A stretch of DNA of 64,000 bases, from positions 155-64,154 of the forward strand of contig JAAYTD010000005.1 of the NCBI GenBank assembly GCA_012518115.1. Reading direction: 5' to 3'. The notes under the pieces are model-generated. The model was not told the DNA's origin. It worked only from the letters and a program-made list of their open reading frames with translations, and made no database searches. Each line of letters starts with the position of its first letter. Positions within the stretch are counted from its first letter, which is position 1. Positions 1 through 64,000 of this stretch are shown here, in pieces. Source of the DNA: Ignavibacteria bacterium. Its GTDB lineage: Bacteria > Bacteroidota > Ignavibacteria > Kapaibacteriales > UBA2268. Both the position numbers and the translations under genes were made by a program.

Positions 1-29
1 AGTGTTGAATTATACAATAGCTATAGCTA

Positions 30-1172
30 TTACAGACCAAAACTTACGTTAAGATATTTATCACTTCTAACATAAGCGTTAGTTACATCATAAGAGAGAG
101 ACTGCTCGCCAGCTTCAGCAGAAATAAGTTGCGAAGACATAGGATAAAGCGTTATTTTTTTAGTACCTTTTCCCGATGTGAGCTCTAATTCAAAATACAA
201 ATCACTATTATTCTGAATTTCGTAAAAGTTTGTCTTTGTTCCATTCCTATTTTCTTGGCTAAAATGACTCGGCAAGAGTTTCACACAAGCATTGAATAGA
301 TTTTTAACATTTTCTTCTTTTCCTGCTAAATATTTACTTGCCCACGCTACAGTTCTTCCAGCGTTCAAGGCTTCGCGAATAGCTTCTGGCGTTCTCTCTT
401 TTGCCATTACAAGAGTCATTGTGCGATGAACATATTTTTTGCTCTTATCGTAATCATGTTCAACTAGATTGTGAATATCAGAAGTTCCTATCACGGTTAA
501 ACCTTTGTCTATACACCAATCAAGAGCTTTCATGTACATCCAGAAACCGTTAATAACCTCAATCCCGTGCAGTGCATTTTTTTTGTGCAAATCTTCTAAG
601 AAAGGAAGCCATTCATACGAGCCTGCAATATTGGGTCGCCAACCAGGGTGATTCCAGAAAATAAAAGCATTTTGTTCAGCAGCTTTCATTACCGCTTCCC
701 AATCTTTTTCGGAGCTATTGTCTTCAATATAAGATGAAGCATCTCCTATGAAAATCGCATTGAAATGTCCGGGAGGTGTTTGCCGCGTAATTTCCGCTCC
801 TTTTACCAAAATAATGTTGTTTTTCTTAGAAAGCTCTTCAATGATCTCATGCGAACGATTATGATTTACCTCAACAGAATTTTTATAAGGATGATATTCA
901 ACGTGTTCCGTTAAAGCTATTGCATCTAATCCTTCTTCCCACGCTTCTTGAGCGCGAATTGTAGGCCATACCTGTCCATCGGAAAACATAGTATGCGTAT
1001 GAAAATCGCATTTCAATACTTTGTAACCATTTACATCGGGAATATTTATTATTTCTCTGTAAGTAGGTTTACGCAGTTCATCTAACTGCACCACACCTTT
1101 ACTAATTTCTTCAGCTTGAACTAAGAAAGTAAAGCTAATAAATGATAATAGAATTAATAGTTTTGTTTTCAT
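30..1172 (-). CDS. Secreted PHP-domain (histidinol-phosphatase-like) metallo-phosphoesterase
   Basis: PHP motifs CDFHTHT..SDG, LTEH, H-FNA, NHP, GTSDIH. Signal peptide MKTKLLILLSFISFTFLVQA points to the ATG at 1172 rather than the ORF-track start at 1196. Confidence 0.85.
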   Translation of the reverse strand: MKTKLLILLSFISFTFLVQAEEISKGVVQLDELRKPTYREIINIPDVNGYKVLKCDFHTHTMFSDGQVWPTIRAQEAWEEGLDAIALTEHVEYHPYKNSVEVNHNRSHEIIEELSKKNNIILVKGAEITRQTPPGHFNAIFIGDASSYIEDNSSEKDWEAVMKAAEQNAFIFWNHPGWRPNIAGSYEWLPFLEDLHKKNALHGIEVINGFWMYMKALDWCIDKGLTVIGTSDIHNLVEHDYDKSKKYVHRTMTLVMAKERTPEAIREALNAGRTVAWASKYLAGKEENVKNLFNACVKLLPSHFSQENRNGTKTNFYEIQNNSDLYFELELTSGKGTKKITLYPMSSQLISAEAGEQSLSYDVTNAYVRSDKYLNVSFGL

Positions 1173-1404
1173 TTTTAAAATACATTTTATTAACAAAAAT
1201 AAGTTTTTTCTAATATAATCTATTTTTGTTAATATTGCGTTTATTAGCCTTAATTTATTTAGTTTTTCACTTTCAGCAAATTTTATTTTACAAATTATTT
1301 ACAAATAATTTTTATAAAATATTCTATTTTATTTAAAAATATTTGTTAAATTAGAAAAAAATAGTGATATTTGCAGAAAACATTTTTATTATTAGAATAG
1401 TGTT

Positions 1405-3996
1405 ATGCCGAAACAAAACAAAAATAGGAGAATACACAACTTGCTTCTGCTGGTTCTTGCATTGTTCGTAGTAGCTTGGCTAATAGTTTATTATGCTGAC
1501 ATAATTGACGAATCAGATGCTGCGAACGAACGTTTTGCAAAAGACACATCGGAGCATTTTGTACATCCCGACATCTCACAAATCGTTGAAAGTAAACCGT
1601 TTCCAGCTGAAAAGGGATATTGTCTTGTGTGCCATCAAGGAATAGAGCCTCCCCGTCCAATCGGCTCAAAAATGATGCAGCAGATACTCGAACAAGGTGC
1701 ATCGCTTGGCGATCCCAACGGTTGCGTTGTTTGTCATGGCGGTACGCCTAACGAATTGCGAAATAAGGACAGAGCTCATAGCGGAGTACCCAAGGGTAGT
1801 TTGTTAGCTGAATTTACACCTGTTCCCGCTGCTCTACAAGTAAATGAAAATACTTGTGGACAGTGTCATAAAGATCATGTCTATAATGTTCGTCTTTCTA
1901 TGATGAACAGCGATGCAGGCAAGATGAAAGCGATTTCTTGGAGCTTCGGCATTGGTACTGAAAATTACGACCACGTTTATGCTAATAGCACACTTATTGA
2001 TACTGACGGAGCTACGCCCCGATTTGGTACTCAAAAGTACATTGAATATATGAAAGAAATGGCAGCTACTTTTCCCGGACAATTTCCTTCTGAACTGAAA
2101 GAAATTCCTACCGTTTCTGCCGAAGATATAAAGACAAATCCAGAACTTGCAGCATTTACCTATTTGCGTAATTGCAATGCTTGTCACTTGAGCAACAAGG
2201 GACATCAAGATAGAGGACATTATCGAGGAATGGGATGTGCAGCTTGTCACAGTATTTACAGTAACGAAGGTTTTTATGAAGGTGGCGACATAAAAATTCC
2301 GAGAGACAAACCCGGACATTTGATGGTTCACGCTATGCAAGGAACGAGAAAATCGAGCATCAGCTTTAATGACCAAAAATTAAGCGGCGTGCAGGTTTCC
2401 ACTTGTGCAGCTTGCCATGCAGCTGGACGTAGAATCGGACACGCATATCAAGGACTAATGGCATTGGACGACTCATATAATCGTGGACCTTTTGACGAAA
2501 AAGGATTACCTCAAAAGCCAAACGCTGGCTATGTGTTTAAATATATGCAAGGCGACGTCCATCGACAAATAGAAAAAGATGGTAAAATGGTTAGCGGATT
2601 GCTATGTCAAGATTGCCATACAACTAGCTCCATGCACGGCAGCGGAAACATTGAAGCTACTACTCTTGCAGCTATAGAAATTGAGTGTGCTGATTGTCAT
2701 GGAACGCCTACTCACTATCCGTGGGAGCTCCCTTTGGGCTACGGTGATGAATTCGGGAAAACGCTTGATATGAAGCTTGCTCGTGGCGTAGCTGATGAAC
2801 CGCTTGAAGTTACTAAAGAATTTGGTATCACATATCCAAAAGAAGATGGATATTTGCTCTCGGCACGTGGAAATCCTTTAGGAAATGTTGTGCGAAGAGG
2901 CAACCGCGTTATCGTACATTCTGACGGTAGCAATAACGAATTTGAACTTATCACACTAAAAGAAATTGCAAATAAAAAAACTTGGAAAAATCCGATAGAT
3001 GCTAAAGTAGCAATGGTTAACACTAAGCACATGGAAAAAATGGAGTGTTATGCTTGTCATTCTACTTGGATGCCGCAATACTACGGATATAAATATGTGA
3101 TTGATTACACAAAATCATCTACAGATTGGCTACGTTCGCCACAGCTTTATGGCAAAGATGGCACAACTGCCGATTATCATCAGAAATTTGCAACGCAACC
3201 CGGAGCTCCTACTTATGGCGACTATAGCCATATCCGCTGGGAAAACGCACCGCTAGGTGTAAATGGCGAAGGAAGAGTTTCACCGTTAGTTGGCGTAATA
3301 CAAACAGTTAGCACTGTGATTGATAAAGATGGCAAAACGGTTGTATGGAACAATGTAGCTAAAACGCAAGAAGGTTACAACGCAATAGAACTAGCTCCGC
3401 TTAATCCGCATACCACTTCTCTTAAATCAAGAGAATGTGTCGATTGCCACGGTAACCCTGTTGCTGCAGGATACGGTATTGATGGCGGAATTTATGATGC
3501 AAAGCCCGGAACACCCAGATATGCTGATGTAGTTGATGCTGAAGGAAATAATGTGAGCAAATACACACAGGCACAAATAGCTGCTATAAGCGAGCTGCAC
3601 GGCGATTTTATGCAGTTGCTTACTCTTGATGGAAAACAAGTACAAACTATAGATACGCACTGGCCTACTTCCGTGCCACTTACTCAATCGCAGCGCGATT
3701 TGCTGACTCGCAAAAATGCTTGTATTGCTTGTCATCAGGATATCCCAAAAGGCACTATCCCCAATCGGATGTTAACAAAGATTGCTGAAATAGCTAAGCT
3801 TTCTTTCGCAACTCCTGAAGAACATACTAGCTTGTTGCATAGCAATAATCTTATGATTGCGTGGATTAAAGCACTTGGCGTTGTGGGACTTATTGTAATG
3901 GCAGGAATAATTGTGTTGGCAGTTATAAAACGAAAACAACTAGCTAGCTTTTGGAAGAAATTCGTAAAATCTTTTAAAAATTCGGCTGAGGAGTAA
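1405..3996 (+). CDS. Membrane-anchored multiheme cytochrome c (11 CxxCH)
   Basis: CxxCH motifs CLVCH, CVVCH, CGQCH, CNACH, CAACH x2, CQDCH, CADCH, CYACH, CVDCH, CIACH. Hydrophobic helices at the N-terminus (LLLLVLALFVVAWLIVYY) and near the C-terminus (ALGVVGLIVMAGIIVLAVI). Confidence 0.9.
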   Translation: MPKQNKNRRIHNLLLLVLALFVVAWLIVYYADIIDESDAANERFAKDTSEHFVHPDISQIVESKPFPAEKGYCLVCHQGIEPPRPIGSKMMQQILEQGASLGDPNGCVVCHGGTPNELRNKDRAHSGVPKGSLLAEFTPVPAALQVNENTCGQCHKDHVYNVRLSMMNSDAGKMKAISWSFGIGTENYDHVYANSTLIDTDGATPRFGTQKYIEYMKEMAATFPGQFPSELKEIPTVSAEDIKTNPELAAFTYLRNCNACHLSNKGHQDRGHYRGMGCAACHSIYSNEGFYEGGDIKIPRDKPGHLMVHAMQGTRKSSISFNDQKLSGVQVSTCAACHAAGRRIGHAYQGLMALDDSYNRGPFDEKGLPQKPNAGYVFKYMQGDVHRQIEKDGKMVSGLLCQDCHTTSSMHGSGNIEATTLAAIEIECADCHGTPTHYPWELPLGYGDEFGKTLDMKLARGVADEPLEVTKEFGITYPKEDGYLLSARGNPLGNVVRRGNRVIVHSDGSNNEFELITLKEIANKKTWKNPIDAKVAMVNTKHMEKMECYACHSTWMPQYYGYKYVIDYTKSSTDWLRSPQLYGKDGTTADYHQKFATQPGAPTYGDYSHIRWENAPLGVNGEGRVSPLVGVIQTVSTVIDKDGKTVVWNNVAKTQEGYNAIELAPLNPHTTSLKSRECVDCHGNPVAAGYGIDGGIYDAKPGTPRYADVVDAEGNNVSKYTQAQIAAISELHGDFMQLLTLDGKQVQTIDTHWPTSVPLTQSQRDLLTRKNACIACHQDIPKGTIPNRMLTKIAEIAKLSFATPEEHTSLLHSNNLMIAWIKALGVVGLIVMAGIIVLAVIKRKQLASFWKKFVKSFKNSAEE

Positions 3997-4193
3997 ATAG
4001 ATTTACAAAAGCATATACTTTTGTAAAAGAGGTGTGAGTTTTTTTTATAAAACATTTTATTTCAGAAATATTTTACAACTTTACACGTTGAATTAGAAAT
4101 AAAGAAAAAAACGAACACAAAACATTTTTAGTGCTATCTACGCAAAAGAATAGATTTTAAAAAAACAGATTATAAATTTTATACTACAAGTCT

Positions 4194-5858
4194 ATGGAAG
4201 AAAATATTGTAAAAACGGACGTTTTAATTATTGGAGCGGGACCATCTGGACTTTCTGCAGCTATTCACCTTGCTGATTTATTCAAGCAAAATGAACTTGA
4301 CAAACAAATCATTGTGGTAGATAAAGGGCAGTCTGTCGGTTCGCATATTTTGTCTGGAGCAATTATAAAACCGAAAGTCTTTTCGGAACTTATGCCAGAT
4401 GTAAAAAAAGAGGAAATACCTTTCAACAGCAAGGTAACAAAAGATGCGATGTATATGCTTACAAGCCGCACTAGTTCTTTCAAAATGCCTTTCACTCCGC
4501 CTTATATGGGCAATCAAGGCAACTATGTTGCATCGTTGGGAGAAATTTGTCGCTTTTTGGCAAATAAAGCTACAGAGAAAGGAGTAGAAATCTATACAGG
4601 TTTCGCTATGAGCGAACTCCTTTATGATGAGGCTGATAATGTTATCGGAGCAAAGTGCATCGATACAGGTGTAGACCACAATGGCGAAAAACTAGAAAAC
4701 TATGTGGAAGGCACAGGCGTTCAGGCTGATATAACTATTTTAGCTGAAGGTACTCGCGGCAGTTTAGCAAAACAATTAATCAAAAAGAAGAATCTACATG
4801 AGGGTAAAAACCCGCAAATTTATTCACTCGGCTGCAAAGAGCTTTTCTCTGTACCAGAGGGAACTATAAGTCCGGGAGAAGTGTATAACACAATGGGCTT
4901 CCCTGCAATGCAAGATGGTGTTTTTGGAGGTGGTTTCATATATGGCTTGACAGATAATCGTGTAGCATTAGGTTTGGTGCTCGGACTTGACTATGCAGAT
5001 CCAACCTATGACATTTTCCGTGCCTTACAAATCTGGAAAACTCACCCGTTTGTAGAAAAGTTTGTAAAAGAAGGAAAACTTTTGGAATATGGTGCTAAGA
5101 CTCTCCCAGAAGGCGGTTTCTACTCTCTAACTAAATACTACACAAACGGAGCTATGATAGTAGGGGATTCTGCTGGATTCCTCGCTATGCCCGCTCTAAA
5201 AGGCGTACATTTGGCTATCTATTCAGGAATGTGTGCTGCAAAAACTGCATTAGAGGCATTTAAGCAAAATGATTTCTCTGAAGAAACTCTGAAAAAATAT
5301 AAGGAGTTTGTAGAGAAGTCACCTATTTACAAAGAGATGTATAAATGTAGAAACTTCCGTCAGGGCTTCTCGAAAGGCACTTTCGCAGGAATGTTTAATT
5401 TCGGCACACAGATAATAACAGGCGGAGCAGGTTTCTGTGGCAAGCTCAGTGTAAAATCAGATGCAGAACACACAAAAACTATAGCGGACTTTAAGAAAAC
5501 TACCTTTAAGCAGAAATACGCATCTTATGATTTGGATAAACCTTATGTATTCAGCAAAGTAGATGACGTTTTCTATTCAGGTACTTTGCACGATGAAGAG
5601 CAGCTTGTTCACCTAAGAGTAAAAGACATGCAGAAGTATGTTTCAGAAAATATCGCAAAATATGACGCTCCTTGTCAGTATTACTGTCCTGCTGAGGTTT
5701 ACGAAATCCACACCGATAGAAATACTGGTCATAAAGAGCTTCGTATTCATTCTGAGAACTGCGTACATTGCAAAACTTGTGATATTAAAGAGCCATTACA
5801 AGCAATAGAGTGGAATGTTCCAAATGGCGGTAATGGACCTGACTATAAAAATATGTAA
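4194..5858 (+). CDS. Electron transfer flavoprotein:quinone oxidoreductase (ETF-QO; FixC+FixX-like in one chain)
   Basis: FAD-binding GAGPSG, SHILSGA, LPEGG, GDSAGF...KGVHLAI. C-terminal 4Fe-4S motif CPAEVYE...NCVHCKTCDIKEP. Confidence 0.92.
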   Translation: MEENIVKTDVLIIGAGPSGLSAAIHLADLFKQNELDKQIIVVDKGQSVGSHILSGAIIKPKVFSELMPDVKKEEIPFNSKVTKDAMYMLTSRTSSFKMPFTPPYMGNQGNYVASLGEICRFLANKATEKGVEIYTGFAMSELLYDEADNVIGAKCIDTGVDHNGEKLENYVEGTGVQADITILAEGTRGSLAKQLIKKKNLHEGKNPQIYSLGCKELFSVPEGTISPGEVYNTMGFPAMQDGVFGGGFIYGLTDNRVALGLVLGLDYADPTYDIFRALQIWKTHPFVEKFVKEGKLLEYGAKTLPEGGFYSLTKYYTNGAMIVGDSAGFLAMPALKGVHLAIYSGMCAAKTALEAFKQNDFSEETLKKYKEFVEKSPIYKEMYKCRNFRQGFSKGTFAGMFNFGTQIITGGAGFCGKLSVKSDAEHTKTIADFKKTTFKQKYASYDLDKPYVFSKVDDVFYSGTLHDEEQLVHLRVKDMQKYVSENIAKYDAPCQYYCPAEVYEIHTDRNTGHKELRIHSENCVHCKTCDIKEPLQAIEWNVPNGGNGPDYKNM

Positions 5859-5897
5859 TTCGCAAAAGTGTTGAACCAAATAAAAAGTGAAAAAACT

Positions 5898-7841
5898 ATG
5901 GCATTAACTATTATAACATTAATAAAACAAGTTCCGCTGCCCTCTGAAATGAGAATGGGCGACGACGGACTTATGGATAGAACAAAGGCAAAATCTATCA
6001 CAAATATTGACTGCCAATTTGGTTTGGAGGCAGGATTACAGCTAAAAAAGAGATATCCAGACGCACGTATGATTGTCTGCTCTATGGGACCTCAATCTTT
6101 TGAACAATCCCTGAAAAGATCTATCTCTATGGGCTACGATGAGGCTTATTTGCTATCTGATAGAAAACTTGGTGGTTCCGATACATTTGCTACAGGTTTA
6201 GCTATATCTACCATGCTAAAACACCTCGGTTTCCACAAAGATAGTAAGGAGCCTTTTATAATCTTGTCTGGCAGGCAGTCATCTGACGGTGACACAGCCC
6301 ACGTACCTTCACAGGTAGCTGAAGCTATGGGTTTACCTCAGGCAACTTTTATAGAACGTATTGAAGCTAATCCAGACGGCACTATTACAGCTCGCCGTAT
6401 CATTGAGGGAGGTTATCAGATACTCAAATTACCTATGCCTTGCGTTATCTCGTTTACGCCAACAGGCATCAAACCTCGCAAACCTTCGCTTTTGGGAGCA
6501 ATGAAGGCTCGTCGCTCACAGATAGTGGTAAAAAGCGTAGATGATATAAAAATGTCTGAAGAGAATCAGAAGCTAATCGGTATAAACGGCTCGCCCACAT
6601 TAGTAGCTGGGATCGAAAATATTGAGTCTGACCGCCCGCCTATAATGATGGCTGTAGGTAACTCTGAGAAGGAATTAGTGGACTCTTTGATAGAGAACAT
6701 CGAAAAAGGTGGTAATGAGTTGGTCAAAAAGGAAGCGAAAGCAAAGAAAGAGGTAGATACCACAGGAATGGAAGTGGTGGATTTGCGTGGCGACAATAAA
6801 GGAATTATTACTTGGGCAGAGGTAACTGGCGATAAAATTGGTCGTCCCTCGCTTGAACTTCTTACTCCTGCTCGCCATCTCGCTGAACAGCTCGGCAATG
6901 ATACAAAAATTACAACTGTGCTTATTGGTAAGAATGTGAAACATTTGGCACAAACACTATTCGAACACGGAACAGACGAAGTTGTAGTAGTAGAACATGA
7001 TAAGTTGGAAGAGTATTTAATTCTGCCATTTGCAGATATTATGACACAAATCATCTGCCAAAGAAAGCCAGAGATTGCGCTGTTTGCTGCAACAACTGCA
7101 GGACGTGAACTTGCTCCACGAGTAGGAATGAAAACAAGTTCTGGAGTTACAGCAGACTGTACCGCTTTGGAGATTGGCGACTATGTAGATAGAAAAAATT
7201 CTCGTGTTATCCGTCCGATACTCCACAGTCGTCGTCCTACTTTTGGCGATAGCAAGTTAGCTACAATTCTTGGCTCTGTTTATCCGCAAATCTCTACAGC
7301 TCGTGCGGGAACGTTCGCTGTGCCAGAAGTTCAAGCGGGCAGAACGGGCAATATCATTGAGTTTCAGCCAACCCTAAAGGATGAAGACTTTGTAACCTCT
7401 ATTGTAGAAACTGTTCGTGGCGATGGCGGATTGACTTCGTTGTTTGAGGCGGATATCATAGTATCTGGTGGTCGTGGCACAGTGGGAGAAGAACTTAAAC
7501 TCGTCAAAGAACTTGCCGAAGCCCTAAAGCAGCAAGGTTACAAGGCTGAATGGGCTTGTAGCCGTGTGGTAGTAGATGAAGGCTATGCTGAATATGCTCG
7601 CCAAGTAGGACAGACAGGTAAAACTGTTCGCCCTAAGATTTATATAGCTGTTGGTATAAGCGGTGCTATACAACACCTCGCAGGCATCAAGGAGGTAGGC
7701 AAAATTATAGCTATCAACCAAAATCCTAAGGCAAATATATTCCGACATGCAGACTTCGGCGTGTGTGGCTTATACCAAGATATCCTACCTGAACTCATCG
7801 AAAGAGTAAAACAAGGATATGCTTTCGGAGTTACAAAATAA
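5898..7841 (+). CDS. Fused electron transfer flavoprotein beta-alpha (EtfB-EtfA)
   Basis: N-half EtfB motifs (KQVP, GGSDTFAT, GRQSSDGDTAHV). C-half EtfA motifs (GVTADCT, RPTFG, ADIIVSGGRG, QVGQTGKTVRP, GISGAIQH, AIN). ATG at 5898 preferred over TTG at 5868. Confidence 0.92.
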   Translation: MALTIITLIKQVPLPSEMRMGDDGLMDRTKAKSITNIDCQFGLEAGLQLKKRYPDARMIVCSMGPQSFEQSLKRSISMGYDEAYLLSDRKLGGSDTFATGLAISTMLKHLGFHKDSKEPFIILSGRQSSDGDTAHVPSQVAEAMGLPQATFIERIEANPDGTITARRIIEGGYQILKLPMPCVISFTPTGIKPRKPSLLGAMKARRSQIVVKSVDDIKMSEENQKLIGINGSPTLVAGIENIESDRPPIMMAVGNSEKELVDSLIENIEKGGNELVKKEAKAKKEVDTTGMEVVDLRGDNKGIITWAEVTGDKIGRPSLELLTPARHLAEQLGNDTKITTVLIGKNVKHLAQTLFEHGTDEVVVVEHDKLEEYLILPFADIMTQIICQRKPEIALFAATTAGRELAPRVGMKTSSGVTADCTALEIGDYVDRKNSRVIRPILHSRRPTFGDSKLATILGSVYPQISTARAGTFAVPEVQAGRTGNIIEFQPTLKDEDFVTSIVETVRGDGGLTSLFEADIIVSGGRGTVGEELKLVKELAEALKQQGYKAEWACSRVVVDEGYAEYARQVGQTGKTVRPKIYIAVGISGAIQHLAGIKEVGKIIAINQNPKANIFRHADFGVCGLYQDILPELIERVKQGYAFGVTK

Positions 7842-7880
7842 GGACAAATGATTTTTTAAGATCAATAAATTTTTTTATAG

Positions 7881-7921
7881 AATAGTAGTCGTAGTACATA
7901 AATTACGGCTACTATTTTTTT
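7881..7921 (+). terminator. Intrinsic terminator after etf operon
   Basis: AATAGTAGTCGTA...TACGGCTACTATT hairpin followed by a T run. Confidence 0.65.
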
Positions 7922-8043
7922 ACTCTTGAGAATCAATACTTTTTTTATTGTATATTATTCAAATGGGTATAAAAGCAAACTTAATGTAACTTTAATATAG
8001 TATTCATATTATCTTCACACTAATGTATTAATTTTGTACGTGT

Positions 8044-8051
8044 TAAATTTG
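8044..8051 (+). promoter_or_regulatory. Bacteroidota-type -7 promoter element (TAAATTTG)
   Basis: Matches TAnnTTTG, 40 nt upstream of the receptor start. Confidence 0.5.
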
Positions 8052-8090
8052 TATTTCATAATTTTTTCAAAAACAATATAAGGTTTTTAC

Positions 8091-11000
8091 ATGTACAACA
8101 AAATTATTTACAACAAAATCATTGTTACAACATTTATGTTCTTCGCACTCTGTATGACTGCATTTTCGCAAGCAAATACAACTGCGAGTATATCCGGGTT
8201 CGTTAAAAATACCGATGGGAACCCTCTTATAAGTGCCACTGTCAGAGTGGAGCATTTGCCCACAGGCACGAAAAGCGGTGCTATCACAGGTAGAACAGGA
8301 AAATATAATATTCTTGGTCTAAAAGTAGGTGGTCCGTATAAAGTTATGATTTCTATGGTAGGTTATGAAGCACAGACTTTTGAAGATGTATTCCTATCAC
8401 TGAATGAAGCACTTACGCTAAATGTAAGTCTTAAAGAACAAGCTACTATGATTGATCCCGTTGTCGTAGAGGTAACAAAGAATGACATTATTTCAAGCGA
8501 TAAGACAGGTGCTACTTACAAAATATCTGAAATAGATATTGATAATTTGCCGACTATTGCCAGAAGTATTCACGATTATTCTCGTCTTAGTCCATTGATA
8601 GTTTCTTCATCAAGTGATGGCTCAAATGTAGCCGGAAGAAATACACGATATAACAATATCACTATTGACGGTGCAGTAATAAACGACGCTTTCGGTTTAG
8701 CTTCATCAGGTGGTGCTTTCGGTGGAACTGCCGGTACTCAGCCTATCTCTCTTGATGCGATTGAGCAATTCCAAGTATCCATATCACCTTTTGATATTAA
8801 AGAAGGCGGATTCACAGGTGGCTTAATTAACGCAATTTCTAAAAGTGGTACTAATAATTTGACCGGTTCTGTTTATTATTTCGGCAGAAATAAAAACTTT
8901 ATCGGCAATAACCCTGTATCTGATTTACCTTATCCTGATTTCAATGAATCACAAATTGGTGCCAGAGTTGGCGGTCCAGTTATTAAAAATAAACTGTTCT
9001 ATTTTGCAAATTTTGAAATGGGTCTTCGTTCAGAACCATACGTAATAGGTTTATTAGGTAGCAATGAAGCAAATATCTTCAGTATTTCAGCGGATTCTCT
9101 AAGAATAATTAGAGATGCAGTAATAAATAAATACGGCTACGATCCGGGTAGTTACGATGATTATACTAAAAAAATCAATAACTATAAATTATTCCTAAAG
9201 TTTGATTATAATATTAACGACAAAAATAGATTGACGCTAAGACATAACTTTGTAACAGGAGATCAAGGTAACGCTGTTTCCAGAAGTAGAAGTACTTTCT
9301 CTTATGCAAATCAAGAATACAAATTCAATAGTGTGCTAAATCAAACTGTGATGCAATTAAACTCAGTAATTACTCCACAATTAGTAAATGAATTGAAAAT
9401 GTCTTATACAGCTGTTAGAGAACACAGAGATCCGCTATCAAGTCCGTTCCCTTCCGTTACATTAAGAAATATGGGACAAGATGGAAAAGGTTTAATCACT
9501 TTCGGTATAGATAGATTCTCTCAAGCTAATGCCTTAGATCAAGATTTATTTGAATTTACTGATAATTTATTTTATTTCTTAGGTAATCACGTTTTAACAT
9601 TGGGAACAAGTAACCAAATGGTTAGTTCAAATAACTTATTCTTACAGGATTACTATGGAGCTTGGGAATTTTCTGCGGATGCAAATGGCTCAAGTTTAGA
9701 TAACTTTTTAGCAGGAAAAGCTTCTAGATACATGTTGTCCTATGCTAATACAGCAGCTACAGATGGAGAATTAAAACCAAGAGCTAATATGAGATATTTC
9801 CAATGGGGCTTTTATGCTCAGGATGAATGGTCTGTATTAGAAAATTTGAAATTGACAGCCGGTTTCAGAGTTGATTTATTCTCCTTTACAAAAAAACCTT
9901 TAGAAAATTCTCAATTCGCTGCTCCACATAATTGGTATGGAATGGATGCAGGCAGTGTGTTAAATACTTCTGTTATTCCAAACCCAATTTCTTATTCTCC
10001 AAGAATTGGATTTAATTGGGACGTAAATAATGATAAACAGATCCAATTACGTGGTGGCGTTGGTCTATTCTCCGGTAGAACTCCGGGCGTTTGGATCTCA
10101 AATCAATTCTCTTCTACAGGTGTTGATGTTTTAAGAATTGATGAAAGAAATACTCAATATACTTTCACTCCAGATGTAAACAATCAACCAAGACCGGATA
10201 ATCCAAAAGCTCAGACTACAGAAATTAATATAACTGATCCGAACTTAAAAATGCCACAAATATTAAGAGGAAACTTGGGATTTGATTATCAATTGCCATT
10301 AGGATTTGTGCTTACTTTAGAAGCTCTTTACGGAAAAACAATTTATGATATTGAGTATCAAAATATTAATCTTCAGTATGCAAAAAATGATGACGGAACA
10401 ATTGCAACTACTATCGACGGAAGAAACTTATATAGTAAAGAACAAGTAGATAAATCGTTTACAAGGGTTATCTATATGAAAAATACTACTCAAGGTAACC
10501 AGCTTAACTTAGTAGCTCAAATTCAAAAACCTTACGGACAAGGTATATTACCTAATCTATCTGCAAATTTAGCTTATACTTTTAGCAAAGTAGAAGATGT
10601 GAATCCTCTTACTTCAAGTAGAGCAGTTTCAAACTGGCAATATAATGTAGGATTAGATCCGAATGCAAGCGAATTAACCAGATCTTCTTACGAAGTTCCT
10701 CATAAAATTATGGCGAATATCTCATATACTTTTGATTATTCAAAGAACTTCGCAACTACAATTGGTATATACTACGAAGGACGTAGCGGACTTCCGTTCT
10801 CTATGGTTTATGTAGAAGATGCAAACGGCGATAATATATATGGTAATGACCTTATTTATATCCCTACCGGTGCAAGTGATCCTAAATTTAATTTAATTAC
10901 TAATAATTGGGATGAACTAAATGCACTTATTGATGATTTTGATTATCTAAAAAATAATCGCGGTAAAATCATGGAAAAAAATTCATTAAACACACCTTGG

Positions 11001-11294
11001 AGAAATAATCTGGATCTAAGACTTACTCAAGATATAAAATTCTTTGGCTATAAAATGCAAATCACCTTAGATGCAATTAATTTCTTAAACCTAATGAACA
11101 AAGAATGGGGCAGAATTAAATATGTACCTTATGGTAGCTACTCATTATTTACTTTCAAAGGTTATGACCAAGAAACAGGAAAAATTAATGCAGGATATAC
11201 ACCGAAAAAAGGAGCAAACAGCGATGATATTTTCTCCGTTGATGACTTAGGCTCAAGATGGCAATTACAATTAGGATTGAGATTCACATTCTAA
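8091..11294 (+). CDS. Oar-like TonB-dependent outer-membrane receptor with N-terminal carboxypeptidase-regulatory-like domain
   Basis: Signal peptide; ISGFV...LISATV...G.Y.I.GLKVGGPY domain; plug NNITIDGA...QPISLDAIEQFQVSISPFD..GGFTGG.INAISKSGTN; terminal QLGLRFTF. Confidence 0.88.
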   Translation: MYNKIIYNKIIVTTFMFFALCMTAFSQANTTASISGFVKNTDGNPLISATVRVEHLPTGTKSGAITGRTGKYNILGLKVGGPYKVMISMVGYEAQTFEDVFLSLNEALTLNVSLKEQATMIDPVVVEVTKNDIISSDKTGATYKISEIDIDNLPTIARSIHDYSRLSPLIVSSSSDGSNVAGRNTRYNNITIDGAVINDAFGLASSGGAFGGTAGTQPISLDAIEQFQVSISPFDIKEGGFTGGLINAISKSGTNNLTGSVYYFGRNKNFIGNNPVSDLPYPDFNESQIGARVGGPVIKNKLFYFANFEMGLRSEPYVIGLLGSNEANIFSISADSLRIIRDAVINKYGYDPGSYDDYTKKINNYKLFLKFDYNINDKNRLTLRHNFVTGDQGNAVSRSRSTFSYANQEYKFNSVLNQTVMQLNSVITPQLVNELKMSYTAVREHRDPLSSPFPSVTLRNMGQDGKGLITFGIDRFSQANALDQDLFEFTDNLFYFLGNHVLTLGTSNQMVSSNNLFLQDYYGAWEFSADANGSSLDNFLAGKASRYMLSYANTAATDGELKPRANMRYFQWGFYAQDEWSVLENLKLTAGFRVDLFSFTKKPLENSQFAAPHNWYGMDAGSVLNTSVIPNPISYSPRIGFNWDVNNDKQIQLRGGVGLFSGRTPGVWISNQFSSTGVDVLRIDERNTQYTFTPDVNNQPRPDNPKAQTTEINITDPNLKMPQILRGNLGFDYQLPLGFVLTLEALYGKTIYDIEYQNINLQYAKNDDGTIATTIDGRNLYSKEQVDKSFTRVIYMKNTTQGNQLNLVAQIQKPYGQGILPNLSANLAYTFSKVEDVNPLTSSRAVSNWQYNVGLDPNASELTRSSYEVPHKIMANISYTFDYSKNFATTIGIYYEGRSGLPFSMVYVEDANGDNIYGNDLIYIPTGASDPKFNLITNNWDELNALIDDFDYLKNNRGKIMEKNSLNTPWRNNLDLRLTQDIKFFGYKMQITLDAINFLNLMNKEWGRIKYVPYGSYSLFTFKGYDQETGKINAGYTPKKGANSDDIFSVDDLGSRWQLQLGLRFTF

Positions 11295-11325
11295 TTAGAA
11301 GCAAATAAATACATTAAAATACGAT

Positions 11326-11367
11326 TCAGAGGGACAAATCCATTGGTGCTGTCTCTCTGATTTTTTT
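11326..11367. terminator. Terminator between convergent receptor and menA
   Basis: TCAGAGGGACA...TGTCTCTCTGA hairpin plus T7. Confidence 0.7.
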
Positions 11368-11390
11368 ATTCTATAAAATTTAATATTTAC

Positions 11391-12293
11391 CTACACTAAA
11401 CCGCCCGCAAACGTGCCGATAACCTGTAGCATAACAAAAACCATTACTAGCTGAGCCGAAGCTTCATCCATCTGCTTTATATTTTCAAGTTTATCTATGT
11501 CCGCACTTTGCATTTGCTTTATTGCTTTCAATAGTAACGGAAATGAAAGGAACACAATTAAAGTTAGCCAGTGTTGAATGCCGATTAACACCGTTACCAA
11601 CACTAGCAGATAAGCTCCTAACCCCAAAACAGTATAATATCTTATAGAGCCTTTAACACCCATTAGCATAGCCATTGTTTTGATGTTAGCTACTTTGTCG
11701 TTTTTGATATCGCGTGTGTTGTTGGCGTGCAAGACATTTACAATAAGTAACCCCGGTGCCGCTGCAACCAGCAGAATTTCCCAACTCAGCATATTTGTCA
11801 TTACCAAATAAGTTCCTAACGAAATCAATTGTCCGTAGATAACAAAAATTGTCAAATCTCCCAATGCTTTATATTTGAAAAAGAAATAAAAATAAGAGCC
11901 AAAAACGCCTATCAACCCAATCCAAAGTAAATGAAACGATGTATTAAACAGCAAATAAAGCCCGATTAAATTACCGACAACCATACAAATAATGCCGAAC
12001 CAAAACACCTCTTTTGTAGTAAAAATTTTATCAACTAACATTGGACTTGAACCGTATGTTCCTTTTCTGTCCACATTGTTTTTGTAGTCGTAATAGTCGC
12101 TTATTAAGTTGCCACCCGACTGCAAAATAGGTGCTGCCAAAGCTGCTAAAATTCCATACCACCAATTGACCGTTATAGACTCCGTGCTACTTCGATAAAA
12201 CGCATAAGCAATAGCCAACACTGCCGGCATAAAAGAAAGCACATGTCCCCAAGTACGTGTCAAAATTATCCAGTCTTTTATAGTGTGTTTCAT
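11391..12293 (-). CDS. menA: 1,4-dihydroxy-2-naphthoate octaprenyltransferase (UbiA family)
   Basis: N..SDYYDYKNNVD and ANNTRDIKNDK..NIKT motifs; about 8 TM helices. Confidence 0.85.
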   Translation of the reverse strand: MKHTIKDWIILTRTWGHVLSFMPAVLAIAYAFYRSSTESITVNWWYGILAALAAPILQSGGNLISDYYDYKNNVDRKGTYGSSPMLVDKIFTTKEVFWFGIICMVVGNLIGLYLLFNTSFHLLWIGLIGVFGSYFYFFFKYKALGDLTIFVIYGQLISLGTYLVMTNMLSWEILLVAAAPGLLIVNVLHANNTRDIKNDKVANIKTMAMLMGVKGSIRYYTVLGLGAYLLVLVTVLIGIQHWLTLIVFLSFPLLLKAIKQMQSADIDKLENIKQMDEASAQLVMVFVMLQVIGTFAGGLV

Positions 12294-12343
12294 TCTGAAT
12301 TTTATTTACTAACCTTAATTATAATTTTGAATATTTTTTATTA

Positions 12344-12394
12344 ACTACCCCGTCAAACTAGCGCCTGCTACCCATTTTCACCGAAGGAGAATTT
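12344..12394 (-). repeat. Degenerate REP-like palindromic element (family A)
   Basis: Reverse complement AAATTCTCCTT...TTTGACGGGGTAGT matches the ends of other copies. Confidence 0.6.
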
Positions 12395-12530
12395 AGATAA
12401 TTCAATTGGCAATGTACCTAAAAAAAGTTGCAAAAGAAGAATACATATAAGTAGCTTCTACACATTAAAAAAACAGCTGCAATCCCAATAGGAAAGCAAC
12501 TGTTTCTAAATAATTAAATAACTATTTGAA

Positions 12531-13094
12531 TTACTCTTTCGTCATCTTGTTTAATTTACGGAGTTTGAATGAATAATAAATTGTATAAGCTCCAATAACA
12601 AGAAATGCAAGTGCTGTCCACACTACTACGCTGAATCCTGCAAATATAGGATTCCAGAGTAAAATAAAAGCAAGTATTAAGCCTAACACGGCATTCAACA
12701 TTAGAGTTCCCCAATCTAAAATACCGTATTGTTTCATCTCATATGCAGAAACAATTCCTGATATGGAGCGGAAAAGTAGGGTAAAACCTACATAATATGA
12801 CAAGGTAACCATCGTTGTCGAGGGATTGAGCAGGAGTAATATACTCACTACAATACTCAACACACCCAAAGCCAACGACCAACCCCAATTTTGATGTTTG
12901 TTAGATAGAGCAAACCCCACCTCAGCTATTCCGCTAAAAAGAAATCCGATAGCAAATACCAATGACAAAGCGACGTATGCAGTTAGCGGAGTAGCAAAAG
13001 TCCAAATACCTAAAACTACCAATACTATTCCCGCAATAAGTAGCAAATACCAGCGCTTTATACTCTTTTCTACTTTCTTGAATAATTTTTCCAT
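12531..13094 (-). CDS. HdeD/DUF308 family inner-membrane protein
   Basis: Six hydrophobic segments; WYLLLIAGI...GI....P and W...L..G.L repeats typical of DUF308. Confidence 0.8.
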   Translation of the reverse strand: MEKLFKKVEKSIKRWYLLLIAGIVLVVLGIWTFATPLTAYVALSLVFAIGFLFSGIAEVGFALSNKHQNWGWSLALGVLSIVVSILLLLNPSTTMVTLSYYVGFTLLFRSISGIVSAYEMKQYGILDWGTLMLNAVLGLILAFILLWNPIFAGFSVVVWTALAFLVIGAYTIYYSFKLRKLNKMTKE

Positions 13095-13153
13095 AACTAC
13101 GTTAGTTTCCTATAATTAATGTAAAAAAATAATTTAATTCCTATTTCTGATTG

Positions 13154-13161
13154 CAAATATA
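13154..13161 (-). promoter_or_regulatory. -7 promoter element (TATATTTG) for hdeD-like gene
   Basis: TAnnTTTG on the minus strand about 60 nt upstream of the start. Confidence 0.5.
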
Positions 13162-13200
13162 ATAATTTTTATTAAAAAAAAAAAACAACTTTTAAAATAA

Positions 13201-13232
13201 AAAAAAACGACCACTATTTTTTTAGTGGTCGG
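13201..13232 (-). terminator. Terminator after tricorn-like protease
   Basis: CGACCACTA-loop-TAGTGGTCG with an A tract on the left. Confidence 0.7.
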
Positions 13233-13266
13233 TTAATTTTACTAGTTGCAATGTAGTAATGCAGTA

Positions 13267-16200
13267 TTATTTTTTTGCATCAATTTCTTTTAGTAGAGCT
13301 TTTACTGCTGCTTCTATTTGTGAGTCTTCGCCCTTTATAGCGCGATCTAAATCAAGCGGAGCTTTAATATCTGGCTCTAAGTCAAAATTCTCTAAATATA
13401 TTCCTTCGGCTGTGCGGTAACCCACCACAGGAATACCAAAATGTAAAGCTGGATCTTGTAATTTAACCCAATTTACGCTTGTCATAGTTCCGGGTACGGG
13501 CATTCCTATCAAGGTACCGATTTTCATTGTTCTATAAACCCAAGGCGTACCGTGAGCGTTAGAATAATCAGCTTCGCACATTAGCATTATGGAAGGTTTA
13601 TTCCAGCGACGCGAAGGCATTTCGCAATAATCTTTGCCACGAATAACCTGTTGCAAATATTTTGTACCTGTAAAGAATGTCTCTATATCTTCGTGCAATC
13701 GTCCACCACCGTTATAGCGAATATCAATCACAATTCCCTCTTTCTGATAGTATTTACCTAAAGCGTCAGCATACATCTTGCGGAAGCTTGCGTCACTCAT
13801 TGAGGCAATATGTACATAGCCAAGTCTGCCACCTGATAGTTTCTCAACTTCTTCAGCTCTATGGCGTAGCCAACGCTCCATAAGCATATTTTGCAATACG
13901 CCTGAGCTAATAGGTTTTATTACCTCTTCCCAGCGGTTACCTGTAGAAGGTGAATAGAGCGAAATGAGCGTATTTTTGCCTGTTTTTCCTGCCAAAAGTT
14001 CGAAGTAATCTCTGAGAGCAACACTATCACCGTCTATTTTTTCGATAATGTCGCCTGCTTTTGCTTTCGATTGAAAATTGTCAAAAGGTGAGTTTAGAAG
14101 TATTTCATCTATACGAATACCTTCATTAGTGTTTGTGTAAAGTATTCCGAGCTCGGCAGTACGTTCGCCCGAAACTGCGGGACGATAACCCGAACCTGTA
14201 TGCGATACGTTCAGTTCGCCAAGCATTTCCGAAAGCATTTCTGCAAAGTCAAAATTATTGTTGATATGAGGTAAAAACTTGCGATAATGTTGTGTCAAAG
14301 CGTCCCAATCCACACCGTGCATATCGGTAACGTAAAAACGCTCTTTTTCCTCTTTATAAACTTGATTGAACATAGCTTCACGCTCAGCATCTAGATCTAT
14401 TTTCATCTCAGCAGAATAGGATATTGGAGTAATTTTTTCACTACCCATATCCATTTTTTGAATTTTCTTGTTACTGAATATAAAGAGAGTTTTACTATCT
14501 TTGTCAAGGCTAAACGAAGCGTAACCGCTGTTGAGTTTAGTTAGTAGTTTAGTAGAACGTTCTTTTAAATCGTAAACCCACATGTCGTAATCTTTTTCTA
14601 CAGCAGAAAGATAGTATAATTTCGTAGCATCTTTATTGATAATAGCGCTACCAAGCTTCGATGAGTTTGGTGTAAGGCGTTCTATGCGTTTATCAATGTT
14701 AGCAAAATCTATCTCAATAGTTTTTTTAGTATCTTTTTCTTCTTTATCTTTTTTGTCATCTTTCTCTTTTGACTTTTTATCGCTTTTTTTCGATGAGCTC
14801 TCTTCGTCTTTCTTTTTAGCTGCTTTCTCTGCATCTGCAAGTATTTCAGCCTCTTCTTTGTTCATTTTGTAGCGATTATATGCTTCTCTATTCAGAAAAG
14901 CAATCATCACATCACCCATAGAACCCCACGAAGCGTGGTTTCGCATTCCATACATTTCAGACTCGAAAAGAATTGCGTTGCCGTCCATCACCCAGCGCGG
15001 TGAGGAGTTGAAATAACCACTATTTGTGATGTTGTAAATTTCACAACCTTTCTCTGCACTTACAATTCCTATGTTAGTGTATGGTCCATGTCCGTTAGAA
15101 ACATACTCTAAAGCAAACCATTTGCCATCGGGTGACCATTCATAAACGATACGTCCGTTTCTGTCGTGCTGGAACGATCCGTCTGTTATTTCGCGTTGTT
15201 GCTTGGTATCAAGATTGTAAACCATAAGTTTTAAACGGTCTTTTACAAAAGCAACTTCTTTGCCGTCGGGCGAAAATTTAGGACATTGCTTTTCGCTCTT
15301 GTCATCTGGTATGAGCTCCTGTTCGTCAATGAGTGTAGCATTTGGGAAATTTGGATCTTCTTTACGAGCAATTTTCGCAGTATAGACGTTCCAATAGCCG
15401 TCTCTATAGCTTGAATATACAAGCGAGCGATTGTCAGAGCCGAAGTCCACATCATCTTCTACAGCTATATCTTTAGAAATTTGCTTTGTAGTAGAATATT
15501 CAGTTGAAGTTACAAACACATTACCTCGCACAGTGAAAGCTACTTGCTTGCCGTCAGGCGAGTTTGAAGCTGATGTTATGCCGCTAGTAAATGTTTTCTT
15601 ACTTATATTGTTTATAGGATTGTCTATCAATGATATGTTTAGCTTGCGAGGCGCGGTTGCTCCGCTCTCCATAACATAAATTTCACCGTCGAAGCCGAAA
15701 CATAGTGTTCCATTTTGAGCTACAGACAAAAACCTTACAGGATGATCTTTGAATGAAGTAATTTGTTTCATCTCCATTGGTCTATCTAGCGGAGAATAAA
15801 AGACGTTGAAGCTACCGCTTTTTTCACTCAAGAAATAGAATCCCTTGCCGTCAGGTGCATATACTGGATCTGTATCCTCGCCGTCTCGTGAAATTAGTAT
15901 TCGGCTTTTGCCTGTACTGAGATCGTATTCCCAAATATCGCGTGTAACGGAAGATGTATGATGTTTACGCCAAGTATTTTCAAAACCTTTCAAGTCTTGA
16001 TATAAAAATTTCTGTCCTGAGCGGTCAAAGTTTATGTTCTGTGCAGCATAAGCAAGAATCATTTCTGGCAATCCGCCCTCTACGGAAACCTTGTAAAGCT
16101 CAGGGAAAATGCCCGGCACTAATGCACTCTCTACAGGATCTTGGTAATGAGCTCCAAATACAATTGACTTGCCGTCGGTAGTAAAAGCGTATGGAGTTTC

Positions 16201-16536
16201 GTTAGCTGAATGTGTTGTAATAAACTTGTCGAAAGCTCCGTTTCTTGACATTAAAGCTATGTCTCTAAGCCCATTGTCGCGATAAGCTACAAATGCGATT
16301 TTCTCGCCGTCGGGCGACCATATCGGTTGGCTAGCAAATTCTGTGTTAGTAGTAAGCCTAATCGCATTGCCACCATTAGAACCTACAAGATAGATATTGC
16401 CCTTATATGAAAAGGCTATTTCTTTGCCGTCGGGAGAAATGCTCGGATAACGCATCCAAAGCGGATTTTCCTCTGCAGCAAAAACAAAAAGAGTCTGAAC
16501 TATAGTCAGATACAAAACTAATAACTTCTTCTTCAT
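13267..16536 (-). CDS. Tricorn-like S41 family peptidase (PD40 beta-propellers, PDZ, S41)
   Basis: RYPSISPDG/WSPDG repeats, LGELNVSH, GYVHI..M, DIRYNGGG, YSNAH, GMPVPGT, EPDI. Confidence 0.92.
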   Translation of the reverse strand: MKKKLLVLYLTIVQTLFVFAAEENPLWMRYPSISPDGKEIAFSYKGNIYLVGSNGGNAIRLTTNTEFASQPIWSPDGEKIAFVAYRDNGLRDIALMSRNGAFDKFITTHSANETPYAFTTDGKSIVFGAHYQDPVESALVPGIFPELYKVSVEGGLPEMILAYAAQNINFDRSGQKFLYQDLKGFENTWRKHHTSSVTRDIWEYDLSTGKSRILISRDGEDTDPVYAPDGKGFYFLSEKSGSFNVFYSPLDRPMEMKQITSFKDHPVRFLSVAQNGTLCFGFDGEIYVMESGATAPRKLNISLIDNPINNISKKTFTSGITSASNSPDGKQVAFTVRGNVFVTSTEYSTTKQISKDIAVEDDVDFGSDNRSLVYSSYRDGYWNVYTAKIARKEDPNFPNATLIDEQELIPDDKSEKQCPKFSPDGKEVAFVKDRLKLMVYNLDTKQQREITDGSFQHDRNGRIVYEWSPDGKWFALEYVSNGHGPYTNIGIVSAEKGCEIYNITNSGYFNSSPRWVMDGNAILFESEMYGMRNHASWGSMGDVMIAFLNREAYNRYKMNKEEAEILADAEKAAKKKDEESSSKKSDKKSKEKDDKKDKEEKDTKKTIEIDFANIDKRIERLTPNSSKLGSAIINKDATKLYYLSAVEKDYDMWVYDLKERSTKLLTKLNSGYASFSLDKDSKTLFIFSNKKIQKMDMGSEKITPISYSAEMKIDLDAEREAMFNQVYKEEKERFYVTDMHGVDWDALTQHYRKFLPHINNNFDFAEMLSEMLGELNVSHTGSGYRPAVSGERTAELGILYTNTNEGIRIDEILLNSPFDNFQSKAKAGDIIEKIDGDSVALRDYFELLAGKTGKNTLISLYSPSTGNRWEEVIKPISSGVLQNMLMERWLRHRAEEVEKLSGGRLGYVHIASMSDASFRKMYADALGKYYQKEGIVIDIRYNGGGRLHEDIETFFTGTKYLQQVIRGKDYCEMPSRRWNKPSIMLMCEADYSNAHGTPWVYRTMKIGTLIGMPVPGTMTSVNWVKLQDPALHFGIPVVGYRTAEGIYLENFDLEPDIKAPLDLDRAIKGEDSQIEAAVKALLKEIDAKK

Positions 16537-16579
16537 TACTTTTTTATGATTTATTTATTTGACTTAAAAAATTGTCTTA

Positions 16580-16587
16580 CAAAGATA
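16580..16587 (-). promoter_or_regulatory. -7 promoter element (TATCTTTG) for S41 peptidase
   Basis: TAnnTTTG on the minus strand 44 nt upstream of the start. Confidence 0.5.
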
Positions 16588-16755
16588 GTGAAAAAATGGC
16601 AATTAATGCTCAAGTTTATTAAATACTTTTCCTTGCAAGCTTTTTAATTGCCATTTCCCAAGCGAACAATCTCGCAGTTTTTTTATTTTAAATCGTAAAT
16701 TTTTCTTCTATAGCTTTCCAATCCTATTAAATTCTACTACTTACTTTAATCTTTT

Positions 16756-17400
16756 CTATTTATATCTATCTAAAATGTTATATATATTTTGTTGCACAGT
16801 TTCTAATTCTAAACTTGCATCAATATGTTCAACTAACTGAAACTTATCGTAATATTCAATAAGTGGTGCGGTTTGTGAGTGATAGATTTCCAATCTATTT
16901 TGTATCACTTCTGCTGTATCATCTATTCTTTGATACAAATCAACATCTTCATTTTCTTTAGGTGGATTAGAAATTAAGTTATAGACCTTGCCTGTTTTTC
17001 TATCAATGCGACGTGCAGAAATTCTATCAACTATATATTTATCTGCCAACTCAAAGACCAAAACGCAATCAATTTTTTCACCTATTTTTTTTAATTTTCT
17101 ATATAAAAAATCGGCTTGCTCAATTGTTCGTGGATATCCATCAAACAGCAATCTAAATTCACCATTTAATTCAAAAAGTTTCATAATTTTTTTTCTTACA
17201 AGCTTATTTATCAGTTTATCGGGAAACAATTTACCTGTTCCCATAATTCTTCGAATTTTTTCTGCTTTAGCGGTATTTTCTTTCATTTTTTCTCGCAAAA
17301 TATCGCCTGTAGAAATTTGGGTTAGCTGATAATTTTTACATATCATTTCTGCTTGTGTACCTTTACCTGAACCAGGAGGTCCTAATAAAATTGTAATCAT
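16756..17400 (-). CDS. adk: Adenylate kinase
   Basis: P-loop GPPGSGKGTQ, ISTGDILR, FDGYPRT..QA, LID without Zn cysteines, QR.DD....RL..Y..QT.PL. Confidence 0.95.
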   Translation of the reverse strand: MITILLGPPGSGKGTQAEMICKNYQLTQISTGDILREKMKENTAKAEKIRRIMGTGKLFPDKLINKLVRKKIMKLFELNGEFRLLFDGYPRTIEQADFLYRKLKKIGEKIDCVLVFELADKYIVDRISARRIDRKTGKVYNLISNPPKENEDVDLYQRIDDTAEVIQNRLEIYHSQTAPLIEYYDKFQLVEHIDASLELETVQQNIYNILDRYK

Positions 17401-17650
17401 TTTAAAATTTTTATTTTTGACGAACTATTTTTACTTATTTTGGTCTATTCATTAATTTTTTTAGTTTTGAGTTACAATAATAATATTTTTTTTCCTAACT
17501 CCCAACAAAAAAAACAAAAAAAGCGATATTTTATTAAATTTTATTTCATTTTTACATTTTTTTTACATAAATTTATAGTTTTGATCTAATACACAATGTC
17601 AAAAAATATTTGTTTTTAAAAACTGTCTTTCATAAAAAGAGGTATTGTTA

Positions 17651-19105
17651 ATGGACGTAAAAGAATTAAATGTAAGATTGTCAAAACTCACTGGTTTGAC
17701 TTTTTCAGGCAAAACTCGCAAAGAAAGTGACTTAATAGGTGATCGCGAAATTCCTAATGAACTTTATTTAGGAGTGCAAACTTTGCGCGCAATTGAAAAT
17801 TTTGATATAAGCAGAACAACATTGCGTGATTTTCCTTATCTTGTACGTGGTTTAGCCGAAGTTAAAAAAGCGGCAGCAATAGCTAATTCAACGCTTGGTT
17901 TATTAGATAAATCTATTTGCGATGCTATTTCAAAAGCTTGTGATGAAATAATTGCAGGTAAACTACATGAAAATTTTGTTGTTGATTTAATTCAAGGCGG
18001 TGCAGGAACTTCGACTAATATGTGTGCTAACGAAGTTATAGCTAATCGTGCTTTAGAAATTTTAGGTAAAGAAAAGGGCGAATACAAATTCTGTAGCCCT
18101 AATGATCATGTAAACTTAGCTCAATCTACAAACGATGCTTATCCGACAGCTTTACATATTGCATTTTTATATTACAACAATGATGTTATTGCAAGTTTAA
18201 AAGAGCTCGTTGCTTCATTCAGAAAAAAATCTGTTGAGTTCAAAGATTTTGTAAAAATGGGACGCACACAATTGCAAGATGCTATTCCTATGACATTAGG
18301 ACAAGAATTTGAAGCTTTTGCAAAAACTTTAGAAATAGAAATCTCGAATTTAGAGTGTGCTGTTTCTTGGTTAAAGTCGGTTAATATGGGAGCTACTGCT
18401 ATAGGAACAGGCTTAAATTGTCATGAAAAATATCCTGAAATTTGCGTAAAAGAATTAGCGAAAATTTCTAACTTAGATCTTAAATTAACTGACAATTTAA
18501 TTGAATCTACTCCTGATACAAGTGGATTTGTATCATATTCGGGAGCATTGAAAAGATTAGCTATAAAAGTATCCAAAATATGTAACGATTTACGCTTGCT
18601 AAGCTCAGGCCCACGTGCTGGTTTAGCAGAAATAAATTTACCAAAGATGCAACCCGGTTCATCTATTATGCCGGGAAAAGTAAATCCTGTTATTCCAGAA
18701 GTTGTAAATCAAGTATGCTTCAAAGTTTTTGGTAACGATACGACTGTTAATTTCGCTGCTGAAGCTGCTCAATTGCAGCTCAATGTAATGGAGCCGATAA
18801 TAGTTGAAAGCATATATGAGTCTATGAACTATTTAATTTCAGCTATGAATACATTAAGAACTCTTTGCATTGACGGAATTACTGCTAATGCAGAACGTTG
18901 CAAAGAAATGGTATTACATAGTATAGGAATTATTACTGCTCTTAATCCACATATCGGATATAAAGCTAGTACTACTATCGCTAAAGAAGCCTTAGAAACT
19001 GGACGCGGAATATATGAACTGATTTTAGAAAAAGGAATTTTAGAAAAATCAAAATTAGACGAAATTTTGAAGCCTGAAAATATGTGTAGCTTCAATATCA
19101 AATAA
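17651..19105 (+). CDS. aspA: Aspartate ammonia-lyase
   Basis: Y.G.QTLRA.ENF, QGGAGTSTNM, STNDAYPT, KMGRTQLQDA, GSSIMPGKVNPV, QLQLNVMEP. Confidence 0.93.
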   Translation: MDVKELNVRLSKLTGLTFSGKTRKESDLIGDREIPNELYLGVQTLRAIENFDISRTTLRDFPYLVRGLAEVKKAAAIANSTLGLLDKSICDAISKACDEIIAGKLHENFVVDLIQGGAGTSTNMCANEVIANRALEILGKEKGEYKFCSPNDHVNLAQSTNDAYPTALHIAFLYYNNDVIASLKELVASFRKKSVEFKDFVKMGRTQLQDAIPMTLGQEFEAFAKTLEIEISNLECAVSWLKSVNMGATAIGTGLNCHEKYPEICVKELAKISNLDLKLTDNLIESTPDTSGFVSYSGALKRLAIKVSKICNDLRLLSSGPRAGLAEINLPKMQPGSSIMPGKVNPVIPEVVNQVCFKVFGNDTTVNFAAEAAQLQLNVMEPIIVESIYESMNYLISAMNTLRTLCIDGITANAERCKEMVLHSIGIITALNPHIGYKASTTIAKEALETGRGIYELILEKGILEKSKLDEILKPENMCSFNIK

Positions 19106-19125
19106 ACAAAATTGAATTATATTTT

Positions 19126-19258
19126 AAAATTCCCATTCCCAGAAGAGGTGGCAAGCGACAGCCTGACGGGGTAGTCGTTTCAACTCCGCTCTACAACCGA
19201 TATGCAAAAAATGAGGGCAGAACACTCTTATTTGCATATTCCACAGGAGGAGAATTTT
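19126..19258 (+). repeat. Composite REP-like element (family A, GTTTCAACTCCGCTC module, family B tail)
   Basis: AAATTCCCATT...GAAGAGGTGGCAAGCGACAGCCTGACGGGGTAGTC. The next module is the reverse complement of 23364-23381. CCACAGGAGGAGAATTT also occurs at 56959-56975. Confidence 0.75.
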
Positions 19259-19267
19259 AAAAAATAT

Positions 19268-19312
19268 GAGAAAACTCCCGTTCTGACAAAAAATCAGTTG
19301 GGAGTTTTTCTC
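19268..19312 (+). terminator. Terminator after aspA
   Basis: GAGAAAACTCCC...TGGGAGTTTTTCTC hairpin. Confidence 0.7.
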
Positions 19313-19376
19313 TTAACTTATCACAAAAAAAAGAATTAATTACTTAACTAAAATATAAACCTTAGATAAAAAAACA

Positions 19377-20744
19377 ATGGAAAACTCAACTCAAAACAAC
19401 ATAAGTATTTCAGAAAACTATCTAACACCTCAACAAATTGTTAAGGAACTAAATAAATATGTTATCGGACAAGATGATGCTAAAAAATCTGTAGCTATTG
19501 CTTTGCGAAATCGTTGGCGCAGACAGCAAGTTACTGAACAAATCAAAGACGAGATTATGCCGAACAACATCATTATGATAGGTCCAACAGGTGTAGGAAA
19601 AACGGAAATTGCACGACGTTTAGCAAATATTGCTGGAGCTCCTTTTGTAAAAGTTGAAGCTACAAAATATACTGAGGTCGGATACGTAGGACGTGATGTT
19701 GAATCTATGATACGCGATTTAACGGATAAAGCTGTAGCTGGAGTACGTGCAGAAGAAACGGAACTAAAGCAAAAAGAAGCAAAAATTGCTGCGGAAAATC
19801 GAATATTAGATATATTGTTACCCGCAAATAAATCTCAAGAAAATGACGAAGAAAACAACGAAGATACACGCGAAAAATTTGCTAAGATGTTAAGAAAGGG
19901 AGTACTTGACGATAGATTAATAGAATTAGATGTTGTTGTTGACAGTATGCCATCTGTGAATATATTGGGACCTATAGGAATGGACGACTTAGGAATGAAC
20001 CTACAGGAAATGTTCAGTGGAATGATGCCGAAAAAAAACAAGAAACGAAAATACAAAGTTTCTGAAGCTTTATCTATTCTACAAAAAGAAGAAGCAGAAA
20101 AATTAATTGATATGGATAGCGTGATAAAAGAAGCTTTAAAAAGAGTAGAAAATACAGGAATTGTATTTATCGATGAAATTGATAAAGTGGTTTCTCGTAG
20201 CGGAAGTGGGAGCGGACCTGAAGTAAGTCGTGAAGGAGTACAAAGAGATCTACTGCCTGTAGTAGAAGGTTGCACAGTAAATACAAAATACGGAAGTGTA
20301 AGAACAGACCATATTTTATTTATCGCATCGGGAGCTTTCCATGTATCTAAACCGTCAGATTTAATACCTGAGTTGCAAGGACGATTCCCAATTCGCGTAG
20401 AACTGAAAAGCTTAACGGAAGAAGATTTTGTAAAAATATTAACAGTACCTGAAAACGCTCTTATTAAACAATATCAAGCATTGGTTAGATCAGAAAATGT
20501 AGAACTGAATTTCGAAGATGATGCCATTAAAGAAATTGCAGCTATAGCAGCTAAAGTTAATGATGAAGTAACAAATATAGGAGCTCGTAGGTTGCATACC
20601 ATACTAACAACTTTACTAGAAGATATTCTATTTGAAATACCTGATACTATTAAAAAGAAAAAAATTACTATAACTGCTGAAAAAGTACATGAAGCTTTAA
20701 GCGAAATATCAAGTAATACTGATTTAAGTAAATTTATATTGTAG
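19377..20744 (+). CDS. hslU: ATP-dependent protease ATPase subunit HslU
   Basis: [75 protein letters not shown]. Confidence 0.97.
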
Positions 20745-20758
20745 AGCCTTAGTTCAAT

Positions 20759-20870
20759 AATTCCCCTTTGGGAACAAATGTCGGAGCGTATTGAATACGC
20801 CCTGCGTAGCCTGACGGGGTAGTCCCACACCTCCCCTGCTTCGCAGGTGCTCCTCTCAAGAGGAGAATTT
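20759..20870 (+). repeat. Composite REP-like element (A with nested GTAG-type palindrome, then B)
   Basis: AATTCCCCTTT..., GAGCGTATTGAATACGCCC, GCCTGACGGGGTAGTC, CCACACCTCCCC...CTCCTCTCAAGAGGAGAATTT. Confidence 0.8.
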
Positions 20871-20999
20871 ATTTAAAAATAGAATAAATTTCACTTTTTT
20901 AGTACTATCTAGTAACTTTTTAAAAGTTTTTTAGTAGAGTTAATTTTAATCTAGGAACAACCTAGAAATAACTTAATAATTAAGGAGACGATAAAAAAA

Positions 21000-21236
21000 A
21001 TGAAAACTTTTCCAAACGATGCGAAAAAAATTTCTATAGTATTTATTTGTGACTTATGTCAAGAAGAAACACCTGTTGAAGCTTTTGAAGTACCGGCAGA
21101 AGGTGAAAAAATTATACGAGCAATTTGTCCTGTATGTTTTAAAGAATTTGATGTTAAAGTAATACGTAGAGACGGTAAAAGCTGGGTAGAAATTGAAGAT
21201 GTTGAAGAAGATGAAATTACAATAACTGTTGAATAA
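21000..21236 (+). CDS. Small acidic zinc-ribbon-like protein (CxxC...CxxC)
   Basis: CDLC and CPVC pairs; SD-like AAGGAG upstream; terminator downstream. Confidence 0.7.
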   Translation: MKTFPNDAKKISIVFICDLCQEETPVEAFEVPAEGEKIIRAICPVCFKEFDVKVIRRDGKSWVEIEDVEEDEITITVE

Positions 21237-21270
21237 TTTTATACCAATATTAAACATTTAGGTATTTCAC

Positions 21271-21309
21271 AACTCCTATACATAATATTAAGATAGGAGT
21301 TTTTTTTTA
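21271..21309 (+). terminator. Terminator after small zinc-ribbon gene
   Basis: AACTCCTAT...ATAGGAGTT plus T run. Confidence 0.7.
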
Positions 21310-21379
21310 TTATTTTTTGAAACAAGAACTCTGAAAGTACGTAAAAATATTTTTATAACTTAATTATAATTGTAAACTT

Positions 21380-23344
21380 ATGCAAAATTCTACGGACAAT
21401 TATCAAGGAAATTATTATTCTAACATTACTCCAAGTCCGAGACGCAAGCGTTCTAAATGGTGGATTCCATTAGTTATTGTTGTCTCTGTTATTGGTTTAT
21501 TTGTTATATCCACAATAGCTTTTTTCGGTTATATTATAAGTTCTTTGGATAGAACTCTTGTTACTGTTAATGATAACAGTGTGTTATATTTTGATTTATC
21601 ATCAATTCCAGAATATGAATTAGATACACCTTTTTCATTTTTCTTTAACAAAACTCCTAAAGCATCTTTTTTAGAAATAACTAACGCTATAAAGGCGGCT
21701 AAAGAAGATGATAGAATTAAAGGAATTTATTTTGAATTTTTATCTCCAACTAGCATATCGCAAGCTAAGGCAAATGAATTACAAGAAGCTTTGCAAGACT
21801 TCAAAGAAAGCGGAAAATTCATTTATTCATATATAGAAGTAAGCGATGAAAACGGATATTTTAATGCTTTACCTTCCGATTCTATTTTCATAGGTGAAGA
21901 AACAATGTTGCTTTTGAACGGATTTGGAATAACTTCCATATTTCCAAAAGGATTACTTGATAAAATAGGAGTAGAATTTGAAGTTGTTCAATGTGAAGAT
22001 TTTAAATCGGCGGGCGAAATTTATAAAAATAAAAAATTCAGCGATTCGGCGCGCTATCAAGAAAAAGTATTACTTTCTCAACATGAAGAAAATTTTATAA
22101 ACGCAGTTGAAAAATTTAGAAAAGTCTCCAAAGAAAACATTTTAAGCTGTTTTAACGAAGGTTTAATTTCTCCTAATGATGTTATTAATAAGAAGTTAGC
22201 CGATGTTATAATGGCACAATCCGATGTAAGACAATTTATAAAAAATAAAATAGAAGCAAAATCAACAGATAAAAAAGATGATAAAACTGAAAAAGTTGCA
22301 AAAGAAGATAACAAAAAATGTTGTCCTTACAAAACAGATGTAGCATCTTGTGACGAAGATCTAATTAGTATTGATAGATATGTACAAAGTCTAAATCAAA
22401 CTCAACCAAGTGAAAAAATTATTGATAAAAATAAAAATATAGCCATAATTTACGGTAATGGTCCTATTGTTTCGGAACGCTCCTACGAACTAACATCAGG
22501 AAATAGTCAAATGATAGTAGCTGATGAATTTGTTAAATATTTAAAAGAAGCTAGAGAAGATAAGTCTATAAATGCTATATTGTTAAGAATAAATAGTCCG
22601 GGTGGCTCAGTTATAGCTTCCGAAGCTATATATCAAGAAATCTTAAAAACAAGAAAAGTAAAACCTGTTTATGCTTCTATGGCTGATGTAGCAGCATCAG
22701 GTGGATATTATATAGCTATGGCTTGCGATACAATTATTGCTCATCCAAGGACAATAACTGGATCAATAGGAGTTATAGCTGCTTATCAAAATATGGAAAA
22801 ATTAGCTAAGAAGTTAGAGATTTCTATAGATACTATATCCACAGGAAACGGAAATCCATTTTTATTAAGTCCGTTTCTACCTTTGAAAAAAGATGATAAA
22901 AATATTATGACAAAACATGTTTTTGATACATATTCAAGATTTCTAACAAAAGTTGCTAAAGCAAGAAATAAATCATACGATGAAATTAGAGCTGTTGCAA
23001 AAGGTAGAGTATGGAGTGGAGAAGACGCTTATGATAAAGGATTAGTTGATGTTTTAGGTGGAATAGATGATGCTATAAAATTATTGAAAAAAAGAATAGA
23101 TGTAAAAGAAAATAAAAAAATTAAAATATACATGTATCCTAATGAATATCACTCAATTAGCAATCTTGTTGATCTTATTTCAAATATGCAAACAAAGAAA
23201 AATAGCATTGAAAACTTGATTATAGAAAGTAATATGATTCCTCAAGATATGCAAAATCAACTTAAATACAGTATGTTTTTAGCTCAATTAGCAAAAACTG
23301 AAAATACTTTGGTTGCTTTGCCATATTATCCTGAAATTAAATAA
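21380..23344 (+). CDS. sppA: Signal peptide peptidase SppA (67-kDa type)
   Basis: N-terminal TM; tandem S49 domains; FKSAGE, INSPGGS, AASGGYYIA, TITGSIGV, AKGRVWSG..A...GLVD.LGG. Confidence 0.93.
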   Translation: MQNSTDNYQGNYYSNITPSPRRKRSKWWIPLVIVVSVIGLFVISTIAFFGYIISSLDRTLVTVNDNSVLYFDLSSIPEYELDTPFSFFFNKTPKASFLEITNAIKAAKEDDRIKGIYFEFLSPTSISQAKANELQEALQDFKESGKFIYSYIEVSDENGYFNALPSDSIFIGEETMLLLNGFGITSIFPKGLLDKIGVEFEVVQCEDFKSAGEIYKNKKFSDSARYQEKVLLSQHEENFINAVEKFRKVSKENILSCFNEGLISPNDVINKKLADVIMAQSDVRQFIKNKIEAKSTDKKDDKTEKVAKEDNKKCCPYKTDVASCDEDLISIDRYVQSLNQTQPSEKIIDKNKNIAIIYGNGPIVSERSYELTSGNSQMIVADEFVKYLKEAREDKSINAILLRINSPGGSVIASEAIYQEILKTRKVKPVYASMADVAASGGYYIAMACDTIIAHPRTITGSIGVIAAYQNMEKLAKKLEISIDTISTGNGNPFLLSPFLPLKKDDKNIMTKHVFDTYSRFLTKVAKARNKSYDEIRAVAKGRVWSGEDAYDKGLVDVLGGIDDAIKLLKKRIDVKENKKIKIYMYPNEYHSISNLVDLISNMQTKKNSIENLIIESNMIPQDMQNQLKYSMFLAQLAKTENTLVALPYYPEIK

Positions 23345-23399
23345 ATAAAAATTTCCGCTTATTGAGCGAAGTTGAAACGACGAAACGAACACCCTTGTA

Positions 23400-23526
23400 C
23401 AAAAAAAGAGAGAATTGTTCCCTAGATCCTAGATTTATTCTCTCTTTTTTTATTATCTAGCTAATCCTTTTTCTTTTCAAAAACTAAAAATGATTGGATA
23501 GGTAAAAAATCAAAAGAATTAATTAG
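23400..23526. repeat. Left copy of direct repeat: bidirectional terminator plus remnant 3' end of methyltransferase gene
   Basis: Near-identical to 35197-35327. Minus strand 23461-23526 encodes LINSFDFLPIQSFLVFEKKKD*. Confidence 0.92.
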
Positions 23527-23615
23527 TAGAACCTTAAAAATGACTTGAAAATTTTTAAATTAAAATAGTTCATTTTTTAGTTGCATAAATCTGCAATATT
23601 TGTTATATTTGTAAT

Positions 23616-23623
23616 TATATTTG
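23616..23623 (+). promoter_or_regulatory. -7 promoter element (TATATTTG; second copy at 23604-23611) for the three-gene cassette
   Basis: Two tandem TAnnTTTG matches just upstream of the barrel gene. Confidence 0.5.
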
Positions 23624-23647
23624 CAATAATAAACCTTGCAGATAATT

Positions 23648-25399
23648 ATGTTAGAAAATTCCAAAAACAAGGACCAAGTTTCGGTGTTTTTTTCTTTAGA
23701 AAACACATTGAAACAAAAAGATGTTATTATTTTATTAATAGTAATAGCTATAATAAATTTTGCGTTTATTAGAAAGGAATTATATGCGCAAGATCTATCA
23801 CAACTGCCTTCTACAAATCCATTTAGCATTGGTGGGTCTATCGGAGTGAATTTATCTTCTTACGGTGCTGAAGGTATACAAAATAGATCTAAAAACTTTG
23901 ATTACTCTCTTCTTGGCTCATTAAATTTAAACATATATGGCATAAATATCCCTTTTAATGCTACTATAAGTGATCAAAATCGAAGCTTTACTCAGCCGTT
24001 TAACCAATATGGAGCAAGCCCTTATTACAAATGGGTAAAACTTCACGCCGGTTATAGAAATATTACTTTTTCTCCTTTTACTTTAGCAGGACATAGTTTT
24101 CTTGGCGGAGGTATTGAACTGACTCCTGGATCACTTCGTTTTGGAGCTGTGTACGGTAGATTTCTTCGTGCTTCTGAGGGAGATACAAATTCATATAGTT
24201 CCATAACTCCAGTATATAAAAGAATGGGTTATTCAGTTAAGTTAGGGTACGGCAGTGCTACAGATAACATAGATTTAATATTTTTAAATGCTTGGGACGA
24301 CAGTACTTCCATATCAAATCCTACTATTAAGAAGAATCTTAAGCCTGCCGAAAATAAAGTATTTGGTATCAGAAGCGCAAAATCTTTATGGAAAAATGTA
24401 TTTTTTGAGTTTGATGCAGCTGCAAGCCTATATACTATGGACTTAAGAGCTGATCCAATAATTGATTCTACTGCTGATCAAACATTGAAAAGCATTAATG
24501 AAATAATTAACATAAATTCTTCTTCGCAATTGACATCATCATTAGCTACTTCATTAATTTATAAAATCAAGTCTTTTGCTTGTCGGTTAAATTATAAGAG
24601 AATTGATCCTGATTATAAATCTATGGGAGCATATTATTCGGAATCAGATGTACAAAATATTACTTTTGCCCCGACATATTCAATGCTTAACAATACTTTG
24701 AGATTAGGAGGAAGTATAGGCTGGCAAACCGATAATTTGTCTAATCTGAAACGAAATTCAACAAATAGGCTGATTGGCTCATTTGATGCTTCTTATCAAG
24801 AGCAGACTTACGGAGTGAATTTACGCTATACTTCTTACGGAATTTCACAGTCAAAAGGATATTCTATGGTTATTGATACATTAAAGATATCCAGAGTAAA
24901 TCACAATCTTAACGCTACAGGAAGATATACATTAAATTTAAATTCTACCTCACATTTATTTTTACTTAATCTTGGTTATCAATCTTTGAATGATAATAAT
25001 GCTCTAACTGCACCTTCTTCAGAGACAAGTAACTATACAGCATTATTTAGTTATAATATGGCTATAAGTGAAATAGGGCTTACTCTATCATCTAATATTA
25101 ACTATATCCATTCTATTGTAGCTAATAATATTAACGACTTTTTGGGACCTGCAATTAATGCAACTTACTCTCCTAAATCTGACTATTCATTAGGAGCAGG
25201 GATCGCCTATCAATCGCAATCGTACAACAGTAACAAGGCTGCCGATATTATTAATTTACAGCTAAATGCTTCGTATAACATTACTAAAAATCATTCATTA
25301 AGATTAGACTGTAACTATTTAAATAACAATTCAAAAACCGAACAACCAAGTTTTTCTGAAGCAAGAATTAATCTTGGCTACATATATAATTTTTATTGA
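23648..25399 (+). CDS. Putative outer-membrane beta-barrel protein (cassette gene 1)
   Basis: Alternating amphipathic strands throughout, ending INLGYIYNFY. The best signal peptide begins at TTG 23708 (MKQKDVIILLIVIAIINFAFIRKELYA). Confidence 0.7.
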   Translation: MLENSKNKDQVSVFFSLENTLKQKDVIILLIVIAIINFAFIRKELYAQDLSQLPSTNPFSIGGSIGVNLSSYGAEGIQNRSKNFDYSLLGSLNLNIYGINIPFNATISDQNRSFTQPFNQYGASPYYKWVKLHAGYRNITFSPFTLAGHSFLGGGIELTPGSLRFGAVYGRFLRASEGDTNSYSSITPVYKRMGYSVKLGYGSATDNIDLIFLNAWDDSTSISNPTIKKNLKPAENKVFGIRSAKSLWKNVFFEFDAAASLYTMDLRADPIIDSTADQTLKSINEIININSSSQLTSSLATSLIYKIKSFACRLNYKRIDPDYKSMGAYYSESDVQNITFAPTYSMLNNTLRLGGSIGWQTDNLSNLKRNSTNRLIGSFDASYQEQTYGVNLRYTSYGISQSKGYSMVIDTLKISRVNHNLNATGRYTLNLNSTSHLFLLNLGYQSLNDNNALTAPSSETSNYTALFSYNMAISEIGLTLSSNINYIHSIVANNINDFLGPAINATYSPKSDYSLGAGIAYQSQSYNSNKAADIINLQLNASYNITKNHSLRLDCNYLNNNSKTEQPSFSEARINLGYIYNFY

Positions 25400-25433
25400 A
25401 ATAAATAATTAAAAATAAAAGGAGAAAATAATA

Positions 25434-28400
25434 ATGAGAAAATTTGTAAAAAATAATATATTCAGGATGAAATACCTTCATGTATTATTTTTTGTCCTGT
25501 TAATAAATATTCCGGCAATTTCGCAGGAATATCCAATTGAAGTTACTCTTCAGATTCCGCCACCGTATTCTCCATATATCGTAGATTACTTGAACGGCAC
25601 CCCTAATTCAGTAGCAATTATTAGAAATATTTCTAATAGCGAGCAGAAAATTAAATTTGTAGGTACAATTACAGGAGATAACGGAATAAAAATACAAACC
25701 AATGAGAATTATTCTCCTCTTCAACCTCTTGTTCTTAATCCTATGGAGACAAAAGTACTCAACAGTGCTACATTCAAGAATTATTATAAAGCTGATAATT
25801 TCGACGTTTCAGGCTTTGATAAAAATGAAATAATAAGGTTGGGCACTCTGCCTGAAGGTAATTATGATATTTGCTTTAAAGCTCTTGATTATTCAAGCGG
25901 TCAGCAGCTTTCTCAATCAGAGCCGATGGGTTGCATTAATATTCCTGTAGAATATGCTGACGTTCCGCAGCTAGTTATGCCGAGAGATTTAGATACACTT
26001 TACTCTATTCAAATGGCGCAACCCCCGACAGTTTTTACTTGGATAGCTCCTACTTCTCTATCGATGGGAAATTTTGAGTATAATTTACAGTTGTTGGAAA
26101 TGCCCGATGCTACTGCTGATCCGAACACGGTTATGGGCGCAGCAACACAATTTTTGATTGATCGCAAAACAAATGCAACATCATATATTACCACCCCTTC
26201 TGACCCTAAGTTTATTCCGGGGAAAATGTATGCTTGGAGAGTAGTTGTGAGCGATAAATTTAATAAAATTAAATTTAGGAATAATGGCATTAGCATCGCA
26301 TGGAAATTCTTTTATTTAGATCAAGTTGTTTCTTCAGGTTCTACTTCTGACACTTTAACTCCGGCTCTTGGTTCTTCTGATACCGATCCTAAAGCTTGCA
26401 ATATTAAAATTCTTGTGCCTGATATTGGAAATGTAAATGAAAATACTGAAGTACAGGAAAAGATTAAAATGCTGGAAAAGACCAAATTGCAGGAAAATAA
26501 ATTAGTACATCTAACTAATAATGAAAAAGTCAAGAAAAACTTTAATTTCAATGACAATATTCCTATAATTGCAGTTAATAATTTAAATGATTTTTATGTT
26601 ATGTGGGAAAATACTGCAAAGCCTGCAGAACACGAAAGCTATAAAATTAATATTTTTGATTTGCAGGATAATCTCATATTTTCTTATTTAAAAACAGATC
26701 TAAATGATACAAATTATTTGTTTGGCAAAATTCCTAATGTACACTTTTTACAGCGCAGTAAAAACGAAATGTATATGCTTAAGGATCAAGAATTATATAA
26801 TTTGCAGATTGTGCAAATTGAATCTGCGTCCGACAGCATAATTAATTTATCCGAAAAGCGTCAATTTAGATATGTTATTATGGCAGACAGTGTTTCGTCC
26901 AATAAAAAGATTTACAATATTAGCGGAAAAATAGTATATAAATTTCAAGACTCACCTGAGGAATATCCCGCAAATTTAGAAAACATTCAGTTGGAGAAAT
27001 TCATTATGATAAAGAATGCTACAACAGGCGCAATTATAGCAGATGGGATTTCTCCATTAAAGTACGGAATTACAGAAAAGAATACTATTACGATACCCGT
27101 AGATGAAGATGGTGCTTTTAATGCTCCGTTCAGCGCTGCTGATGGAAGTGGAGATATTAGCGAATTAATAAAGGGAACTCAAAACCAGTCATCTCAAAAT
27201 AAATCACCTGTAAATCAGACACCCAAGGACCAGTTAACTACAAACCTACATATCTATGGCGATAATAAATACTACGAATATTATGTTTTAAAACTTAACA
27301 ATCCGCACTATGTAGAACCAAATATTCGTGTAGAATTAAACTCCGATTCTATGCAGTTAGGCACAATCTCAACTTATGTATGGAGCTATACTCTGAAATT
27401 GAAAATTACTCAAGGGTACAAATACGGCAATTTAAAACTTACTGATTTTAAAGATTATGACTTTACTTGCGTAATGATAAGACCCAATTATACGCAACAG
27501 CATAGAAAGCAGATTCCATTTTATGAAGGTGATATAACTAAACCTGATCAATATGGTGATTTTGGGACGTATAAATATGTCTATGATCAAGGAGAGCAAT
27601 CAGGCAGAAAAGCGACTGTAACTCAGGAAAAAGATGAAAATGGGAAAATTCAAACATATCTTACATTTAAAAACTTATTGATAAATCTAAATGATGCAGA
27701 GAGATATGAAATTAAAATATACTCCAAGTATAAAAAACCTACAGCAATTGGAAAAGGACAAAATGGTGAAGGCACGCGAACATTGTCTTTTAAACCATCT
27801 ATTCACCACAAATTTTTAAGTGCAAATAATAAAAAATATAATTTCCATTTAAAGACTACTTGCAACCTTATTGTAGATGGCTATCCTACAGCAAGTTTGA
27901 GTGGAAAATTAGTATATAGAGACCCCGGAAATCCGAAAGCTACAATCAAGCCTATTGCTAATACTTGGATTGGACTTATTGTAACGTATTATGTGCAGGA
28001 CGCGAATAATAATAAAACTATACTTGACCCATATCACGTATTGCAAGAAGCAAAGGATAATAAAAATAAAGCTTGCCAGACCTGGGCGGGAAGTTTGACA
28101 AATCCAATTGAATATGCTGCTTCCGTTGATGATTCTCTTGAACATCCATTTAAAGATGGAAACACCCTAATCGCCTGGACATATACAAATAATGATGGCT
28201 CATTTCTCTTTAAAGATTTTAAACACTTAGATTCTCTTAAAACTTGGGATGAAAAAAGATATTTTGTATCCTCGGGTTCGCACGAATCTCAAGCAGGGGT
28301 TTACATTGACGGTAAAGTCGTTAGGACAGTTCGCTTAGTTTTCCCGAATTTTCAAAAGAAATATTTTTATGCACCGTCAAACGATATTCAAATTCAACCA

Positions 28401-31400
28401 TTTGATTCAATGGATGTAGGTACTTTAACAGCATATTTAAGGACTTACAATTTAACAGTTAAGCCTGTGAAAAGTTGTACAGATAATGAAGAAAAAGATA
28501 AAGGAGGGGCAATAAGAAAAGCCAAAGTTAAAATAGAGCGGAAATATGATATTCCTGATTATGAAGTAAAATTTCAATCCGATAAAATCGAATTAGGTGA
28601 AAAATATGTAGAAGGTGGAGACGGAGTTACTTTTTACGGATTGTTTATGCATAACAAAGGCAGCTTTAACGATGGATACAAAATTACTACAAAAACAAAT
28701 GACACAATAGGAGAATATTCGTATAAACCATCAGTTATAGAATTCCCTCGCGGATACGAAGAATGGAAAAAATCTTGCGATTATATTAATAAACCATATG
28801 ATAAATATAGTGAAGACAACAGAAATAAAAAATCTTTAGACAGTCTTTATGGCAGAAAAATAAGCGATTATTTATTTGTTGAAGATTATGTACCTATAAA
28901 CTATTCCATAAATGTTTATCTTGAACCGAAACAACCTATAATTTCCGGTAGAATATTGGATGCTTCTAATCCTATGCGCAGTGTAGAAAGTGGAGTTGTT
29001 GGTATTCGTCGGTATAAGCAAAATGGAGGACTTACTTTGGAATATAAAAATATTGGGGAGAATAAATATAACGGATATTTTGTATTCCAAAATTTAGAGA
29101 CTAGTCCAAAAGAGAAGTATAAATTGACAGTTGAGGCAAAAGGTTACTATTTATACGGTACAAAAGAAATTGATAAGAACGGCGACACAAGTGCTATGAA
29201 AAGCATTAACATAGGTAGCTATATTCCACAAGGGCAGAATGATTATATTACTCTATCTAAAGGACAACAGGTGCATTACGCTCAAATACTGATGATGCCG
29301 AAAGGTAGGATTACCGGTAAGATTATAGATGAAGATGGGAAACCGGTAAAATGTTATGTTCGTACAAGTCGCAGCAGTATGCAAGAAACTATTTTTAGTT
29401 TAATGGATTTTGTTGCTCAAGGAGCATCTCAGCGATTTTCACTTCGAGTACCTACCGGAGTATATGATACTTTATTTATTTTCCCTAAAGATTTGAAATA
29501 TTTTAATGATACAGTATTGATTAAACCACTGAAGGATGTTGTTGATGCTACGCTGGATATGGGTACGATCGTTGTAAAAGAGCGCCGGCACAGAATTGTA
29601 GTAAATGTATATAGAAAGAGCAATCCTGGGGAGAATAGCGCTCTGACCCATGTTTCCGATGTAGTACCTCTTTCTAATATTGAAGTAAAAATTCTTGATT
29701 ATAGGCAAACAACAAGTGGACATGGTAAAGCGGAATTTAACTTTAAAAATGCGTCTCAAAAGAATTTTTGGGTAAAAATTACTCCACCTAAAGGCTCTAT
29801 TTATATGCCAATGGAAGCAACTATTGAAAATGAAGAAAGTAAAACTAACACTACATACATTTTTACATTGAAAAAAGGCTTTACTGCAAAAGGAAAAGTA
29901 GAAATAAACAGTACAAACGGAAGTAAAATACCCGCTAAAAATGCAACTGTTTTTGCATCTTTTGGAGATATTCAAGTCAAAACTCAAACTGATTCCACAG
30001 GATATTATTCTCTGTACGGCATTCCTACAAGTATGGTAATTGATTTTCATCAAAAGAAAAGGTATCAACATGTGAAAATAAAATGTATCCCCAGTGAAAA
30101 TGATAAATCATCCGGTATTATGGGTTGTGATTCTGCAATTTATTTTGATATGAATTCTGAAGAAACGCCTAAAACAGTTGATTTTACTTTGGCAAGCTTT
30201 GATAAAGCAAATATTAGCAGACTAAATGGCTTTAATGTAAATATTTATTCTATAAAGCCAAAAGATGGTTATTCTGACAGATTTGATATCAGCGGAACAA
30301 TTGATTTAAATTCCGGATTAGATAATTTTACTCTGCTCGATACTGCCAAACTTATAAAATTTACTGATATGTACGTTAGTCTGTCCAAAGAAAAAGATAG
30401 AAACGGCAAGCCTTACCTCACGGTACCCGATAATGGCGGAACATTAGATATTGTGAGCTTAAGGACAGTACTAAAAGGAAATAAATCATTAATATTTTCT
30501 CACGCCACATACGATTATAATATTCTGATTAACCCGGCAGCAGACAATAAATTGAGAATAATTCGTATCGATGATAAATCTGGAAAAATAAGTGCAAAAG
30601 CCAGAATTGTAGATAACTCTTTCAATTTTCCCGGTAGCTATTTCCGCTTTAATGATGAACAGTTTTATCTTTCCGAAAAAACGGGAAATAATAGTTTTAG
30701 TCAGTATTTAGATGTTTTTTCTACTAATACTTCAAAAAAATCAAATTCCGGGACAGATAATACAAATTCCGGAATAAAGAATATAAATAAGAATATGAAT
30801 GTTGAGGTAAATAATACAAATTCTGTGATAAATAAGACAAGAGATAACTATTATTTCAGCGATGAACAGGGGAAAACTCTTAAATTTAAATTCCTGAATT
30901 TCAATGCTACTTCAGAGGAAAAAGAGAGTTATATTGATAATATAGGAAATATTACTATTAAGCCTGTAGCTAAATCTAATATTCGGCTTGATCCGACTAA
31001 TCCGAAATCGGTTAAAATAATTAAAGTAGATTTACCCTCTATAGTAATTAATTCGGAAGGAATTTCCTGTTCAGGCAAAATAAAGGAAATATCGATTGAT
31101 CTTGAGAAATGGAAAATTATTGCTCGTGATTGTGATGTATCGCCTGAATTAGGCGGGATTTATTCAACAAAAGCGAAAATTTCTACAGGTAGTTTAGATA
31201 TTGATATTGCTGAATTTAATTTACGAAGTGATTTTATGTTTCTTGGCAAGCCTAATTTATCATATTTACCTCTTGGCGATGTAAGCCGGATTAATATTAC
31301 TAAGGGATCACAAATATTTTTCGGTTTAGATCCTCGCTGTGGCAATGATTTAGGAACACATTACAAGCTAACTGTTTGCAATGAACGTTGTGCGGGATAT

Positions 31401-32954
31401 ATACAAAACCTACCCGGAATAAGTAAACTAGAATTTCAAGCTATTTCGATTTTGAGCAATGGTGAGCCACCGATTATCAGTTTCCCACCGGGCAGCGATA
31501 ATATTACGCTGTACGGTATTGTCAATTTCCGCCCTTATACTATAGAAGCATACAAAGATGCCTTTACAGTGAACGGCGCTCTTGATTTTGGATTGCCTCG
31601 CATTCCTAATGGAATAAATTACAAGCTGGAATATACTAAGCCAAGCAATTCTATTAAATTCAGACTAATTCCAAGTGACGTAAAATTCGATGCTCCGGGC
31701 TATACCAAATTTGAATCAATAGCTACTCAAGATAAACAAGAAATGAGTATGGGGCAAGTCAAGCTTTATGGTAGAATATACGAGCCCGGAAAACTTGATC
31801 CTATTAGTGTAGTGCTGACAAAGAAGATAGAAAAGAAAGAAATGGAGTATTCTCTCTCGAAGAATCCAAATGTAGGAGAGCAATTCATTTTAATGAATGG
31901 AGATCAAAACAAGTTCAGAATAGAAGCTTCAAATATGATGCGAACAGGAAGCACTATTCAAAATTCTATAATGGCGAATCCGGATAATGACTGGGATTTA
32001 TTAAGGCTTACTCTGAAACCTGTGGGTAAACTTGCTGATGACAGTTTTGGAAATAAAGAGCTATATTTTGCAGTACACGGTGATATTAAAACAGATGAGA
32101 CAGTATCAAACCAAACAATTGAGCCCCCACAGCCTGAAGGCTCGAAAATTAGTTTTGGTGATTTTGTTATGGTTTTCAATTTGCAGGAGCCTTCGTTTTA
32201 TGGCTCAATGAATATACCTGAAAAGTCTTTTGGAGCGGTAAAATTTGGTGGTACAGCAGAAATAAAAATTGATCCACACGGATTTTATTTTGTAGGAGCT
32301 GGACTTGGTGATGTGCCTCCATTAGGAGCTTTTGGCATAGGTATGATCATAGGCGATTATAAAAAAGGTGGCTTTTTGGGTGGCGTGCCTGAAAGTGCAA
32401 TTTCTAAAGTTACTCAATATTCAATAGGTAAGGGCTTACCTTGTGCATTTGAGAAATCAACTACATTTCAGGGCGTATTTATTACCGGAAAGAAATCTAT
32501 TCCCGGTTTATATTACAATGAATCAGTAAATGTATTTGTAGGAACTGCTTCAGTACATACAGATGCTGGAATGGATGCGAGTGCATGGTTTAAATTTGGC
32601 GGAAGTGGTGGTATTGCAGGAGGCGTGGCAATGACAATGTTCGCAATAGCAGAACTTAAATTAGAAGCTATTACCTGTACGACACTTGAGGCTGGAGCAA
32701 AAGCAATTGCAAAAGCTACAGCTGAATTTCAAAACAAAAACTTTTCACTGGGTTTGTGTGCCAGTTTAGAGGTGTATGGAAGCATTCAGCAAAAAGTTCC
32801 TCCTATGATTGGCGCACCTTGCGACTCGGGAGTTGTATTATTCGAATTTGGAGGAACTTTTATTAAATTAAGAGCTGATATAGGATTTAGTTCGTCGAGT
32901 GGATTAAGTGTGTCTTTCGGTAAAGGTTCTTGTGAGACGAATAAATGTGATTAA
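25434..32954 (+). CDS. Giant secreted protein (2506 aa), N-terminal TANFOR-like domain plus FN3/carboxypeptidase-regulatory-like modules
   Basis: Signal peptide, then QEYPIEVTLQIPPPYSPYIVDY...L.EGNY.IC...CINIPV (resembles the TANFOR domain), then PQLVMP..FTW..EY.LQL..YAWRV. Gly-rich beta C-terminus; no T9SS CTD. Confidence 0.7.
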   Translation: MRKFVKNNIFRMKYLHVLFFVLLINIPAISQEYPIEVTLQIPPPYSPYIVDYLNGTPNSVAIIRNISNSEQKIKFVGTITGDNGIKIQTNENYSPLQPLVLNPMETKVLNSATFKNYYKADNFDVSGFDKNEIIRLGTLPEGNYDICFKALDYSSGQQLSQSEPMGCINIPVEYADVPQLVMPRDLDTLYSIQMAQPPTVFTWIAPTSLSMGNFEYNLQLLEMPDATADPNTVMGAATQFLIDRKTNATSYITTPSDPKFIPGKMYAWRVVVSDKFNKIKFRNNGISIAWKFFYLDQVVSSGSTSDTLTPALGSSDTDPKACNIKILVPDIGNVNENTEVQEKIKMLEKTKLQENKLVHLTNNEKVKKNFNFNDNIPIIAVNNLNDFYVMWENTAKPAEHESYKINIFDLQDNLIFSYLKTDLNDTNYLFGKIPNVHFLQRSKNEMYMLKDQELYNLQIVQIESASDSIINLSEKRQFRYVIMADSVSSNKKIYNISGKIVYKFQDSPEEYPANLENIQLEKFIMIKNATTGAIIADGISPLKYGITEKNTITIPVDEDGAFNAPFSAADGSGDISELIKGTQNQSSQNKSPVNQTPKDQLTTNLHIYGDNKYYEYYVLKLNNPHYVEPNIRVELNSDSMQLGTISTYVWSYTLKLKITQGYKYGNLKLTDFKDYDFTCVMIRPNYTQQHRKQIPFYEGDITKPDQYGDFGTYKYVYDQGEQSGRKATVTQEKDENGKIQTYLTFKNLLINLNDAERYEIKIYSKYKKPTAIGKGQNGEGTRTLSFKPSIHHKFLSANNKKYNFHLKTTCNLIVDGYPTASLSGKLVYRDPGNPKATIKPIANTWIGLIVTYYVQDANNNKTILDPYHVLQEAKDNKNKACQTWAGSLTNPIEYAASVDDSLEHPFKDGNTLIAWTYTNNDGSFLFKDFKHLDSLKTWDEKRYFVSSGSHESQAGVYIDGKVVRTVRLVFPNFQKKYFYAPSNDIQIQPFDSMDVGTLTAYLRTYNLTVKPVKSCTDNEEKDKGGAIRKAKVKIERKYDIPDYEVKFQSDKIELGEKYVEGGDGVTFYGLFMHNKGSFNDGYKITTKTNDTIGEYSYKPSVIEFPRGYEEWKKSCDYINKPYDKYSEDNRNKKSLDSLYGRKISDYLFVEDYVPINYSINVYLEPKQPIISGRILDASNPMRSVESGVVGIRRYKQNGGLTLEYKNIGENKYNGYFVFQNLETSPKEKYKLTVEAKGYYLYGTKEIDKNGDTSAMKSINIGSYIPQGQNDYITLSKGQQVHYAQILMMPKGRITGKIIDEDGKPVKCYVRTSRSSMQETIFSLMDFVAQGASQRFSLRVPTGVYDTLFIFPKDLKYFNDTVLIKPLKDVVDATLDMGTIVVKERRHRIVVNVYRKSNPGENSALTHVSDVVPLSNIEVKILDYRQTTSGHGKAEFNFKNASQKNFWVKITPPKGSIYMPMEATIENEESKTNTTYIFTLKKGFTAKGKVEINSTNGSKIPAKNATVFASFGDIQVKTQTDSTGYYSLYGIPTSMVIDFHQKKRYQHVKIKCIPSENDKSSGIMGCDSAIYFDMNSEETPKTVDFTLASFDKANISRLNGFNVNIYSIKPKDGYSDRFDISGTIDLNSGLDNFTLLDTAKLIKFTDMYVSLSKEKDRNGKPYLTVPDNGGTLDIVSLRTVLKGNKSLIFSHATYDYNILINPAADNKLRIIRIDDKSGKISAKARIVDNSFNFPGSYFRFNDEQFYLSEKTGNNSFSQYLDVFSTNTSKKSNSGTDNTNSGIKNINKNMNVEVNNTNSVINKTRDNYYFSDEQGKTLKFKFLNFNATSEEKESYIDNIGNITIKPVAKSNIRLDPTNPKSVKIIKVDLPSIVINSEGISCSGKIKEISIDLEKWKIIARDCDVSPELGGIYSTKAKISTGSLDIDIAEFNLRSDFMFLGKPNLSYLPLGDVSRINITKGSQIFFGLDPRCGNDLGTHYKLTVCNERCAGYIQNLPGISKLEFQAISILSNGEPPIISFPPGSDNITLYGIVNFRPYTIEAYKDAFTVNGALDFGLPRIPNGINYKLEYTKPSNSIKFRLIPSDVKFDAPGYTKFESIATQDKQEMSMGQVKLYGRIYEPGKLDPISVVLTKKIEKKEMEYSLSKNPNVGEQFILMNGDQNKFRIEASNMMRTGSTIQNSIMANPDNDWDLLRLTLKPVGKLADDSFGNKELYFAVHGDIKTDETVSNQTIEPPQPEGSKISFGDFVMVFNLQEPSFYGSMNIPEKSFGAVKFGGTAEIKIDPHGFYFVGAGLGDVPPLGAFGIGMIIGDYKKGGFLGGVPESAISKVTQYSIGKGLPCAFEKSTTFQGVFITGKKSIPGLYYNESVNVFVGTASVHTDAGMDASAWFKFGGSGGIAGGVAMTMFAIAELKLEAITCTTLEAGAKAIAKATAEFQNKNFSLGLCASLEVYGSIQQKVPPMIGAPCDSGVVLFEFGGTFIKLRADIGFSSSSGLSVSFGKGSCETNKCD

Positions 32955-33010
32955 TCAAGTATTATTATATTAAATTTAATTGAAACCAAATAAATTATAA
33001 TGTTAAAGAT

Positions 33011-35050
33011 ATGAAAACAGTAATAAAATTAATAGGGATATTGGCAATAACATTTATTTTTTCATGCAACTGTATATTTGCTCAAAATAATTATCCTCGA
33101 CTAACTATATGTAAAGATGGTATCTTTATAGAATGTGGGAATGAAATTCCTCGCAACTTCAGCTATAAAATACAGAAAACTTTTACAGGAAAAGAAGAAT
33201 GGGAAGACTTGGTTATACTTCATTTTAGCGGTGATAAGCAAGTATTTTTTAATGATTTATATAATTTGCAAGAAACAATTGACTTTAATTTTCTCTTTAA
33301 CCAATCTTTTGATGATCAACTGTGGGATTTTATTGGTAAAACTGCCATTTCAGATTCTGTGCCTTTTGCAGGTGTAGTTCCTATTTATTTAGCAGCTTTA
33401 AAAACAGCATATTTTGACAGCGACGTAAAATTAGGATCTGAATATAAGTATAAAGTTACACGTATTGATAATAACGCAAATTCTTTAGGTGAAAATTTAA
33501 GTAAGCCTATAAAGTTTAATGAAAAGAAAAATGATATTAAGTTAAGTAATTCAAAAGCCTTGCCCGGAGATGAAAACGTCATTTTGGAATATAAAGTGGA
33601 TTATAACGATGGCAGCTTCTACAGAGCTAAAATCTTCAAATCTGTTTACTTGCAAACAGATTTTGAGGATGCTGGATTAAGTGCAGGTATTTCAAGCAGA
33701 GAAGGAAATCTTATCATTTCCTGTACGGACACTAATGTTCGTGAGGGAAGGATATATTTATATTTCGTAGTGCCTTACGATAAATTCGGAAATGCAGGAG
33801 CTCCATCTGACACGGTTAGAGTAAATAACACTTCATCAAATTCTAAATCAATAGCAGCAGAATTAAGAGCAATTAGCGACACAGCGAATAAAGCCATTGT
33901 ATTAACATGGAAGTATATGCAGCATAAAGATTTAGTTGGTATAAATATCTATAAATCTACAAATTACGATAAAGATTACGAATTAATTGCTAATCTATCC
34001 AAGGAGGATTCCGTCTATATAGATGGAAATGTTAATCCAATTCAGACTTATTTCTATTACATAGAAACTCAAACAGTATTTGGTAGGTCTGTTCCAAGCA
34101 CGAGAGTAATAGGAATGCTTGAAGCCGCATACAAAGCTGTAGCTCCGCATACGATAGATGCTATAAATACTGCGGACAATATAGTAAAGATTACTTGGAG
34201 TAAGCCTTCAGTAGATACCAGAGCATATTATGTTTTTCGTTCGGTAAATATGGAGGATTCAAATTTTATACAGGTTAGCAGTCAAATATTAGATGATACT
34301 AGTAATGTAATTACTTATTATGATACTGTAAATATACAAAATCTTTACTCATACTATTATGCAGTAAAATCCGAAAATACAAGTTATGATATAAGTCCTT
34401 TTTCGGAAAAAGTATCTGTCAGCATCCAAAAACCTAAAATGGATTTGCCTGTTCCTATGAATCTCAATGCACGCTCATCGGGGGATGGCTCGGTACTTTT
34501 AGTTTGGGACAATATGGAAGAAATAGATTATGCATATTCAATCGCTTCATATAAAGTTTATCGCAAAATTTTGAAATCATCAGGAGAAGATTCTACTGAT
34601 TTTGTAGAATTGAATGATTCTCAGGAAGAATTTCCGGAATTGAATAATTATTTTGAGGATAAAGATATAAAGCCCGGAATTACCTATTTGTATGCAGTAA
34701 AAACTATCGGAAAAAATGGTGAGGAAAGTGCATTATCTGCTCCTATACAAGCTTATATTCCTATTTTTAGACCACTTTCTATTCAAAACATCAGCGCCGT
34801 TAAAGTAGCTGGTAGCGAAGGGATTACACTTAGTTGGAATAAAACTTCTCAAACTAAAGTTGTAAAATATAAGATATATCGCAAAAAAGTAGGAAGTCCT
34901 CAAGAACTTATTTCAGAGTTAGAGCCGGAAACCGAGCAATATATCGATAAAACAAATCTGAATCCTAGTGATGTTTTTTATACTATTACCTGCGTGGATA
35001 AAGACGGTATCGAAAGCAGTATTGAAGAATGGAGCGGAATAGAGTATTAA
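33011..35050 (+). CDS. Secreted fibronectin type III repeat protein (cassette gene 3)
   Basis: Repeated VLTW / ITWS / LVWD / LSWN...Y.IYR...Y.D...Y.Y.V FN3 signatures; signal peptide. Confidence 0.8.
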   Translation: MKTVIKLIGILAITFIFSCNCIFAQNNYPRLTICKDGIFIECGNEIPRNFSYKIQKTFTGKEEWEDLVILHFSGDKQVFFNDLYNLQETIDFNFLFNQSFDDQLWDFIGKTAISDSVPFAGVVPIYLAALKTAYFDSDVKLGSEYKYKVTRIDNNANSLGENLSKPIKFNEKKNDIKLSNSKALPGDENVILEYKVDYNDGSFYRAKIFKSVYLQTDFEDAGLSAGISSREGNLIISCTDTNVREGRIYLYFVVPYDKFGNAGAPSDTVRVNNTSSNSKSIAAELRAISDTANKAIVLTWKYMQHKDLVGINIYKSTNYDKDYELIANLSKEDSVYIDGNVNPIQTYFYYIETQTVFGRSVPSTRVIGMLEAAYKAVAPHTIDAINTADNIVKITWSKPSVDTRAYYVFRSVNMEDSNFIQVSSQILDDTSNVITYYDTVNIQNLYSYYYAVKSENTSYDISPFSEKVSVSIQKPKMDLPVPMNLNARSSGDGSVLLVWDNMEEIDYAYSIASYKVYRKILKSSGEDSTDFVELNDSQEEFPELNNYFEDKDIKPGITYLYAVKTIGKNGEESALSAPIQAYIPIFRPLSIQNISAVKVAGSEGITLSWNKTSQTKVVKYKIYRKKVGSPQELISELEPETEQYIDKTNLNPSDVFYTITCVDKDGIESSIEEWSGIEY

Positions 35051-35109
35051 ATTTACAATTAATAATGAATAATGAATTGTTGGGGTGAGCCTTGTAGTTA
35101 CACTTTTTT

Positions 35110-35161
35110 AAAATTCCCTTTTGGAATGAAAGGGTGGCAGGCAAAGCCGAACTGGGGTAGT
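35110..35161 (+). repeat. REP-like element (family A)
   Basis: AAATTCCCTTTT...AAAGGGTGGCAGGCAAAGCCGAACTGGGGTAG. Confidence 0.7.
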
Positions 35162-35196
35162 TTTTTAAAACGATATAACTTCCATTTTACAATAAA

Positions 35197-35327
35197 CAAA
35201 AAAAGAGAGAATTGTTCCCTAGATCCTAGATTTATTCTCTCTTTTTTTATTTTCTAGCTAGCTAGTCTTTTTTCTTTTCAAAAACTAAAAATGATTGGAT
35301 GGGCAAAAAATCAAAAGAATTAACTAA
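35197..35327. repeat. Right copy of direct repeat (terminator plus functional 3' end of methyltransferase)
   Basis: Aligns with 23400-23526; AAAAAAAGAGAGAAT...ATTCTCTCTTTTTTT hairpin. Confidence 0.92.
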
Positions 35328-35828
35328 AGAATAGCCTGCCTCGCTCATTTCTTTTTTAATTACTTTAATTTTCGTATAATGAGAAGAAAATTTTATTCTA
35401 TGCCAAGAAAAACTACTATCGTAATCTATGATAACTAATTTACCATTTTCTTTAAGATATTTAGCCATATCCATAAAGTATTTTACTCGCCCCGACAGAT
35501 GATGATAAACATTGCGACTAAAAATCAAATCAAATTCAATATCTAAATTTAGAATTTCTTCCGGCTTTGATAGTATGCATTTCATATTTTTATACAAACT
35601 TTGTTGATTAACTTTTTCTAAATACTTAACGCAATCAATATCAGTGTCTATTCCGTAATATATTCCGTTTTTTCCTATTATATCAGAAAATTTTTCAGCA
35701 AAATATCCACCTCCGAAACCTATTTCAAGAATTTTCATATCTTCTTTTATATCTAAAGATTGTATAATTTCTTTAGATTTATTTTTCGGGTCAGCTGCTT
35801 TTTTATTATATTTTTCAATTTTTTCCAT
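35262..35828 (-). CDS. Class I SAM-dependent methyltransferase
   Basis: ILEIGFGGG motif I, FDLIFSRNVYHH, LKENGKLVIID. ATG at 35828. Confidence 0.85.
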   Translation of the reverse strand: MEKIEKYNKKAADPKNKSKEIIQSLDIKEDMKILEIGFGGGYFAEKFSDIIGKNGIYYGIDTDIDCVKYLEKVNQQSLYKNMKCILSKPEEILNLDIEFDLIFSRNVYHHLSGRVKYFMDMAKYLKENGKLVIIDYDSSFSWHRIKFSSHYTKIKVIKKEMSEAGYSLVNSFDFLPIQSFLVFEKKKD

Positions 35829-35831
35829 AAA

Positions 35832-35839
35832 CAAAGATA
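35832..35839 (-). promoter_or_regulatory. -7 promoter element (TATCTTTG) 3 nt before methyltransferase ATG
   Basis: Minus strand reads GTATCTTTG-TTT-ATG. Confidence 0.5.
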
Positions 35840-35875
35840 CAAAAAAATATTATTATAGCAAGCAAATTGAATTAT

Positions 35876-36204
35876 AAAATTCCCATTCGGAACGACTGTT
35901 GGGGCGTATCGCATACGCCCTTATTGTCTGAACCATAATTAATAGATATTAAAGGATTAGCAGGATTTTTTCAATTAGCAATGAATTGTAGAGGCAATCC
36001 TTTGTGATTGCCATTATTTAAAATTCCTCTTTGTGGAATTGTCGGGGCGTGTCGCGACACGCCCTACAAAGTTTGACAGGGTAGTCCCACACCTCCCCCG
36101 CTTCGCGGGTACTCCTCTCAAAGAGGAGAATTTTCCGCTCAGCGATGTTAGCAAAATTCCACTTTAGAACGAAGGGGTGGCAAGCAAAAATTGACGGAGT
36201 AGTT
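35876..36204 (+). repeat. Long composite REP-like mosaic
   Basis: Modules GGGCGTATCGCATACGCCC; TTGTCTGAA..AGGATT; GTAGAGGCAATCCTTTGTGATTGCC; GGGGCGTGTCGCGACACGCCCTAC; family B; family A. 35971-36086 matches 56809-56924 with 2 mismatches. Confidence 0.88.
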
Positions 36205-36209
36205 AATAA

Positions 36210-36610
36210 ATAATATTTAAAATATTACTACTACTTTCATTTTTATTTTTTCACATTTTAATTTATTTTATCAACATCATCTACGATAATTATAGATTTA
36301 AAATGTTAATATTTTTTGCATTTTTTGTTAATTTCTTTTAAAAATGTTGATTGATATTTTTTTGAACTTTATTTTCCACATAAAATCAAGAATCTTTTAA
36401 CATTTTTTCCTATTTTTTTATATTTTTTAAAAGTTATATCTTATAATAAAATATATAAGTTATAATAAAAAAATAAAATTTATAAACATATCAACAAAGT
36501 TAATAACAAGAATATATTTTAAATAAAAATTCAATTTATTTATTATTCATCTTAACAAGTCCTTAATAAATTCTTAATAAAAATAAAAATATTATGAAAA
36601 ATTCATATTG
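36210..36610. other. Candidate replication origin (oriC)
   Basis: Very AT-rich intergenic region with clustered DnaA-box-like 9-mers (TTTTTCACA 36247, TTATCAACA 36268, TTTTCCACA 36372, TTATAAACA 36480, ATATCAACA 36488, TTAATAACA 36500), about 1.4 kb from two parS sites. Confidence 0.5.
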
Positions 36611-36616
36611 TTTTTG

Positions 36617-36624
36617 TATCTTTG
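36617..36624 (+). promoter_or_regulatory. -7 promoter element (TATCTTTG) for spt-like gene
   Basis: TAnnTTTG 40 nt upstream of the ATG. Confidence 0.55.
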
Positions 36625-36664
36625 TACTTTCATTTCAACATAATAACACCAAGGAAATCAAATT

Positions 36665-37855
36665 ATGAGTTTGTTCCAAAAATGTTTCGATTTTACAAGA
36701 GCAGAAGAAGTAAAAGCTTTAAACTTATATCCTTATTTTCATCCTATAGATGCTAGTGAAGGTCCTGTTGTCAGCATTTACAATAAAAAAATGATAATGG
36801 CTGGTTCTAATAACTATTTAGGGTTAACGACGCATCCTTATGTAAAACAAAAATCTATTGAAGCTATTGAACAATATGGAACAGGCTGTTCAGGATCTCG
36901 CTATCTGACAGGTACACTATCTTTGCATAACGAATTAGAGGAAAAACTTACAAAGTTTTTAGGAACGGAAGCTGTTCTTGTTTTTTCCACTGGTTATCAA
37001 ACTTCAATGGGTACAGTAGCGGCTTTATGTGGTCGTGGTGATTATATTATTTCTGATAGAGAAAATCATGCTTGTATTCAAAACGCAGCTTTGACAGCTA
37101 AAGGAATGATGGCGGAATTTAAGCGGTACAAGCATTCCGATATGGAAGATTTAGAGCGAATTTTATCATCAATACCTGAAGAAGCAGGTAAGTTAATCGT
37201 TACAGACGGCGTTTTTTCTGTTACAGGTGAAATATGTAACTTACCAGAAATAAATAGGTTAGCTAAAAAATATGGTGCAAGAATTCTATGTGATGATGCT
37301 CATGCTATTGGTGTTATAGGTGATGGTGGAAGGGGAACTGCAAATTACTTTAATTTGGTAAAAGAAACAGACTTAGTTATGGGAACTTTTTCTAAAACTT
37401 TTGCTTCTTTAGGGGGATTTGTAGCTGGACCTGAACGAGTTATAAATTATTTGAAACATATTTCGCCCGCACTAATATTTAGCGCTAGTCCTACTCCTGC
37501 ATCTTGTGCTGCAGCTATAGCCGCTTTAGAAATTCTTGAAAAAGAACCTGAGCTTGTAACTAAATTAGTGAATAATGCAGATTATATGAGACGTAATTTC
37601 AGAGAGATGGGGTTTGAAGTTGTTGACACTCATGCAGCTATTGTTCCTGTTATTGTAGGACAAGTTGAAACAGCATTTATATTCTGGCGAAAATTATTTG
37701 ACGCAGGCATATATGTAAATGCGTTTATTCCACCAGGAGTTCCAGAAAATATGAGTATGATGCGTACTAGCTATATGGCTACTCACGAAAAAAAACATTT
37801 AGATGAGATATTAAAACAATTTGAAATTATAGGTAAAGAATTAAAATTAATTTAA
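36665..37855 (+). CDS. Alpha-oxoamine synthase, most like serine palmitoyltransferase (BioF/Kbl family)
   Basis: YPYF N-terminus, [29 protein letters not shown]-lysine GTFSKT.AS.GGF. Confidence 0.75.
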
Positions 37856-37884
37856 GTACAATATAATACACAATTTTTACATCT

Positions 37885-37938
37885 TTCGTCTTCGCTTGCT
37901 CCTTTAATAAATATAGTCTTCTTTTAAGCGAAGACGAA
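37885..37938. terminator. Inverted repeat / probable terminator between convergent spt-like gene and priA
   Basis: TTCGTCTTCGCTT...AAGCGAAGACGAA perfect 13-bp stem. Confidence 0.55.
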
Positions 37939-37968
37939 TTATTTTTAAATATATTCATTAATTCAAAT

Positions 37969-37984
37969 TGTTTCACGTGAAACA
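37969..37984. promoter_or_regulatory. parS: parS site (perfect consensus)
   Basis: TGTTTCACGTGAAACA inside a perfect 30-bp palindrome at 37962-37991. Confidence 0.9.
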
Positions 37985-37997
37985 ATTTGAATTTAGA

Positions 37998-38059
37998 CTA
38001 GCCTGACGGGGTAGTCTTTTCTACGAAGGGGTGTCAAGCGATAGCTTGACGGGGTAGTC
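37998..38059 (+). repeat. Tandem family A REP-like halves between the parS sites
   Basis: GCCTGACGGGGTAGTC then GAAGGGGTGTCAAGCGATAGCTTGACGGGGTAGTC. Confidence 0.8.
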
Positions 38060-38109
38060 TATTAACAATATATCCTTATAATTAATCCTATAAATCTCAG
38101 TTCAAAATT

Positions 38110-38125
38110 TGTTCCACGTGAAACA
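38110..38125. promoter_or_regulatory. parS: parS site
   Basis: TGTTCCACGTGAAACA matches consensus TGTTNCACGTGAAACA. Confidence 0.88.
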
Positions 38126-38154
38126 ATTCCCCGCAAAACAAACCTAAACCATAC

Positions 38155-40680
38155 TTAAAAACTAGAAAAAGAGTCAATATCAATCTTTATTTTGACTTTG
38201 GACGGATATATTTCATTGTATTTATTTAATACTTCAAATAGCATTTTTTGTAGCTTTGTGCCGTTTGGATCTATTTTTTTTATGTTTTTTATAGAAATTT
38301 GATGTCTAAAATAATTGTTGAGTTTGGATACTGGAGCAGGCGACGGTGGATAAATGATAAATTCATCGCCACTAGCTAGTAGCTTATGAAAATTCTTAGC
38401 TGCTTGAATAACTTCTTTTTCTTCCTTTGAAGAAAATTCAACAAGACAATAGCGAACAAAAGGTGGGAATAATGTTGTTTTACGCTTTTCTAATTCTATT
38501 TCATAAAAATCTTTGTAATTAGAATTAGCTGCTGCCTGTATCGCATAATTAGATATGTTATAAGTTTGGATTAATACTTCGCCGGGCAAATCTCCGCTAC
38601 GACCTGCGCGACCCGATACTTGCGAAAGTAATTGGAAAGTACGCTCACAAGAACGAAAATTAGGTAAATTCAGTTGTATGTCCGCACTTATAACGCCAAC
38701 TAAAGTAACTCGCTCAAAGTCTAATCCTTTAGCTACTATTTGTGTGCCTAATAAAATGTCAGTCTCACCGCGAAAAAAAGATTGTAATATCTTGCGATGA
38801 CTACCTTTTCTTGCAGTCGTGTCTAAATCTAAACGTGCTATCTTCGCCTCTACTCCTTCGTTCAATAAAATAGAAGCTAAATCCGCTTCCGCACGCTGCG
38901 TACCAATGCCAACTCTATACATCTCATTACTTCCGCAAACTTCACAAGTATTGATTACTCTTTTCGTGTAGCCACAATAATGACAACGAAGTTCACGCGA
39001 ATTATGATGATACGTGAGCGAGACCGAACAATACTTGCATTGCGGAATATGACCACAGTCCTTACATTCAAGAAAATTTGAATAACCACGCTTATTTTGG
39101 AATAAAATTATTCCTTCTTTACGAGCTAGCTTTTCCTTTATTTTATCTATCAAAATTCTAGAAAAACCATGCAAAACCTGACCACTAGCGCGCGCAGAAA
39201 CCATATCTATTAATTCTACAGTAGGCAAAACCGCACTATCTGCACGTTCCTTTATTTCTAATAATTGCAATTTGCCAAATCCCGAATTGTAATAACTCTC
39301 TAATGACGGAGTTGCCGATCCTAAAACTACTACAGCTTCTTCTAATTTGCCACGATATAATGCCGCATCTTTAGCATTATAATAAGGAAGTTGCCCATCT
39401 TGCTTGTACGAGCTGTCGTGTTCCTCATCTACTATGATTAAACCTAAATTCGAGAGTGGCGAAAACAATGCCGAGCGCGTGCCTAATACAACACGAACTC
39501 TGCCCAATAAAACAGAGCGCCAAGAATCATAACGTTCTCCATCGGACATACGACTGTGAAATACAGAGATTATTCCGGGAAAAACTATCTCAAATCTGTC
39601 TATCAATTGCGGTGTTAAGGATATTTCAGGAACAAGAACTAATACGCTTTTGCCTAATGATAATGCTTCTTTTATAGCGTGAATATACACCAATGTTTTA
39701 CCGCTACCGGTTACGCCATGTAGCAAAAATGGTGAATATTTTCCTGTTTTTAATGTCGATTTTATTTCCGAAAAACAATTTTTTTGTTCCGAAGTCAAAT
39801 CTAAAAGACTTTCATCGCGAAACGCTAGTTTGTCTGCTCCCGAGAAATTATTACGTGTTACCTCAATTTCTACAATGGAAATTAATTCCTTAGCCACTAA
39901 TGCACGTACCGCTGAGGAAGCTCCTGAAAATAATTTGGAGACTTCCGACAATAATATAGATGAATTTCCATCTTTTTGTTGTTGAAGTAAATAGTTCAAA
40001 ACTTGAAATTGACGAGGCGACCTCTTTTCTAGCTCCAACAAAGTAGAAGCTAGTAAATTATCATCTGAAAGAAGTGATGAGGAAATTTCTAAAGATTTGC
40101 AATATTTAATTCCTACAGATTCTTTTTTCTCCGATAAAAATGAAATATAATCGTGAGCTAGTAAATAATTTATGTGATATTGAATATTTTTTACTTCGCA
40201 AGCATTTTCTATATCGGACAGGCTTACAGATTCTTTTTTCTCCGATAGAAAATCTAAAATGCGACGACGTACCAAAGATAATTTTCCTGTATCTATTAAT
40301 AATTTATCAGTATTAAGAAAAAACTTGTGAACTAAACGAGGCGAAAAAATAGACGGCAAAGCCGAACGAAACACCTCACCTATAGGACATAGATAATAAG
40401 AAGATAACCAATATAAAAAACTTATCATCTTGTCAGAAAAAATAGGCGATAAATCTAAGAGCTCTATTATTGATTTGATTGTATATGAAGTCTTAATAGG
40501 CTCTGAAGCTACAGATTGCGATACAACAACCCCAACTAAATCACGCGCTAAACGACCTCGTCCAAAAGATACTAATACACGACAACCGCAAAAATTTCCC
40601 TCGCTTTCGCTGACGTAAGAGTAAGTAAAGCTACGGTTTAAAGGAACAGGTAAAACAACTTCAAAATAATAATGATACAT
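38155..40680 (-). CDS. priA: Primosomal protein N' (replication restart helicase)
   Basis: GVTGSGKT, LVPEISLTPQ, DEEHDSSYKQ, GSATPSLES, four CxxC zinc motifs, GTQIVAKGLDF, QVSGRAGR. Confidence 0.96.
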   Translation of the reverse strand: MYHYYFEVVLPVPLNRSFTYSYVSESEGNFCGCRVLVSFGRGRLARDLVGVVVSQSVASEPIKTSYTIKSIIELLDLSPIFSDKMISFLYWLSSYYLCPIGEVFRSALPSIFSPRLVHKFFLNTDKLLIDTGKLSLVRRRILDFLSEKKESVSLSDIENACEVKNIQYHINYLLAHDYISFLSEKKESVGIKYCKSLEISSSLLSDDNLLASTLLELEKRSPRQFQVLNYLLQQQKDGNSSILLSEVSKLFSGASSAVRALVAKELISIVEIEVTRNNFSGADKLAFRDESLLDLTSEQKNCFSEIKSTLKTGKYSPFLLHGVTGSGKTLVYIHAIKEALSLGKSVLVLVPEISLTPQLIDRFEIVFPGIISVFHSRMSDGERYDSWRSVLLGRVRVVLGTRSALFSPLSNLGLIIVDEEHDSSYKQDGQLPYYNAKDAALYRGKLEEAVVVLGSATPSLESYYNSGFGKLQLLEIKERADSAVLPTVELIDMVSARASGQVLHGFSRILIDKIKEKLARKEGIILFQNKRGYSNFLECKDCGHIPQCKYCSVSLTYHHNSRELRCHYCGYTKRVINTCEVCGSNEMYRVGIGTQRAEADLASILLNEGVEAKIARLDLDTTARKGSHRKILQSFFRGETDILLGTQIVAKGLDFERVTLVGVISADIQLNLPNFRSCERTFQLLSQVSGRAGRSGDLPGEVLIQTYNISNYAIQAAANSNYKDFYEIELEKRKTTLFPPFVRYCLVEFSSKEEKEVIQAAKNFHKLLASGDEFIIYPPSPAPVSKLNNYFRHQISIKNIKKIDPNGTKLQKMLFEVLNKYNEIYPSKVKIKIDIDSFSSF

Positions 40681-40697
40681 AGTGTAATCTCAAAATA

Positions 40698-40705
40698 CAA
40701 ATATA
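40698..40705 (-). promoter_or_regulatory. -7 promoter element (TATATTTG) for priA
   Basis: TAnnTTTG on the minus strand 18 nt upstream of the ATG. Confidence 0.55.
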
Positions 40706-40715
40706 CAAAAAAAAA

Positions 40716-40926
40716 ACTACCTCGTCAAACTTGTGAAGGGCGTATGCAATACGCCCCGACATTTGCGAAGGAGAATTTTAAATAATGGCAATCACAAAGG
40801 ATTGCCTCTACAATTCATTGCTAATTTAAAAATCCTGCTAATTCTGTAATCCTGTAAATCCTGATTCAGACAATATTATGGGCGTATTCAATACGCCCCA
40901 ACAGCTCAAACGAGAGTGAATTTTAA
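40716..40926 (-). repeat. Composite REP-like mosaic, inverted copy of 35876-36086
   Basis: Reverse complement has the same module order (GTAG-type palindrome, TTGTCTGAATCAGGATT, GTAGAGGCAATCC, palindrome, TTTGACGAGGTAG). Confidence 0.88.
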
Positions 40927-41302
40927 AAACATTTTTTTGATAAATAATTTAATTTTTTTTGTAGACTATGAAAAAAATACAAAAAATGTAAAAATTCAAT
41001 AAATTTCACATAAATATTAACAAATTTTCATTATTTGTTTGTTTTTTTTAAAAAAAAGTATAAATTTGTAAAATATTTGTAGATTTTTTCAAATTATTTT
41101 CGTATTTTTATTTTTGTATACCTTAACAAAGAAGAAGCAAAAAAGTGTAGTTTGTATTTTTTTAAAAAACTATATATGTTTCAAATAACCAAATTAATAT
41201 AATTTTAATAGAAATTTAACTAAATTATTCTATACATTTTTTTATATTTGTATATCCAAATTATATGTAATTTAAAATAAATTTAGGGTTAGACAAAAAA
41301 TG

Positions 41303-41370
41303 ACTAGCCCGTTAAACTTCGGAGAGCGTATCGCAGTACGCCTCAACAATTTACCGAAGTGGAATTTTAA
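41303..41370 (-). repeat. Degenerate REP-like element
   Basis: GACTAGCCCGTTAAAC...GAGCGTATCGCAGTACGCCTC...GGAATTTT. Confidence 0.55.
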
Positions 41371-41436
41371 GAAGATAAATAAGTAATATATTTTATTTTT
41401 AATTAACAATTTAATAACATATTTAAAGGTTTAGAA

Positions 41437-42051
41437 ATGGGAAACTTCCTTAAAACATTTAAAACTTTTTCAATTCTTATGTTGTTGGCATTCGCTGGAT
41501 ACAGTACAGTATTTGCACAGCCAACAGACAACACAAGATTTATTGCGTTCGGCAATATTCAAACTCAACAACTTGATTTAATGAGTACGCGGACGCCTAC
41601 TAGTAGTGGTAGAATAATTTTAAAATATACTCCTACTGCTGGTACCACTGCTGATGCTGCAGTAACGCAGCTACGCACAATTATGAATGCTATAGGCACA
41701 GTGGATTTATTAACTGGCGGATATAATGTCGCTAACATTGAACAAAAAGTAGGAGATAGACTTACTACTCTAAATTATCACAATACTACTACATGCATAA
41801 AAGCATTTATAGGTTATGGTACAAATTATAGGGTTACGAGCTTAACTCCAGGCACACAATACGCATTTGCAGTATTGGATTATAACTATGATGCCCAAAA
41901 CAACCAACTTAAGTTTTGGCAAAATCCTGCGGGAACTGCTTGGCCACACACTAGCAACCCAAGAGCAGTAAAAACATTAGGTGCTTATTATACTCCTCCG
42001 GAAATTTCGGTTGCTGCTGTTTATGCTACAGGTGTTACTATAAAAACATAG
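41437..42051 (+). CDS. N-terminal part (signal peptide plus FN3-like domain) of a frameshifted giant surface protein
   Basis: Sec signal MGNFLKTFKTFSILMLLAFAGYSTVFA. Ends ACT ATA AAA ACA TAG TAG; the -1 frame continues AAC ATA GTA GCT GGA TTG into the next ORF. Confidence 0.75.
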   Translation: MGNFLKTFKTFSILMLLAFAGYSTVFAQPTDNTRFIAFGNIQTQQLDLMSTRTPTSSGRIILKYTPTAGTTADAAVTQLRTIMNAIGTVDLLTGGYNVANIEQKVGDRLTTLNYHNTTTCIKAFIGYGTNYRVTSLTPGTQYAFAVLDYNYDAQNNQLKFWQNPAGTAWPHTSNPRAVKTLGAYYTPPEISVAAVYATGVTIKT

Positions 42052-42059
42052 TAGCTGGA

Positions 42060-45000
42060 TTGAAAGATAATAGCGATCCTGTTACTGCCGAATATAATTT
42101 ATTAGTAACAGATGTTGACGCTCAAACTACTACTACTACATATTTAGGAGAGATAACTCCTGCTGAAATATTAGCAAACATGACATACACTATTGATGGA
42201 TTAACAGAAAACGCTGAATATGAAATTGTACTTCAAGCAATAGAGCCAGGCACAGCCAACACTCGCAATTCAAATATTGAGGAAATAACAACTACCCTTG
42301 CACAAAACTTTGCTGCAAGCGCTAATCCTAGCAGTAATAATGAGCTTGGTCTTACAATTACTATTACACCTACGAATAAAACAATTACAAGTACTAATAA
42401 AGCATTTACAATTCAATTAGAGTTTGCTCAGTACTCGGATTCTCCTCTTGGTGGTCCTCCTGAAACTTTCAGAATGAATACATTGGAACCCGTAACGCTT
42501 ACTTGGAATGGCGCTGTAGGGAATAATGTTGCAGCTGGTAGTTTGCAACTTGTTTCGCAATGGTGGGTAAACAATACAACACACGTATTAAATTATGTAT
42601 ATAGAGATGACGCTCCAGAAGTAGACGGTTCTATAAGATTTAGTGTTAGTGCAACTGCTGATGGTCAGACTAGTCCAACTGAAGTAGGCTTTAATAATGA
42701 CATTTTAAAAGGTGGGTCTGAGGGCACGAACAACCAAATTATATTTGAAATGATACCGCCGGCGCTAGAGGAAGGCGGATTTGCAATGAAAGATCTGGAT
42801 GCGGACAATACTGCGATTGCCGGGGAGATCATCCTTACAAAACATGTAGGAGCTCAATTTATCTTTACTTTTAATGAGGTAATAAAACTTGATGGAAAAC
42901 GTGCTACTGATATGGGAGGTTTATCTTCTGAGGCAAACACAGCACTTGCAAACAGTTTTATGGAAATAGTTACAAGCGAAGATCCAGTTTTAGCTGCTCT
43001 TATTACTAATTTACGTGATGGCAATCCATCGGCAAAGCCGACAATTAGCTTAGTTGATAAAACTGATCCTAGTGCTCATAGTGTAGTTACAGTTACTTGG
43101 ACGTTTCCAAGAGGCAGCAGTGGATATGCGGCATCTCAAATTAAAAGTTATATAGCTACGCTAAAAGATTATCTAGATAACGAAAACGTATTAAAAAATA
43201 TCTTTATCAATCTTAATAATACTTTGGTGACAGATCTCTTTACCAATGTAATGAAGGCAATAACAGTTGAAAACGACAAGCCGAAATTCCAAATAAATAG
43301 AGCAGTTCCAAGAATTATAGATATTACAATGACAGGCTTGCAAGCAGATGCAGCAGGCTATGCTAATTGTGGAGAAGGCGGTACATTACAAGGCTATATA
43401 AATGAAAACTCATCGAATGGCACTCAGACAGGTTTCAAGATTGATATTACATTTGACAAAGAAATGAACAGCACAAACGTTGGTACTAACGCAAATGTTA
43501 AACTTGTAAAACTAAGTAGTGGTAACAACGGCTTTACTGATATTGCACAAACAGTTTATACAACGCCAAGTGGAAATACTAATCCAGCAATAACTTGGAG
43601 TGCAGCTAATAGTATTGACAATAGCAAATTAACTTGGACTGTAACAGGTTTAGAAGAACAAGATGCTGCAGATTATACTAATTTATATGTTATGGTAAAT
43701 GTCTTTGCAGGAGTGAGCGATGGTCCAGCAATGCTACCAACAGTAACTTATAGTGATGCAGGAGACAATGCTACTATTTGGAATGCCATATTAGAAGCTA
43801 AAGGTGCTATGTTAAGTTTTGCACAGAAACCTTTCCGCTTAGATTTGATAGATGAATTTAAAGGTATTGCGTTTAATAACTTAAACGGTACTACTTATAC
43901 AGGTGTTGAACCTATAACTAGTAATGTTGCTACTATTCATCCAAAACACGAAAGCACTGAAAGCCAAACATTAGGTGTAGCTTTAATGTTGAGTAATCCA
44001 AGCTTTGCAAGCTTGTTTAACGATGAAAATAATAAAGTTCAATTGACAAAAGTACAGAAATATGAAACTGGTTACCAAGATGTAGATAATACAAATGGTG
44101 AATACTTTGCTACGGGAACGCCGATTAGCTCTGTTACTGATACCAAACTATGTAAGATTAATTCTGGTGGTGATGGATATGATGCTTCTCCTAAACATCC
44201 AGGTATATATATTCCTATTGATTTAGGTGCTACAGCTAAAAATCCAGCTAACTACGAAGATAAATATAATTTAACATTTACATATACAAACTCAGTAACA
44301 GGAAGAGCAAAAACATGTACACTTGAAACTTATGTTGACTATACTCAACCTACTATTACAGATATTGGTGTAAAAGATGGAAGTTCAGTAAGTAATGATG
44401 ATCAATATATCAATCGCGACACCCTTAATGCAGCAACAGGAACTACTATAACAAGAGAATATCTAATTATATTTGATAAGAAAATAGATCCAACAACATT
44501 AACAACAAGTAATCTTAGATTACATGTAGAAGATGAGACTGGTGTAATCACTCCAATTCCAGGTTATGTAACCATAGATAATAATATAGCTTGGGATGCA
44601 ACAGGCAAACTTGCAACAGTTACAATAAGTTTACTGAAAGGTAGTTTGTGGGACATTAACTATAACAAAATTTCTTTAGAAGTTATTAATCATGAGTCTG
44701 TCAAATCAACAACAGGCGCTACATTAGATAAAGATTATGTTGTAGATAATGGTGAGGTAGGAGCTGCAGAAGAATCAGCAATAAAATCTGCTTATATTAT
44801 TGATGCTGTAACACCTTTAGTACAGGCAAAACCATATAATACAGATTATGAATACTCTGTTGAGGACAATGGATTTCTTAAATATTGTGCTGTAGACGTA
44901 ATTAATAGCCATCGTCTTCCTAATGATAAGTTTATCCTTACTTTTGGATTTGAAGAAGATGTAGTAGTATCAGCCGATGATTTAGCAGATATGCTTAAAA

Positions 45001-48000
45001 TAGGACTTGAGGGCTATGAAAGAGAAGCTACTGGTATAAAATATTATAATGCAGAAGATGTAGAAATAACTGATCTTACTGCAACTCAAGGAGTTTGCAG
45101 AAAAATTGTCTTTACATATGATATTGGAAGTGCTAGTACAGCAATTGACTTAGTAACAGGTCCAAACGCAATTAAAGTAGTATTTGATAACAGTTTGAAT
45201 TTCGTAGCAGACAAAGCAGGCAATAAAATTAATTTCAATAGCCCTACTTTAGTAAGAAGTATTTATTACGACATAGAAGCAAATAATACAGATAATGTTT
45301 TAGCTGTAACAAATGGTGGTACAGTAATTAATGCAACTACTACACCAGCAGGTGACATATTTTACATTTCTAAAGAATGTAAAGTACGATTTACAGTTGG
45401 AGCATATAATGAACACGATACATATATTGTGAAATTAGTAAAGGATGTAGAAGAGGCTCCTATTCCTAATCCTGACTTAATTGCAGGTATTGAAACTAAT
45501 CCTCCTCTTAATTCAACTCAAGTTAGTCCAAATGGAAACATTTTAACAACTACTCTAACTTTAGCTGAAATGTTCCCTAACAATGTATGGACTCCTGGCG
45601 ATAAGTATTATATAGTTGTAAAAACACTTGATCAAGCACAAAATAAAACAGTTGCGACATCAGGCAACGAATATACAGTTGCAAAAAATCCAGCTTTATT
45701 AACAGCAATAAAGCCACCTAAATATGATGAACATGCAGCTACACCACAACTTGCTGATAAAAAAATTCGTAAAATCGAATTTACAGTAGATACAGATGCC
45801 GATATGTCAGATGTTGTTCAAGCAGGTAAAGAAATTACATTTACACCAACTACACAACAGAGTGTACCACAGAAATATACACTTAGTAACTCTGACCAAA
45901 TAGGATATAATTCAGTTGATAGAAAAGTTACTTTAACATTAGCTACTCCTTTAGAGTTACCTAGCTACAGCTCATTGTATAATGTAAAAATCCAACAAGG
46001 TGCTTTTATTAATGTGTTAGGTAGTCCAATGGCCGAAGCGACTTGGACAATTAAGACTTTACCACAACTTGACGTCGTATCAGTTGAATATGTTCAAGCT
46101 GATGGTACTTCGTTTGCACACAATCCTGCACAGCTTAGATTTGAGCCGCCTACAGGTATGTATAACACTCTTGGTATTAAAATAACTTTCAATCAAAATA
46201 TTACTTTCTCTCAAGCTGATATAGAATTATCAACATCATACACAAACTTATATGGATCTGCAAATGACAATCCTCTACCGTTTGTATACGAGGTTGGTAA
46301 CACTCATAATGATCCAAAAAATGTAATTATATTGAAAGCAAATAGAGATGGAGATATAACTGCAGGTATGTATACTGCAAATCCACCTAATCTCGAAGTA
46401 GGTGCTGATCTTTTAATAAGAGGCGAAACTCAATATACTCCAACTTTAAGCGACAATGGTAAGGTTATTGCAGGTGGCGTAGAACTTACGTCCTTCCCTT
46501 CGTTTACACCAAATCAAGTAGTTAACCAAGTAGTACGTGTAGATGCAGTAAGACCAGTAATAACAAAAGATTTTGGAACACCAAGCAGTACAATTCAATT
46601 GGATGACAATCTTGAGGTGCCAGTAAATAGAACCTTTGCTGTTTATACTCCAGAAAACATTGATGATTTGACAGTGTTTAAAGTTGGTAATAACACAAAA
46701 GGATTTACAATAACAGATCATAATATCTCACCAACAGGAACAATGTTGTGGATTAGAGGTGCACTTGGCGAAAATCAAGCATTTGAGGAAGAAATTACTA
46801 ATATTGATTATACTAATACTGCTGCTTGCGAAGCATTAAAATTCCCAGCATTGCCTGAAGGTGGTTATTTCATTCGTTTGCAACATACAGATAAATTTGA
46901 GAATACCAATGATCAAACAGAGGTAACAGAGGGAGTAGCAGATTATTATTTTGTAGTAGACAAAGCTCCTGTCATAACAGCTGTTGAAAATGCTACCATA
47001 AATATGATTGTAGGTAATGCATCCAGCTTTAAGGCAATGTATGGTGCAGAGAATACTAAAGAATTCAGATATCGAATAAATGAACAGTTCCTTAATATAA
47101 ATACTGACAACAAAGGTAAAACTACACTTACTTTCACTAAAGAAAATGACGTAAGAACAGCAATAGTAGAAACACACTTTGTTCAAGTTGGAACAACTCA
47201 TAATCATAAAGCTTCTATATTTGTTAATCCGGGCGTTAATGTTGCTAAGCTATATAATGCACAAGGCGAGGAAATAGGTACATTAGCTGGCTTCTTAGAA
47301 GGCTTAACAGCAGGTATATGGAACATAAACGTAAAAGTAACAGATAAATGTGGAAATACAAGTGAATTAGAGAACGCTATGTCTATCAACGTTCGCTCTA
47401 AACCGTATGTTGTTAAATATAGAATCAACGGAACTGATTTGATAGAAGATGGCAGCACTCCTGCTAAATATGTTCTTCCAAATGATGGCAAAGTAGGCTT
47501 TACAGGCAACACAATTGACTTTATATTTGATAGGAATATATTAGACTATAATCTATCAACGTTTACTACATACCCTGATTTCGAATACTCTGTAATTGAT
47601 GATACATTAAGAATGAGCCAAAAATCAACAAGCTTGTTGACTTCAAATACAGAATATCAATTCCAATTACCTGTAGATGTTGTTAAAGAAGATAACAATA
47701 TAGGAATAGATATTGGTAACGTAGCTTCAAATGTTGTATTAATGAAAACTGATTATGCTATAATTACAGGTATTGATAGAATAATATCTGCTGGTAATAC
47801 GGACGATCCAGGTGAATATATACAAGCAGGCGACGAAGATGCTTACTTTAGAATTACATTTAATGGAGCAATAAATCCTGCTAACCTTTCAGTTGAAATG
47901 TTGGATGCCGCTGCTGCAGGTTATGTAGGAGTTACAGTTCACACTATCTCATTGATTCCTAATAAGCTTAATGAAATTTGTGTATATATAACAGGTATTC

Positions 48001-51000
48001 CAACTGTTAATACAACAGCAGGTAATATAAAGACAGGTCCTATTAAGCATATTCCAAGTAATACTCCATACGTTTTACAATTTGGAGCAACTCATGAAAC
48101 TTACAGTGTAAATAGAACTCCATTTACTTGTACTGCTCATTTACCAGCAACTAATGCTCAAAATGTTGCAGTTGATGCTGATATTGTTTTAACATTTGAT
48201 CGTGCATTCAAAAATATAGCAAATGCTCCAACATTAAATGCTGCGTATACTCTTACTGCTGGTGGTGGTACTACAAATCTAACAGTAAAATCTAATACTG
48301 CTAATACAATAACTTATGGAGTTGCCAACGGTTATCTTGCTTATGCAGCAGAATATACTATTTCTCAAGTTACTAACACATTAACAGACCTTTGGGGAAA
48401 TACTTGCCAACCAATACAAACTTGGAAATTTAAAACCAAAACAGCACCAGTAGTTAAACATATTGTAAGAGCAAATCAAGCAGATGAATACACAAAAGAT
48501 GCTTCAGTAGATTTCACAGTAGAACTTGCTGATGCACCTACAGTAGCAGCTACTGTAGATGATTTTAGTATTATTTGGAATAATGGTACTGCTCATACAG
48601 CAACAGTAACAGATGCAGTAGAGGATCCTAACAATCCAAAAATTTATACAGTAACAGTAAGTATTCCTGATAATGCAAAAGGCGAATTAGGTTTGAAATA
48701 TAGTGGTAATGTAGCTTCTACTACAAACGAAACTTACAATGTGAACAGAAAACCATTAACTTGTACTTATTTCCCGACTAGCGATGGCAATACTTCAGTT
48801 AGTTCTGTTGTTAGCTTGACATTTAGTGATGAGATAGTTAATCCAACAACAGCTCCAGTATTAACAGCTAATAACAATATTAGTCTAACAAGTGGAACAG
48901 TTGATCAGGATAACAATAAAATCACTTATTCAGTTGCTAACAATGGCTATTGGGCTTATAATACACAATATACAATTAGTGTAGGCGCTAATAATATAGT
49001 AACAGACCTTTGGGGTAATACTTGTACAGTAGAAGGTTGGACCTTTAAAACAGAAAAAGCACCAGTAGTTGAACATATTGTAAGAGGAAATCCAACAGAC
49101 CAATTCACAAAAGAAGCGTTAGTAAACTTCACAGTAACATTTGATAAAGCACCTGTGTTTGCAATCACAGGTACAACAGGTCATTTTACACATGTTTGGA
49201 ATCCTGTTCAAACTCTTGGATCAATAACTAATGTTGTACAAGATAATAACAATCATAAAGTTTATACGGTAACAGTAAGTATTCCTGATAATGCAGTAGG
49301 CGAATTAGGCTTAAGATATAATAATGCACAAGCTACTATTACAAACGAAACTTACGATGTGAACAGAAAAGTCTTACAATTAACTAAAACACCGACAGGT
49401 ACTAATGTTGCTGTTAATACAACTAATATTGTTTTAACATATACTAGTACACTAGCGAATGGAACAGTAGCTCCTACATTGAAACTTAAGGAAGGTAATA
49501 CTAGTACTTCTATAGCTGCAGGAACTGTTGATGTTAATGCCATGACAATTACTTATACGCTTCCAGCTTTAGCTCATGGAACAACATATGAAGTTGAAGT
49601 AACTGCGGGAACAGCAGAAGTAACAGATAAATGGGGCAATACTAATGAATTAGAAAATTGGACATTTACAACAGTACCAGCACCTCCAGCAGTAATTGCA
49701 ACAAATCCTGGTACTAATGGAACAGGTATTACGGTTAATTTAACTACAATTACTATAACATTTGATAAAGATGTAACAGCAACAAATAATGTAAGCCTTA
49801 TTTTATACAAGGGTACAACACCTACAGCTACAATGACTTCTGCAAATGTTAACGGTGCTGTGGCAACATTTACTCTTCCAACAGGAACAGTTTTAGATTA
49901 TGAAACAGTATACACTGCAAAATTAGCAGCAGGTTCATTCCATAATTCAAATGTAGTAAATAATGCATATGAATGGAGCTTTACAACTGAAGATGTACCA
50001 GTAGTTACAAGTATTGAAAAAGGAGCTCCAACAAGCAAATACACAAATGCAGCTTCAGTAGCTTTCAAAGTAACATTTGATAAAGTACCTGCGTTTGCGT
50101 TGACAACAGATATGTTCTCACCTGTTTGGACTGTTGGTAATGCTTCTCAATCAGGCACATCAATATATAGTGTTACTCCTACTAACGATCCTGGAATTTA
50201 TACAGTAACAGTAAGTATTCCTGATAATGCAGTAGGTGAATTAGGTTTGAGATATGGTACTCAAGCAGATCCTAGCACAAACGACAAGTACAATGTTAAC
50301 AGAACTGCATTAATTTGTAATTCTTGTTTACCAACAGGTACAGATGTTGCAGTTAATTCTGATATTACTTTAACGTTTAATCGTGCATTAAAGACAACAA
50401 CTGCTCCTGGAATAACAGTTAATAATACTTCATATGCAGGAGTTATTTCAAGCAATACAATAACTTATGACCTTCCTATTTTAGCTTATGAAACACCATA
50501 TAATGTTGCTATAGTAAGTAATGGCACAGTAGCAGATGACTGGGGTAATACTTATACAATAACAAATTGGAACTTTACAACAGAATCTAAACCTGTAGTT
50601 AACAGTATTAAGAGATCTAACCCAACAGATAAATTCACAAGTGCAGCTTCAGTAGTATTCGAAGTAACATTTAATAAAACACCTCTACCTGTACTTAATA
50701 CAGGTGATTTTGGTACTACTTTGAATGGCTGTTTAGTAAGCGAAGTGTCAAGTATTAATAGTGTTTATACAGTAACAGTAACTATTCCTGATAATGCAGA
50801 AGGAACATTAGGTTTAACAGTACCTACTTACACTGTACCATCACCAGGAGGAAACAACAACGAAACTTACGATGTGAACAGAAAGCCATTAACTTATGCT
50901 TCTTCACCGACAAACGGTGCTACAATTACTGATCTTAATACTGATATTGTTTTGACGTTTAATAATACCTTAAAGCCTACAACGAATGTACCTACATTAG

Positions 51001-53885
51001 TAGTTAATGGTAATAGTTATAATGGAGTTGTTTCTGGCAAAACAATAACTTATACACTTCCTACATTAACTTATGGATCAACATATACTGTTGATGTAAC
51101 TAATCCACAAGTAATAGATCTTTGGAATAATACTTGTAATGTAACATCTTGGAGCTTTAATGTACCAGCAAGACCAGCAGTAGCTAGTTCAACTCCTACA
51201 GGTACTGGTGTTGCTATTAACACTCAAGTTACTATAACATTTGATATGTCTGTACAGTTAGTAGGCACGGCTGCAACAGCAACTCTAACTCCAAGTGTTG
51301 GTAATTCTATAACATTAACAAATGGTACACTATCAGGTGGTAATAAATTAACATTTATTTTACCAAACGACTTAGCTTACAATACGACATATACATTAAG
51401 TATAGGAGCAGATCAAGTTAGGAGAACTGATTACAATATTACTAATGCTGCAAATAATTCTATTGCAACATTTACAACAGTAGCAGCTCCGGCAACTCCG
51501 CCAGTAGTAATTGGAAAAACTCCAACAGGCACAACAGTTGCGGTTAATCTTCCTACAATTACAGTAACATTTGATAGACCTGTAATAGTGAATACTCCAA
51601 GTCTTACTTTATATAAGGGTGGAACAGCTGTAGCTACAATTACTTCTGCAACTCTTAGCAACGGTAATGCAACTGCTACATTTACTCTTACTTCAGGAAC
51701 TCCTTTAACTTATGGTACAGTATATACTGTAACATTGGCAGCAAATTCATTCACAGCTGCAAGTTTAGGAAATGAAGTAGAGACCTGGAACTTTACAACA
51801 GAATCTAAACCTGTAGTTGACAAGATTAAGAGATTTACCCCAACAGTTGAATTAACAAGTGCAGCTTCAGTAGTATTCGAAGTAACATTTAATAAACCAC
51901 CTCAACCTGTACTTAATACAGGTGCTTTTGGTACTACTTTGAATGGATGTTCAGTAAGCGGCGTGTCAAGTATTGATAATGTTTATAAAGTAACAGTAAG
52001 TATTCCTAATAATGCAGAAGGAACATTAGGTTTAACAGTACCTACTTACACTGTACCATCACCAGGAACCAACAACGAAACTTACAATGTTAATAGAAAG
52101 CCATTAACTTGTGTAATAGCACCACAAGGCATAGTTACTGATCTTACTACTGATATTACTTTAACGTTTGATCGTAGTTTAGCGACAACAGCTCCTACAT
52201 TATCAGTTAATGGTACTAATTATACTGGAACAGGCAGCAGTAATGTAATAACTTATGCGCTTCCTAATTTAGAGTATGGAAAAACATATAATGTTTCTGT
52301 AGTAAGCAATGGCACAGTAGCAGATGACTGGGGTAATACTTATACAGTAACAGATTGGAGCTTTAATGTACCAGCAAGACCAGCAGTAGCTAGTTCAACT
52401 CCTACAGGTACTGGTGTTGCTATTAACACTCAAGTTACTATAACATTTGATAGATCTGTACAGTTAGTAGGCACGGCTGCAACAGCAACTCTAACAGGTG
52501 GTGGTAGTACAATCACATTAACAAATGGTACGCTATCAGGTGGTAATAAATTAACATTTATTTTACCAAACAACTTAGCTTATGGTACGACATATACATT
52601 AGGTATAGGTGCAGATCAAGTTAGGAGAACTGATTACAATATTACTAATGCTGCAAATAATTCTATTGCAACATTTACAACAGAAGCAGCTCCGGCAGCT
52701 CCAATAGTAAGTAGTTCAGTTCCTGGTAATGTAACTAATGTTGATGTTAACACTCAAGTTAGCGTAACATTTAACCAAACTATAGAGTTAGCAACTACAC
52801 CAGCAAAAGTAACTTTAACTAATGTAAGTAGTGGTTCTATAACAACGTTAGAAGCAACTACAGTAACCGGTAACAATCAATTAACATTTACTTTACCAAG
52901 CAACTTAGCTTATGGTACTCAATACAGATTAGGTATAGCTGCAGGTCAAGTTAAGAATAGTGCTAACGTTCAGAATGCTGCAAATGCTAATATTGCAACA
53001 TTTACAACAAAAGCACTACCAACAGTAAGTACAACAAATCCTGTTTCAGACGCAACAGGTGTTACTGTTAATCTTAATCAAATTACAGTAACATTTGATA
53101 AAGCTGTAGCAGCAACGATTAATGTAAATCTTACTTTATCTCAGGGTGGAACAGCTGTAGCTACAATTACTTCTGCAACTGTGAATGGTAGTGTAGCAAC
53201 ATTTGCTATTCCTTCAACAGTTACTTTAGATGGTAATACACAATATACTGCAACATTAGCAGCAAACTCATTCACAGCTTCAGGCTTAGGAAATGCGGCA
53301 CACACTTGGAACTTTACAACAGGAGCAGCAGGTCCATCAACGTTGTTATTAACTCTTAGCTCGACTAGAAATACAGTTACTGTGTCGTGGGCATCACAAA
53401 ACGGTGTAACTTATACAGCAACATTGTATAGTGATGCTAACTATCAGAATCAAGTTGGCAACCCAGGAACTGTAGATGGAAATGGTTCAGATGTTAATTA
53501 CACTTTCACTAATCTAACCAGAAACACGATGTATTATGTAATAGTAACAAGTGCTAATGAAGAAGGTGAAGGTTCTATAGCAACACGTAAGTACAAAGAA
53601 TCTATTGTATCAATTAATGGTATCTTTGAAATCAGTGAAGTAACACCAATGCCAATCAAGACAGATGCTCAGTTCTCTTTAGCAACCAGCAAAGCAGGAC
53701 ACTTAACAGTAACTATCTACGGATTAGCAGGTGAAAAGCTAATGGATGTACTTTCAATAGACCTCAACGCAGGCGATGAAATACTAGTACCAATGTCCTT
53801 TGCAAACTTTGCAAGTGGTACATATACTTTAGTAGTTCGCTTAGACGGCGAGATGATACAACGACGTATTGTTATTAACAAATAA
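42060..53885 (+). CDS. Giant Ig-like (SbsA/Big_5-type) repeat surface protein with T9SS C-terminal sorting domain; remainder of frameshifted gene
   Basis: Repeated VA.N..I.LTF...L.Y.T.Y...DLWGN..W.F.T modules; terminal VTPMPI...TVTIYGLAGE...FASGTYTLVV...RRIVINK; no signal peptide of its own. Confidence 0.85.
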   Translation: MKDNSDPVTAEYNLLVTDVDAQTTTTTYLGEITPAEILANMTYTIDGLTENAEYEIVLQAIEPGTANTRNSNIEEITTTLAQNFAASANPSSNNELGLTITITPTNKTITSTNKAFTIQLEFAQYSDSPLGGPPETFRMNTLEPVTLTWNGAVGNNVAAGSLQLVSQWWVNNTTHVLNYVYRDDAPEVDGSIRFSVSATADGQTSPTEVGFNNDILKGGSEGTNNQIIFEMIPPALEEGGFAMKDLDADNTAIAGEIILTKHVGAQFIFTFNEVIKLDGKRATDMGGLSSEANTALANSFMEIVTSEDPVLAALITNLRDGNPSAKPTISLVDKTDPSAHSVVTVTWTFPRGSSGYAASQIKSYIATLKDYLDNENVLKNIFINLNNTLVTDLFTNVMKAITVENDKPKFQINRAVPRIIDITMTGLQADAAGYANCGEGGTLQGYINENSSNGTQTGFKIDITFDKEMNSTNVGTNANVKLVKLSSGNNGFTDIAQTVYTTPSGNTNPAITWSAANSIDNSKLTWTVTGLEEQDAADYTNLYVMVNVFAGVSDGPAMLPTVTYSDAGDNATIWNAILEAKGAMLSFAQKPFRLDLIDEFKGIAFNNLNGTTYTGVEPITSNVATIHPKHESTESQTLGVALMLSNPSFASLFNDENNKVQLTKVQKYETGYQDVDNTNGEYFATGTPISSVTDTKLCKINSGGDGYDASPKHPGIYIPIDLGATAKNPANYEDKYNLTFTYTNSVTGRAKTCTLETYVDYTQPTITDIGVKDGSSVSNDDQYINRDTLNAATGTTITREYLIIFDKKIDPTTLTTSNLRLHVEDETGVITPIPGYVTIDNNIAWDATGKLATVTISLLKGSLWDINYNKISLEVINHESVKSTTGATLDKDYVVDNGEVGAAEESAIKSAYIIDAVTPLVQAKPYNTDYEYSVEDNGFLKYCAVDVINSHRLPNDKFILTFGFEEDVVVSADDLADMLKIGLEGYEREATGIKYYNAEDVEITDLTATQGVCRKIVFTYDIGSASTAIDLVTGPNAIKVVFDNSLNFVADKAGNKINFNSPTLVRSIYYDIEANNTDNVLAVTNGGTVINATTTPAGDIFYISKECKVRFTVGAYNEHDTYIVKLVKDVEEAPIPNPDLIAGIETNPPLNSTQVSPNGNILTTTLTLAEMFPNNVWTPGDKYYIVVKTLDQAQNKTVATSGNEYTVAKNPALLTAIKPPKYDEHAATPQLADKKIRKIEFTVDTDADMSDVVQAGKEITFTPTTQQSVPQKYTLSNSDQIGYNSVDRKVTLTLATPLELPSYSSLYNVKIQQGAFINVLGSPMAEATWTIKTLPQLDVVSVEYVQADGTSFAHNPAQLRFEPPTGMYNTLGIKITFNQNITFSQADIELSTSYTNLYGSANDNPLPFVYEVGNTHNDPKNVIILKANRDGDITAGMYTANPPNLEVGADLLIRGETQYTPTLSDNGKVIAGGVELTSFPSFTPNQVVNQVVRVDAVRPVITKDFGTPSSTIQLDDNLEVPVNRTFAVYTPENIDDLTVFKVGNNTKGFTITDHNISPTGTMLWIRGALGENQAFEEEITNIDYTNTAACEALKFPALPEGGYFIRLQHTDKFENTNDQTEVTEGVADYYFVVDKAPVITAVENATINMIVGNASSFKAMYGAENTKEFRYRINEQFLNINTDNKGKTTLTFTKENDVRTAIVETHFVQVGTTHNHKASIFVNPGVNVAKLYNAQGEEIGTLAGFLEGLTAGIWNINVKVTDKCGNTSELENAMSINVRSKPYVVKYRINGTDLIEDGSTPAKYVLPNDGKVGFTGNTIDFIFDRNILDYNLSTFTTYPDFEYSVIDDTLRMSQKSTSLLTSNTEYQFQLPVDVVKEDNNIGIDIGNVASNVVLMKTDYAIITGIDRIISAGNTDDPGEYIQAGDEDAYFRITFNGAINPANLSVEMLDAAAAGYVGVTVHTISLIPNKLNEICVYITGIPTVNTTAGNIKTGPIKHIPSNTPYVLQFGATHETYSVNRTPFTCTAHLPATNAQNVAVDADIVLTFDRAFKNIANAPTLNAAYTLTAGGGTTNLTVKSNTANTITYGVANGYLAYAAEYTISQVTNTLTDLWGNTCQPIQTWKFKTKTAPVVKHIVRANQADEYTKDASVDFTVELADAPTVAATVDDFSIIWNNGTAHTATVTDAVEDPNNPKIYTVTVSIPDNAKGELGLKYSGNVASTTNETYNVNRKPLTCTYFPTSDGNTSVSSVVSLTFSDEIVNPTTAPVLTANNNISLTSGTVDQDNNKITYSVANNGYWAYNTQYTISVGANNIVTDLWGNTCTVEGWTFKTEKAPVVEHIVRGNPTDQFTKEALVNFTVTFDKAPVFAITGTTGHFTHVWNPVQTLGSITNVVQDNNNHKVYTVTVSIPDNAVGELGLRYNNAQATITNETYDVNRKVLQLTKTPTGTNVAVNTTNIVLTYTSTLANGTVAPTLKLKEGNTSTSIAAGTVDVNAMTITYTLPALAHGTTYEVEVTAGTAEVTDKWGNTNELENWTFTTVPAPPAVIATNPGTNGTGITVNLTTITITFDKDVTATNNVSLILYKGTTPTATMTSANVNGAVATFTLPTGTVLDYETVYTAKLAAGSFHNSNVVNNAYEWSFTTEDVPVVTSIEKGAPTSKYTNAASVAFKVTFDKVPAFALTTDMFSPVWTVGNASQSGTSIYSVTPTNDPGIYTVTVSIPDNAVGELGLRYGTQADPSTNDKYNVNRTALICNSCLPTGTDVAVNSDITLTFNRALKTTTAPGITVNNTSYAGVISSNTITYDLPILAYETPYNVAIVSNGTVADDWGNTYTITNWNFTTESKPVVNSIKRSNPTDKFTSAASVVFEVTFNKTPLPVLNTGDFGTTLNGCLVSEVSSINSVYTVTVTIPDNAEGTLGLTVPTYTVPSPGGNNNETYDVNRKPLTYASSPTNGATITDLNTDIVLTFNNTLKPTTNVPTLVVNGNSYNGVVSGKTITYTLPTLTYGSTYTVDVTNPQVIDLWNNTCNVTSWSFNVPARPAVASSTPTGTGVAINTQVTITFDMSVQLVGTAATATLTPSVGNSITLTNGTLSGGNKLTFILPNDLAYNTTYTLSIGADQVRRTDYNITNAANNSIATFTTVAAPATPPVVIGKTPTGTTVAVNLPTITVTFDRPVIVNTPSLTLYKGGTAVATITSATLSNGNATATFTLTSGTPLTYGTVYTVTLAANSFTAASLGNEVETWNFTTESKPVVDKIKRFTPTVELTSAASVVFEVTFNKPPQPVLNTGAFGTTLNGCSVSGVSSIDNVYKVTVSIPNNAEGTLGLTVPTYTVPSPGTNNETYNVNRKPLTCVIAPQGIVTDLTTDITLTFDRSLATTAPTLSVNGTNYTGTGSSNVITYALPNLEYGKTYNVSVVSNGTVADDWGNTYTVTDWSFNVPARPAVASSTPTGTGVAINTQVTITFDRSVQLVGTAATATLTGGGSTITLTNGTLSGGNKLTFILPNNLAYGTTYTLGIGADQVRRTDYNITNAANNSIATFTTEAAPAAPIVSSSVPGNVTNVDVNTQVSVTFNQTIELATTPAKVTLTNVSSGSITTLEATTVTGNNQLTFTLPSNLAYGTQYRLGIAAGQVKNSANVQNAANANIATFTTKALPTVSTTNPVSDATGVTVNLNQITVTFDKAVAATINVNLTLSQGGTAVATITSATVNGSVATFAIPSTVTLDGNTQYTATLAANSFTASGLGNAAHTWNFTTGAAGPSTLLLTLSSTRNTVTVSWASQNGVTYTATLYSDANYQNQVGNPGTVDGNGSDVNYTFTNLTRNTMYYVIVTSANEEGEGSIATRKYKESIVSINGIFEISEVTPMPIKTDAQFSLATSKAGHLTVTIYGLAGEKLMDVLSIDLNAGDEILVPMSFANFASGTYTLVVRLDGEMIQRRIVINK

Positions 53886-53902
53886 CAATATAAACTGATG
53901 AG

Positions 53903-54003
53903 GAAATAGTGAGGGCTTCTGCCCTCACCATTTCTACTAAATGAAAACGTAAACATGATAAATACATAATAAGTGAGGGCAATTTTTTGCCCTCACTTTT
54001 TTT
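53903..54003 (+). terminator. Two consecutive terminator hairpins sharing a GTGAGGGC/GCCCTCAC stem
   Basis: Hairpins at 53903-53934 and 53971-54003 (second has a T tail). Confidence 0.7.
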
Positions 54004-54233
54004 AAAATTCCCCTTCGCAGAAGGGGGCGGCAAGCGTAGCTTGACGGGGTAGTCTATTTTATCAGCATCGGGATTTACAGGATTAAAGAATTAGCAGGAT
54101 TTTTTAAATTAACAATGAATTGTAGGGGCAATCCCTTGTGGTTGCCATTATTTAAAAATTTCCCTTGCCTGAAGGCAGGGCGACAAATTCCCCTTCCCAG
54201 AAGGGGTGGCAAGCGAAGCCTGACGGGGTAGTC
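54004..54233 (+). repeat. Composite REP-like mosaic (A, AGGATT module, GTAGGGGCAATCCC module, A)
   Basis: Two complete family A units, e.g. AAATTCCCCTTCCCAGAAGGGGTGGCAAGCGAAGCCTGACGGGGTAGTC. Confidence 0.88.
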
Positions 54234-54306
54234 TATTAAAAATCATAAATTATTTGGAAAATCGTTAAAAAATTGATAAATTGTAAAATAAAATTTTCAT
54301 AATGTT

Positions 54307-54963
54307 ATGGTAAAAATTTTATCTATAGAGACAAGTGGGAAAGTTTGTAGTGTTGCACTTTTATCAGACAATGAATTGTTAGCAAGCTATAACTTATATT
54401 ACGGCAACAAGCACGACAAATTTTGTGCTGAATTTGTTCGTCGTATATTATCGGACAATGACATTGATTTAGCAGATTTATCGGCTATAGCTATTTCTAT
54501 TGGTCCCGGCTCTTTTACGGGTTTGCGTATAGGTTCGGCTGTAGCTAAGGGATTGTCGTTTGACGATGCTCCGCCTTTAATAGCGGTTCCAACGCTTTCG
54601 GCTTTAGCTAATCATTTTTCTAAGTATCTTTCATTAATGCAAGTTATGCAAGATATTATAGTTATAGTTCCTTCGCATTCTGATATTGTTTATTTTCAAA
54701 AATTTACTTATAGAGGCGAGCCGCTATCTGAGCCATCTTTGTCCTCATTAGAAGATTTACGTTCTGAAATTTTAATGCATAATTTAGTGGTAGTTAGCAG
54801 CACAGATTTATCTTCGTTTTTTTCTGATGTTCTTTATTTTGAAGAATGTCTTGATGCTGGGCTTATTGGCAAATATGCTTTTAGTTTGTATAGCGAGAAT
54901 AGATTTACTTTATCATCGGATTTAACGCCTATGTATGTCCAAGATTTCGTGCCGAAGCTATAG
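54307..54963 (+). CDS. tsaB: tRNA threonylcarbamoyladenosine biosynthesis protein TsaB
   Basis: ILSIETS...CSVAL, IAISIGPGSFTGLRIG...AKGL, P.YV C-terminus. Confidence 0.93.
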   Translation: MVKILSIETSGKVCSVALLSDNELLASYNLYYGNKHDKFCAEFVRRILSDNDIDLADLSAIAISIGPGSFTGLRIGSAVAKGLSFDDAPPLIAVPTLSALANHFSKYLSLMQVMQDIIVIVPSHSDIVYFQKFTYRGEPLSEPSLSSLEDLRSEILMHNLVVVSSTDLSSFFSDVLYFEECLDAGLIGKYAFSLYSENRFTLSSDLTPMYVQDFVPKL

Positions 54964-54984
54964 AGAAAGCTATGGATATTTTTT

Positions 54985-55378
54985 TGGCTGTGGATAATGG
55001 ACAATTGATAATGATTTTTTAACCGCGAAGAACGCAAAGATTTACGCAAAGAACGCGGAAGACAGATTTTCCACAAGGTTGGGTAGCAAACTCCCCTTCC
55101 TAATTGTTGGGGCGTATTGCATACGGCCATAATATTGTCAGAATCGGGATTTACAGGATTACAGAATTAGCAGGATTTTTTCAATTAGCAATGAATTGTA
55201 GAGGCAATCCTTTGTGATTACCATTATTTAAAATTCTCTTTCGGGCAGCTTTGTCGGGGCGTGTCGCGACACGCCCTACGTAGCCTGACGGGGTAGTCCC
55301 ACACCTCCCCCGCTTGCGCGCGGGTACTCCTCTCAAGAGGAGAATTTAACGACAAACCCCGTAGGGGTGAGATATTTT
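54985..55378 (+). repeat. Large multi-family repeat cluster
   Basis: AATGGACAATTGATAATGA; AACCGCGAAGAACGCAAAGA-like direct repeat; full composite at 55088-55347; CCCCGTAGGGG palindrome. Confidence 0.8.
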
Positions 55379-55429
55379 TGTTATTCAAAATGATATAATT
55401 TCTTTGATTATTTTATAGTTAAGTTCAAT

Positions 55430-56776
55430 ATGAAAAACATACTTCTGACATTAATTTTTTTCTTTTTATTTATATTTAGTTTGTTTTCTCAAACAAGTAT
55501 ATTAGGTACGGAGCATATAGAAGCGAAGTTATTAGAGGTAGAGACCTTGATTTCGCAACAAGATTATTCTTCTGCTATCTCTATTTTAAAGTCAATAGAA
55601 GCGGAATATCCTGAAAATCTTAGTGTTCTTTTTAATTTAGGTTTATGTTATTTGCAAACAGGTCGTGCTGATATAACTAAGCGATATTTAAATAAATACA
55701 TGGAGTTAGAAAAAAAAGACTATGCTGCTTATAATCTATTAGGTATAGCTTTTGAGAACTTGGGTGAAATAGATAGCTCTTTTGCTTGTTTTAATAAAGC
55801 TATAAAAATTAATGATAAGTTACCTGAAGCATATTTTAATCGTGGCAGACTTTATTTTTCTCAATCGAAGTTTGAATTAGCTTTGAAAGACTTCTTAAAA
55901 GCAAAGAGCGATGATAAAAACTTTAACTTAAATATGATGTTAGCTCAAACTTACTATGCTTTAGGAAAATATGCTGAAGCATTAAAAGAATATAAAGTAA
56001 ACCTGGATTTAAAACCAAACGATTTTTTAGTTCTAAAAAATCTTGGAAATACTGCTTCACAACTTAAAGATTTTAAAGCAGCTATAGAATATTATTCGCA
56101 AGCTTTAGAAATACAAGATGATGATGTTGATATCTTAAACAATCGTATGCTATGCTATAACGAATTAGAAGACAGTGAAAATTCCGAAAAAGATGCCCAA
56201 CGAATAAAAGACATTCAAGCCGAAAAAGGTGTACAAATAAGTATGCTGCAATACAAAATGCTAAGATCGGAAGATGATGTAATATGGATGCGTATCCCAA
56301 AGAACTGGCGTGCTTTCGTTTCCGATAATGCTAAAAGTAAAGATAGCGTGATCATTAAATTCTTTAACCCTGATTTCGAGCATAACGTAAATAAAGAAAA
56401 TTTTACTTATTCTTTCGGTGGCGAGCTTAAGATTATAAAAAATATAAGCTTAGACACATCTCAATCTATAAATATAGCACGTGCGATTATAAGTGAAAAA
56501 TATGAAAGGGAAAGATTAGAAGAAGCTCAACACTACTATTTATATAAGCCTACATTCAAAAAAATTTTCAATCCGACAGAAAAACTAAATCAAGGCTTAG
56601 TAAAAGTACAGTGCCAAGAAACACAAGATTCCGAAAGAAGAATTATTCACGAATATCACGCAGTTACAAATAACGGCTGGCTAATAACTTTATATCTTTG
56701 GCTACCTGAAGAAGATAGCTTTCACTATGAAAAATTATTAGACTTTATTATAGAATCATTGCAAATTAATAGATAA
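55430..56776 (+). CDS. Secreted tetratricopeptide repeat protein
   Basis: Signal peptide; about 6-7 TPRs (LFNLGLCY, AYNLLGIAF, AYFNRG.LY, LKNLG); uncharacterised C-terminal domain. Confidence 0.82.
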   Translation: MKNILLTLIFFFLFIFSLFSQTSILGTEHIEAKLLEVETLISQQDYSSAISILKSIEAEYPENLSVLFNLGLCYLQTGRADITKRYLNKYMELEKKDYAAYNLLGIAFENLGEIDSSFACFNKAIKINDKLPEAYFNRGRLYFSQSKFELALKDFLKAKSDDKNFNLNMMLAQTYYALGKYAEALKEYKVNLDLKPNDFLVLKNLGNTASQLKDFKAAIEYYSQALEIQDDDVDILNNRMLCYNELEDSENSEKDAQRIKDIQAEKGVQISMLQYKMLRSEDDVIWMRIPKNWRAFVSDNAKSKDSVIIKFFNPDFEHNVNKENFTYSFGGELKIIKNISLDTSQSINIARAIISEKYERERLEEAQHYYLYKPTFKKIFNPTEKLNQGLVKVQCQETQDSERRIIHEYHAVTNNGWLITLYLWLPEEDSFHYEKLLDFIIESLQINR

Positions 56777-56780
56777 AAAA

Positions 56781-57041
56781 TTGTCAGAACCGGGATTAAC
56801 AGGATTTTTCAATTAGCAATGAATTGTAGAGACAATCCTTTGTGATTGCCATTATTTAAAATTCCTCTTTGTGGAATTGTCGGGGCGTGTCGCGACACGC
56901 CCTACAAAGTTTGACGGGGTAGTCTATTACCACACCTCCCCGCTGCGCAGGTACTCCTCCACAGGAGGAGAATTTTAAAATTCTTTCTTCGCAAATGTTG
57001 GGGCGTATTGCATACGCCCTACGTAGCCTGACGGGGTAGTC
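56781..57041 (+). repeat. Composite REP-like mosaic
   Basis: Contains a 116-bp near-identical match to 35971-36086, family B, and a further chimeric A unit ending next to the lpxK stop. Confidence 0.88.
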
Positions 57042-57044
57042 TAT

Positions 57045-58040
57045 TTAAGACGAGACACATTCTTTGATCGCTGAAATAAAATCTCCTTTTATTATAACTT
57101 CTAAAGGAAAGACAAAAATATCTATATTGTTATTTATAAACTCTGCCTTATATTTTTTCAATTTTACAGCATCTTTTTCTGTTGTAGCTATGCAAGCAGT
57201 ATTATTTCTTTTTGCCGAATTTATTATTTTTAATATATCGCTTTTCGTATAATTATGGTGATCGGAAAAATTTATTTTTTCTATTATACAATAATTATTA
57301 TTAGTTAGCATCTCAAAGAAGTTTTTCGGATTTGCTAATCCTGCTATAGCTATATATTTTTTGTCTGCAGGTGAAGCATTATTTTTATTAAATAAGCTAT
57401 AGGCAGAAGCTTGCACAAAATTAACTTCAAATATTTTTAAGTTCGGTTTCGTATTTTTCGGTAATTTCCTTATTAAATCTTGAATTTTTGCTCCTTTTGT
57501 CAAACAAATAATATCAGCTCTTGCTAAAGCATCAAAACTTTCCCTTAATCTGCCTTTTGGCAGAAGAAAAGGATTTTCTAAAGACACTCTATCTATTAAA
57601 ACAATATCACACTTACGGCTAAGTTTTCTATGCTGAAAACCGTCATCAAGAAGAATGTAATCTACATTAAATAACTTTTCGGCACTCAAACCTGCCTCAT
57701 ATTTCTTTGAATGTACTAAAACCGGACAGCACGTTTTTTCTGCAATCAACAACATTTCATCACCCGCTTCCGACACGTCTGCTAAAATGTTTTTTCCGTC
57801 GGAAACAACGATTTCTCCCTTACTTTTCCTTTTGTATCCACGACCAATAACAGCAACTTTGTTCCCTAACTCCGAAAGTTTGTTAGATATATATATTACA
57901 AGAGGTGTTTTTCCCGTTCCGCCTACGGATAAATTTCCAACGCTTATAACAGGGGTTTTACATTTAACAGGGAGTATTTCTCCCGTATCAAATTTGCTGT
58001 TTCTTTTGCGAATAAAATATGCGAATAATTTTTCTAACAT
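57045..58040 (-). CDS. lpxK: Tetraacyldisaccharide 4'-kinase
   Basis: PVISVGNLSVGGTGKTP, RGYKR, GDE..LIA, LDDGFQHRKL.R, P.GRLRE, TTEKDAVKL. Confidence 0.95.
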   Translation of the reverse strand: MLEKLFAYFIRKRNSKFDTGEILPVKCKTPVISVGNLSVGGTGKTPLVIYISNKLSELGNKVAVIGRGYKRKSKGEIVVSDGKNILADVSEAGDEMLLIAEKTCCPVLVHSKKYEAGLSAEKLFNVDYILLDDGFQHRKLSRKCDIVLIDRVSLENPFLLPKGRLRESFDALARADIICLTKGAKIQDLIRKLPKNTKPNLKIFEVNFVQASAYSLFNKNNASPADKKYIAIAGLANPKNFFEMLTNNNYCIIEKINFSDHHNYTKSDILKIINSAKRNNTACIATTEKDAVKLKKYKAEFINNNIDIFVFPLEVIIKGDFISAIKECVSS

Positions 58041-58080
58041 ATAAAAATATATAAAAGTTGTTTTGTTTTTTTGCTAATAG

Positions 58081-58243
58081 ACTACCCCGTCAGGCTTCGC
58101 CGTCCACCCCTTCTGAGAAGGGGAATTTGCTGCCTTTCGCAGAGCGGAAAATTCTCCTCTTGAGAGGAGTACCCGCGTAGCGGGGGAGGTGTGGGACTAC
58201 CCCGTCAAACTGCGTTTGACACCCCTTCTGGGAAGGGGAATTT
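58081..58243 (-). repeat. Composite REP-like mosaic (A, B, A in reverse orientation)
   Basis: ACTACCCCGTCAGGC...GGGGAATTT; CTCCTCTTGAGAGGAG...GGGGAGGTGTGG; second A unit. Confidence 0.85.
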
Positions 58244-58299
58244 TTTCGCCCGACCTTTAGGCAAAAGGAATTTGTTACCATTTGCCAAATTCAAATTTA

Positions 58300-59781
58300 C
58301 TATTTTTTTCTCATTTTTGCCATAAAAAAACCGTCAGTTTTATGGAAAAAAGGATATAAAGTTATATAGAAGTCATCTTCCGCTAAGTCTTCTATATATA
58401 TATTATTTTCTTCAAAACTTGGTTTTATAGCTTCAGGCATAAAATCAGGATTGTTTTCAAGAAAATATTTTATTATATTTTCATTTTCTTCTGCAAAGAC
58501 AGAACAAGTAGAATAAAGCAACACTCCACCCGGTTTTACTTTTTTAGAAAAATTAGTTAAAATATCTAACTGTTTTTCAGTCATCTTAGCAAGCATTTTC
58601 TTTGTAATTCTATATTTTTTCATGGGTTCGCGTCGGACAGTTCCGGATCCTGTGCAAGGTGCATCAACGAGAACATAATCAAATAGTGAAGCAATATTTT
58701 TTTGTTTTTTATTCAATTTTTTCAAGTTAAAATCATTATCAACCATAGCTGTTTCTATGGAATACAAATTAGCGAGAGTAGCTCTTTTTTTAACTTCTTT
58801 AAGTCTCATAAATTCTATATCACTAGCTATAATTTTCCCTTTGTCTTTTTGTAAGTTTGCTATATGTAAAGACTTACCGCCAGCTCCTGCACAAGCATCT
58901 AAAATTGTTGCCTCTTCTGTTGGGTTTAAGCAAAAAGCAACTAACTGACTAGCTTCATCTTGGATTTCAAAATCGCCGTTTTTATATGTCGGCAAAATAG
59001 TCAGCTGGTGGCGATTATGCAATGAAATAGAATGTGGCGAAAGAGAGCCATAAAAATAGGAAATATCAGCCTCAGATAAATGTGTAGCTAGTTGTTCACG
59101 CGTTGTATGTAAAGAATTTATTCGTAAGCAAGTAAAAGCAGGTTTATTAAAAGCTAATAAAAAATTTTGTATATTTGGATTGTCGAAAGCTAAAGACCTT
59201 TTAGCAAATAAGTTTCTTAAATATGAAGAATTAAGCAATAAATCAATAAAATCAGGCGAAAAAGAAAGATAATCAGAAAAATTAGAAGTTTTAGAAATAG
59301 AATTAATATGTTCTTTTGATATAAGATGTATATTTTCTATATAGTTAGAAATAGTATCTCTTGAAACTCCTAGATCTTGACATTCCTTTATTAAGGTTTC
59401 ATTAATCGTAGAATCTTGGGACTTGATTTTTTCAAGTATATTGTTTATATTAAGGTTATAGAAAATAGTAGGGAAATCTTCTGCTATAATTATTTGTATT
59501 AAAACTAAAATAGAAAAAGAATTTTTACTATACTTGAAACAATTTTTAATTTCTAAAGTATTTTTAAACTGTTCTGCTTCTAGTATATTATATATATTTT
59601 CTAGTAGAGAAAGATTACGCATAGTTAAAAAAATCAGTTCGGATATAAATTTTCGTTCTTTGCTTCCAATATATTTTTTAGAGCGTAAATAATTTGATAT
59701 TAATCTATCGCTCGGCATATTATTCTTGCTAATAATATTAAAAAGTTGTCCACAATGATCTAAAAGAGAAATTAATTTCAT
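58300..59781 (-). CDS. RsmB/NOL1/NOP2/Sun family RNA m5C methyltransferase
   Basis: QDEASQLV, LDACAGAGGKS, VLVDAPCTGSG..RR.P, YSTCS....ENE, DGFFMA. Confidence 0.9.
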   Translation of the reverse strand: MKLISLLDHCGQLFNIISKNNMPSDRLISNYLRSKKYIGSKERKFISELIFLTMRNLSLLENIYNILEAEQFKNTLEIKNCFKYSKNSFSILVLIQIIIAEDFPTIFYNLNINNILEKIKSQDSTINETLIKECQDLGVSRDTISNYIENIHLISKEHINSISKTSNFSDYLSFSPDFIDLLLNSSYLRNLFAKRSLAFDNPNIQNFLLAFNKPAFTCLRINSLHTTREQLATHLSEADISYFYGSLSPHSISLHNRHQLTILPTYKNGDFEIQDEASQLVAFCLNPTEEATILDACAGAGGKSLHIANLQKDKGKIIASDIEFMRLKEVKKRATLANLYSIETAMVDNDFNLKKLNKKQKNIASLFDYVLVDAPCTGSGTVRREPMKKYRITKKMLAKMTEKQLDILTNFSKKVKPGGVLLYSTCSVFAEENENIIKYFLENNPDFMPEAIKPSFEENNIYIEDLAEDDFYITLYPFFHKTDGFFMAKMRKK

Positions 59782-60197
59782 ATTTTTTCATAGTAAATTG
59801 CAAATATTTTATGTTGAATATACAATATTTTGGTATATAAATGGAAAAAATGTAAAGAAAATTACATATTTTTTTAAAAACATAGTTTTTTTTTGCAAAA
59901 AACGGCTTTTTTTAGTAAAAAATGTTTTTTTATTTTGATTATTTAATGAATAATTGCTAAATTGCACTTTGTAAAGGATACAATATTAAGTAGATTAATA
60001 TTTTTTATTGATTTTTACTGATTTGATTTATATCAAAACAGATAAAATTATTGGCATTATTTTTGATGTTGTTATTTGTAACACTGCATTAAATAATGAC
60101 GAACAAATTAGTAATGTTGTAATATATAATGTTATTAATATTAGAGTTAAATTTAGATAATAAATAATATTTTTAAAATAAATTGGAGATATACAAA

Positions 60198-60767
60198 ATG
60201 AGAAAAGTTCTGCTAACTTTAGCACTTTCTCTTGTCATTTGCTTTACAGCAAGTGCTGGTGAATATCAATTGAAGAAATGGGTTATTGGTGCCGGTGGCT
60301 TTGTAGGCTCGGTTTCCGGTGATTATAAAGCTTCAGGTATTATAGGTCAGTTAGTTATCGGCAAAGGGTCCGGTACAAGCGTTACAGGAGACGCATATAC
60401 AGTTTATAATGGTTTTTGGGTGCCAGAGCCAGACAATAGTAGTATTGTTGTGGCTGAGAATACTCAAGGTAAAATTACAAACTATCCTAATCCTGCAAAT
60501 AATTATACTAACTTCAAATTTGATTTGGAGCAAAGTGCTCATGTAACTTTGCGAGTTTTTGACGTTATGGGTAATGCTATTGCGACAGTATTAGATGGTT
60601 ATCTTGATGCAGGTAATCACAATGTTGATTGGAACTTACGCACTTCGTTAGGTGATGAGTTGGCTTCAGGTTCATATATGTATGAACTTCTTGTTAATTC
60701 CGCTTCAGCGAATCCTACAACATCTAGTAGTTATTCATTGAAAAATGTTGTTATAATTTCTAAATAA
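60198..60767 (+). CDS. Small secreted protein with T9SS type A C-terminal sorting domain
   Basis: Signal peptide; WVIGAGG...GIIGQ...YNGFW domain; NYPNP...VTLRVFDVMG...LASGSYMYEL CTD. ATG at 60198. Confidence 0.8.
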   Translation: MRKVLLTLALSLVICFTASAGEYQLKKWVIGAGGFVGSVSGDYKASGIIGQLVIGKGSGTSVTGDAYTVYNGFWVPEPDNSSIVVAENTQGKITNYPNPANNYTNFKFDLEQSAHVTLRVFDVMGNAIATVLDGYLDAGNHNVDWNLRTSLGDELASGSYMYELLVNSASANPTTSSSYSLKNVVIISK

Positions 60768-60818
60768 TTTTTAATCGAATTTAATTTTTTTGTAAAACAA
60801 TATAATAGGTAATTAAAA

Positions 60819-63800
60819 ATGAAGAAAAATCTTCTTCGCTTAATGGCTTTGGGTGTATTTGCTGCTTCAGCAACAGCGGTGGCAGAAGTCCCAACAACGT
60901 TTAACTTTCAAGGAAGGTTAACAAACACAAAAAATGAACCAGTAACATCAACTGTTGATGTAACGTTCGAAATTTTTGATGTTCCTCAAGGTGGAACACC
61001 ACTTCACACTGAGGTTATGAGTATTACTCCTGACCAAGGTTATTTTAATGTAAGAATTGGTGCTGATTTAACAAATCCAATTCAAAAAGCTGTTGTAGAC
61101 GGTAAAAAAGCTTTATGGTATCAAGTAACTTTTGCTGGTGTTAAACAACAAAGAGTTATGTTTGACGCTGTGCCTTACGCTTTAGGTGCTCAAGTTGCAA
61201 GTACTGCTGATACTGCTCTATTTGCATTCCAAGCGGATTCAGCTAATTATGCTGTAAAAGCAGGCGAAGCTAATCCAGTTGGACCAGCAGGTGGCGTATT
61301 ATCCGGAAATTATCCTAATCCTGGTTTCAACAATGCTAAATTTGTTGAAGCATTAAAAGGAAATCTGACATCAGATATGTTACCAGAAGATTTAAGAGCT
61401 GTTCCTAAAGGACCAGCTGATGGTGATATTGAAGGATATTATCCAAATAGCTTGAAAATTAAACAAAATGCAGTGAAAACTATCCATTTATTCAATGGAG
61501 CAGTTTCTCTACCTAAATTAGCTAAACCTGATTTTGAAGGTACTTCTAATATGATGTGGTGGAATCCAAATAATACTTCCGAGTATAAATGGGAATATTC
61601 TACTATTAAAAATATCATAGGTCCTAATTTAGATAACGGCGCTATTCCAGTTTGGGACGAAAATGCAGAAAGATTTAAACCAAGTGTTATTTCTGCTGAC
61701 GATGATGGCGCTCTTGTTGCAGGTGCTTTGACAGTTACAGGTGCAACAGTTACTAACGGTATCACAAATACAGGCGATATTACTAATAGCGGTAATATTG
61801 CAAATGCAGGCAATGTAGCTGTAGGTGGTACATTAGATGTAACAGGTGCAACTACTTTAAATAATACTTTAGCAGTAGCAGGTGCAACAACAACTAATGG
61901 TATCACAAATACAGGCGATATCAATAATAGTGGTGCGGTAAACACTGCAACTCTAACAACAACAGAAGGTGCAACAATCGGTGGTGATGTAGCTGTAGGT
62001 GGTACATTAGATGTAACAGGTGCAACTACTTTAAATAATACATTAGATGTAACAGGTGCAACTACTTTAGGTAGTACTTTAGATATAGCAGGTGCGACTA
62101 CTGTAGGTGGTACTTTAGCAGTAACAGGTGCAACAACTACAAACGGTATCACAAATACAGGTAATATTACTAGTAGTGGTGATATTACTAATGGTGGTAA
62201 TATTGCAAATACAGGTAATGTAGCTATAGGTGGTACATTAGACGTAGCAGGTGCAACTACTTTAGATAATACATTAGACGTAGCAGGTGCAACTACTGTA
62301 GGTGGTACTTTAGCAGTAGCAGGTGCAACAACAACTAATGGTATTACTAATACAGGCGATATCAGAACTACAAACAATATGATAGTTGAACGCAATTTAA
62401 CAGTTGCAGAAAAAACAACAACTGATAACTTAGTTGCTACTACAGCTACTTTCGGAAATGCAAACTATAGAATCGGTTCTCTTGATGCTAGAGGCTTGCC
62501 TCCAGGTGGTACTATTGATGAAGCTTTTGCTTCTAAAAAATATGTAGATGAAACTCTTAAAGTTACTGTTGTTGATGCAAACTATATCCCAGTTTCAAAC
62601 GGAGATAACTATGAGAACAGTATTATTAAACGTGCTGACGATCCTGCTGTTACTGATAGCGTATTTGTTGTTGGTAAATTGGGCGTAAGAGATAATATAA
62701 CTGCTCTTAACGGAAGTATGGAAGTACGCAATGCTGACAACACTAATCCTGGACAAGGCTTCAAAGTTTATAACGATGCTGTTAATACAGGTAGTGGTTC
62801 AATGCTCGCTTTCTTAGGCGAAGATGCTACTTCAGGTAAATTAGAATTATTCAATACTTATAAAGCTACAGCTGTTCAAACTACTCCTAATCCTATTGTT
62901 GGACTTGGAATAAATGATGAAGCAGGACCAATAGACGGTGGTATCATATCTGTTTATGACGGCGATGGACCAGGCGATGATCATGTTGTTGCTACTATGT
63001 ATTCAAACGATGACAATACAGGAAGCTTATATATAAAAAGTATATTACCAGGACCTGGCTTTAATGCTCCTGTTAATGCAAGACCTGCATTAAAAGTTGA
63101 TGGTTCAGTACCTTCTGTTCTTATGAATGCTAATGTGGATATGATATCTCCTGATAAAACTGCAACATTTAAATTAAACGATGATGGTACTATTATTACA
63201 AGTGGCACTACAATCTTTGAAGTAGAAGATGCAGGTGTTGATATTACAGGTGCTCTTCATACAACTGGTGATGCTACTTTCGATAACGATGTAGCAGTAG
63301 GTAACGATTTAAATGTAGCTGGTAATACAGATTTAACAGGTACATTAAATGTAGATGGTGCAACAACTATAAATAATACATTAGACGTAACAGGCTTAGC
63401 TAGCTTAGACGGCGGTATTAATGTAAATGATAAATTTACAGTAGATGGTGCTACAGGCAATATTGCTACTGCAGGTACTTTGAATGTAGCTGGTAATGCT
63501 AATCTTTTAGGTGACATTACTACTATCGGTGTAGATGCAACAGATAATTTAGTTGTAAATGCAACATCAACATTCGTTGCTCCTGTAACTGTAAATAATT
63601 TAACAGTTAATAATGATTTAACAGTATTAGGCAATACAACAACAAATGGTATTGATAATACAGGAGATATTAATAATACTGGTGCAGTAAATACTGCAAC
63701 TCTAAAAACAACAGGTAATGCGGAAATCGGTGGCAATCTAGATGTACTTGGCAACACAGATTTAACAGGTACATTAAATGTAGATGGTGCAACAACTATA

Positions 63801-64000
63801 AATAATACATTAGATGTAACAGGTTTAGCTAGCTTAGACGGTGGAATTAATGTAAATGATAAATTTACAGTAGAACCTACTGCAGGTAATACTTTAACTA
63901 AAGGTAATTTGACTGTAGAAGGCAATACAACTTTAGGTAATGATGCAGCTGTTGATGTAGTTACAATTACTGCTGACGTTACTCTTACAGCAAATAGCGA
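60819..64000 (+). CDS. Giant fibre/adhesin-like repeat protein, 3'-truncated by window end (>1060 aa)
   Basis: Missing from the ORF track. MKKNLLRLMALGVFAASATAVAEVPTTFNFQGRL...VPYAL...GPAGGVLSGNYPNP, then GGTLDVTGATTLNNTL-type repeats. Frame checked in-phase at 61800 and 63960. Confidence 0.85.
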   Translation, partial: MKKNLLRLMALGVFAASATAVAEVPTTFNFQGRLTNTKNEPVTSTVDVTFEIFDVPQGGTPLHTEVMSITPDQGYFNVRIGADLTNPIQKAVVDGKKALWYQVTFAGVKQQRVMFDAVPYALGAQVASTADTALFAFQADSANYAVKAGEANPVGPAGGVLSGNYPNPGFNNAKFVEALKGNLTSDMLPEDLRAVPKGPADGDIEGYYPNSLKIKQNAVKTIHLFNGAVSLPKLAKPDFEGTSNMMWWNPNNTSEYKWEYSTIKNIIGPNLDNGAIPVWDENAERFKPSVISADDDGALVAGALTVTGATVTNGITNTGDITNSGNIANAGNVAVGGTLDVTGATTLNNTLAVAGATTTNGITNTGDINNSGAVNTATLTTTEGATIGGDVAVGGTLDVTGATTLNNTLDVTGATTLGSTLDIAGATTVGGTLAVTGATTTNGITNTGNITSSGDITNGGNIANTGNVAIGGTLDVAGATTLDNTLDVAGATTVGGTLAVAGATTTNGITNTGDIRTTNNMIVERNLTVAEKTTTDNLVATTATFGNANYRIGSLDARGLPPGGTIDEAFASKKYVDETLKVTVVDANYIPVSNGDNYENSIIKRADDPAVTDSVFVVGKLGVRDNITALNGSMEVRNADNTNPGQGFKVYNDAVNTGSGSMLAFLGEDATSGKLELFNTYKATAVQTTPNPIVGLGINDEAGPIDGGIISVYDGDGPGDDHVVATMYSNDDNTGSLYIKSILPGPGFNAPVNARPALKVDGSVPSVLMNANVDMISPDKTATFKLNDDGTIITSGTTIFEVEDAGVDITGALHTTGDATFDNDVAVGNDLNVAGNTDLTGTLNVDGATTINNTLDVTGLASLDGGINVNDKFTVDGATGNIATAGTLNVAGNANLLGDITTIGVDATDNLVVNATSTFVAPVTVNNLTVNNDLTVLGNTTTNGIDNTGDINNTGAVNTATLKTTGNAEIGGNLDVLGNTDLTGTLNVDGATTINNTLDVTGLASLDGGINVNDKFTVEPTAGNTLTKGNLTVEGNTTLGNDAAVDVVTITADVTLTANS

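Follow-up and report, generated by a model that had tools for sequence, protein, structure and literature searches.

A conserved two-gene cassette pairing a single-chain ETF:quinone oxidoreductase with a fused EtfB–EtfA of bifurcating sequence type

A 64-kb stretch of DNA (hereafter the window) contains a gene in which EtfB and EtfA are fused, directly behind a gene for a single-chain ETF:quinone oxidoreductase (ETF-QO). This arrangement raises the question of which electron carriers the pair connects, and whether it is a four-subunit complex of the EtfABCX/FixABCX type condensed into two polypeptides, as a preliminary description had proposed, or a different assembly.

Organization of the gene pair

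Open reading frame and Pfam analysis agreed with the preliminary description in placing the ETF-QO gene (encoding P0001) ahead of the fused gene (encoding P0002), both on the forward strand at window positions 4194–7841 (Table 1). The P0002 reading frame opens at a GTG at 5868 (5868–7841; 657 residues from the GTG). Its true start is almost certainly the ATG at 5898, because all homologs, which are 645–648 residues long, begin at the equivalent position with a conserved MALTII N-terminus; 39 bp separate this ATG from the ETF-QO stop codon. Sigma-70-like consensus matches at 4156–4185 in the upstream intergenic stretch are no better than chance. Contigs from a biogas fermenter metatranscriptome cover both genes at approximately 100% identity, reach position 7842, and give zero coverage over 7912 to 9063. 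Both genes are present in this assembly, which we read as expression, although such contigs may hold DNA carry-over. The best explanation is that both genes are transcribed as a single unit.

In agreement with the preliminary description, no acyl-CoA dehydrogenase was found by Pfam among the window's open reading frames of at least 120 residues, and the window encodes neither a dehydrogenase partner for the fused ETF nor a ferredoxin or flavodoxin. Bacteroidales hosts use menaquinone, not ubiquinone. A MenA-like gene is located at 11391–12293.

Table 1. Features of the cassette in window coordinates
Feature	Position	Strand	Evidence
AT-rich intergenic stretch, candidate promoter region	3997–4193	+	197 bp, cytochrome gene stop to ETF-QO start
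Single-chain ETF-QO (P0001), 554 aa	4194–5858	+	Pfam; 2gmh match; metatranscriptome contigs
FAD dinucleotide-binding motif VLIIGAGPSGLS	4221–4256	+	Aligned with same motif in pig ETF-QO and Tm EtfC
Quinone-binding domain, residues 210–304	4821–5105	+	PF21162 (ETFQO_UQ-bd), 93 bits, cut-off 27.7
C-terminal [4Fe-4S] domain, residues 453–552	5550–5849	+	PF05187 (Fer4_ETF_QO), 128 bits
Fused EtfB–EtfA (P0002), 647 aa	5898–7841	+	Pfam ETF (twice) and ETF_alpha; homolog N-termini; AF2; Foldseek; contigs
EtfB-like half, residues 15–280 of 657-aa frame	5910–6707	+	NCBIfam EtfB and AcrB models; PDB matches
SDGDTAH within GRQSSDGDTAHV, bifurcating-type EtfB motif	6282–6302	+	Alignment; invariant in 40 family members
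EtfB recognition loop PRKPSLLGAMKARR, putative partner-docking loop	6474–6515	+	Alignment to canonical ETFs and Tm EtfB
Lys/Glu-rich linker, EtfB C-terminus to EtfA N-terminus, ~30 residues	6714–6803	+	Alignment; not in split ETFs
EtfA-like half, residues 311–649	6798–7814	+	NCBIfam AcrA, 235 bits; PDB matches
GVTADCT, bifurcating-type EtfA motif	7143–7163	+	Alignment; invariant in family
RRPTFG motif	7230–7247	+	Alignment to 7koe_B (...LLAMTRPTFGG..., counted to residue 140)
Electron-transfer-FAD motifs QVGQTGKTVRP and GISGAIQH	7602–7676	+	Conserved in every aligned ETF group
Terminator-like hairpin	7879–7918	+	17-pair stem then T-run, 38 bp 3' of ETF stop

Lineage of the quinone reductase

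P0001 carries an FAD N-terminus, ETFQO_UQ-bd, and Fer4_ETF_QO in one chain, and its residues 5–554 align full length with residues 33–584 of pig ETF-QO (2gmh; 385 bits), as expected from the earlier observation that the FAD and 4Fe-4S parts share a polypeptide. Scores against T. maritima EtfC and EtfX are just 104 and 41 bits, and identity is 37–42% to proteobacterial ETF-QO versus 22–24% to FixC plus FixX. The cluster ligands, Cys498, 523, 526, and 529 in YYCPAEVYE ... CVHCKTCDIKEP, are invariant in 73 orthologs and follow the same pattern in the aligned pig enzyme; a fifth cysteine, Cys494, is not conserved. The four invariant residues are predicted to hold one [4Fe-4S] cluster, in contrast to the two clusters carried by EtfX (PMC10734219).

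These alignments place P0001 in the canonical ETF-QO lineage, whose members are always single chains. It is collinear throughout with the mitochondrial and proteobacterial enzymes (EC 1.5.5.1), sharing their FAD, quinone, and single-cluster domains and C-terminal motif; unlike in those systems, no acyl-CoA dehydrogenases lie nearby and the host quinone is menaquinone. Because the quinone reductase is of this lineage, with one predicted cluster, we rejected the interpretation of the pair as EtfABCX squeezed into two chains. The pair is nevertheless supported as a self-contained cassette that has a quinone reductase and lacks a dehydrogenase partner nearby.

Sequence type of the fused ETF

Turning to the fused ETF, the three bifurcating-type motifs listed in the preliminary description are all in place (Table 1). 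The EtfB motif reads DGDT(A/G)QV in all proven bifurcators, DDD or DND in canonical ETFs, and DLYAQQ in E. coli FixA/YdiQ. TADCT is found in all proven bifurcators but Af, which has CADCT, and is absent from the canonical and E. coli Fix/Ydi references. The second Arg of RRPTFG, invariant in the family, corresponds in the alignment to Arg140 of T. maritima, a residue essential for bifurcation, which R140Q and R140M abolish (PMC10734219). Six motif blocks, KQVP, MGP, DRxxGGSDT, GRQxSDGDTAxV, GVTADCT, and RRPT(F/Y)G, are common to the fused ETF and every proven bifurcator and are not found in canonical ETFs or E. coli FixAB/YdiQR.

PDB similarity points in the same direction. The best phmmer scores belong to five bifurcating systems and are about twice those of canonical ETFs or more. 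The EtfA half scored 213 bits against CarE, 211 against Cd EtfA, and 177 against Tm EtfA, versus 105 against the human protein (bifurcating chains overall, 212–155 bits; canonical, about 100), and the EtfB half scored 132 bits against CarD, 114 against Af EtfB, and 92 against Tm EtfB, versus 56–36 for canonical chains (ranges of 130–90 and about 50 bits, respectively). In maximum-likelihood trees the family is monophyletic (100/100) and falls within a clade of CarDE, Af, Cd, LctBC, Tm EtfABCX, and R. etli FixAB, with support of 98/95 in the first tree and 96/96 in a second with 12 added representatives, from a small reference set in which some references are only the aligned parts from the PDB search. 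Every proven bifurcating ETF sampled lies in this clade, whereas canonical ETFs and E. coli FixAB/YdiQR lie outside it. The family forms a polytomy with the Tm-EtfAB/FixAB branch in both trees, and a specific sister relation to that branch is unsupported. Motifs, PDB similarity, and phylogeny, the last suggested earlier as a check, thus support assignment of the fused ETF to the bifurcating (group-2) sequence type. The G1 and G2 labels are reportedly those of Garcia Costas et al. from 2017.

The single-chain AF2 model is confident (pLDDT 83, pTM 0.84) and predicts an ETF fold, with low-confidence blocks at the EtfB–EtfA junction (residues 271–290; mean pLDDT 67–69). Its top Foldseek matches are bifurcating ETF structures: 5ol2_A, 4kpu_A, 7qh2_A, 6fah, and 7koe_B. 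Bcd-EtfAB, CarCDE, and Ldh-EtfAB (5ol2, 4kpu, 6fah, 7qh2), soluble bifurcating or confurcating complexes of Clostridia, Acidaminococcus, and Acetobacterium, share the motifs and are closest in sequence and fold for both halves. Unlike the fused ETF, they have split subunits and a soluble flavin dehydrogenase as high-potential acceptor, and CarE and LctC possess an N-terminal ferredoxin domain that, judging from the alignment starts, the fused ETF does not. Canonical group-1 ETFs differ from the fused protein, which is a single chain and has no DDD-type AMP motif. The EtfB recognition loop, which judging from ETF structures presumably docks the partner, has as its aligned counterparts PRYA(S/T)LPNIMKAKKK in canonical ETFs and PRYADLPNLIRA in Tm EtfB, and its Leu and Gly are invariant across the family.

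Distribution and genomic context

Relatives of the fused ETF occur in at least 525 species. The pair has the same strand and order in 77 of 81 loci, the fused gene standing alone in the other four; flanks are otherwise unrelated among Bacteroidales loci, and ETF and QO distances co-vary over two phyla (Mantel r 0.93). Rather than a chance arrangement, this is a conserved two-gene cassette. Our literature search found no published description of the pair and no biochemistry for any family member; the pair is both uncharacterised and widespread.

Neither a ferredoxin or flavodoxin nor a flavin dehydrogenase is a conserved neighbor in the 81 loci, and the only recurrent neighbor is an NAD-dependent Mdh. 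Possibly, the pair could be a conventional chain like that of mitochondria and proteobacteria, in which flavin dehydrogenases encoded elsewhere (with acyl-CoA, lactate- or glycolate-type, or amino-acid-derived donors) pass electrons via the ETF and ETF-QO to menaquinone, the second nucleotide site being structural only. The identity of P0001 to classical ETF-QOs and the retained recognition loop are consistent with this scheme, as are the occurrence of relatives together with a split ETF pair and the location of a more distant fused ETF, P0135 (36% identity), near an acyl-CoA dehydrogenase. We nevertheless judge it unlikely: a dehydrogenase partner is missing from the window and from the conserved neighborhood, the recurrent Mdh is no flavoenzyme, and motifs and tree group the fused ETF with NADH-dependent group-2 ETFs rather than canonical ones.

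In sulfur-oxidizing Campylobacterota, the pair sits inside a (reverse) TCA-cycle gene cluster. The orthologs, approximately 65% identical, occur in icd-mdh-[QO-EtfBA]-mdh-fumAB-sucCD-oorDABC clusters, in which the pair and an Mdh paralog form a module at 27 of 27 loci; the full icd-to-oorDABC embedding is present in many, among them those of two complete genomes, Sulfurimonas sp. CS5 and Sulfurovum sp. CS9. Chemoautotrophic cold-seep strains with similar but not identical names, FCS5 and FCS9, have been described (PMC12113678). The enzymes of this cluster depend on NADH, on ferredoxin, and, by way of fumarate reductase, on menaquinol, an independent context that ties the pair to these carriers. 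A relative of 44% identity also has an Ldh/Mdh-family gene immediately 3'.

Departures from proven bifurcators

Several points speak against bifurcation: the ETF-QO is of a type that normally serves non-bifurcating ETFs, a ferredoxin or flavodoxin gene is neither present in the window nor a conserved neighbor, and the stem of the family is long, at 1.98 substitutions per site in the tree before intermediates were added. The family also has its own substitutions and an insert beside the bifurcating-type motifs. VPLPS replaces VPDT, NIDC replaces NPxD, and HVPSQ replaces QVGPQ; an insert of 9–13 residues lies just upstream of RPxFG, and G(D/E)SK takes the place of GGN just downstream. AF2 confidence is lowest at residues 13–35 and 129–131, which overlap the VPLPS, NIDC, and HVPSQ blocks, so these sites could bind a nucleotide or cofactor other than that of proven bifurcators.

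These changes, at the expected site of the bifurcating flavin, would suit a non-bifurcating NADH:menaquinone oxidoreductase, in which NADH is oxidized at the EtfB-site flavin and both electrons travel singly by way of the electron-transfer FAD and ETF-QO and end on menaquinone with no low-potential acceptor, making the pair a third, non-pumping NADH dehydrogenase besides Nqr and Ndh2. The ordinary single-cluster ETF-QO and the lack of a ferredoxin or flavodoxin gene, both in the window and as a conserved neighbor of the pair, also fit, and the Mdh adjacency in other phyla requires NADH turnover only. However, all characterized members of the clade bifurcate or confurcate, the essential Arg, DGDT, and TADCT are invariant, and the Campylobacterota module adjoins the ferredoxin-dependent oorDABC, which leaves this alternative rather unlikely.

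Proposed mechanism and role

The pair probably links NADH, menaquinone, and ferredoxin, and we favor, with modest confidence, a reversible NADH:menaquinone plus ferredoxin/flavodoxin bifurcating system that would work like EtfABCX. The two proteins would form a membrane-associated complex with three flavins and one cluster. NADH would reduce a bifurcating FAD at the interface of EtfB and EtfA domain I (the DGDT, TADCT, and RPTFG sites); the 'downhill' electron would pass by the electron-transfer FAD on the mobile C-terminal domain of the EtfA half to the canonical-type ETF-QO, whose [4Fe-4S] cluster and FAD would relay it to menaquinone, and the second, low-potential electron would reduce a ferredoxin or flavodoxin whose gene lies elsewhere. 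The net reaction would be 2 NADH + MK + 2 Fd(ox) -> 2 NAD+ + MKH2 + 2 Fd(red), probably reversible.

Such a mechanism would therefore be EtfABCX/FixABCX-like but with other components, in that a group-2 ETF in one chain is combined with a classical ETF-QO. EtfABCX (T. maritima/Pyrobaculum aerophilum; 7koe) and FixABCX (Azotobacter, Rhizobium) are NADH:quinone plus ferredoxin/flavodoxin bifurcating complexes. The pair resembles them in its predicted overall reaction, in the DGDT, TADCT, RPTFG, and essential Arg of its ETF, and in setting a group-2 ETF, without a substrate dehydrogenase, beside a membrane-associated quinone reductase with FAD and Fe-S. It differs in having two polypeptides rather than four and in the substitutions and insert adjoining its motifs.

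In a fermentative Bacteroidales host from an anaerobic digester, the likely role would be an additional NADH outlet whose menaquinol would support fumarate respiration. Hydrogenase, Rnf, a NuoEFG-less complex I, or 2-oxoacid synthases would take up the reduced ferredoxin or flavodoxin. As a variant of this bifurcating system, the same machine could run mainly backwards, producing NADH from reduced ferredoxin or flavodoxin and menaquinol, for example for the adjacent Mdh in Campylobacterota with a reverse TCA cycle and a complex I without NADH module. The tight QO-EtfBA-Mdh module inside the reverse TCA clusters of strains CS5 and CS9 would accord with this direction, and the reaction is near equilibrium at physiological ratios, as calculated from standard potentials. 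Yet a fermenting Bacteroidales has excess NADH and needs menaquinol for fumarate reduction, so confurcation makes little sense for the organism of the window; we regard it as improbable.

Other EtfB–EtfA fusions

Fusion of EtfB to EtfA is not a rarity; by sequence it is recurrent among group-2 ETFs. Other metagenomic fusions (e.g., P0138, P0136, and P0153) are 29–36% identical to the fused ETF, are likewise beta-then-alpha single chains with mostly group-2 motifs, and all fall in the group-2 clade. They are separate lineages from this family (at least three, with about six tree placements), and, P0127 excepted, they have neither its insert nor its G(D/E)SKLAT signature. P0135, the one fusion whose surroundings were checked, has no ETF-QO beside it.

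Domain architecture of the ETF-QO and the fused ETF

The two same-strand ORFs that the preliminary description read as a single-chain ETF-QO followed by a fused EtfB–EtfA (here P0001 and P0002, respectively) were recovered by ORF calling and assigned to the same families by Pfam. Within one chain, P0001 combines an N-terminal FAD dinucleotide fold with the quinone-binding family PF21162 and the 4Fe-4S family PF05187, both matched above their cut-offs. Pig ETF-QO (2gmh) is collinear with it from residue 5 of P0001 to the last residue (385 bits), and the C-terminal signature CPAxVYE...NCVHCKTCDIK...GGxGPxYxxM lies within this alignment. Proteobacterial ETF-QOs are 37–42% identical over the full length (350–416 bits), and rhizobial FixC and FixX, read through as one sequence, only 22–24% (100–125 bits); Thermotoga maritima EtfC and EtfX score 104 and 41 bits. 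Cys498, Cys523, Cys526 and Cys529, but not a fifth Cys, are kept by all of 73 orthologues; we therefore assign P0001 a single [4Fe-4S] cluster, like pig ETF-QO. EtfX carries two such clusters (PMC10734219). A FixC–FixX fusion was considered for P0001 and rejected, since similarity favours pig ETF-QO and the Cys count corresponds to one cluster.

P0002 contains two copies of PF01012 (200 bits) and the FAD domain PF00766 (101 bits), that is, both Rossmann-like domains and the EtfA C-terminal FAD domain of the ETF (EtfB + EtfA) superfamily. EtfB models match residues 15–280 and EtfA models residues 311–649; between the halves lies a Lys/Glu-rich linker, about 30 residues long and absent from split ETFs. 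Homologues all open with MALTII(S/T)LIKQVP and are 645–648 aa long; because all begin there, we take the ATG 39 bp past the ETF-QO stop as the real start. An AF2 single-chain ETF model of P0002 was confident (pLDDT 83, pTM 0.84), and its best Foldseek matches were 5ol2_A, 4kpu_A, 7qh2_A, 6fah and 7koe_B, with E values to ETF structures of 1e-25 to 1e-10. The alignment also shows the recognition loop PRKPSLLGAMKARR to be kept in the EtfB half.

Coordinates of the features discussed, in the window and at compared loci (L)
Sequence	Positions	Strand	Feature	Details
Window	1405–3996	+	c-type cytochrome	863 aa; 11 CxxCH; hydrophobic N- and C-terminal segments
Window	4194–5858	+	P0001, ETF-QO	554 aa; Pfam, 2gmh alignment
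Window	5868–7841	+	P0002, fused EtfB–EtfA	GTG at 5868, likely start ATG 5898; 657 aa from GTG; Pfam
Window	7879–7918		Terminator-like hairpin	17-pair stem, then T-run, just past the ETF stop
Window	11391–12293	−	MenA-like UbiA-family prenyltransferase	TIGR00751, 101.2 bits (cut-off 102.15)
Window	17645–19105	+	Aspartate ammonia-lyase AspA	691 bits, above TIGR00839 cut-off
Window	23636–25399		ORF	No Pfam match
Window	25434–32954	+	Giant ORF	2,506 aa; no Pfam domain above cut-off
Window	42060–53885	+	Giant ORF	3,941 aa; 11 Big_5 Ig-like domains
Window	60819–63998		ORF	No Pfam match
L007, Ilyobacter polytropus pILYOP01	~4000–4830		etfB	Frameshift-split
L124, Sulfurimonas sp. CS5	3877–18054		(r)TCA cluster with pair	
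L125, Sulfurovum sp. CS9	3541–19370		(r)TCA cluster with pair	
About 17 other Campylobacterota loci			(r)TCA cluster with pair	
L162	2578–7325		P0135 locus	
L164	4999–8086		P0127 locus	
L165	1528–4615		P0127 locus	

The fused ETF groups with bifurcating ETFs

The reference set comprised aligned parts from PDB searches together with annotated plasmid and E. coli records: R. etli FixAB (beside nifW and nifA), the canonical EtfBA of R. etli, Hydrogenophaga and Paracoccus, E. coli FixAB and YdiQR, the Bcd-linked ETF of Ilyobacter, and haloarchaeal and lactobacillal ETFs. In the Ilyobacter polytropus pILYOP01 record, a frameshift interrupts the unannotated etfB that separates bcd from etfA, which could reflect a pseudogene or a sequencing error. 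Searched against all PDB chains, the EtfA half of P0002 scored 213–157 bits with CarE, C. difficile EtfA, T. maritima EtfA, LctC and A. fermentans EtfA, and about 105–90 bits with human, Paracoccus and Methylophilus ETF; the EtfB half scored 132–92 bits with the bifurcating group versus 56–36 bits with the canonical group.

The three bifurcating-type motifs noted earlier (SDGDTAH, GVTADCT and RRPTFG) are all present at the places given for them. P0002, its relatives and every proven bifurcator have in common KQVP, MGP, DRxxGGSDT, GRQxSDGDTAxV, ATxxGRELAPR, GVTADCT and RRPT(F/Y)G. Canonical ETFs have KRV, DDD or DND, SDI/TDV/SEI and RPIYAGN and lack GGSDT, and E. coli FixAB and YdiQR lack both DGDT and TADCT. 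The EtfB motif GxQxxDGDTxQV appears in P0002 as GRQSSDGDTAHV, with Q replaced by H and GP by PS; its DGDT core occurs in six of six proven bifurcators and is invariant in 40 family members. The EtfA pattern of TADCT plus RP(A/T)FG takes the form GVTADCT and RRPTFG. The Arg of RPTFG is likewise invariant across these 40 family members and corresponds in the alignment to T. maritima Arg140, replacement of which abolishes bifurcation (PMC10734219); canonical ETFs carry the same Arg, and by this comparison the residue is necessary and not discriminating.

In a maximum-likelihood tree of concatenated EtfB and EtfA, built on a limited sampling of references, the fused family (100/100) falls inside a 98/95 clade that takes in all six of the proven bifurcating ETFs, while canonical, haloarchaeal and E. 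coli Fix/Ydi ETFs lie outside. Addition of 12 representative-cluster proteins shortened the stem and gave 96/96 for the clade. The phylogenetic check suggested in the preliminary description thus places the fused ETF with proven bifurcators and not with canonical ETFs. T. maritima EtfAB and R. etli FixAB pair together (100/99, or 88/89 in the enlarged tree), and the fused family joins the group-2 polytomy apart from them, its nearest neighbour being P0135, a more distant fused protein (91/81). The labels group 1 and group 2 reportedly come from Garcia Costas et al. 2017. As judged by motifs and tree placement, the fused ETF has all the group-2 features that could be tested.

The fused family is also divergent, with VPDT changed to VPLPS, NPxD to NIDC, QVGP to HVPS and GGN to G(D/E)SK, and with an insert of 9–13 residues ahead of RPxFG. 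The AF2 model is least confident at residues 13–35 and 129–131, overlapping the first three of these changes. With these substitutions on one side and the motifs shared with every proven bifurcator on the other, we regard a non-bifurcating NADH:menaquinone oxidoreductase as an unlikely identity for the pair.

Relation to known systems

P0001 and canonical ETF-QO (EC 1.5.5.1) share a domain layout, with FAD, quinone-binding and single [4Fe-4S] parts in one chain; however, a canonical ETF-QO is partnered by a group-1 ETF (FAD + AMP) that is fed by acyl-CoA and related dehydrogenases, whereas the ETF co-inherited with P0001 is of group-2 type. A conventional ETF serving distant dehydrogenases would account for the former and not for the latter, and seems rather improbable to us. 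The absence of an acyl-CoA dehydrogenase near the pair, remarked on earlier, holds for the whole window in Pfam scans of ORFs of at least 120 aa, and no other flavin dehydrogenase was found in these 64 kb. As in EtfABCX/FixABCX, the ETF adjoins a quinone reductase and no substrate dehydrogenase, and the likeness extends to the proposed working; the difference lies in the CX component, which in those systems is FixC/EtfC plus a separate two-cluster FixX/EtfX and here is a single chain with four invariant Cys. Of the earlier proposal of a two-polypeptide EtfABCX/FixABCX, the group-2 ETF beside a quinone reductase therefore stands, but the quinone reductase belongs to the ETF-QO lineage and has one cluster. 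The pair is accordingly not a fused EtfABCX, P0001 being nearer to classical ETF-QO.

We rejected the EtfB–EtfA fusion itself as a novelty, as dozens more fused lineages occur among the best 150 representative clusters. Most of these 150 are fused proteins of 590–670 aa at 29–36% identity, mostly with group-2 motifs. The other fused lineages (P0135–P0274) occupy about six placements in the group-2 clade, and one distant member, P0138, is sister to R. etli FixAB. P0135 is encoded near a 565-aa acyl-CoA dehydrogenase.

We found no description of a fused EtfB–EtfA or of the QO-EtfBA pair in the literature, with an earlier mention in Garcia Costas et al. 2017 being possible. A survey of bifurcating enzymes reports Fix in Proteobacteria and Firmicutes and mentions neither fused forms nor Epsilonproteobacteria (PMC6085437); that survey, PMC10734219, 10.1101/765248 and PMC13147460 contain no description of the fusion or the pair.

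Conservation and distribution of the pair

A word-index search returned at least 1,793 proteins among the 8,000 best-scoring candidates; the 120 matches listed are fused relatives, and those among them bearing names are Bacteroidales. Scanning one genome per GTDB species twice gave fused-ETF relatives in 134 and then at least 525 species, including Paludibacteraceae (90%, the closest among the matches), Dysgonomonadaceae, Prolixibacteraceae, Tannerella, Proteiniphilum and oral taxon 274. Sulfurimonas, Sulfurovum, Nitratifractor, Sulfurospirillum and Arcobacteraceae encode a fused ETF at 64–67% identity. The Bacteroidales relatives come from gut, oral, termite, digester and sediment habitats, and the Campylobacterota ones are sulfur oxidisers. 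Among cultured strains, Limibacterium fermenti me31 (L022) and Bacteroidetes oral taxon 274 F0058 (L016) carry an orthologous pair. The pair is real and widespread, its function is predicted from sequence, and the window copy is an ordinary member of a very large family.

Of 81 loci in which ORFs were called and then clustered, 77 have the ETF-QO gene immediately 5' of the fused ETF gene in the same orientation, and four show the fused gene only. Flanking genes in Bacteroidales differ from locus to locus, and in this comparison no conserved dehydrogenase, ferredoxin or cytochrome partner was seen beside the pair at Bacteroidales loci. Pairwise distances of ETF and ETF-QO co-vary (Mantel r 0.93, 0 of 999 permutations), a value that shared ancestry alone inflates; the covariation is consistent with the two genes having been inherited, and transferred between the two phyla, together. 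In a 58%-identical relative the fused gene is likewise preceded by an ETF-QO gene, and a split ETF pair lies separately 5 kb away.

Campylobacterota loci link the pair to malate dehydrogenase

An Mdh paralogue follows the fused ETF in all 27 Campylobacterota loci. Many of them have a one-strand cluster that reads icd, mdh, ETF-QO, EtfBA, mdh, fumarate hydratase alpha/beta, sucCD and oorDABC; Sulfurimonas sp. CS5 and Sulfurovum sp. CS9, both with complete genomes, are among these. The Mdh copies fall into two distinct paralogous groups, with 75% identity inside a group and about 50% between them, and the downstream paralogue travels with the pair as a three-gene module whether or not the TCA cluster is present. 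Because several loci have only the triplet, we consider QO-EtfBA-Mdh a mobile module in Campylobacterota. The module also appears on contigs labelled H. pylori or Campylobacteraceae (L119, recorded as 'MAG: Helicobacter pylori PMSS1 ...', and L030/L114); one of these has a DEAD-box helicase upstream, as at Paludibacter loci, and the ETF of L030/L114 has an N-terminus of Bacteroidales type. Mis-binning or recent transfer is possible for these labels.

A 674-aa fused EtfBA, P0127, is 44% identical to P0002 and belongs to the same subfamily by its shared insert and ESKLAT signature. Its two loci have no adjacent ETF-QO; the next gene downstream is of the Ldh/Mdh family and, as compared in the paralogue tree, shows about 40% identity to each of the two Campylobacterota Mdh paralogues. 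Both loci adjoin Ras/Arf-like GTPase genes.

The Campylobacterota neighbours catalyse steps involving NAD(H) (Mdh) and ferredoxin (2-oxoglutarate:ferredoxin oxidoreductase), menaquinol being consumed through fumarate reductase. According to McNichol and Sievert, ferredoxin reduction in chemoautotrophic Campylobacteria is unclear, the source of reduced ferredoxin and NAD(P)H is unresolved, and S. denitrificans has no known bifurcating complex (10.1101/717884); from its position in the rTCA cluster of Sulfurimonas and Sulfurovum, the pair would be a concrete candidate for that source. FCS5 and FCS9 are cold-seep chemoautotrophs with rTCA genes (PMC12113678), and from the names alone these isolates may be the source of the CS5 and CS9 genomes.

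Proposed reaction

On balance, we favour the bifurcation of NADH electrons to menaquinone and ferredoxin or flavodoxin as the predicted function of the QO-EtfBA pair. NADH would reduce the bifurcating FAD, placed where the EtfB half meets EtfA domain I. The ETF would hold two FAD and no AMP, and the complex three FAD and about four Fe. The first electron would pass to the electron-transfer FAD, be carried by the mobile C-terminal domain to the single [4Fe-4S] and FAD of the ETF-QO, and enter menaquinone, while the remaining low-potential semiquinone would reduce a ferredoxin or flavodoxin encoded elsewhere. The PRKPSLLGAMKARR loop would dock the fused ETF onto the ETF-QO. A turn with 2 NADH, menaquinone and 2 ferredoxins would give menaquinol and two reduced ferredoxins, enough, we infer, for fumarate reduction and one reductive carboxylation.

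The forward direction is likely in this fermenter, and either direction is conceivable in rTCA Campylobacterota, where the co-encoded Mdh could receive NADH formed from ferredoxin and menaquinol; mainly reverse operation of the same enzyme nevertheless appears a distant prospect. More tentatively, forward bifurcation may be one face of an unrecognised reversible NAD(H):menaquinone and ferredoxin/flavodoxin enzyme, a missing redox link where complex I lacks NuoEF(G); we take this NADH-oxidising module to be missing from complex I of both Bacteroidales and Campylobacterota. In rTCA-cycle Sulfurimonas and Sulfurovum, such an enzyme would connect the pools of NAD(H), menaquinone and ferredoxin, either supplying reduced ferredoxin from NADH for 2-oxoglutarate and pyruvate synthases or making NADH for Mdh, and would answer the question of the low-potential reductant in these chemoautotrophs. 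The same enzyme in Bacteroidales would share out glycolytic NADH, part going to fumarate respiration and part to an ion pump driven by ferredoxin.

The chemistry predicted for the pair is already known from EtfABCX. To our knowledge, flavin-based bifurcation to quinone is established biochemically only for the four-subunit Fix/EtfABCX, so the fused-ETF family would be a second, structurally simpler route, with one ETF chain and a classical ETF-QO. Having the ETF in one chain would also make structural and mechanistic studies more convenient, and genome surveys that look for Fix as four separate subunits may overlook the fused form. Even without bifurcation, the pair would give the menaquinone pool of abundant anaerobes an NADH- or ETF-linked input that has gone unrecognised.

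Transcription and neighbourhood in the window

The window stretch is found at a word share of 0.8–1.0 in biogas-fermenter, anaerobic-digester and bioreactor metagenomes. In one biogas-fermenter metatranscriptome, contigs of about 100% identity cover 4177–4787, 5337–5646 and 5957–7842; the last does not run past the ETF stop, and 7912–9063 has zero depth. This pattern agrees with the terminator-like hairpin and suggests a two-gene transcript, although contig depth is a poor measure and DNA carry-over is possible. In a sigma-70-type promoter scan upstream, matches were not above chance; Bacteroidales promoters lie outside the consensus of that tool.

Patterns for CxxCxxCxxxC(P/A/G) and for the flavodoxin loop, run over all six frames of the window, matched no ferredoxin or flavodoxin. 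The MenA-like gene, 3.5 kb downstream of the cassette, fits a menaquinone-using organism, and fumarate produced by AspA is a likely sink for menaquinol. The 11-haem cytochrome, whose best model is ExtM, a cytochrome of selenite/tellurite-reduction operons (170 bits against a cut-off of 800), is unusual for a Bacteroidales fermenter, and its gene is covered by the same metatranscriptome. We rejected it as a part of the system, as it is missing from the flanks of the closest relative (91% identity) and from all other loci; it is probably unrelated to the ETF pair. The two giant ORFs presumably encode surface proteins.

Follow-up and report, generated by a model that had tools for sequence, protein, structure and literature searches.

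Introduction

Among the closest described systems are the BoxC/PIT (potential intrastrand triplex)/TM_ECO motifs of Escherichia coli, in which a C-block, loop, G-block, loop and G-block follow one another and block three is a mirror image of block two in which A is matched by T or A (Holder et al. 2015, PMC4666352). They are strictly intergenic, their two subtypes frequently form inverted pairs, copy number varies in a patchy way between close relatives, and no transposase is linked to them. REP/BIME/REPIN repeats, which comprise GTAG- and CGTC-tagged superfamilies and go with a RAYT (TnpA_REP), are likewise short extragenic sequences that form hairpins and reach high copy numbers (Di Nocera et al. 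2013, PMC3733652). These repeats favour convergent and unidirectional spacers and form head-to-head and tail-to-tail dimers as well as mosaic clusters, and inverted copies bracket the single-copy enzyme gene. Neisserial NIME (dRS3) interleave several small repeat families in spacers, and Rickettsia palindromic elements (RPE) sit in frame in protein-coding genes.

These properties recur in the repeat arrays described here or in their counterparts in other genomes. The main building block is almost unchanged across many phyla and brackets genes of DUF559, a family of small, uncharacterised Vsr-like nucleases of the PD-(D/E)XK type, rather than RAYT genes. We propose, with a probability of roughly 0.6, that the arrays are made up of the ends of a selfish DUF559 cassette, solo or in pairs, mixed with other hairpin families.

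Results

The main building block of the arrays is a single unit type of about 50 nt, U, which comprises both module A and module B. Read 5' to 3', it begins with AATT and a C-block of pyrimidines (CCCCTTC for A, CTCCTCT for B), continues with a loop of 3-5 nt, a G-block 1 of purines that is base-paired to the C-block (GAAGGGG and AGAGGAG, respectively), TG and a short GC hairpin (hairpin 2), and closes with a G-block 2 (GGGGTAG or GAGGTGT), a mirror image of G-block 1 in which A is matched by T or A. The core of hairpin 2 is GCGNAGC or GCGNNAGC, matching a DNA mini-hairpin of very high stability (PMC13037366). Because G-block 2 mirrors G-block 1, one strand can fold into a hairpin, a mini-hairpin and a third strand, and a single U strand is thus predicted to be able to form an intramolecular purine-motif triplex. 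DNA folding predicted two hairpins for the units and left the 3' G-block free (z-scores, -2.6 to -3.1).

Six subfamilies showed three-way covariation of the blocks under purine-triplex mirror rules, with GAA/GGGG accompanying GGGG/TAG, GGA accompanying TGG, AGA accompanying TGT and AAA accompanying TAT, or, over 7 nt, AGAGGAG accompanying GAGGTGT and GGAGGAG accompanying GAGGTGG. Counted over copies that form only about six independent subfamilies, the mirror rule (G·G and A·(A/T)) was obeyed by 135 of 145 units from other organisms, compared to a mean of 47 and a maximum of 65 in 1000 partner shuffles. Mutual information was highest at the mirror pairs x2-y2 and x1-y3. Among the same 145 units, hairpin 2 took 75 distinct sequences and retained a mean of 5.05 paired bases, compared to 2.39 when shuffled.

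All 13 loci at which the sequence-only reading had described repeat modules in the window (the whole 64-kb stretch of DNA analysed) carry those modules, exactly in place or shifted by a few bases. Those at 12344, 35110 and 41303 are degenerate single units, namely an A-type unit (U-A) detected by fuzzy matching at 12344-12394 (-), a U-A unit with the tail GAACTGGGGTAGT at 35111-35161 (+) and an E unit at 41303-41366 (-). At 23360, the weakest locus, no more than a short J/F-like fragment is present (23357-23379, -). Directly 3' of a fumarase-like gene lies a U-A unit (19127-19175, +), and 19176-19258 (+) holds a J module and then a degenerate B-type head hairpin ending in GGAGGAGAATTT. At 20756-20870 (+), an E unit (20756-20823) abuts a B-type unit (20824-20870) as a tail-to-tail dimer, while 37998-38058 (+) contains a tail fragment (37998-38015) and a headless U-A (38026-38058) whose hairpin 2 is perfect (GTCAAGC/GCTTGAC).

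The remaining loci are larger arrays. One, at 35875-36203 (+), runs from an E head with a GTAG-tagged hairpin (35875-35922) through C (35924-35970), K (35973-36019), E (36020-36085), a B unit (36086-36133) and F (36131-36152) to U-A (36154-36203). The array at 55088-55369 (+) likewise begins with an E head with hairpin (55088-55131), followed by C (55135-55180), K (55183-55229), E (55232-55297), a B unit (55298-55347) and an H hairpin (55355-55369). It sits between tsaB-like and TPR genes, and in two same-genus genomes (G001 and G002) this spacer is empty and the genes are adjacent. Same-genus genomes share only 65-70% identity in their genes, and neither a target-site duplication nor the exact limits of an insertion could be defined by comparison with them. 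At 54004-54232 (+), U-A units (54004-54053 and 54185-54232) enclose C (54059-54104), K (54107-54153) and a head-only hairpin, D (54156-54184), and the array at 56781-57040 (+) consists of a short C (56781-56809), K (56811-56857), E (56858-56923), a B unit (56929-56975) and a further E (56979-57040). An inverted array copy at 40716-40928 (-) comprises E (40716-40784), K (40780-40826), C (40828-40873) and an E head with hairpin (40877-40928); also on the minus strand, 58081-58273 holds U-A (58081-58128), F (58128-58151), a B unit (58149-58198), U-A (58196-58244) and D (58248-58273).

An arrangement of about 210 bp had been reported to recur in both orientations. It reads C-K-E-B, and three plus-strand copies were recovered (35924-36133, 55135-55347 and 56781-56975); the inverted copy (40716-40873) is partial, and a further part lies at 54059-54153. 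As also reported, exactly 2 of 116 positions distinguish 35971-36086 from 56809-56924 (98% identical), so at least one copying event of multi-module blocks is recent.

The copies are not confined to the window. Across the 2.48-Mb genome, which belongs to an uncultured low-GC bacterium of a biogas reactor, TGACGGGGTAGT occurs exactly 154 times on 51 contigs while a reversed control pattern occurs 0 times, placing the repeat pattern far beyond chance; fuzzy matching of the whole genome retrieved about 220 A, 174 B and 50 E units. An assembly artefact is ruled out, since metagenome contigs 100% identical to the genome also carry units, and only 6 of 184 contig ends fall within a unit. More than 95% of the units are intergenic in a genome that is 88.5% coding. 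The genome contains several hundred gene-less derivatives (solo units and dimers), piled up mainly after gene 3' ends. Of the dimers, 49 are head-to-head and 48 tail-to-tail, the latter gene-less and with a gap fixed at 1 or 6-7 nt.

Near-identical units are present in MAGs of Cyanobacteriota, Burkholderiaceae, Bacillota, Saccharibacteria, Hydrogenedens, Gammaproteobacteria and Kapaibacterium. Among 401 genomes of the same phylum, only the one studied has many copies (about 150), while 58 of 60 relatives have 0-2 and the 400 other phylum genomes 0 or 1. Five of these have one copy each, with a different, fully compensated hairpin 2 in every case. Three E-like units without a close DUF559 gene were found in G001.

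The genome holds exactly one DUF559 gene, outside the window on contig C53 (2269-2784, -). An A unit precedes it by about 80 nt, its stop codon is overlapped by an A unit in inverted orientation, and the gene sits exactly at a tail-to-tail unit junction. The encoded protein keeps all clade-invariant residues. The nearest solved structure to DUF559 is 3HRL, deposited as 'endonuclease-like protein', and the family has been grouped with Vsr and with a homing endonuclease from a group I intron, PDB 3r3p (PMC3424549).

In a DNA-first search, in which external loci were retrieved solely by a 16-mer of the A-unit tail, DUF559 homologues 56-67% identical lay 10-40 nt from the unit. DUF559 occurred in 4 of 33 loci with a unit compared to 1 of 174 without (Fisher p = 0.002); in this single unit-less case, L092, the unit is cut off at the locus edge. 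Solo units in the external loci were mostly away from DUF559 (29 of 33). With a protein-first search across many phyla, units were found directly flanking the DUF559 ORF in about 30 of 35 loci. The dominant order was U(+), DUF559, U(-), with unit tails facing the gene, and orientations deviated in a few cassettes (L241, L250 and L257). Cassettes in other phyla often lie in frame inside restriction-modification genes, and their positions are conserved in conserved genes (hsdR, hsdS, a type ISP/IIG-like methyltransferase and pheT) for which uninterrupted 'empty' homologues exist. The restriction-modification cassettes may represent as few as three insertion events that later spread with the host genes. 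In E. coli K-12, ycjD is the only DUF559 gene; its stop codon is overlapped by a degenerate TM_ECO (consensus from PMC4666352), and a canonical TM_ECO lies about 170 nt downstream.

Discussion

DUF559 could instead be a free-riding homing endonuclease gene that targets pre-existing unit dimers as cut site and homology arms, with the units spreading separately, for example by host replication or recombination at stable single-stranded DNA folds, or through another enzyme. The frequency of gene-less tail-to-tail dimers and the position of the C53 gene at precisely such a junction would fit this, as would the persistence of units in G001 without DUF559, the distance of 0.7-1.4 kb between unit and DUF559 within one restriction-modification locus in L234 and L235, and the finding that TM_ECO sites in general have no mobility genes nearby (Holder et al., PMC4666352). 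However, genomes with only one to three units have them beside DUF559 (G020; L234, L235 and L237), and therefore units seem to arrive with the gene; flanking units also accompany most DUF559 genes of the protein-first set, even in restriction-modification genes otherwise devoid of units. We therefore consider a free-riding nuclease unlikely.

The sequence-only reading had portrayed the arrays as a non-autonomous, BIME-like mosaic of several repeat families copied as multi-module blocks, which stands, and had pointed to RAYT mobilisation, which finds no support for the main modules A and B. Under that model, the arrays are REP/BIME/REPIN repeats moved by a RAYT (Y1 tyrosine transposase) that was missed by the assembly or recently lost. 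High copy number, extragenic placement and 3'-end bias are all typical of REPs, and the inner hairpins of E (GTAG-GGCGTAT..ATACGCC, minus strand) and K (GTAG-A-GGCAATC..GATTGCC) have the canonical GTAG-tag geometry (as defined in PMC3733652), although no partner enzyme was found for them. A C-terminal Y1 transposase remnant of 48 residues (C8:4900-5022) also lies beside E, C and H modules, and shares 62% identity with a Y1 gene that is intact in a relative, G041, and is flanked there by CGACCCC-N4-GGGGTCG hairpins resembling module H. In the dominant A and B units, however, GTAG is not a 5' tag beside a palindrome but belongs to the third block, GGGGTAG, where it mirrors the purine arm of hairpin 1, and the units do not have the 8-9 bp stem starting with A/T pairs and 4-5 nt loop of the CGTC family (PMC3733652). 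The genome, which is 97% complete, has no intact Y1/RAYT gene and no IS110 gene, and no RAYT gene flanked by U units was found in about 80 loci; across phyla the same units flank DUF559 genes, not Y1 genes, and the Y1 gene of G001 belongs to an ordinary IS605-type tnpA-tnpB pair without such repeats nearby. RAYT mobilisation is thus plausible for a minority of modules only (H hairpins and the GTAG-tagged hairpins in E and K), and improbable as an account of the arrays.

Units occupy 34% of convergent spacers, compared to 9-10% of tandem and divergent ones, A units in tandem spacers are oriented with the upstream gene more often than against it (64 vs 33), and a unit read in reverse ends in a GC hairpin, then AATTTT, as might be expected of host-serving cis elements (terminators, mRNA 3'-end stabilisers or protein-binding sites) kept after genes by selection, with a copy number that reflects function, not selfish spread. 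We regard this as very improbable, because the patchy distribution is unlike the outcome of a conserved host function, B units show no orientation bias (36 vs 39), the units have no Rfam match, their loops are of the DNA type (cGNAg), unlike RNA tetraloops, and PIT/TM_ECO motifs had no promoter or terminator activity in earlier work cited by PMC4666352.

In the DUF559 cassette model that we favour, the cassette would have been retained once in this genome, on C53, while derivatives without the gene multiplied elsewhere and became interspersed with small modules unrelated to U (C, K, D, F, J and the GTAG-tagged hairpins in E and K); H hairpins may be leftovers of a decayed RAYT-like transposase. 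The DUF559 nuclease, which putatively moves the units, would recognise U, folded or as duplex (a stable triplex of TM_ECO was not detected in vivo by Holder et al., PMC4666352), and nick next to it. Units or whole array blocks could then be copied elsewhere as the break is repaired, or by template switching, against a second locus that carries units, so that spread would be by homing or gene conversion, not classical transposition. Several modules are copied jointly as a block whose end points vary, a pattern that suits repair copying better than fixed-end transposition. Against this reading, a single nuclease domain is incapable of strand transfer, yet units occupy hundreds of non-homologous sites; the preponderance of solo units in external loci, the units of G001, the odd orientations in L241, L250 and L257, the lack of a definable target-site duplication, the small number of independent subfamilies behind the covariation, the few insertion events that the restriction-modification cassettes may represent and the in vivo result for TM_ECO also count against it.

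Compared to the known systems, U shares its block order and mirror rule with TM_ECO, one K-12 copy of which adjoins ycjD. The blocks themselves differ in sequence (CCCCTTC/GAAGGGG/GGGGTAG and CTCCTCT/AGAGGAG/GAGGTGT in U; CCCTCNCCC/GGGNGAGGG/GGGNGAGGG in TM_ECO) and length (7 vs 9 nt), and the second loop, 3 nt in TM_ECO, is replaced in U by a GC mini-hairpin of 12-20 nt with its own covariation. Unlike TM_ECO, U also carries an AATT head, sits in larger mosaics with other modules and has the reactor bacterium as host. REPs differ in that the gene they bracket encodes an HUH/Y1 transposase, not a PD-(D/E)XK nuclease, and in being single tagged palindromes, whereas the main unit here has three covarying blocks and a second hairpin. 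Apart from the ATTCCCC head, the sequences do not resemble dRS3 (ATTCCC-N8-GGGAAT), and the literature searched describes no link between DUF559 and either NIME or RPE. Homing endonuclease genes such as that of the Vsr-like/EDxHD enzyme I-Bth0305I (PDB 3r3p; PMC3424549) have in common with DUF559 the nuclease fold group, conserved positions in conserved genes and the existence of empty homologues. In contrast to them, the DUF559 gene has no surrounding intron or intein, and the cassette, bounded by inverted triplex-type units, forms one continuous reading frame with the host protein. In the genome studied, the gene stands on its own, and multiplication of the units has not included it.

Composite repeats are spread through the window and the genome

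Repeat finding and direct reading identified GC-rich modular repeats at every one of the 13 loci that the sequence-only reading had described as REP/BIME-like. Most are built on a unit (U) of ~50 nt that comprises an AATT head, a C-block, a loop, G-block 1, a second hairpin (hairpin 2) and a G-block 2 tail; modules A and B are both of this type, while E, C, K, D, F, J and H denote further modules of the arrays. Annotated module by module, the loci at 12344, 19127, 35111 and 41303 are single or degenerate units, that at 23357 is a fragment, that at 38026 is a headless unit and 20756-20870 is a dimer. Multi-module arrays occupy 35875-36203, 54004-54232, 55088-55369, 56781-57040, 58081-58273 and, in inverted orientation, 40716-40928. 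The recurring arrangement and the recent copying that had been read from the window were also borne out: the order C-K-E-B occurred three times on the plus strand, with partial copies elsewhere in the window, and 35971-36086 differed from 56809-56924 at 2 of 116 bases.

The family, first noted as a dense one in the window, extended across the 2.48 Mb assembly (92 contigs, 31% GC, 97% complete), in which the window corresponds to C34:155-64154. In this assembly, TGACGGGGTAGT occurred as 154 exact copies in 51 contigs, compared to 0 for the reversed control. Fuzzy matching gave ~220 A, ~174 B and ~50 E modules (about 440 units), >95% of them intergenic in a genome with a coding fraction of 88.5%. 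Units occupied 189 of 1536 spacers, including 34% of convergent, 9% of tandem and 10% of divergent spacers. Sixteen candidate units within ORFs of this genome were dismissed, either as false fuzzy matches or as overlaps with an ORF end. The same arrays were carried by metagenome contigs with 100% identity to the genome; contigs from the source biogas reactors with this identity include JGI24707J26582 and JGI24708J26588. The possibility that the repeats are assembly breakpoints was ruled out, with only 6 of 184 contig ends lying in a unit.

Joints between units were regular, in tail-to-tail dimers (48; gap 1 or 6-7 nt) and in head-to-head dimers (49; gap 4 or 20-22 nt, where the longer gap is the F module); multi-module blocks were copied with variable end points. 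The tsaB-like and TPR genes that flank a 467-bp array (54963-55430) directly adjoin each other in two genomes of the same genus, G001 and G002, which identifies the array as an insertion. In the comparison of empty and filled sites proposed in the sequence-only reading, an empty spacer was recovered in both relatives, while exact boundaries and target duplications were not definable because these genomes are too divergent (47% amino-acid identity).

Several other features were observed in or near the arrays. Tracts of 4-7 tandem GGAAGAC/GGAAGTC heptamers often directly followed an A-unit tail (contigs C42, C50, C69, C72 and others). An ORF of 3941 residues (42060-53885, plus strand) with many diverged internal repeats of ~200-400 nt (families D2-D18), probably encoding a surface protein with Ig-like repeats, ends against the array at 54004. 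The same terminator-like hairpin, AAAAAGAGAGAATTGTTCCCTAGATCCTAGATTTATTCTCTCTTTTT, ends two spacers 11.8 kb apart (23406-23460 and 35210-35260) and belongs to a duplicated gene end. A secreted PHP-domain gene at 30-1196 (minus strand) was 90% identical in DNA to a G001 locus (L009:1-1327, contig C7), compared to 65-70% for other genes of G001, which suggests recent horizontal transfer. Downstream of this gene, the two genomes share a terminator hairpin and TTGTCTGA, beyond which their repeat modules differ. Further along the G001 locus (L009:1270-5510), a large N6-methyltransferase/restriction-type gene lies between direct repeats, each consisting of an E-like unit and ~150 nt of AT-rich DNA, with a third repeat copy further on; the arrangement resembles an island that entered through duplication at a unit.

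The unit occurs in many phyla

Among 60 relatives, the only other genus with a moderate copy number was represented by G027 (~20 copies), and the remainder had 0-2. Across 401 genomes of the phylum, many copies were found only in this genome, and five others had exactly one unit each, each with a different, fully compensated hairpin 2. A scan of named genomes and metagenomes with a 16-mer of the A-unit tail returned mostly chance matches, together with dozens of true units in metagenome-assembled genomes (MAGs) of several phyla, from Cyanobacteriota, Burkholderiaceae, Bacillota, Saccharibacteria, Hydrogenedens, Gammaproteobacteria and Kapaibacterium. As units occur in many phyla, the unit is not a private repeat; it is an element common to many phyla that has expanded in this lineage. 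The junction pattern CTGACGGGGTAGTCCCACACCTCCCC had zero matches in named genomes, none of the 44 viral contigs matching the 16-mer held a real unit, and a literature search with unit sequences yielded chance primer matches only.

A DUF559 nuclease gene is linked to the units

Exactly one DUF559 gene was found in this genome (C53:2269-2784, minus strand; PF04480, E = 2.7e-29). An A unit lies ~80 nt upstream of it, and an inverted A unit overlaps its stop codon, followed by two B units. DUF559 was also present at three of the five loci that supplied a single-copy unit in the phylum sample: in L237 the unit directly abuts the gene, and in L234 and L235 the gene is 0.7-1.4 kb from the unit, within the same restriction-modification locus. 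When loci fetched by DNA pattern alone were queried with the C53 DUF559 protein, homologues (56-67% identity, usually 10-40 nt from the unit) were detected in 4 of 33 unit-bearing loci compared to 1 of 174 others (p = 0.002); in the single locus among those others, L092, a unit was cut by the locus edge. A protein-first search of named genomes returned 35 DUF559 loci from many phyla, about 30 of which had units directly flanking the ORF, most commonly in the order U(+), gene, U(-), with tails facing the gene.

The sole DUF559 gene of Escherichia coli K-12 is ycjD. A canonical TM_ECO repeat lies ~170 nt downstream of it, and a degenerate copy overlaps its stop codon; at a density of 23 TM_ECO in 4.64 Mb, the number expected for an interval of this kind is about 0.004. 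Between the two TM_ECO motifs, part of the ycjD 3' end is duplicated (L286, NC_000913.3:1351200-1351760). Collectively, these data link the unit to DUF559 in this genome, in E. coli and across phyla.

The DUF559 clade shares 20 invariant residues, including D84, E95, D97, H101 and D102, all of which are present in the C53 copy. Its nearest solved structure is 3HRL, an 'endonuclease-like protein', and DUF559 has been classed with Vsr and a group I intron homing endonuclease (PMC3424549). The clade was absent among 72,556 plasmids searched, and a connection between DUF559 and repeats was not found in the literature searched.

In-frame cassettes interrupt host genes of other genomes

About 20 of the protein-first loci, from named genomes of many phyla, hold one uninterrupted reading frame that covers, in order, the host N-terminus, a unit peptide (..SPPxEGWxxxxGVV), DUF559, a second unit peptide (..TPPxEGN) and the host C-terminus. 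In-frame cassettes were seen among L239-L267 and in L237 (G283:C2:306250-314250), with the same junctions in several phyla. The host was hsdR at five loci with the same junction, hsdS at about five, with the junction between WFVDFEFP and GYKSSGG, a type ISP/IIG-like methyltransferase gene at at least nine, and a pheT-like gene in L237. Without the cassette, the host sequences align in one piece to the uninterrupted hsdS and hsdR of this genome on C70, which demonstrates that empty sites exist. No in-frame cassette copy was found in this genome, where the DUF559 gene is free-standing. The in-frame cassettes may represent a few insertion events that were later carried along with their host genes.

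In three metagenome contigs (L216, L121 and L135), head-to-head dimers were translated in frame (..TPSLRDTPLKEGNSPSMKGWQAKPDGVV..) within DNA methyltransferase ORFs, and the DUF559 gene was not found in the fetched DNA. A Burkholderiaceae MAG carried an A unit and, directly after it, a tail-only piece of 20 nt in three tandem copies (GACGGGGTAGTTAGATGAAT; L054:5619-5690), and similar tail-only tandems occurred upstream of DUF559 in L267 and L264.

We propose that the DUF559 nuclease recognizes the unit and makes a nick or break, and that repair against another unit-bearing locus would then copy units or blocks; tail-to-tail dimers would be cassettes minus the gene. We assign this full statement a probability of about 0.6, a figure limited by two points: entry into non-homologous sites is not explained by a nuclease acting alone, and a target duplication was not definable. 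The same dimers can also be read in the opposite direction, with DUF559 merely homing into pairs of units that were already in place. This is the main rival to copying driven by the nuclease, and we consider it unlikely, although it is the strongest of the alternatives.

A decayed RAYT-type system is probably separate from the main units

The sequence-only reading had named RAYT transposases as the established mobilizers of GTAG-ended REPs. Two modules have such features: E is an A-type unit with its middle swapped for a GTAG-tagged hairpin (GGGCGTAT..ATACGCCC, or a GTGTCGCGACAC variant), and K holds a second GTAG-tagged hairpin (GTAGAGGCAATCC..GATTGCC). The inner hairpins of both fit the published GTAG-REP geometry (PMC3733652), and no partner enzyme for them is present in this genome. 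A search of the genome for RAYT (Y1_Tnp, PF01797) gave zero matches at E <= 0.001 and, at E <= 0.01, only a 48-residue remnant with stop codons outside the window (C8:4900-5022). The remnant adjoins E, C and H modules. Its best counterpart, at 62% identity (E = 2e-18), is the C-terminal end of an intact G041 Y1 gene (L289), and this gene is flanked by CGACCCC-N4-GGGGTCG hairpins resembling module H. This module has 58 copies in the genome, one of them in the window at 55355. A RAYT-type system was probably once present here and has since decayed, and it may account for module H. Mobilization of the main units by RAYT, which the tagged hairpins and the remnant would favor and the search of this genome does not, appears quite improbable.

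Other candidate parents were also rejected. The Y1 gene of G001 belongs to an ordinary IS605 tnpA-tnpB with no related repeats, IS110 had no match above cut-off in this genome, and self-BLAST for a multi-copy insertion sequence gave only paralogues of 85-92% identity, with no identical IS copies.

The units covary as predicted for a triplex-type fold

Sorting all copies by their flanks gave the layout of module A as AAATT, CCCCTTC, a loop, GAAGGGG, T, the second hairpin and GACGGGGTAGT, with covariation in the second hairpin (CAAAC/GTTTG, CAGGC/GCCTG and CAAGC/GCTTG). On the opposite strand, module B has the same layout: AAATT, CTCCTCT, a loop, AGAGGAG, TA, a CCCGC..GCGGG hairpin and GGAGGTGTGG. 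A generic pattern was used to collect units both here and in loci of other organisms; the C-block and the two G-blocks covaried in six subfamilies, with G-block 2 always mirroring G-block 1 (G opposite G; T or A opposite A). The mirror rule held at all seven positions in 135 of the 145 units of other organisms, whereas 1000 trials with shuffled partners averaged 47 and never exceeded 65, and mutual information peaked at the mirror pairs of the G-blocks. Reading the two G-blocks as a direct repeat was rejected because their variable bases lie on opposite sides of the GGGG core, 5' in block 1 and 3' in block 2. As judged from sequence covariation, the mirror rules are those of an intramolecular triplex of the antiparallel purine-motif type.

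Hairpin 2 had 75 distinct sequences among the 145 external units, with a mean of 5.05 paired bases compared to 2.39 after shuffling. Its core is GCGAAGC or GCGNNAGC, an extraordinarily stable DNA mini-hairpin (PMC13037366). DNA secondary structure prediction formed both hairpins and left the 3' G-block unpaired (z-scores -2.6 to -3.1), and gave no structure for module C. Because the loops are of DNA type, the predicted fold points to single-stranded DNA, not RNA. Covariation under the mirror rule in the six subfamilies argues, on comparative grounds, for selection in cells on either a triplex-like fold or a protein that reads all three blocks. Rfam returned zero matches at gathering thresholds for the whole window and, in a permissive search of 53900-58300, chance-level matches only (E up to 5); a terminator or RNA role serving the host, although compatible with other explanations and with the high occupancy of convergent spacers, has very little probability.

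Implications and comparison with known elements

BoxC/PIT/TM_ECO repeats have been recognized in E. coli for decades. We know of no answer to what they do, how they spread or which enzyme is associated with them. To our knowledge, DUF559, a nuclease-like family that is very widespread and includes the YcjD protein of E. coli, has never been tested. Holder et al. (2015; PMC4666352) sought mobility genes near BoxC/PIT/TM_ECO and found none. A functional link between the two would constitute a second enzyme-plus-repeat partnership beside RAYT and REP, and would make a long-standing question accessible at the bench, in laboratory E. coli and with synthetic oligonucleotides. This genome is an unusually clear case: its single DUF559 gene lies between inverted units, and its solo units number several hundred. 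The in-frame cassettes in hsdR, hsdS and methyltransferase genes are relevant to the annotation of restriction-modification systems.

More tentatively, and at slightly less than even odds, triplex-type units and DUF559 together could form a previously unrecognized, phylum-spanning class of minimal selfish DNA element. A cassette of ~0.5-0.7 kb (unit, DUF559 gene, inverted unit) would home into conserved sites, notably restriction-modification genes, where it is read through in frame; gene-less units would be shed and multiply to hundreds of copies, and the folded single-stranded triplex-hairpin would serve as the recognition structure. On this reading, DUF559/YcjD would be the long-sought partner of BoxC/PIT/TM_ECO repeats, with a role like that of RAYT for REPs.

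The units share high copy number, extragenic location and enrichment after genes with REP/REPIN elements, but differ in that no intact RAYT flanked by repeats was found in the genome. The REP palindrome, an imperfect one of 20-40 bp with an unpaired GTAG at the stem foot, is matched by the inner hairpins of E and K but not by the dominant A and B, in which GTAG belongs to G-block 2 and starts 4 nt past the end of hairpin 2. CGTC-tagged REPs end in an unpaired CGTC and have an 8-9 bp stem that begins with A/T pairs, a 4-5 nt loop and a CCA tail (Di Nocera 2013). We rejected membership in this class: on its reverse strand the unit is CGTC-A(R)(R)C-TTC-G(Y)(Y)T-GCCA, with GTC paired, a stem of 5-7 bp and a loop of 3 nt. 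Alternating palindromic units and a small set of linkers (dimers, the F module and the C-K-E-B order) are shared with BIMEs at the level of pattern only, as E. coli REP sequences are absent here. A MITE derived from an insertion sequence was likewise rejected: tail-to-tail dimers resemble inverted ends, but there is no multi-copy IS, IS110 or intact Y1, a target-site duplication was not definable and the only flanked gene is the nuclease. Insertion at conserved sites in conserved genes with empty alleles, as in homing-endonuclease cassettes, was seen in other genomes, whereas the DUF559 gene of this genome differs in being free-standing.

With BoxC/PIT/TM_ECO, the units share the block order (pyrimidine, purine, purine), with the third block mirroring the second under purine-motif rules. 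The published consensus is CCCTCNCCC-N3-6-GGGNGAGGG-N3-GGGNGAGGG (PMC4666352), from which the units differ in block sequences and lengths and in having a hairpin of 12-20 nt as loop 2. The repeat family combines the architecture of BoxC/TM_ECO with an extra mini-hairpin and forms mosaics like those of BIMEs and NIMEs. Its link to DUF559, the in-frame restriction-modification cassettes and the mirror-rule covariation are new relative to the literature searched.

Follow-up and report, generated by a model that had tools for sequence, protein, structure and literature searches.

A duplicated methyltransferase gene end flanking a strain-variable islet of surface-protein genes looks like the scar of ordinary homologous recombination

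RESULTS AND DISCUSSION

Gene content of the islet

The window, by which we mean the whole 64,000-nt stretch of DNA that was analysed, comes from an uncultured Ignavibacteria-like bacterium of anaerobic digesters. It contains an 11.8-kb block with three surface-protein genes that is carried by some strains and missing from others. The conserved left flank is sppA (21380-23344, plus strand), which encodes a signal peptide peptidase of the Peptidase_S49 family (Pfam PF01343, E 4e-60). To the right lies an intact gene on the minus strand (35262-35834) for a class I SAM-dependent methyltransferase (MT) of 188-190 aa, which matches Pfam Methyltransf_31 and related families and is a mosaic of population alleles.

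The inserted DNA begins with the putative promoter region of the cargo (23527-23647, plus strand), in which three TAnnTTTG motifs can be recognised by eye as being of the Bacteroidota -7 type; the -7 consensus of Bacteroidota promoters is the basis of this reading. No homology was found between this segment and an empty site of any type (see below). The first cargo gene (23648-25399, plus strand) encodes an outer-membrane beta-barrel of 583 aa that has a signal peptide and about 26 strands but lacks a POTRA domain (AlphaFold2 model, pLDDT 82.5). The best PDB match in a fold search was MtrB (6r2q_B, TM 0.49), followed by other barrels of 22-26 strands, and there was only a weak match in Pfam, to Porin_4. 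A giant gene follows nearly all of the 38 homologues of the barrel gene (30-53% identity), and the two proteins form a conserved pair across FCB-group metagenomes. The giant protein itself (25434-32954, plus strand) is secreted and has 2506 aa; it matches NCBIfam TIGR02542 at 27 bits against a cut-off of 67. Its first 300 residues are two Ig/FnIII-like sandwiches that are weakly TANFOR-like, and the model of residues 1-340 (AlphaFold2, pLDDT 83.9) matches generic Ig/FnIII folds. There is a CarboxypepD_reg-like repeat in the middle. The C-terminal 600 aa are Gly-rich and conserved (29-46% identity in four proteins), and no toxin domain was recognised there. The last cargo gene (33011-35050, plus strand) encodes a 679-aa secreted protein with Fn3 repeats (Pfam fn3, E 2e-8). 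The 3' 700 nt of this gene are 99.9% identical in L017 and L018, and the identity is this high between strains whose MT differs by 1.4-3.4%. The cargo probably specifies a surface protein that is exported or anchored via its own barrel.

The cargo genes fill the interval. The intergenic gaps are 120, 34, 56 and 145 nt, too short for a pseudogene or the remnant of a mobility gene, and Pfam and NCBIfam profiles detected no integrase, transposase or relaxase in the interval. The absence of an integrase, which the first-pass annotation had claimed, is thus borne out.

Spacers and REP-like repeats

The left intergenic spacer (23345-23398) consists of a small terminator-like hairpin (23354-23370) and a tail, tL (23369-23398). 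Its haplotype is that of the type A empty site, with 20 of 23 positions the same in tL and the type A tail; none of 500 shuffles scored as well. The stretch of 145 nt that separates the Fn3 stop from the right repeat (35051-35195) is made of REP-like repeats and native spacer rather than cargo. Directly 3' of the stop there are two modules, X and then Y (35051-35160), of a REP-like hairpin repeat family that is dispersed in this genome, with other copies at 19100-19174, 36002-36033, 54100-54231 and 58082-58150 (minus strand); the modules match no family in Rfam. They are followed by the native spacer tail tR (35161-35195), the haplotype of which is that of the type C empty site (30 of 36 positions; 0 of 500 shuffles score as well). 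The two tails match one another at 20 of 28 positions (3 of 500 shuffles score as well) and may be distantly homologous. The duplication may thus reach leftwards by another 30 nt or so, with an identity of only about 71%.

Comparison of the two repeat copies

The islet is bounded by a direct repeat made up of a bidirectional terminator and the last 21 codons and stop of MT. The left copy (23399-23526, identical in L003-L008) comprises a terminator hairpin (23401-23451), the 3' UTR, a stranded MT stop (23461-23463, minus strand) and the last 21 codons (23464-23526, minus strand). The right copy (35196-35327) has the hairpin at 35198-35248, a 3' UTR that is longer by CTAG, and the last 21 codons of MT with their true stop (35262-35264). 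The start-to-start spacing is 11797 nt plus the 4-nt indel.

Differences between the copies are unevenly distributed. There are none in the first 56 nt (23399-23454), a tract that includes a 15-17-bp hairpin flanked by A7 and T7. The hairpin folds on both strands (dG -17.5 and -21.5 kcal/mol; z-scores -4.2 and -5.9), and in both copies its loop carries a variant, a doubled CCTAGAT, that is missing from every empty site, type A included. The next 72 nt have eight differences, seven substitutions and the 4-nt indel; of these, the non-coding part holds the CTAG indel and a single substitution, A/T at 23455. On the minus strand, the MT relic of the left copy ends in LLINSFDFLPIQSFLVFEKKKD before its stop and the true MT end of the right copy in SLVNSFDFLPIQSFLVFEKKKD. 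The 21 homologous codons differ at six positions, all by transitions and five of them synonymously (GAT/GAC, AAG/AAA, CCT/CCC, TTA/TTG and CTA/TTA); the sixth is an Ile/Val change. Synonymous changes make up 38% of the possible transitions here, so that at least five of six being synonymous has P ~0.03. This excess is suggestive but not overwhelming. The make-up of the repeat, the list of coding differences and the single substitution plus 4-nt indel in the non-coding part are all as the first-pass annotation had described them.

Empty sites and methyltransferase alleles

There are three types of empty sppA/MT site in conspecific lineages, which have about 94-97% nucleotide identity in hslU, sppA, MT and an aminotransferase gene: type A (L015, L016), type B (L019, L020) and type C (L011-L013). 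In L011, L012, L015, L016, L019 and L020 sppA is directly convergent with MT. Types B and C have a different MT end, which reads GKNN; the C-type spacer and REP are retained in them, and the A-type tail is missing. Removal of the interval had been expected to restore a convergent sppA/MT pair with one terminator, and this arrangement exists in all three types. No empty site of any type carries both repeats, so the earlier reading of an insertion is not refuted by its relatives. The sequences compared included no circular form, no donor configuration and no recipient whose flanks were identical.

The MT of the window has a B/C-like patch (about 35360-35400) and an A-like 3' end, and the rest is L018-like. 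Across strains, the MT alleles form a patchwork of mosaics, from which it is evident that homologous exchange is frequent at this locus. The first-pass annotation had proposed looking for a phylogenetic breakpoint inside MT; such breakpoints are present, but there is no one clean breakpoint and mosaicism is general.

The 3' UTR and MT end of the right copy equal the type A allele at all but one position, including CTAGCTAG. The left relic matches no empty site. It has ATTAT in common with types B and C and is otherwise an allele of its own, its C-like character resting on one substitution and one indel state. The left copy thus combines an A-type spacer with a distinct MT end, and the right copy combines REP elements and a C-type spacer with an A-type MT end. 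By this pattern the copies resemble chimeras of two haplotypes of the empty site, each the reciprocal of the other.

The two copies do not differ over 23426-23512 in a second clade that bears the island (runs X13-X15). They are represented by a single 91-nt contig at double depth (26.3 versus 12.5-13.6), which mixes left-type and right-type states, and the CCT and TTA codons of the functional copy are of the left type. The repeat copies demonstrably undergo gene conversion, which blurs the history of the locus. At 23502 and 23505 this clade has the synonymous variants of the relic in its functional MT copy, so these are real, function-compatible allelic states. This agrees with the earlier proposal that both ends were once functional alleles, but gene conversion could also explain the sharing. 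The further proposal has the old end left behind on the left by a cassette linked to the new MT allele, but the right end is type A-like, the left relic is unmatched, and a relic brought in on the inserted DNA (Campbell-type) would fit this allele pattern at least as well.

Origin of the islet

The duplicated gene end looks like a scar of ordinary homologous recombination that involved no dedicated mobile-element enzyme. We consider it fairly probable that the islet was inserted by RecA-type recombination, either a Campbell-like single crossover or homology-facilitated illegitimate recombination (HFIR), and that gene conversion followed. The three-gene module, with its own promoter, would have entered the convergent sppA/MT spacer by the general recombination of the host, using the common terminator and MT 3' end as homology. 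In the form that we favour, the crossover would lie inside the terminator. One partner would be an A-type empty chromosome and the other a circularised DNA with the cargo, REP elements, C-type spacer, terminator and last ~21 codons of the functional MT of another strain. Alternatively, a linear fragment anchored in MT may have entered by HFIR. Either route would leave the direct repeat automatically. One copy would complete the live gene while the other stayed behind, and the stranded copy would differ mainly at synonymous sites because it derives from a working allele. Afterwards the copies would have exchanged sequence through gene conversion, and recombination in the flanks would pass the whole locus between strains. 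The crossover mechanism, the circular intermediate and the direction of the event are what we infer from these patterns. The uneven differences (none in 56 nt, eight in 72 nt) and the common loop variant are what a crossover or heteroduplex tract would produce, as would later conversion. The island-specific loop in both terminators does mean that any two-parent model needs an extra conversion step.

That same loop, present in both copies and in no empty site, is what a single ancestor would give. It speaks for an origin in situ, in which a tandem duplication of about 130-160 nt (spacer tail, terminator and MT end) was followed by insertion of the cargo, or arose during an illegitimate insertion. 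The differences would have come later, as the relic decayed and other alleles replaced the live copy. The possible distant homology of tL and tR points the same way, and the mosaicism of MT shows that the live copy is easily replaced. We nevertheless regard this origin as unlikely: it requires two independent events at the same point, it leaves the A-type left spacer, the C-type right spacer and the REP modules unexplained, and the changes in the relic avoid second codon positions.

Slightly less probable still is site-specific integration. Some integrative islands target the 3' ends of genes (att sites in tRNA, tmRNA or protein genes) and bring a replacement gene end with them. The islet would then be a decayed or satellite island, its att site being the terminator and MT 3' end; a tyrosine or serine recombinase, since lost or encoded elsewhere, would have acted within the identical 56-nt core. 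As in such islands, the repeats derive from the 3' end of the target gene, which is intact at one border, whereas the other border holds a displaced fragment. The repeats also have a perfectly identical core with a dyad-symmetric hairpin, and diverged arms. However, the interval has no integrase or excisionase gene and too little space for a pseudogene of one, and 145 nt of REP and spacer, homologous to a chromosomal empty-site haplotype, would have to be part of the element-borne arm. The identical tract also varies in length between clades, being much longer in X13-X15, which resembles conversion rather than a fixed core, and many FCB-group genomes carry the cargo as an ordinary chromosomal module.

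We think it improbable that the island is ancestral at this site and that all empty sites are secondary deletions. Recombination between the repeats would give exactly the arrangement of type A (sppA, A-type spacer, terminator and right-type MT end), but type A lacks the island-specific loop, such deletion cannot yield types B and C, and a stranded gene end is itself proof that an insertion or duplication took place at some point.

A mis-join in assembly is very unlikely given the existing data: short-read de Bruijn contigs do break at the repeat (L008-L010 stop inside it) and once take a wrong path there, but two diverged clades and at least eight assemblies, differing in sample, assembler and k size (k127, k141, SPAdes and a 2.56-Mb contig), show both junctions. 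Six assemblies of separate samples and sources, the 2.56-Mb contig among them, agree letter for letter at the left junction, the right junction was found in two further assemblies (k141 and SPAdes), and the contig graphs of runs X1, X2 and X12 agree with the structure of the islet. The wrong path is in run X11, where a chimera-like 542-nt contig has the appearance of an empty site with flanks identical to the window. Its depth (3.7) is the same as that of the island pieces and flanks, so the contig is best explained, not as a true empty site, but as a path that the assembler took through the identical 56 nt where coverage was low.

Comparison with known systems

The islet is a clear case of a process that is already known. 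HFIR is described in natural transformation of Acinetobacter, S. pneumoniae and P. stutzeri (de Vries & Wackernagel, 2002; Prudhomme et al., 2002; Meier & Wackernagel, 2003; as cited in PMC5361080) and in E. coli conjugation (PMC3240628), and is rare in comparison with plain double-crossover replacement (PMC5361080). As in the islet, foreign DNA without mobility genes is taken up through one homologous anchor by host recombination only, one junction lying in homology and the other having none or microhomology (in the islet, AGAA at 23529-23532 and 35329-35332). In contrast with the islet, HFIR usually deletes recipient DNA and leaves no 128-nt direct repeat. The repeat and its chimeric make-up are explained no less well by one reciprocal crossover with a circle.

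Displacement also leaves orphan 3' gene ends, together with immunity genes, in Rhs, CDI and T6SS effector loci (as outlined in PMC5361080 and references therein). There too an incoming module supplies a working gene end and strands the previous one with no integrase. In those loci, however, it is the polymorphic toxin gene itself whose end is displaced, and arrays grow by repeated events, whereas in the islet the duplicated end belongs to an unrelated neighbouring housekeeping-type MT, there is one event and both ends encode nearly the same peptide. The minimal mobile elements of Neisseria (PMC3082526, PMC1538595) resemble the islet in being strain-alternative genes between conserved flanks, without mobility genes and with homologous recombination in mosaic flanks. 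They are not defined by flanking direct repeats, whereas the islet has a specific duplication scar.

Finally, the cargo resembles the TANFOR-domain polymorphic toxins of Bacteroidetes (Jana, Salomon & Bosis, 2020, PMC7073777) in having a giant protein with a Sec signal and a weakly TANFOR-like N-terminus, an Fn3-domain neighbour, T9SS cargo nearby in the host and a strain-variable presence. The TANFOR score is well below the curated cut-off, however, and neither a C-terminal toxin domain nor an immunity gene can be recognised. The C-terminus of the giant protein is conserved rather than polymorphic, and the dedicated upstream barrel is constant in this family.

The direct repeat bordering the island

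The three-gene island between the convergent sppA and methyltransferase (MT) genes is bordered by a direct repeat of 128 nt, the left copy at 23399-23526 and the right copy at 35196-35327. The opening 56 nt are without any difference between the copies. This tract holds a hairpin of 15-17 bp between A7 and T7. Its folding is strong on either strand (-17.5 and -21.5 kcal/mol; z -4.2 and -5.9), which makes it a bidirectional terminator. The rest of the repeat is 3' UTR followed, on the minus strand, by the stop codon and 21 codons of MT. In the right copy these codons close the intact gene for a class I SAM-dependent methyltransferase (35262-35834), and in the left copy they are stranded. The shared codons show six differences, all transitions, five of them synonymous and one Ile/Val. 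Given that 38% of the possible transitions here are synonymous, the synonymous excess has a P of ~0.03. The non-coding part of the repeat has one substitution and a CTAG indel. The first-pass annotation had described a duplicated terminator and MT end with mostly synonymous coding differences, and the repeat is genuine on both counts.

Six assemblies that differ in sample and assembler, one of them a 2.56-Mb contig, share the left junction letter for letter, and the right junction is also found in two further assemblies (L017 and L018). The contig graphs of sequencing runs X1, X2 and X12 are consistent with the island structure, and the same junctions recur in runs X13-X15, which represent a clade diverged by about 1-4%. 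With the junctions reproduced across these independent sources, the idea that the whole arrangement is an assembly artefact is scarcely credible.

A 542-nt Logan contig of run X11, matching 23209-23522 and 35196-35547, connects the sppA side with the MT body across one terminator, with zero mismatches. It could be taken for a perfect empty or excised site. We rejected this reading because the depth of the contig equals that of the island pieces and flanks in X11 and the d-to-terminator junction is uncovered there. At a coverage of 3-4x, the contig probably arose as a de Bruijn path running through the 56-nt tract in which the copies are identical, and it calls for caution when such contigs are mined for excision events.

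Empty sites in related lineages

Conspecific or sister lineages have sppA and MT directly convergent, with the island absent. These empty sites were located by exact look-ups of MT protein cluster members; the annotated MT start is two codons after that of the 190-aa version. A contig scan with the MT protein gave remote archaeal and Poribacteria methyltransferases as its sole matches. Compared with the window, the empty-site lineages have 96.9% identity in hslU, 94-97% in MT, and about 95.6% and 95.7% in sppA and the aminotransferase gene, respectively.

The empty sites fall into three types. In type A (L015 and L016), sppA is followed by a short spacer, the terminator and an MT ending in EKKKD, with a gap of 107 nt. 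Type C (L011-L013) begins with the same 25 nt as type A, followed by REP-like modules (a dispersed hairpin repeat family), a different spacer tail, the terminator and an MT ending in GKNN, with about 200 nt between the genes. In type B (L019 and L020), which is type C minus its middle, MT again has the GKNN end and the gap is 73 nt. Island-free relatives that keep both repeats would have spoken against the first-pass annotation, and in none of the three types do the two repeats occur together. The same conserved genes thus enclose alternative content, one occupied site versus three empty types, with a mosaic flank and without mobility genes.

Comparison with the empty sites relates the two copies to different haplotypes. 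The spacer tail of the left copy resembles type A (20/23 positions) and that of the right copy, which is preceded by two REP-like modules (35051-35160), resembles type C (30/36 positions); for each, 0/500 shuffles were as good. Beyond the terminator the pattern flips. The right, functional end differs from the type A allele at a single position and shares CTAGCTAG with it. The left relic fits no empty-site allele; it is without the CTAG duplication and has ATTAT in common with types B and C. On these sequence comparisons the repeat copies look like reciprocal chimeras of A-type and C-type haplotypes with the exchange point in the terminator, the C-like character of the left relic being weakly indicated. 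Additionally, a doubled CCTAGAT loop variant is present in both island terminator copies and absent from every empty site, so that either the crossover was accompanied by heteroduplex repair or gene conversion followed later.

Recombination within MT and between the repeat copies

Across the window gene (35262-35834) and L011-L020, MT is pieced together from at least three allele lineages, blocks of 40-200 nt having been swapped between strains. There are two alternative C-termini, EKKKD and GKNN, set apart by an indel at the stop codon. A breakpoint inside MT had been proposed as a check of the first-pass annotation, and mosaic alleles were indeed found. The window allele equals L018 over 420 nt, then has a B/C-type patch of 40-65 nt at about 35360-35400 and an A-type end, and in the L017 allele A-type and window-type blocks alternate. 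Such mosaics are evidence of recombination, not of its route. The Fn3 end of the island is 99.9% identical among strains whose MT differs by 1.4-3.4%.

In the X13-X15 clade one contig of 91 nt stands for both repeat copies, and its depth is doubled (26.3 versus 12.5-13.6). This contig combines left-type states (ATTAT; A/T at 23502/23505) with right-type states (the CTAG duplication; G/T at 23464/23467), and the copies differ at 23522 and 23525 only. It follows that the synonymous states CCT and TTA of the relic occur in a working MT gene, which fits the claim that the stranded end carries once-functional states. CCT and TTA are genuine alleles, and gene conversion between the copies is ongoing.

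Genes carried by the island

The host is an uncultured Ignavibacteria/Kapabacteria-like bacterium of biogas and anaerobic digesters. Three ORFs in the same orientation fill the interval 23648-35050, and the spacers around them are 120, 34, 56 and 145 nt. Searches of Pfam and NCBIfam gave no integrase, transposase or relaxase in the island, and the spacers are too short to hold a pseudogene or other remnant; the island is integrase-free, as first described. There are no terminal inverted repeats among the 25 longest inverted pairs and the duplication is 128 nt rather than of the short target-site type. A transposon or IS was rejected on these grounds and for want of a transposase.

The first ORF encodes a 583-aa protein with a signal peptide; its model (pLDDT 82.5) is a beta-barrel that has about 26 strands and lacks POTRA. 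The closest PDB fold is MtrB (TM 0.49), followed by other barrels of 22-26 strands; usher and LptD-type identities are unsupported by the model and the fold matches. The second encodes a giant protein of 2506 aa, also with a signal peptide, whose N-terminal part forms two Ig/FnIII-like sandwiches (pLDDT 83.9). We rejected two-partner secretion (TpsB/TpsA) because the barrel has ~26 strands versus the 16 of Omp85 and no POTRA, and the N-terminus of the cargo protein is two Ig/FnIII sandwiches; there are no ShlB or Haemagg_act matches in the cargo (Pfam). The third ORF encodes a 679-aa Fn3 protein.

In the literature, TANFOR proteins are presented as polymorphic toxins that have Fn3 proteins as neighbours (PMC7073777). 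The N-terminus of the giant protein scores 27.2 bits against the TANFOR model TIGR02542, below the cut-off of 67, and the protein also holds a CarboxypepD_reg-like repeat. Its C-terminal 606 aa are conserved in homologues, with no toxin domain (no Pfam match). A TANFOR polymorphic toxin was rejected on the sub-threshold score, the conserved C-terminus and the presence of the Fn3 protein downstream, where an immunity gene would be expected.

In 35/38 metagenome loci the barrel gene is directly followed by a giant gene with a conserved N-terminus (30-53% identity). From this gene order, the pair is a conserved module that belongs to the ordinary chromosomal gene content of FCB-group bacteria, and the two proteins may form a dedicated export or anchoring pair. 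The cargo is a conserved, uncharacterised pair, a barrel and a giant TANFOR-like protein, found across that group. As it varies between strains, it is probably ecologically relevant. Within the module (23648-32954; L022-L059), which has no assigned family, the ~300-aa N-terminus of the giant protein has a PPYSPY motif and two invariant Cys.

Upstream of the cargo (23527-23647) there are three closely spaced TAnnTTTG motifs, read by eye, of the Bacteroidota-type -7 element; a sigma-70 consensus scan does not cover promoters of this type.

Proposed mechanism of insertion

The best-supported explanation is that the island was inserted by general homologous recombination, with the terminator and MT end as the homology. 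We tentatively favour a single crossover of the Campbell type, in which an A-type empty chromosome would have recombined with a circular DNA that carried the cargo, REP, a C-type spacer, the terminator and the last MT codons of another strain. Such a crossover would produce the direct repeat, the chimeric pattern, the identical tract and the mostly synonymous differences of the stranded end.

The alternative is homology-facilitated illegitimate recombination (HFIR), in which a linear fragment would have been anchored in MT, as the first-pass annotation had proposed, and which would account equally for the observed structure. HFIR would place one junction in homology and the other where there is none or 3-8 nt of microhomology; the homology here stops at 23526/35327, with a candidate AGAA microhomology that is shifted by one base and at chance level for 30% G+C. 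The recipient that HFIR predicts, with an A-type spacer and a left-type end on an intact gene, was not found among the empty sites, and type A would have to be a secondary deletion product.

Duplication of the MT end in situ, with the island inserted afterwards, is unlikely. It is quite unlikely that a recombinase acted in trans. Border repeats with an identical core from the target gene end, here the 56-nt tract, fit an att-type island, and the locus has a formal likeness to integrative islands that target gene ends. However, an integrase-mediated island requires a recombinase in or beside it, and there is none in the three ORFs or the spacers; the extent of the identical tract also varies in the X13-X15 clade. 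That the island is ancestral and was deleted elsewhere, which is possible for type A only, is improbable.

There is a further idea, which we regard as rather unlikely: the repeat may be a portable, enzyme-free attachment site, whose copies recombine to release a cargo circle with one hybrid repeat that re-inserts elsewhere by one RecA crossover. If true, host recombination alone would drive a full cycle of excision, transfer and integration, with any empty sppA/MT site as the target once another strain has taken up the circle. Such a cycle would explain the 99.9% identical island beside diverged MT alleles and the clade-specific conversion patterns.

The closest known cases include HFIR (PMC3240628; references in PMC5361080), the stranded 3' ends of Rhs, CDI and T6SS loci (PMC5361080) and the minimal mobile elements of Neisseria (PMC3082526). 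No new mechanism is revealed; the case is instructive and will not surprise a specialist. It is a natural example of a large surface-protein module gained and kept polymorphic without mobile-element machinery, and the uncultured lineage concerned is distant from the transformable bacteria used as models. Both the scar, a gene end that once functioned and is now stranded, and several unoccupied alleles can still be read. An island that has long direct repeats and no integrase is not necessarily a decayed integrative element.

REP-like repeats and neighbouring genes

The REP-like family is modular and dispersed, with copies in the window at 35051-35160, 19100-19174, 36002-36033, 54100-54231 and 58082-58150 (minus strand), and in L011 at 3440-3545, 6040-6230 and 7880-8070. 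Module X is AATGAATTGTAGGGGCAATCCCTTGTGGTTGCC, module Y is AAATTCCCC-hairpin-GGGGTGGCAAGCGAAGCCTGACGGGGTAG and module Z is ATATGATTACCGTGATTTTAAGAT. They are placed just past gene ends in varied combinations. The sppA/MT spacer of type A has none, that of type C has Z and Y, and the window has X and Y. Two candidate readings were rejected on this basis. A 95-nt spacer element, considered as a structured RNA with compensatory changes, is a module of the family, and the 50 nt after the Fn3 stop are not a homologue of the type C spacer segment, being a different module (X versus Z). There is no Rfam match for the family, the terminator or the 95-nt element.

There is a conserved ORF of 78 aa between hslU and sppA (21000-21236), which gene calling recovers on all related contigs. 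It has no Pfam family and marginal NCBIfam matches (Trm112-like or ferredoxin-like, E about 0.02-0.07). Finally, in L006, a JGI contig, the upstream tricorn-like protease is called as 1348 aa (1111-5157), with POTRA and Omp85 matches at its end; elsewhere it is 1089 aa with Peptidase_S41. The L006 form is either a strain-specific rearrangement or the product of a chimeric contig.
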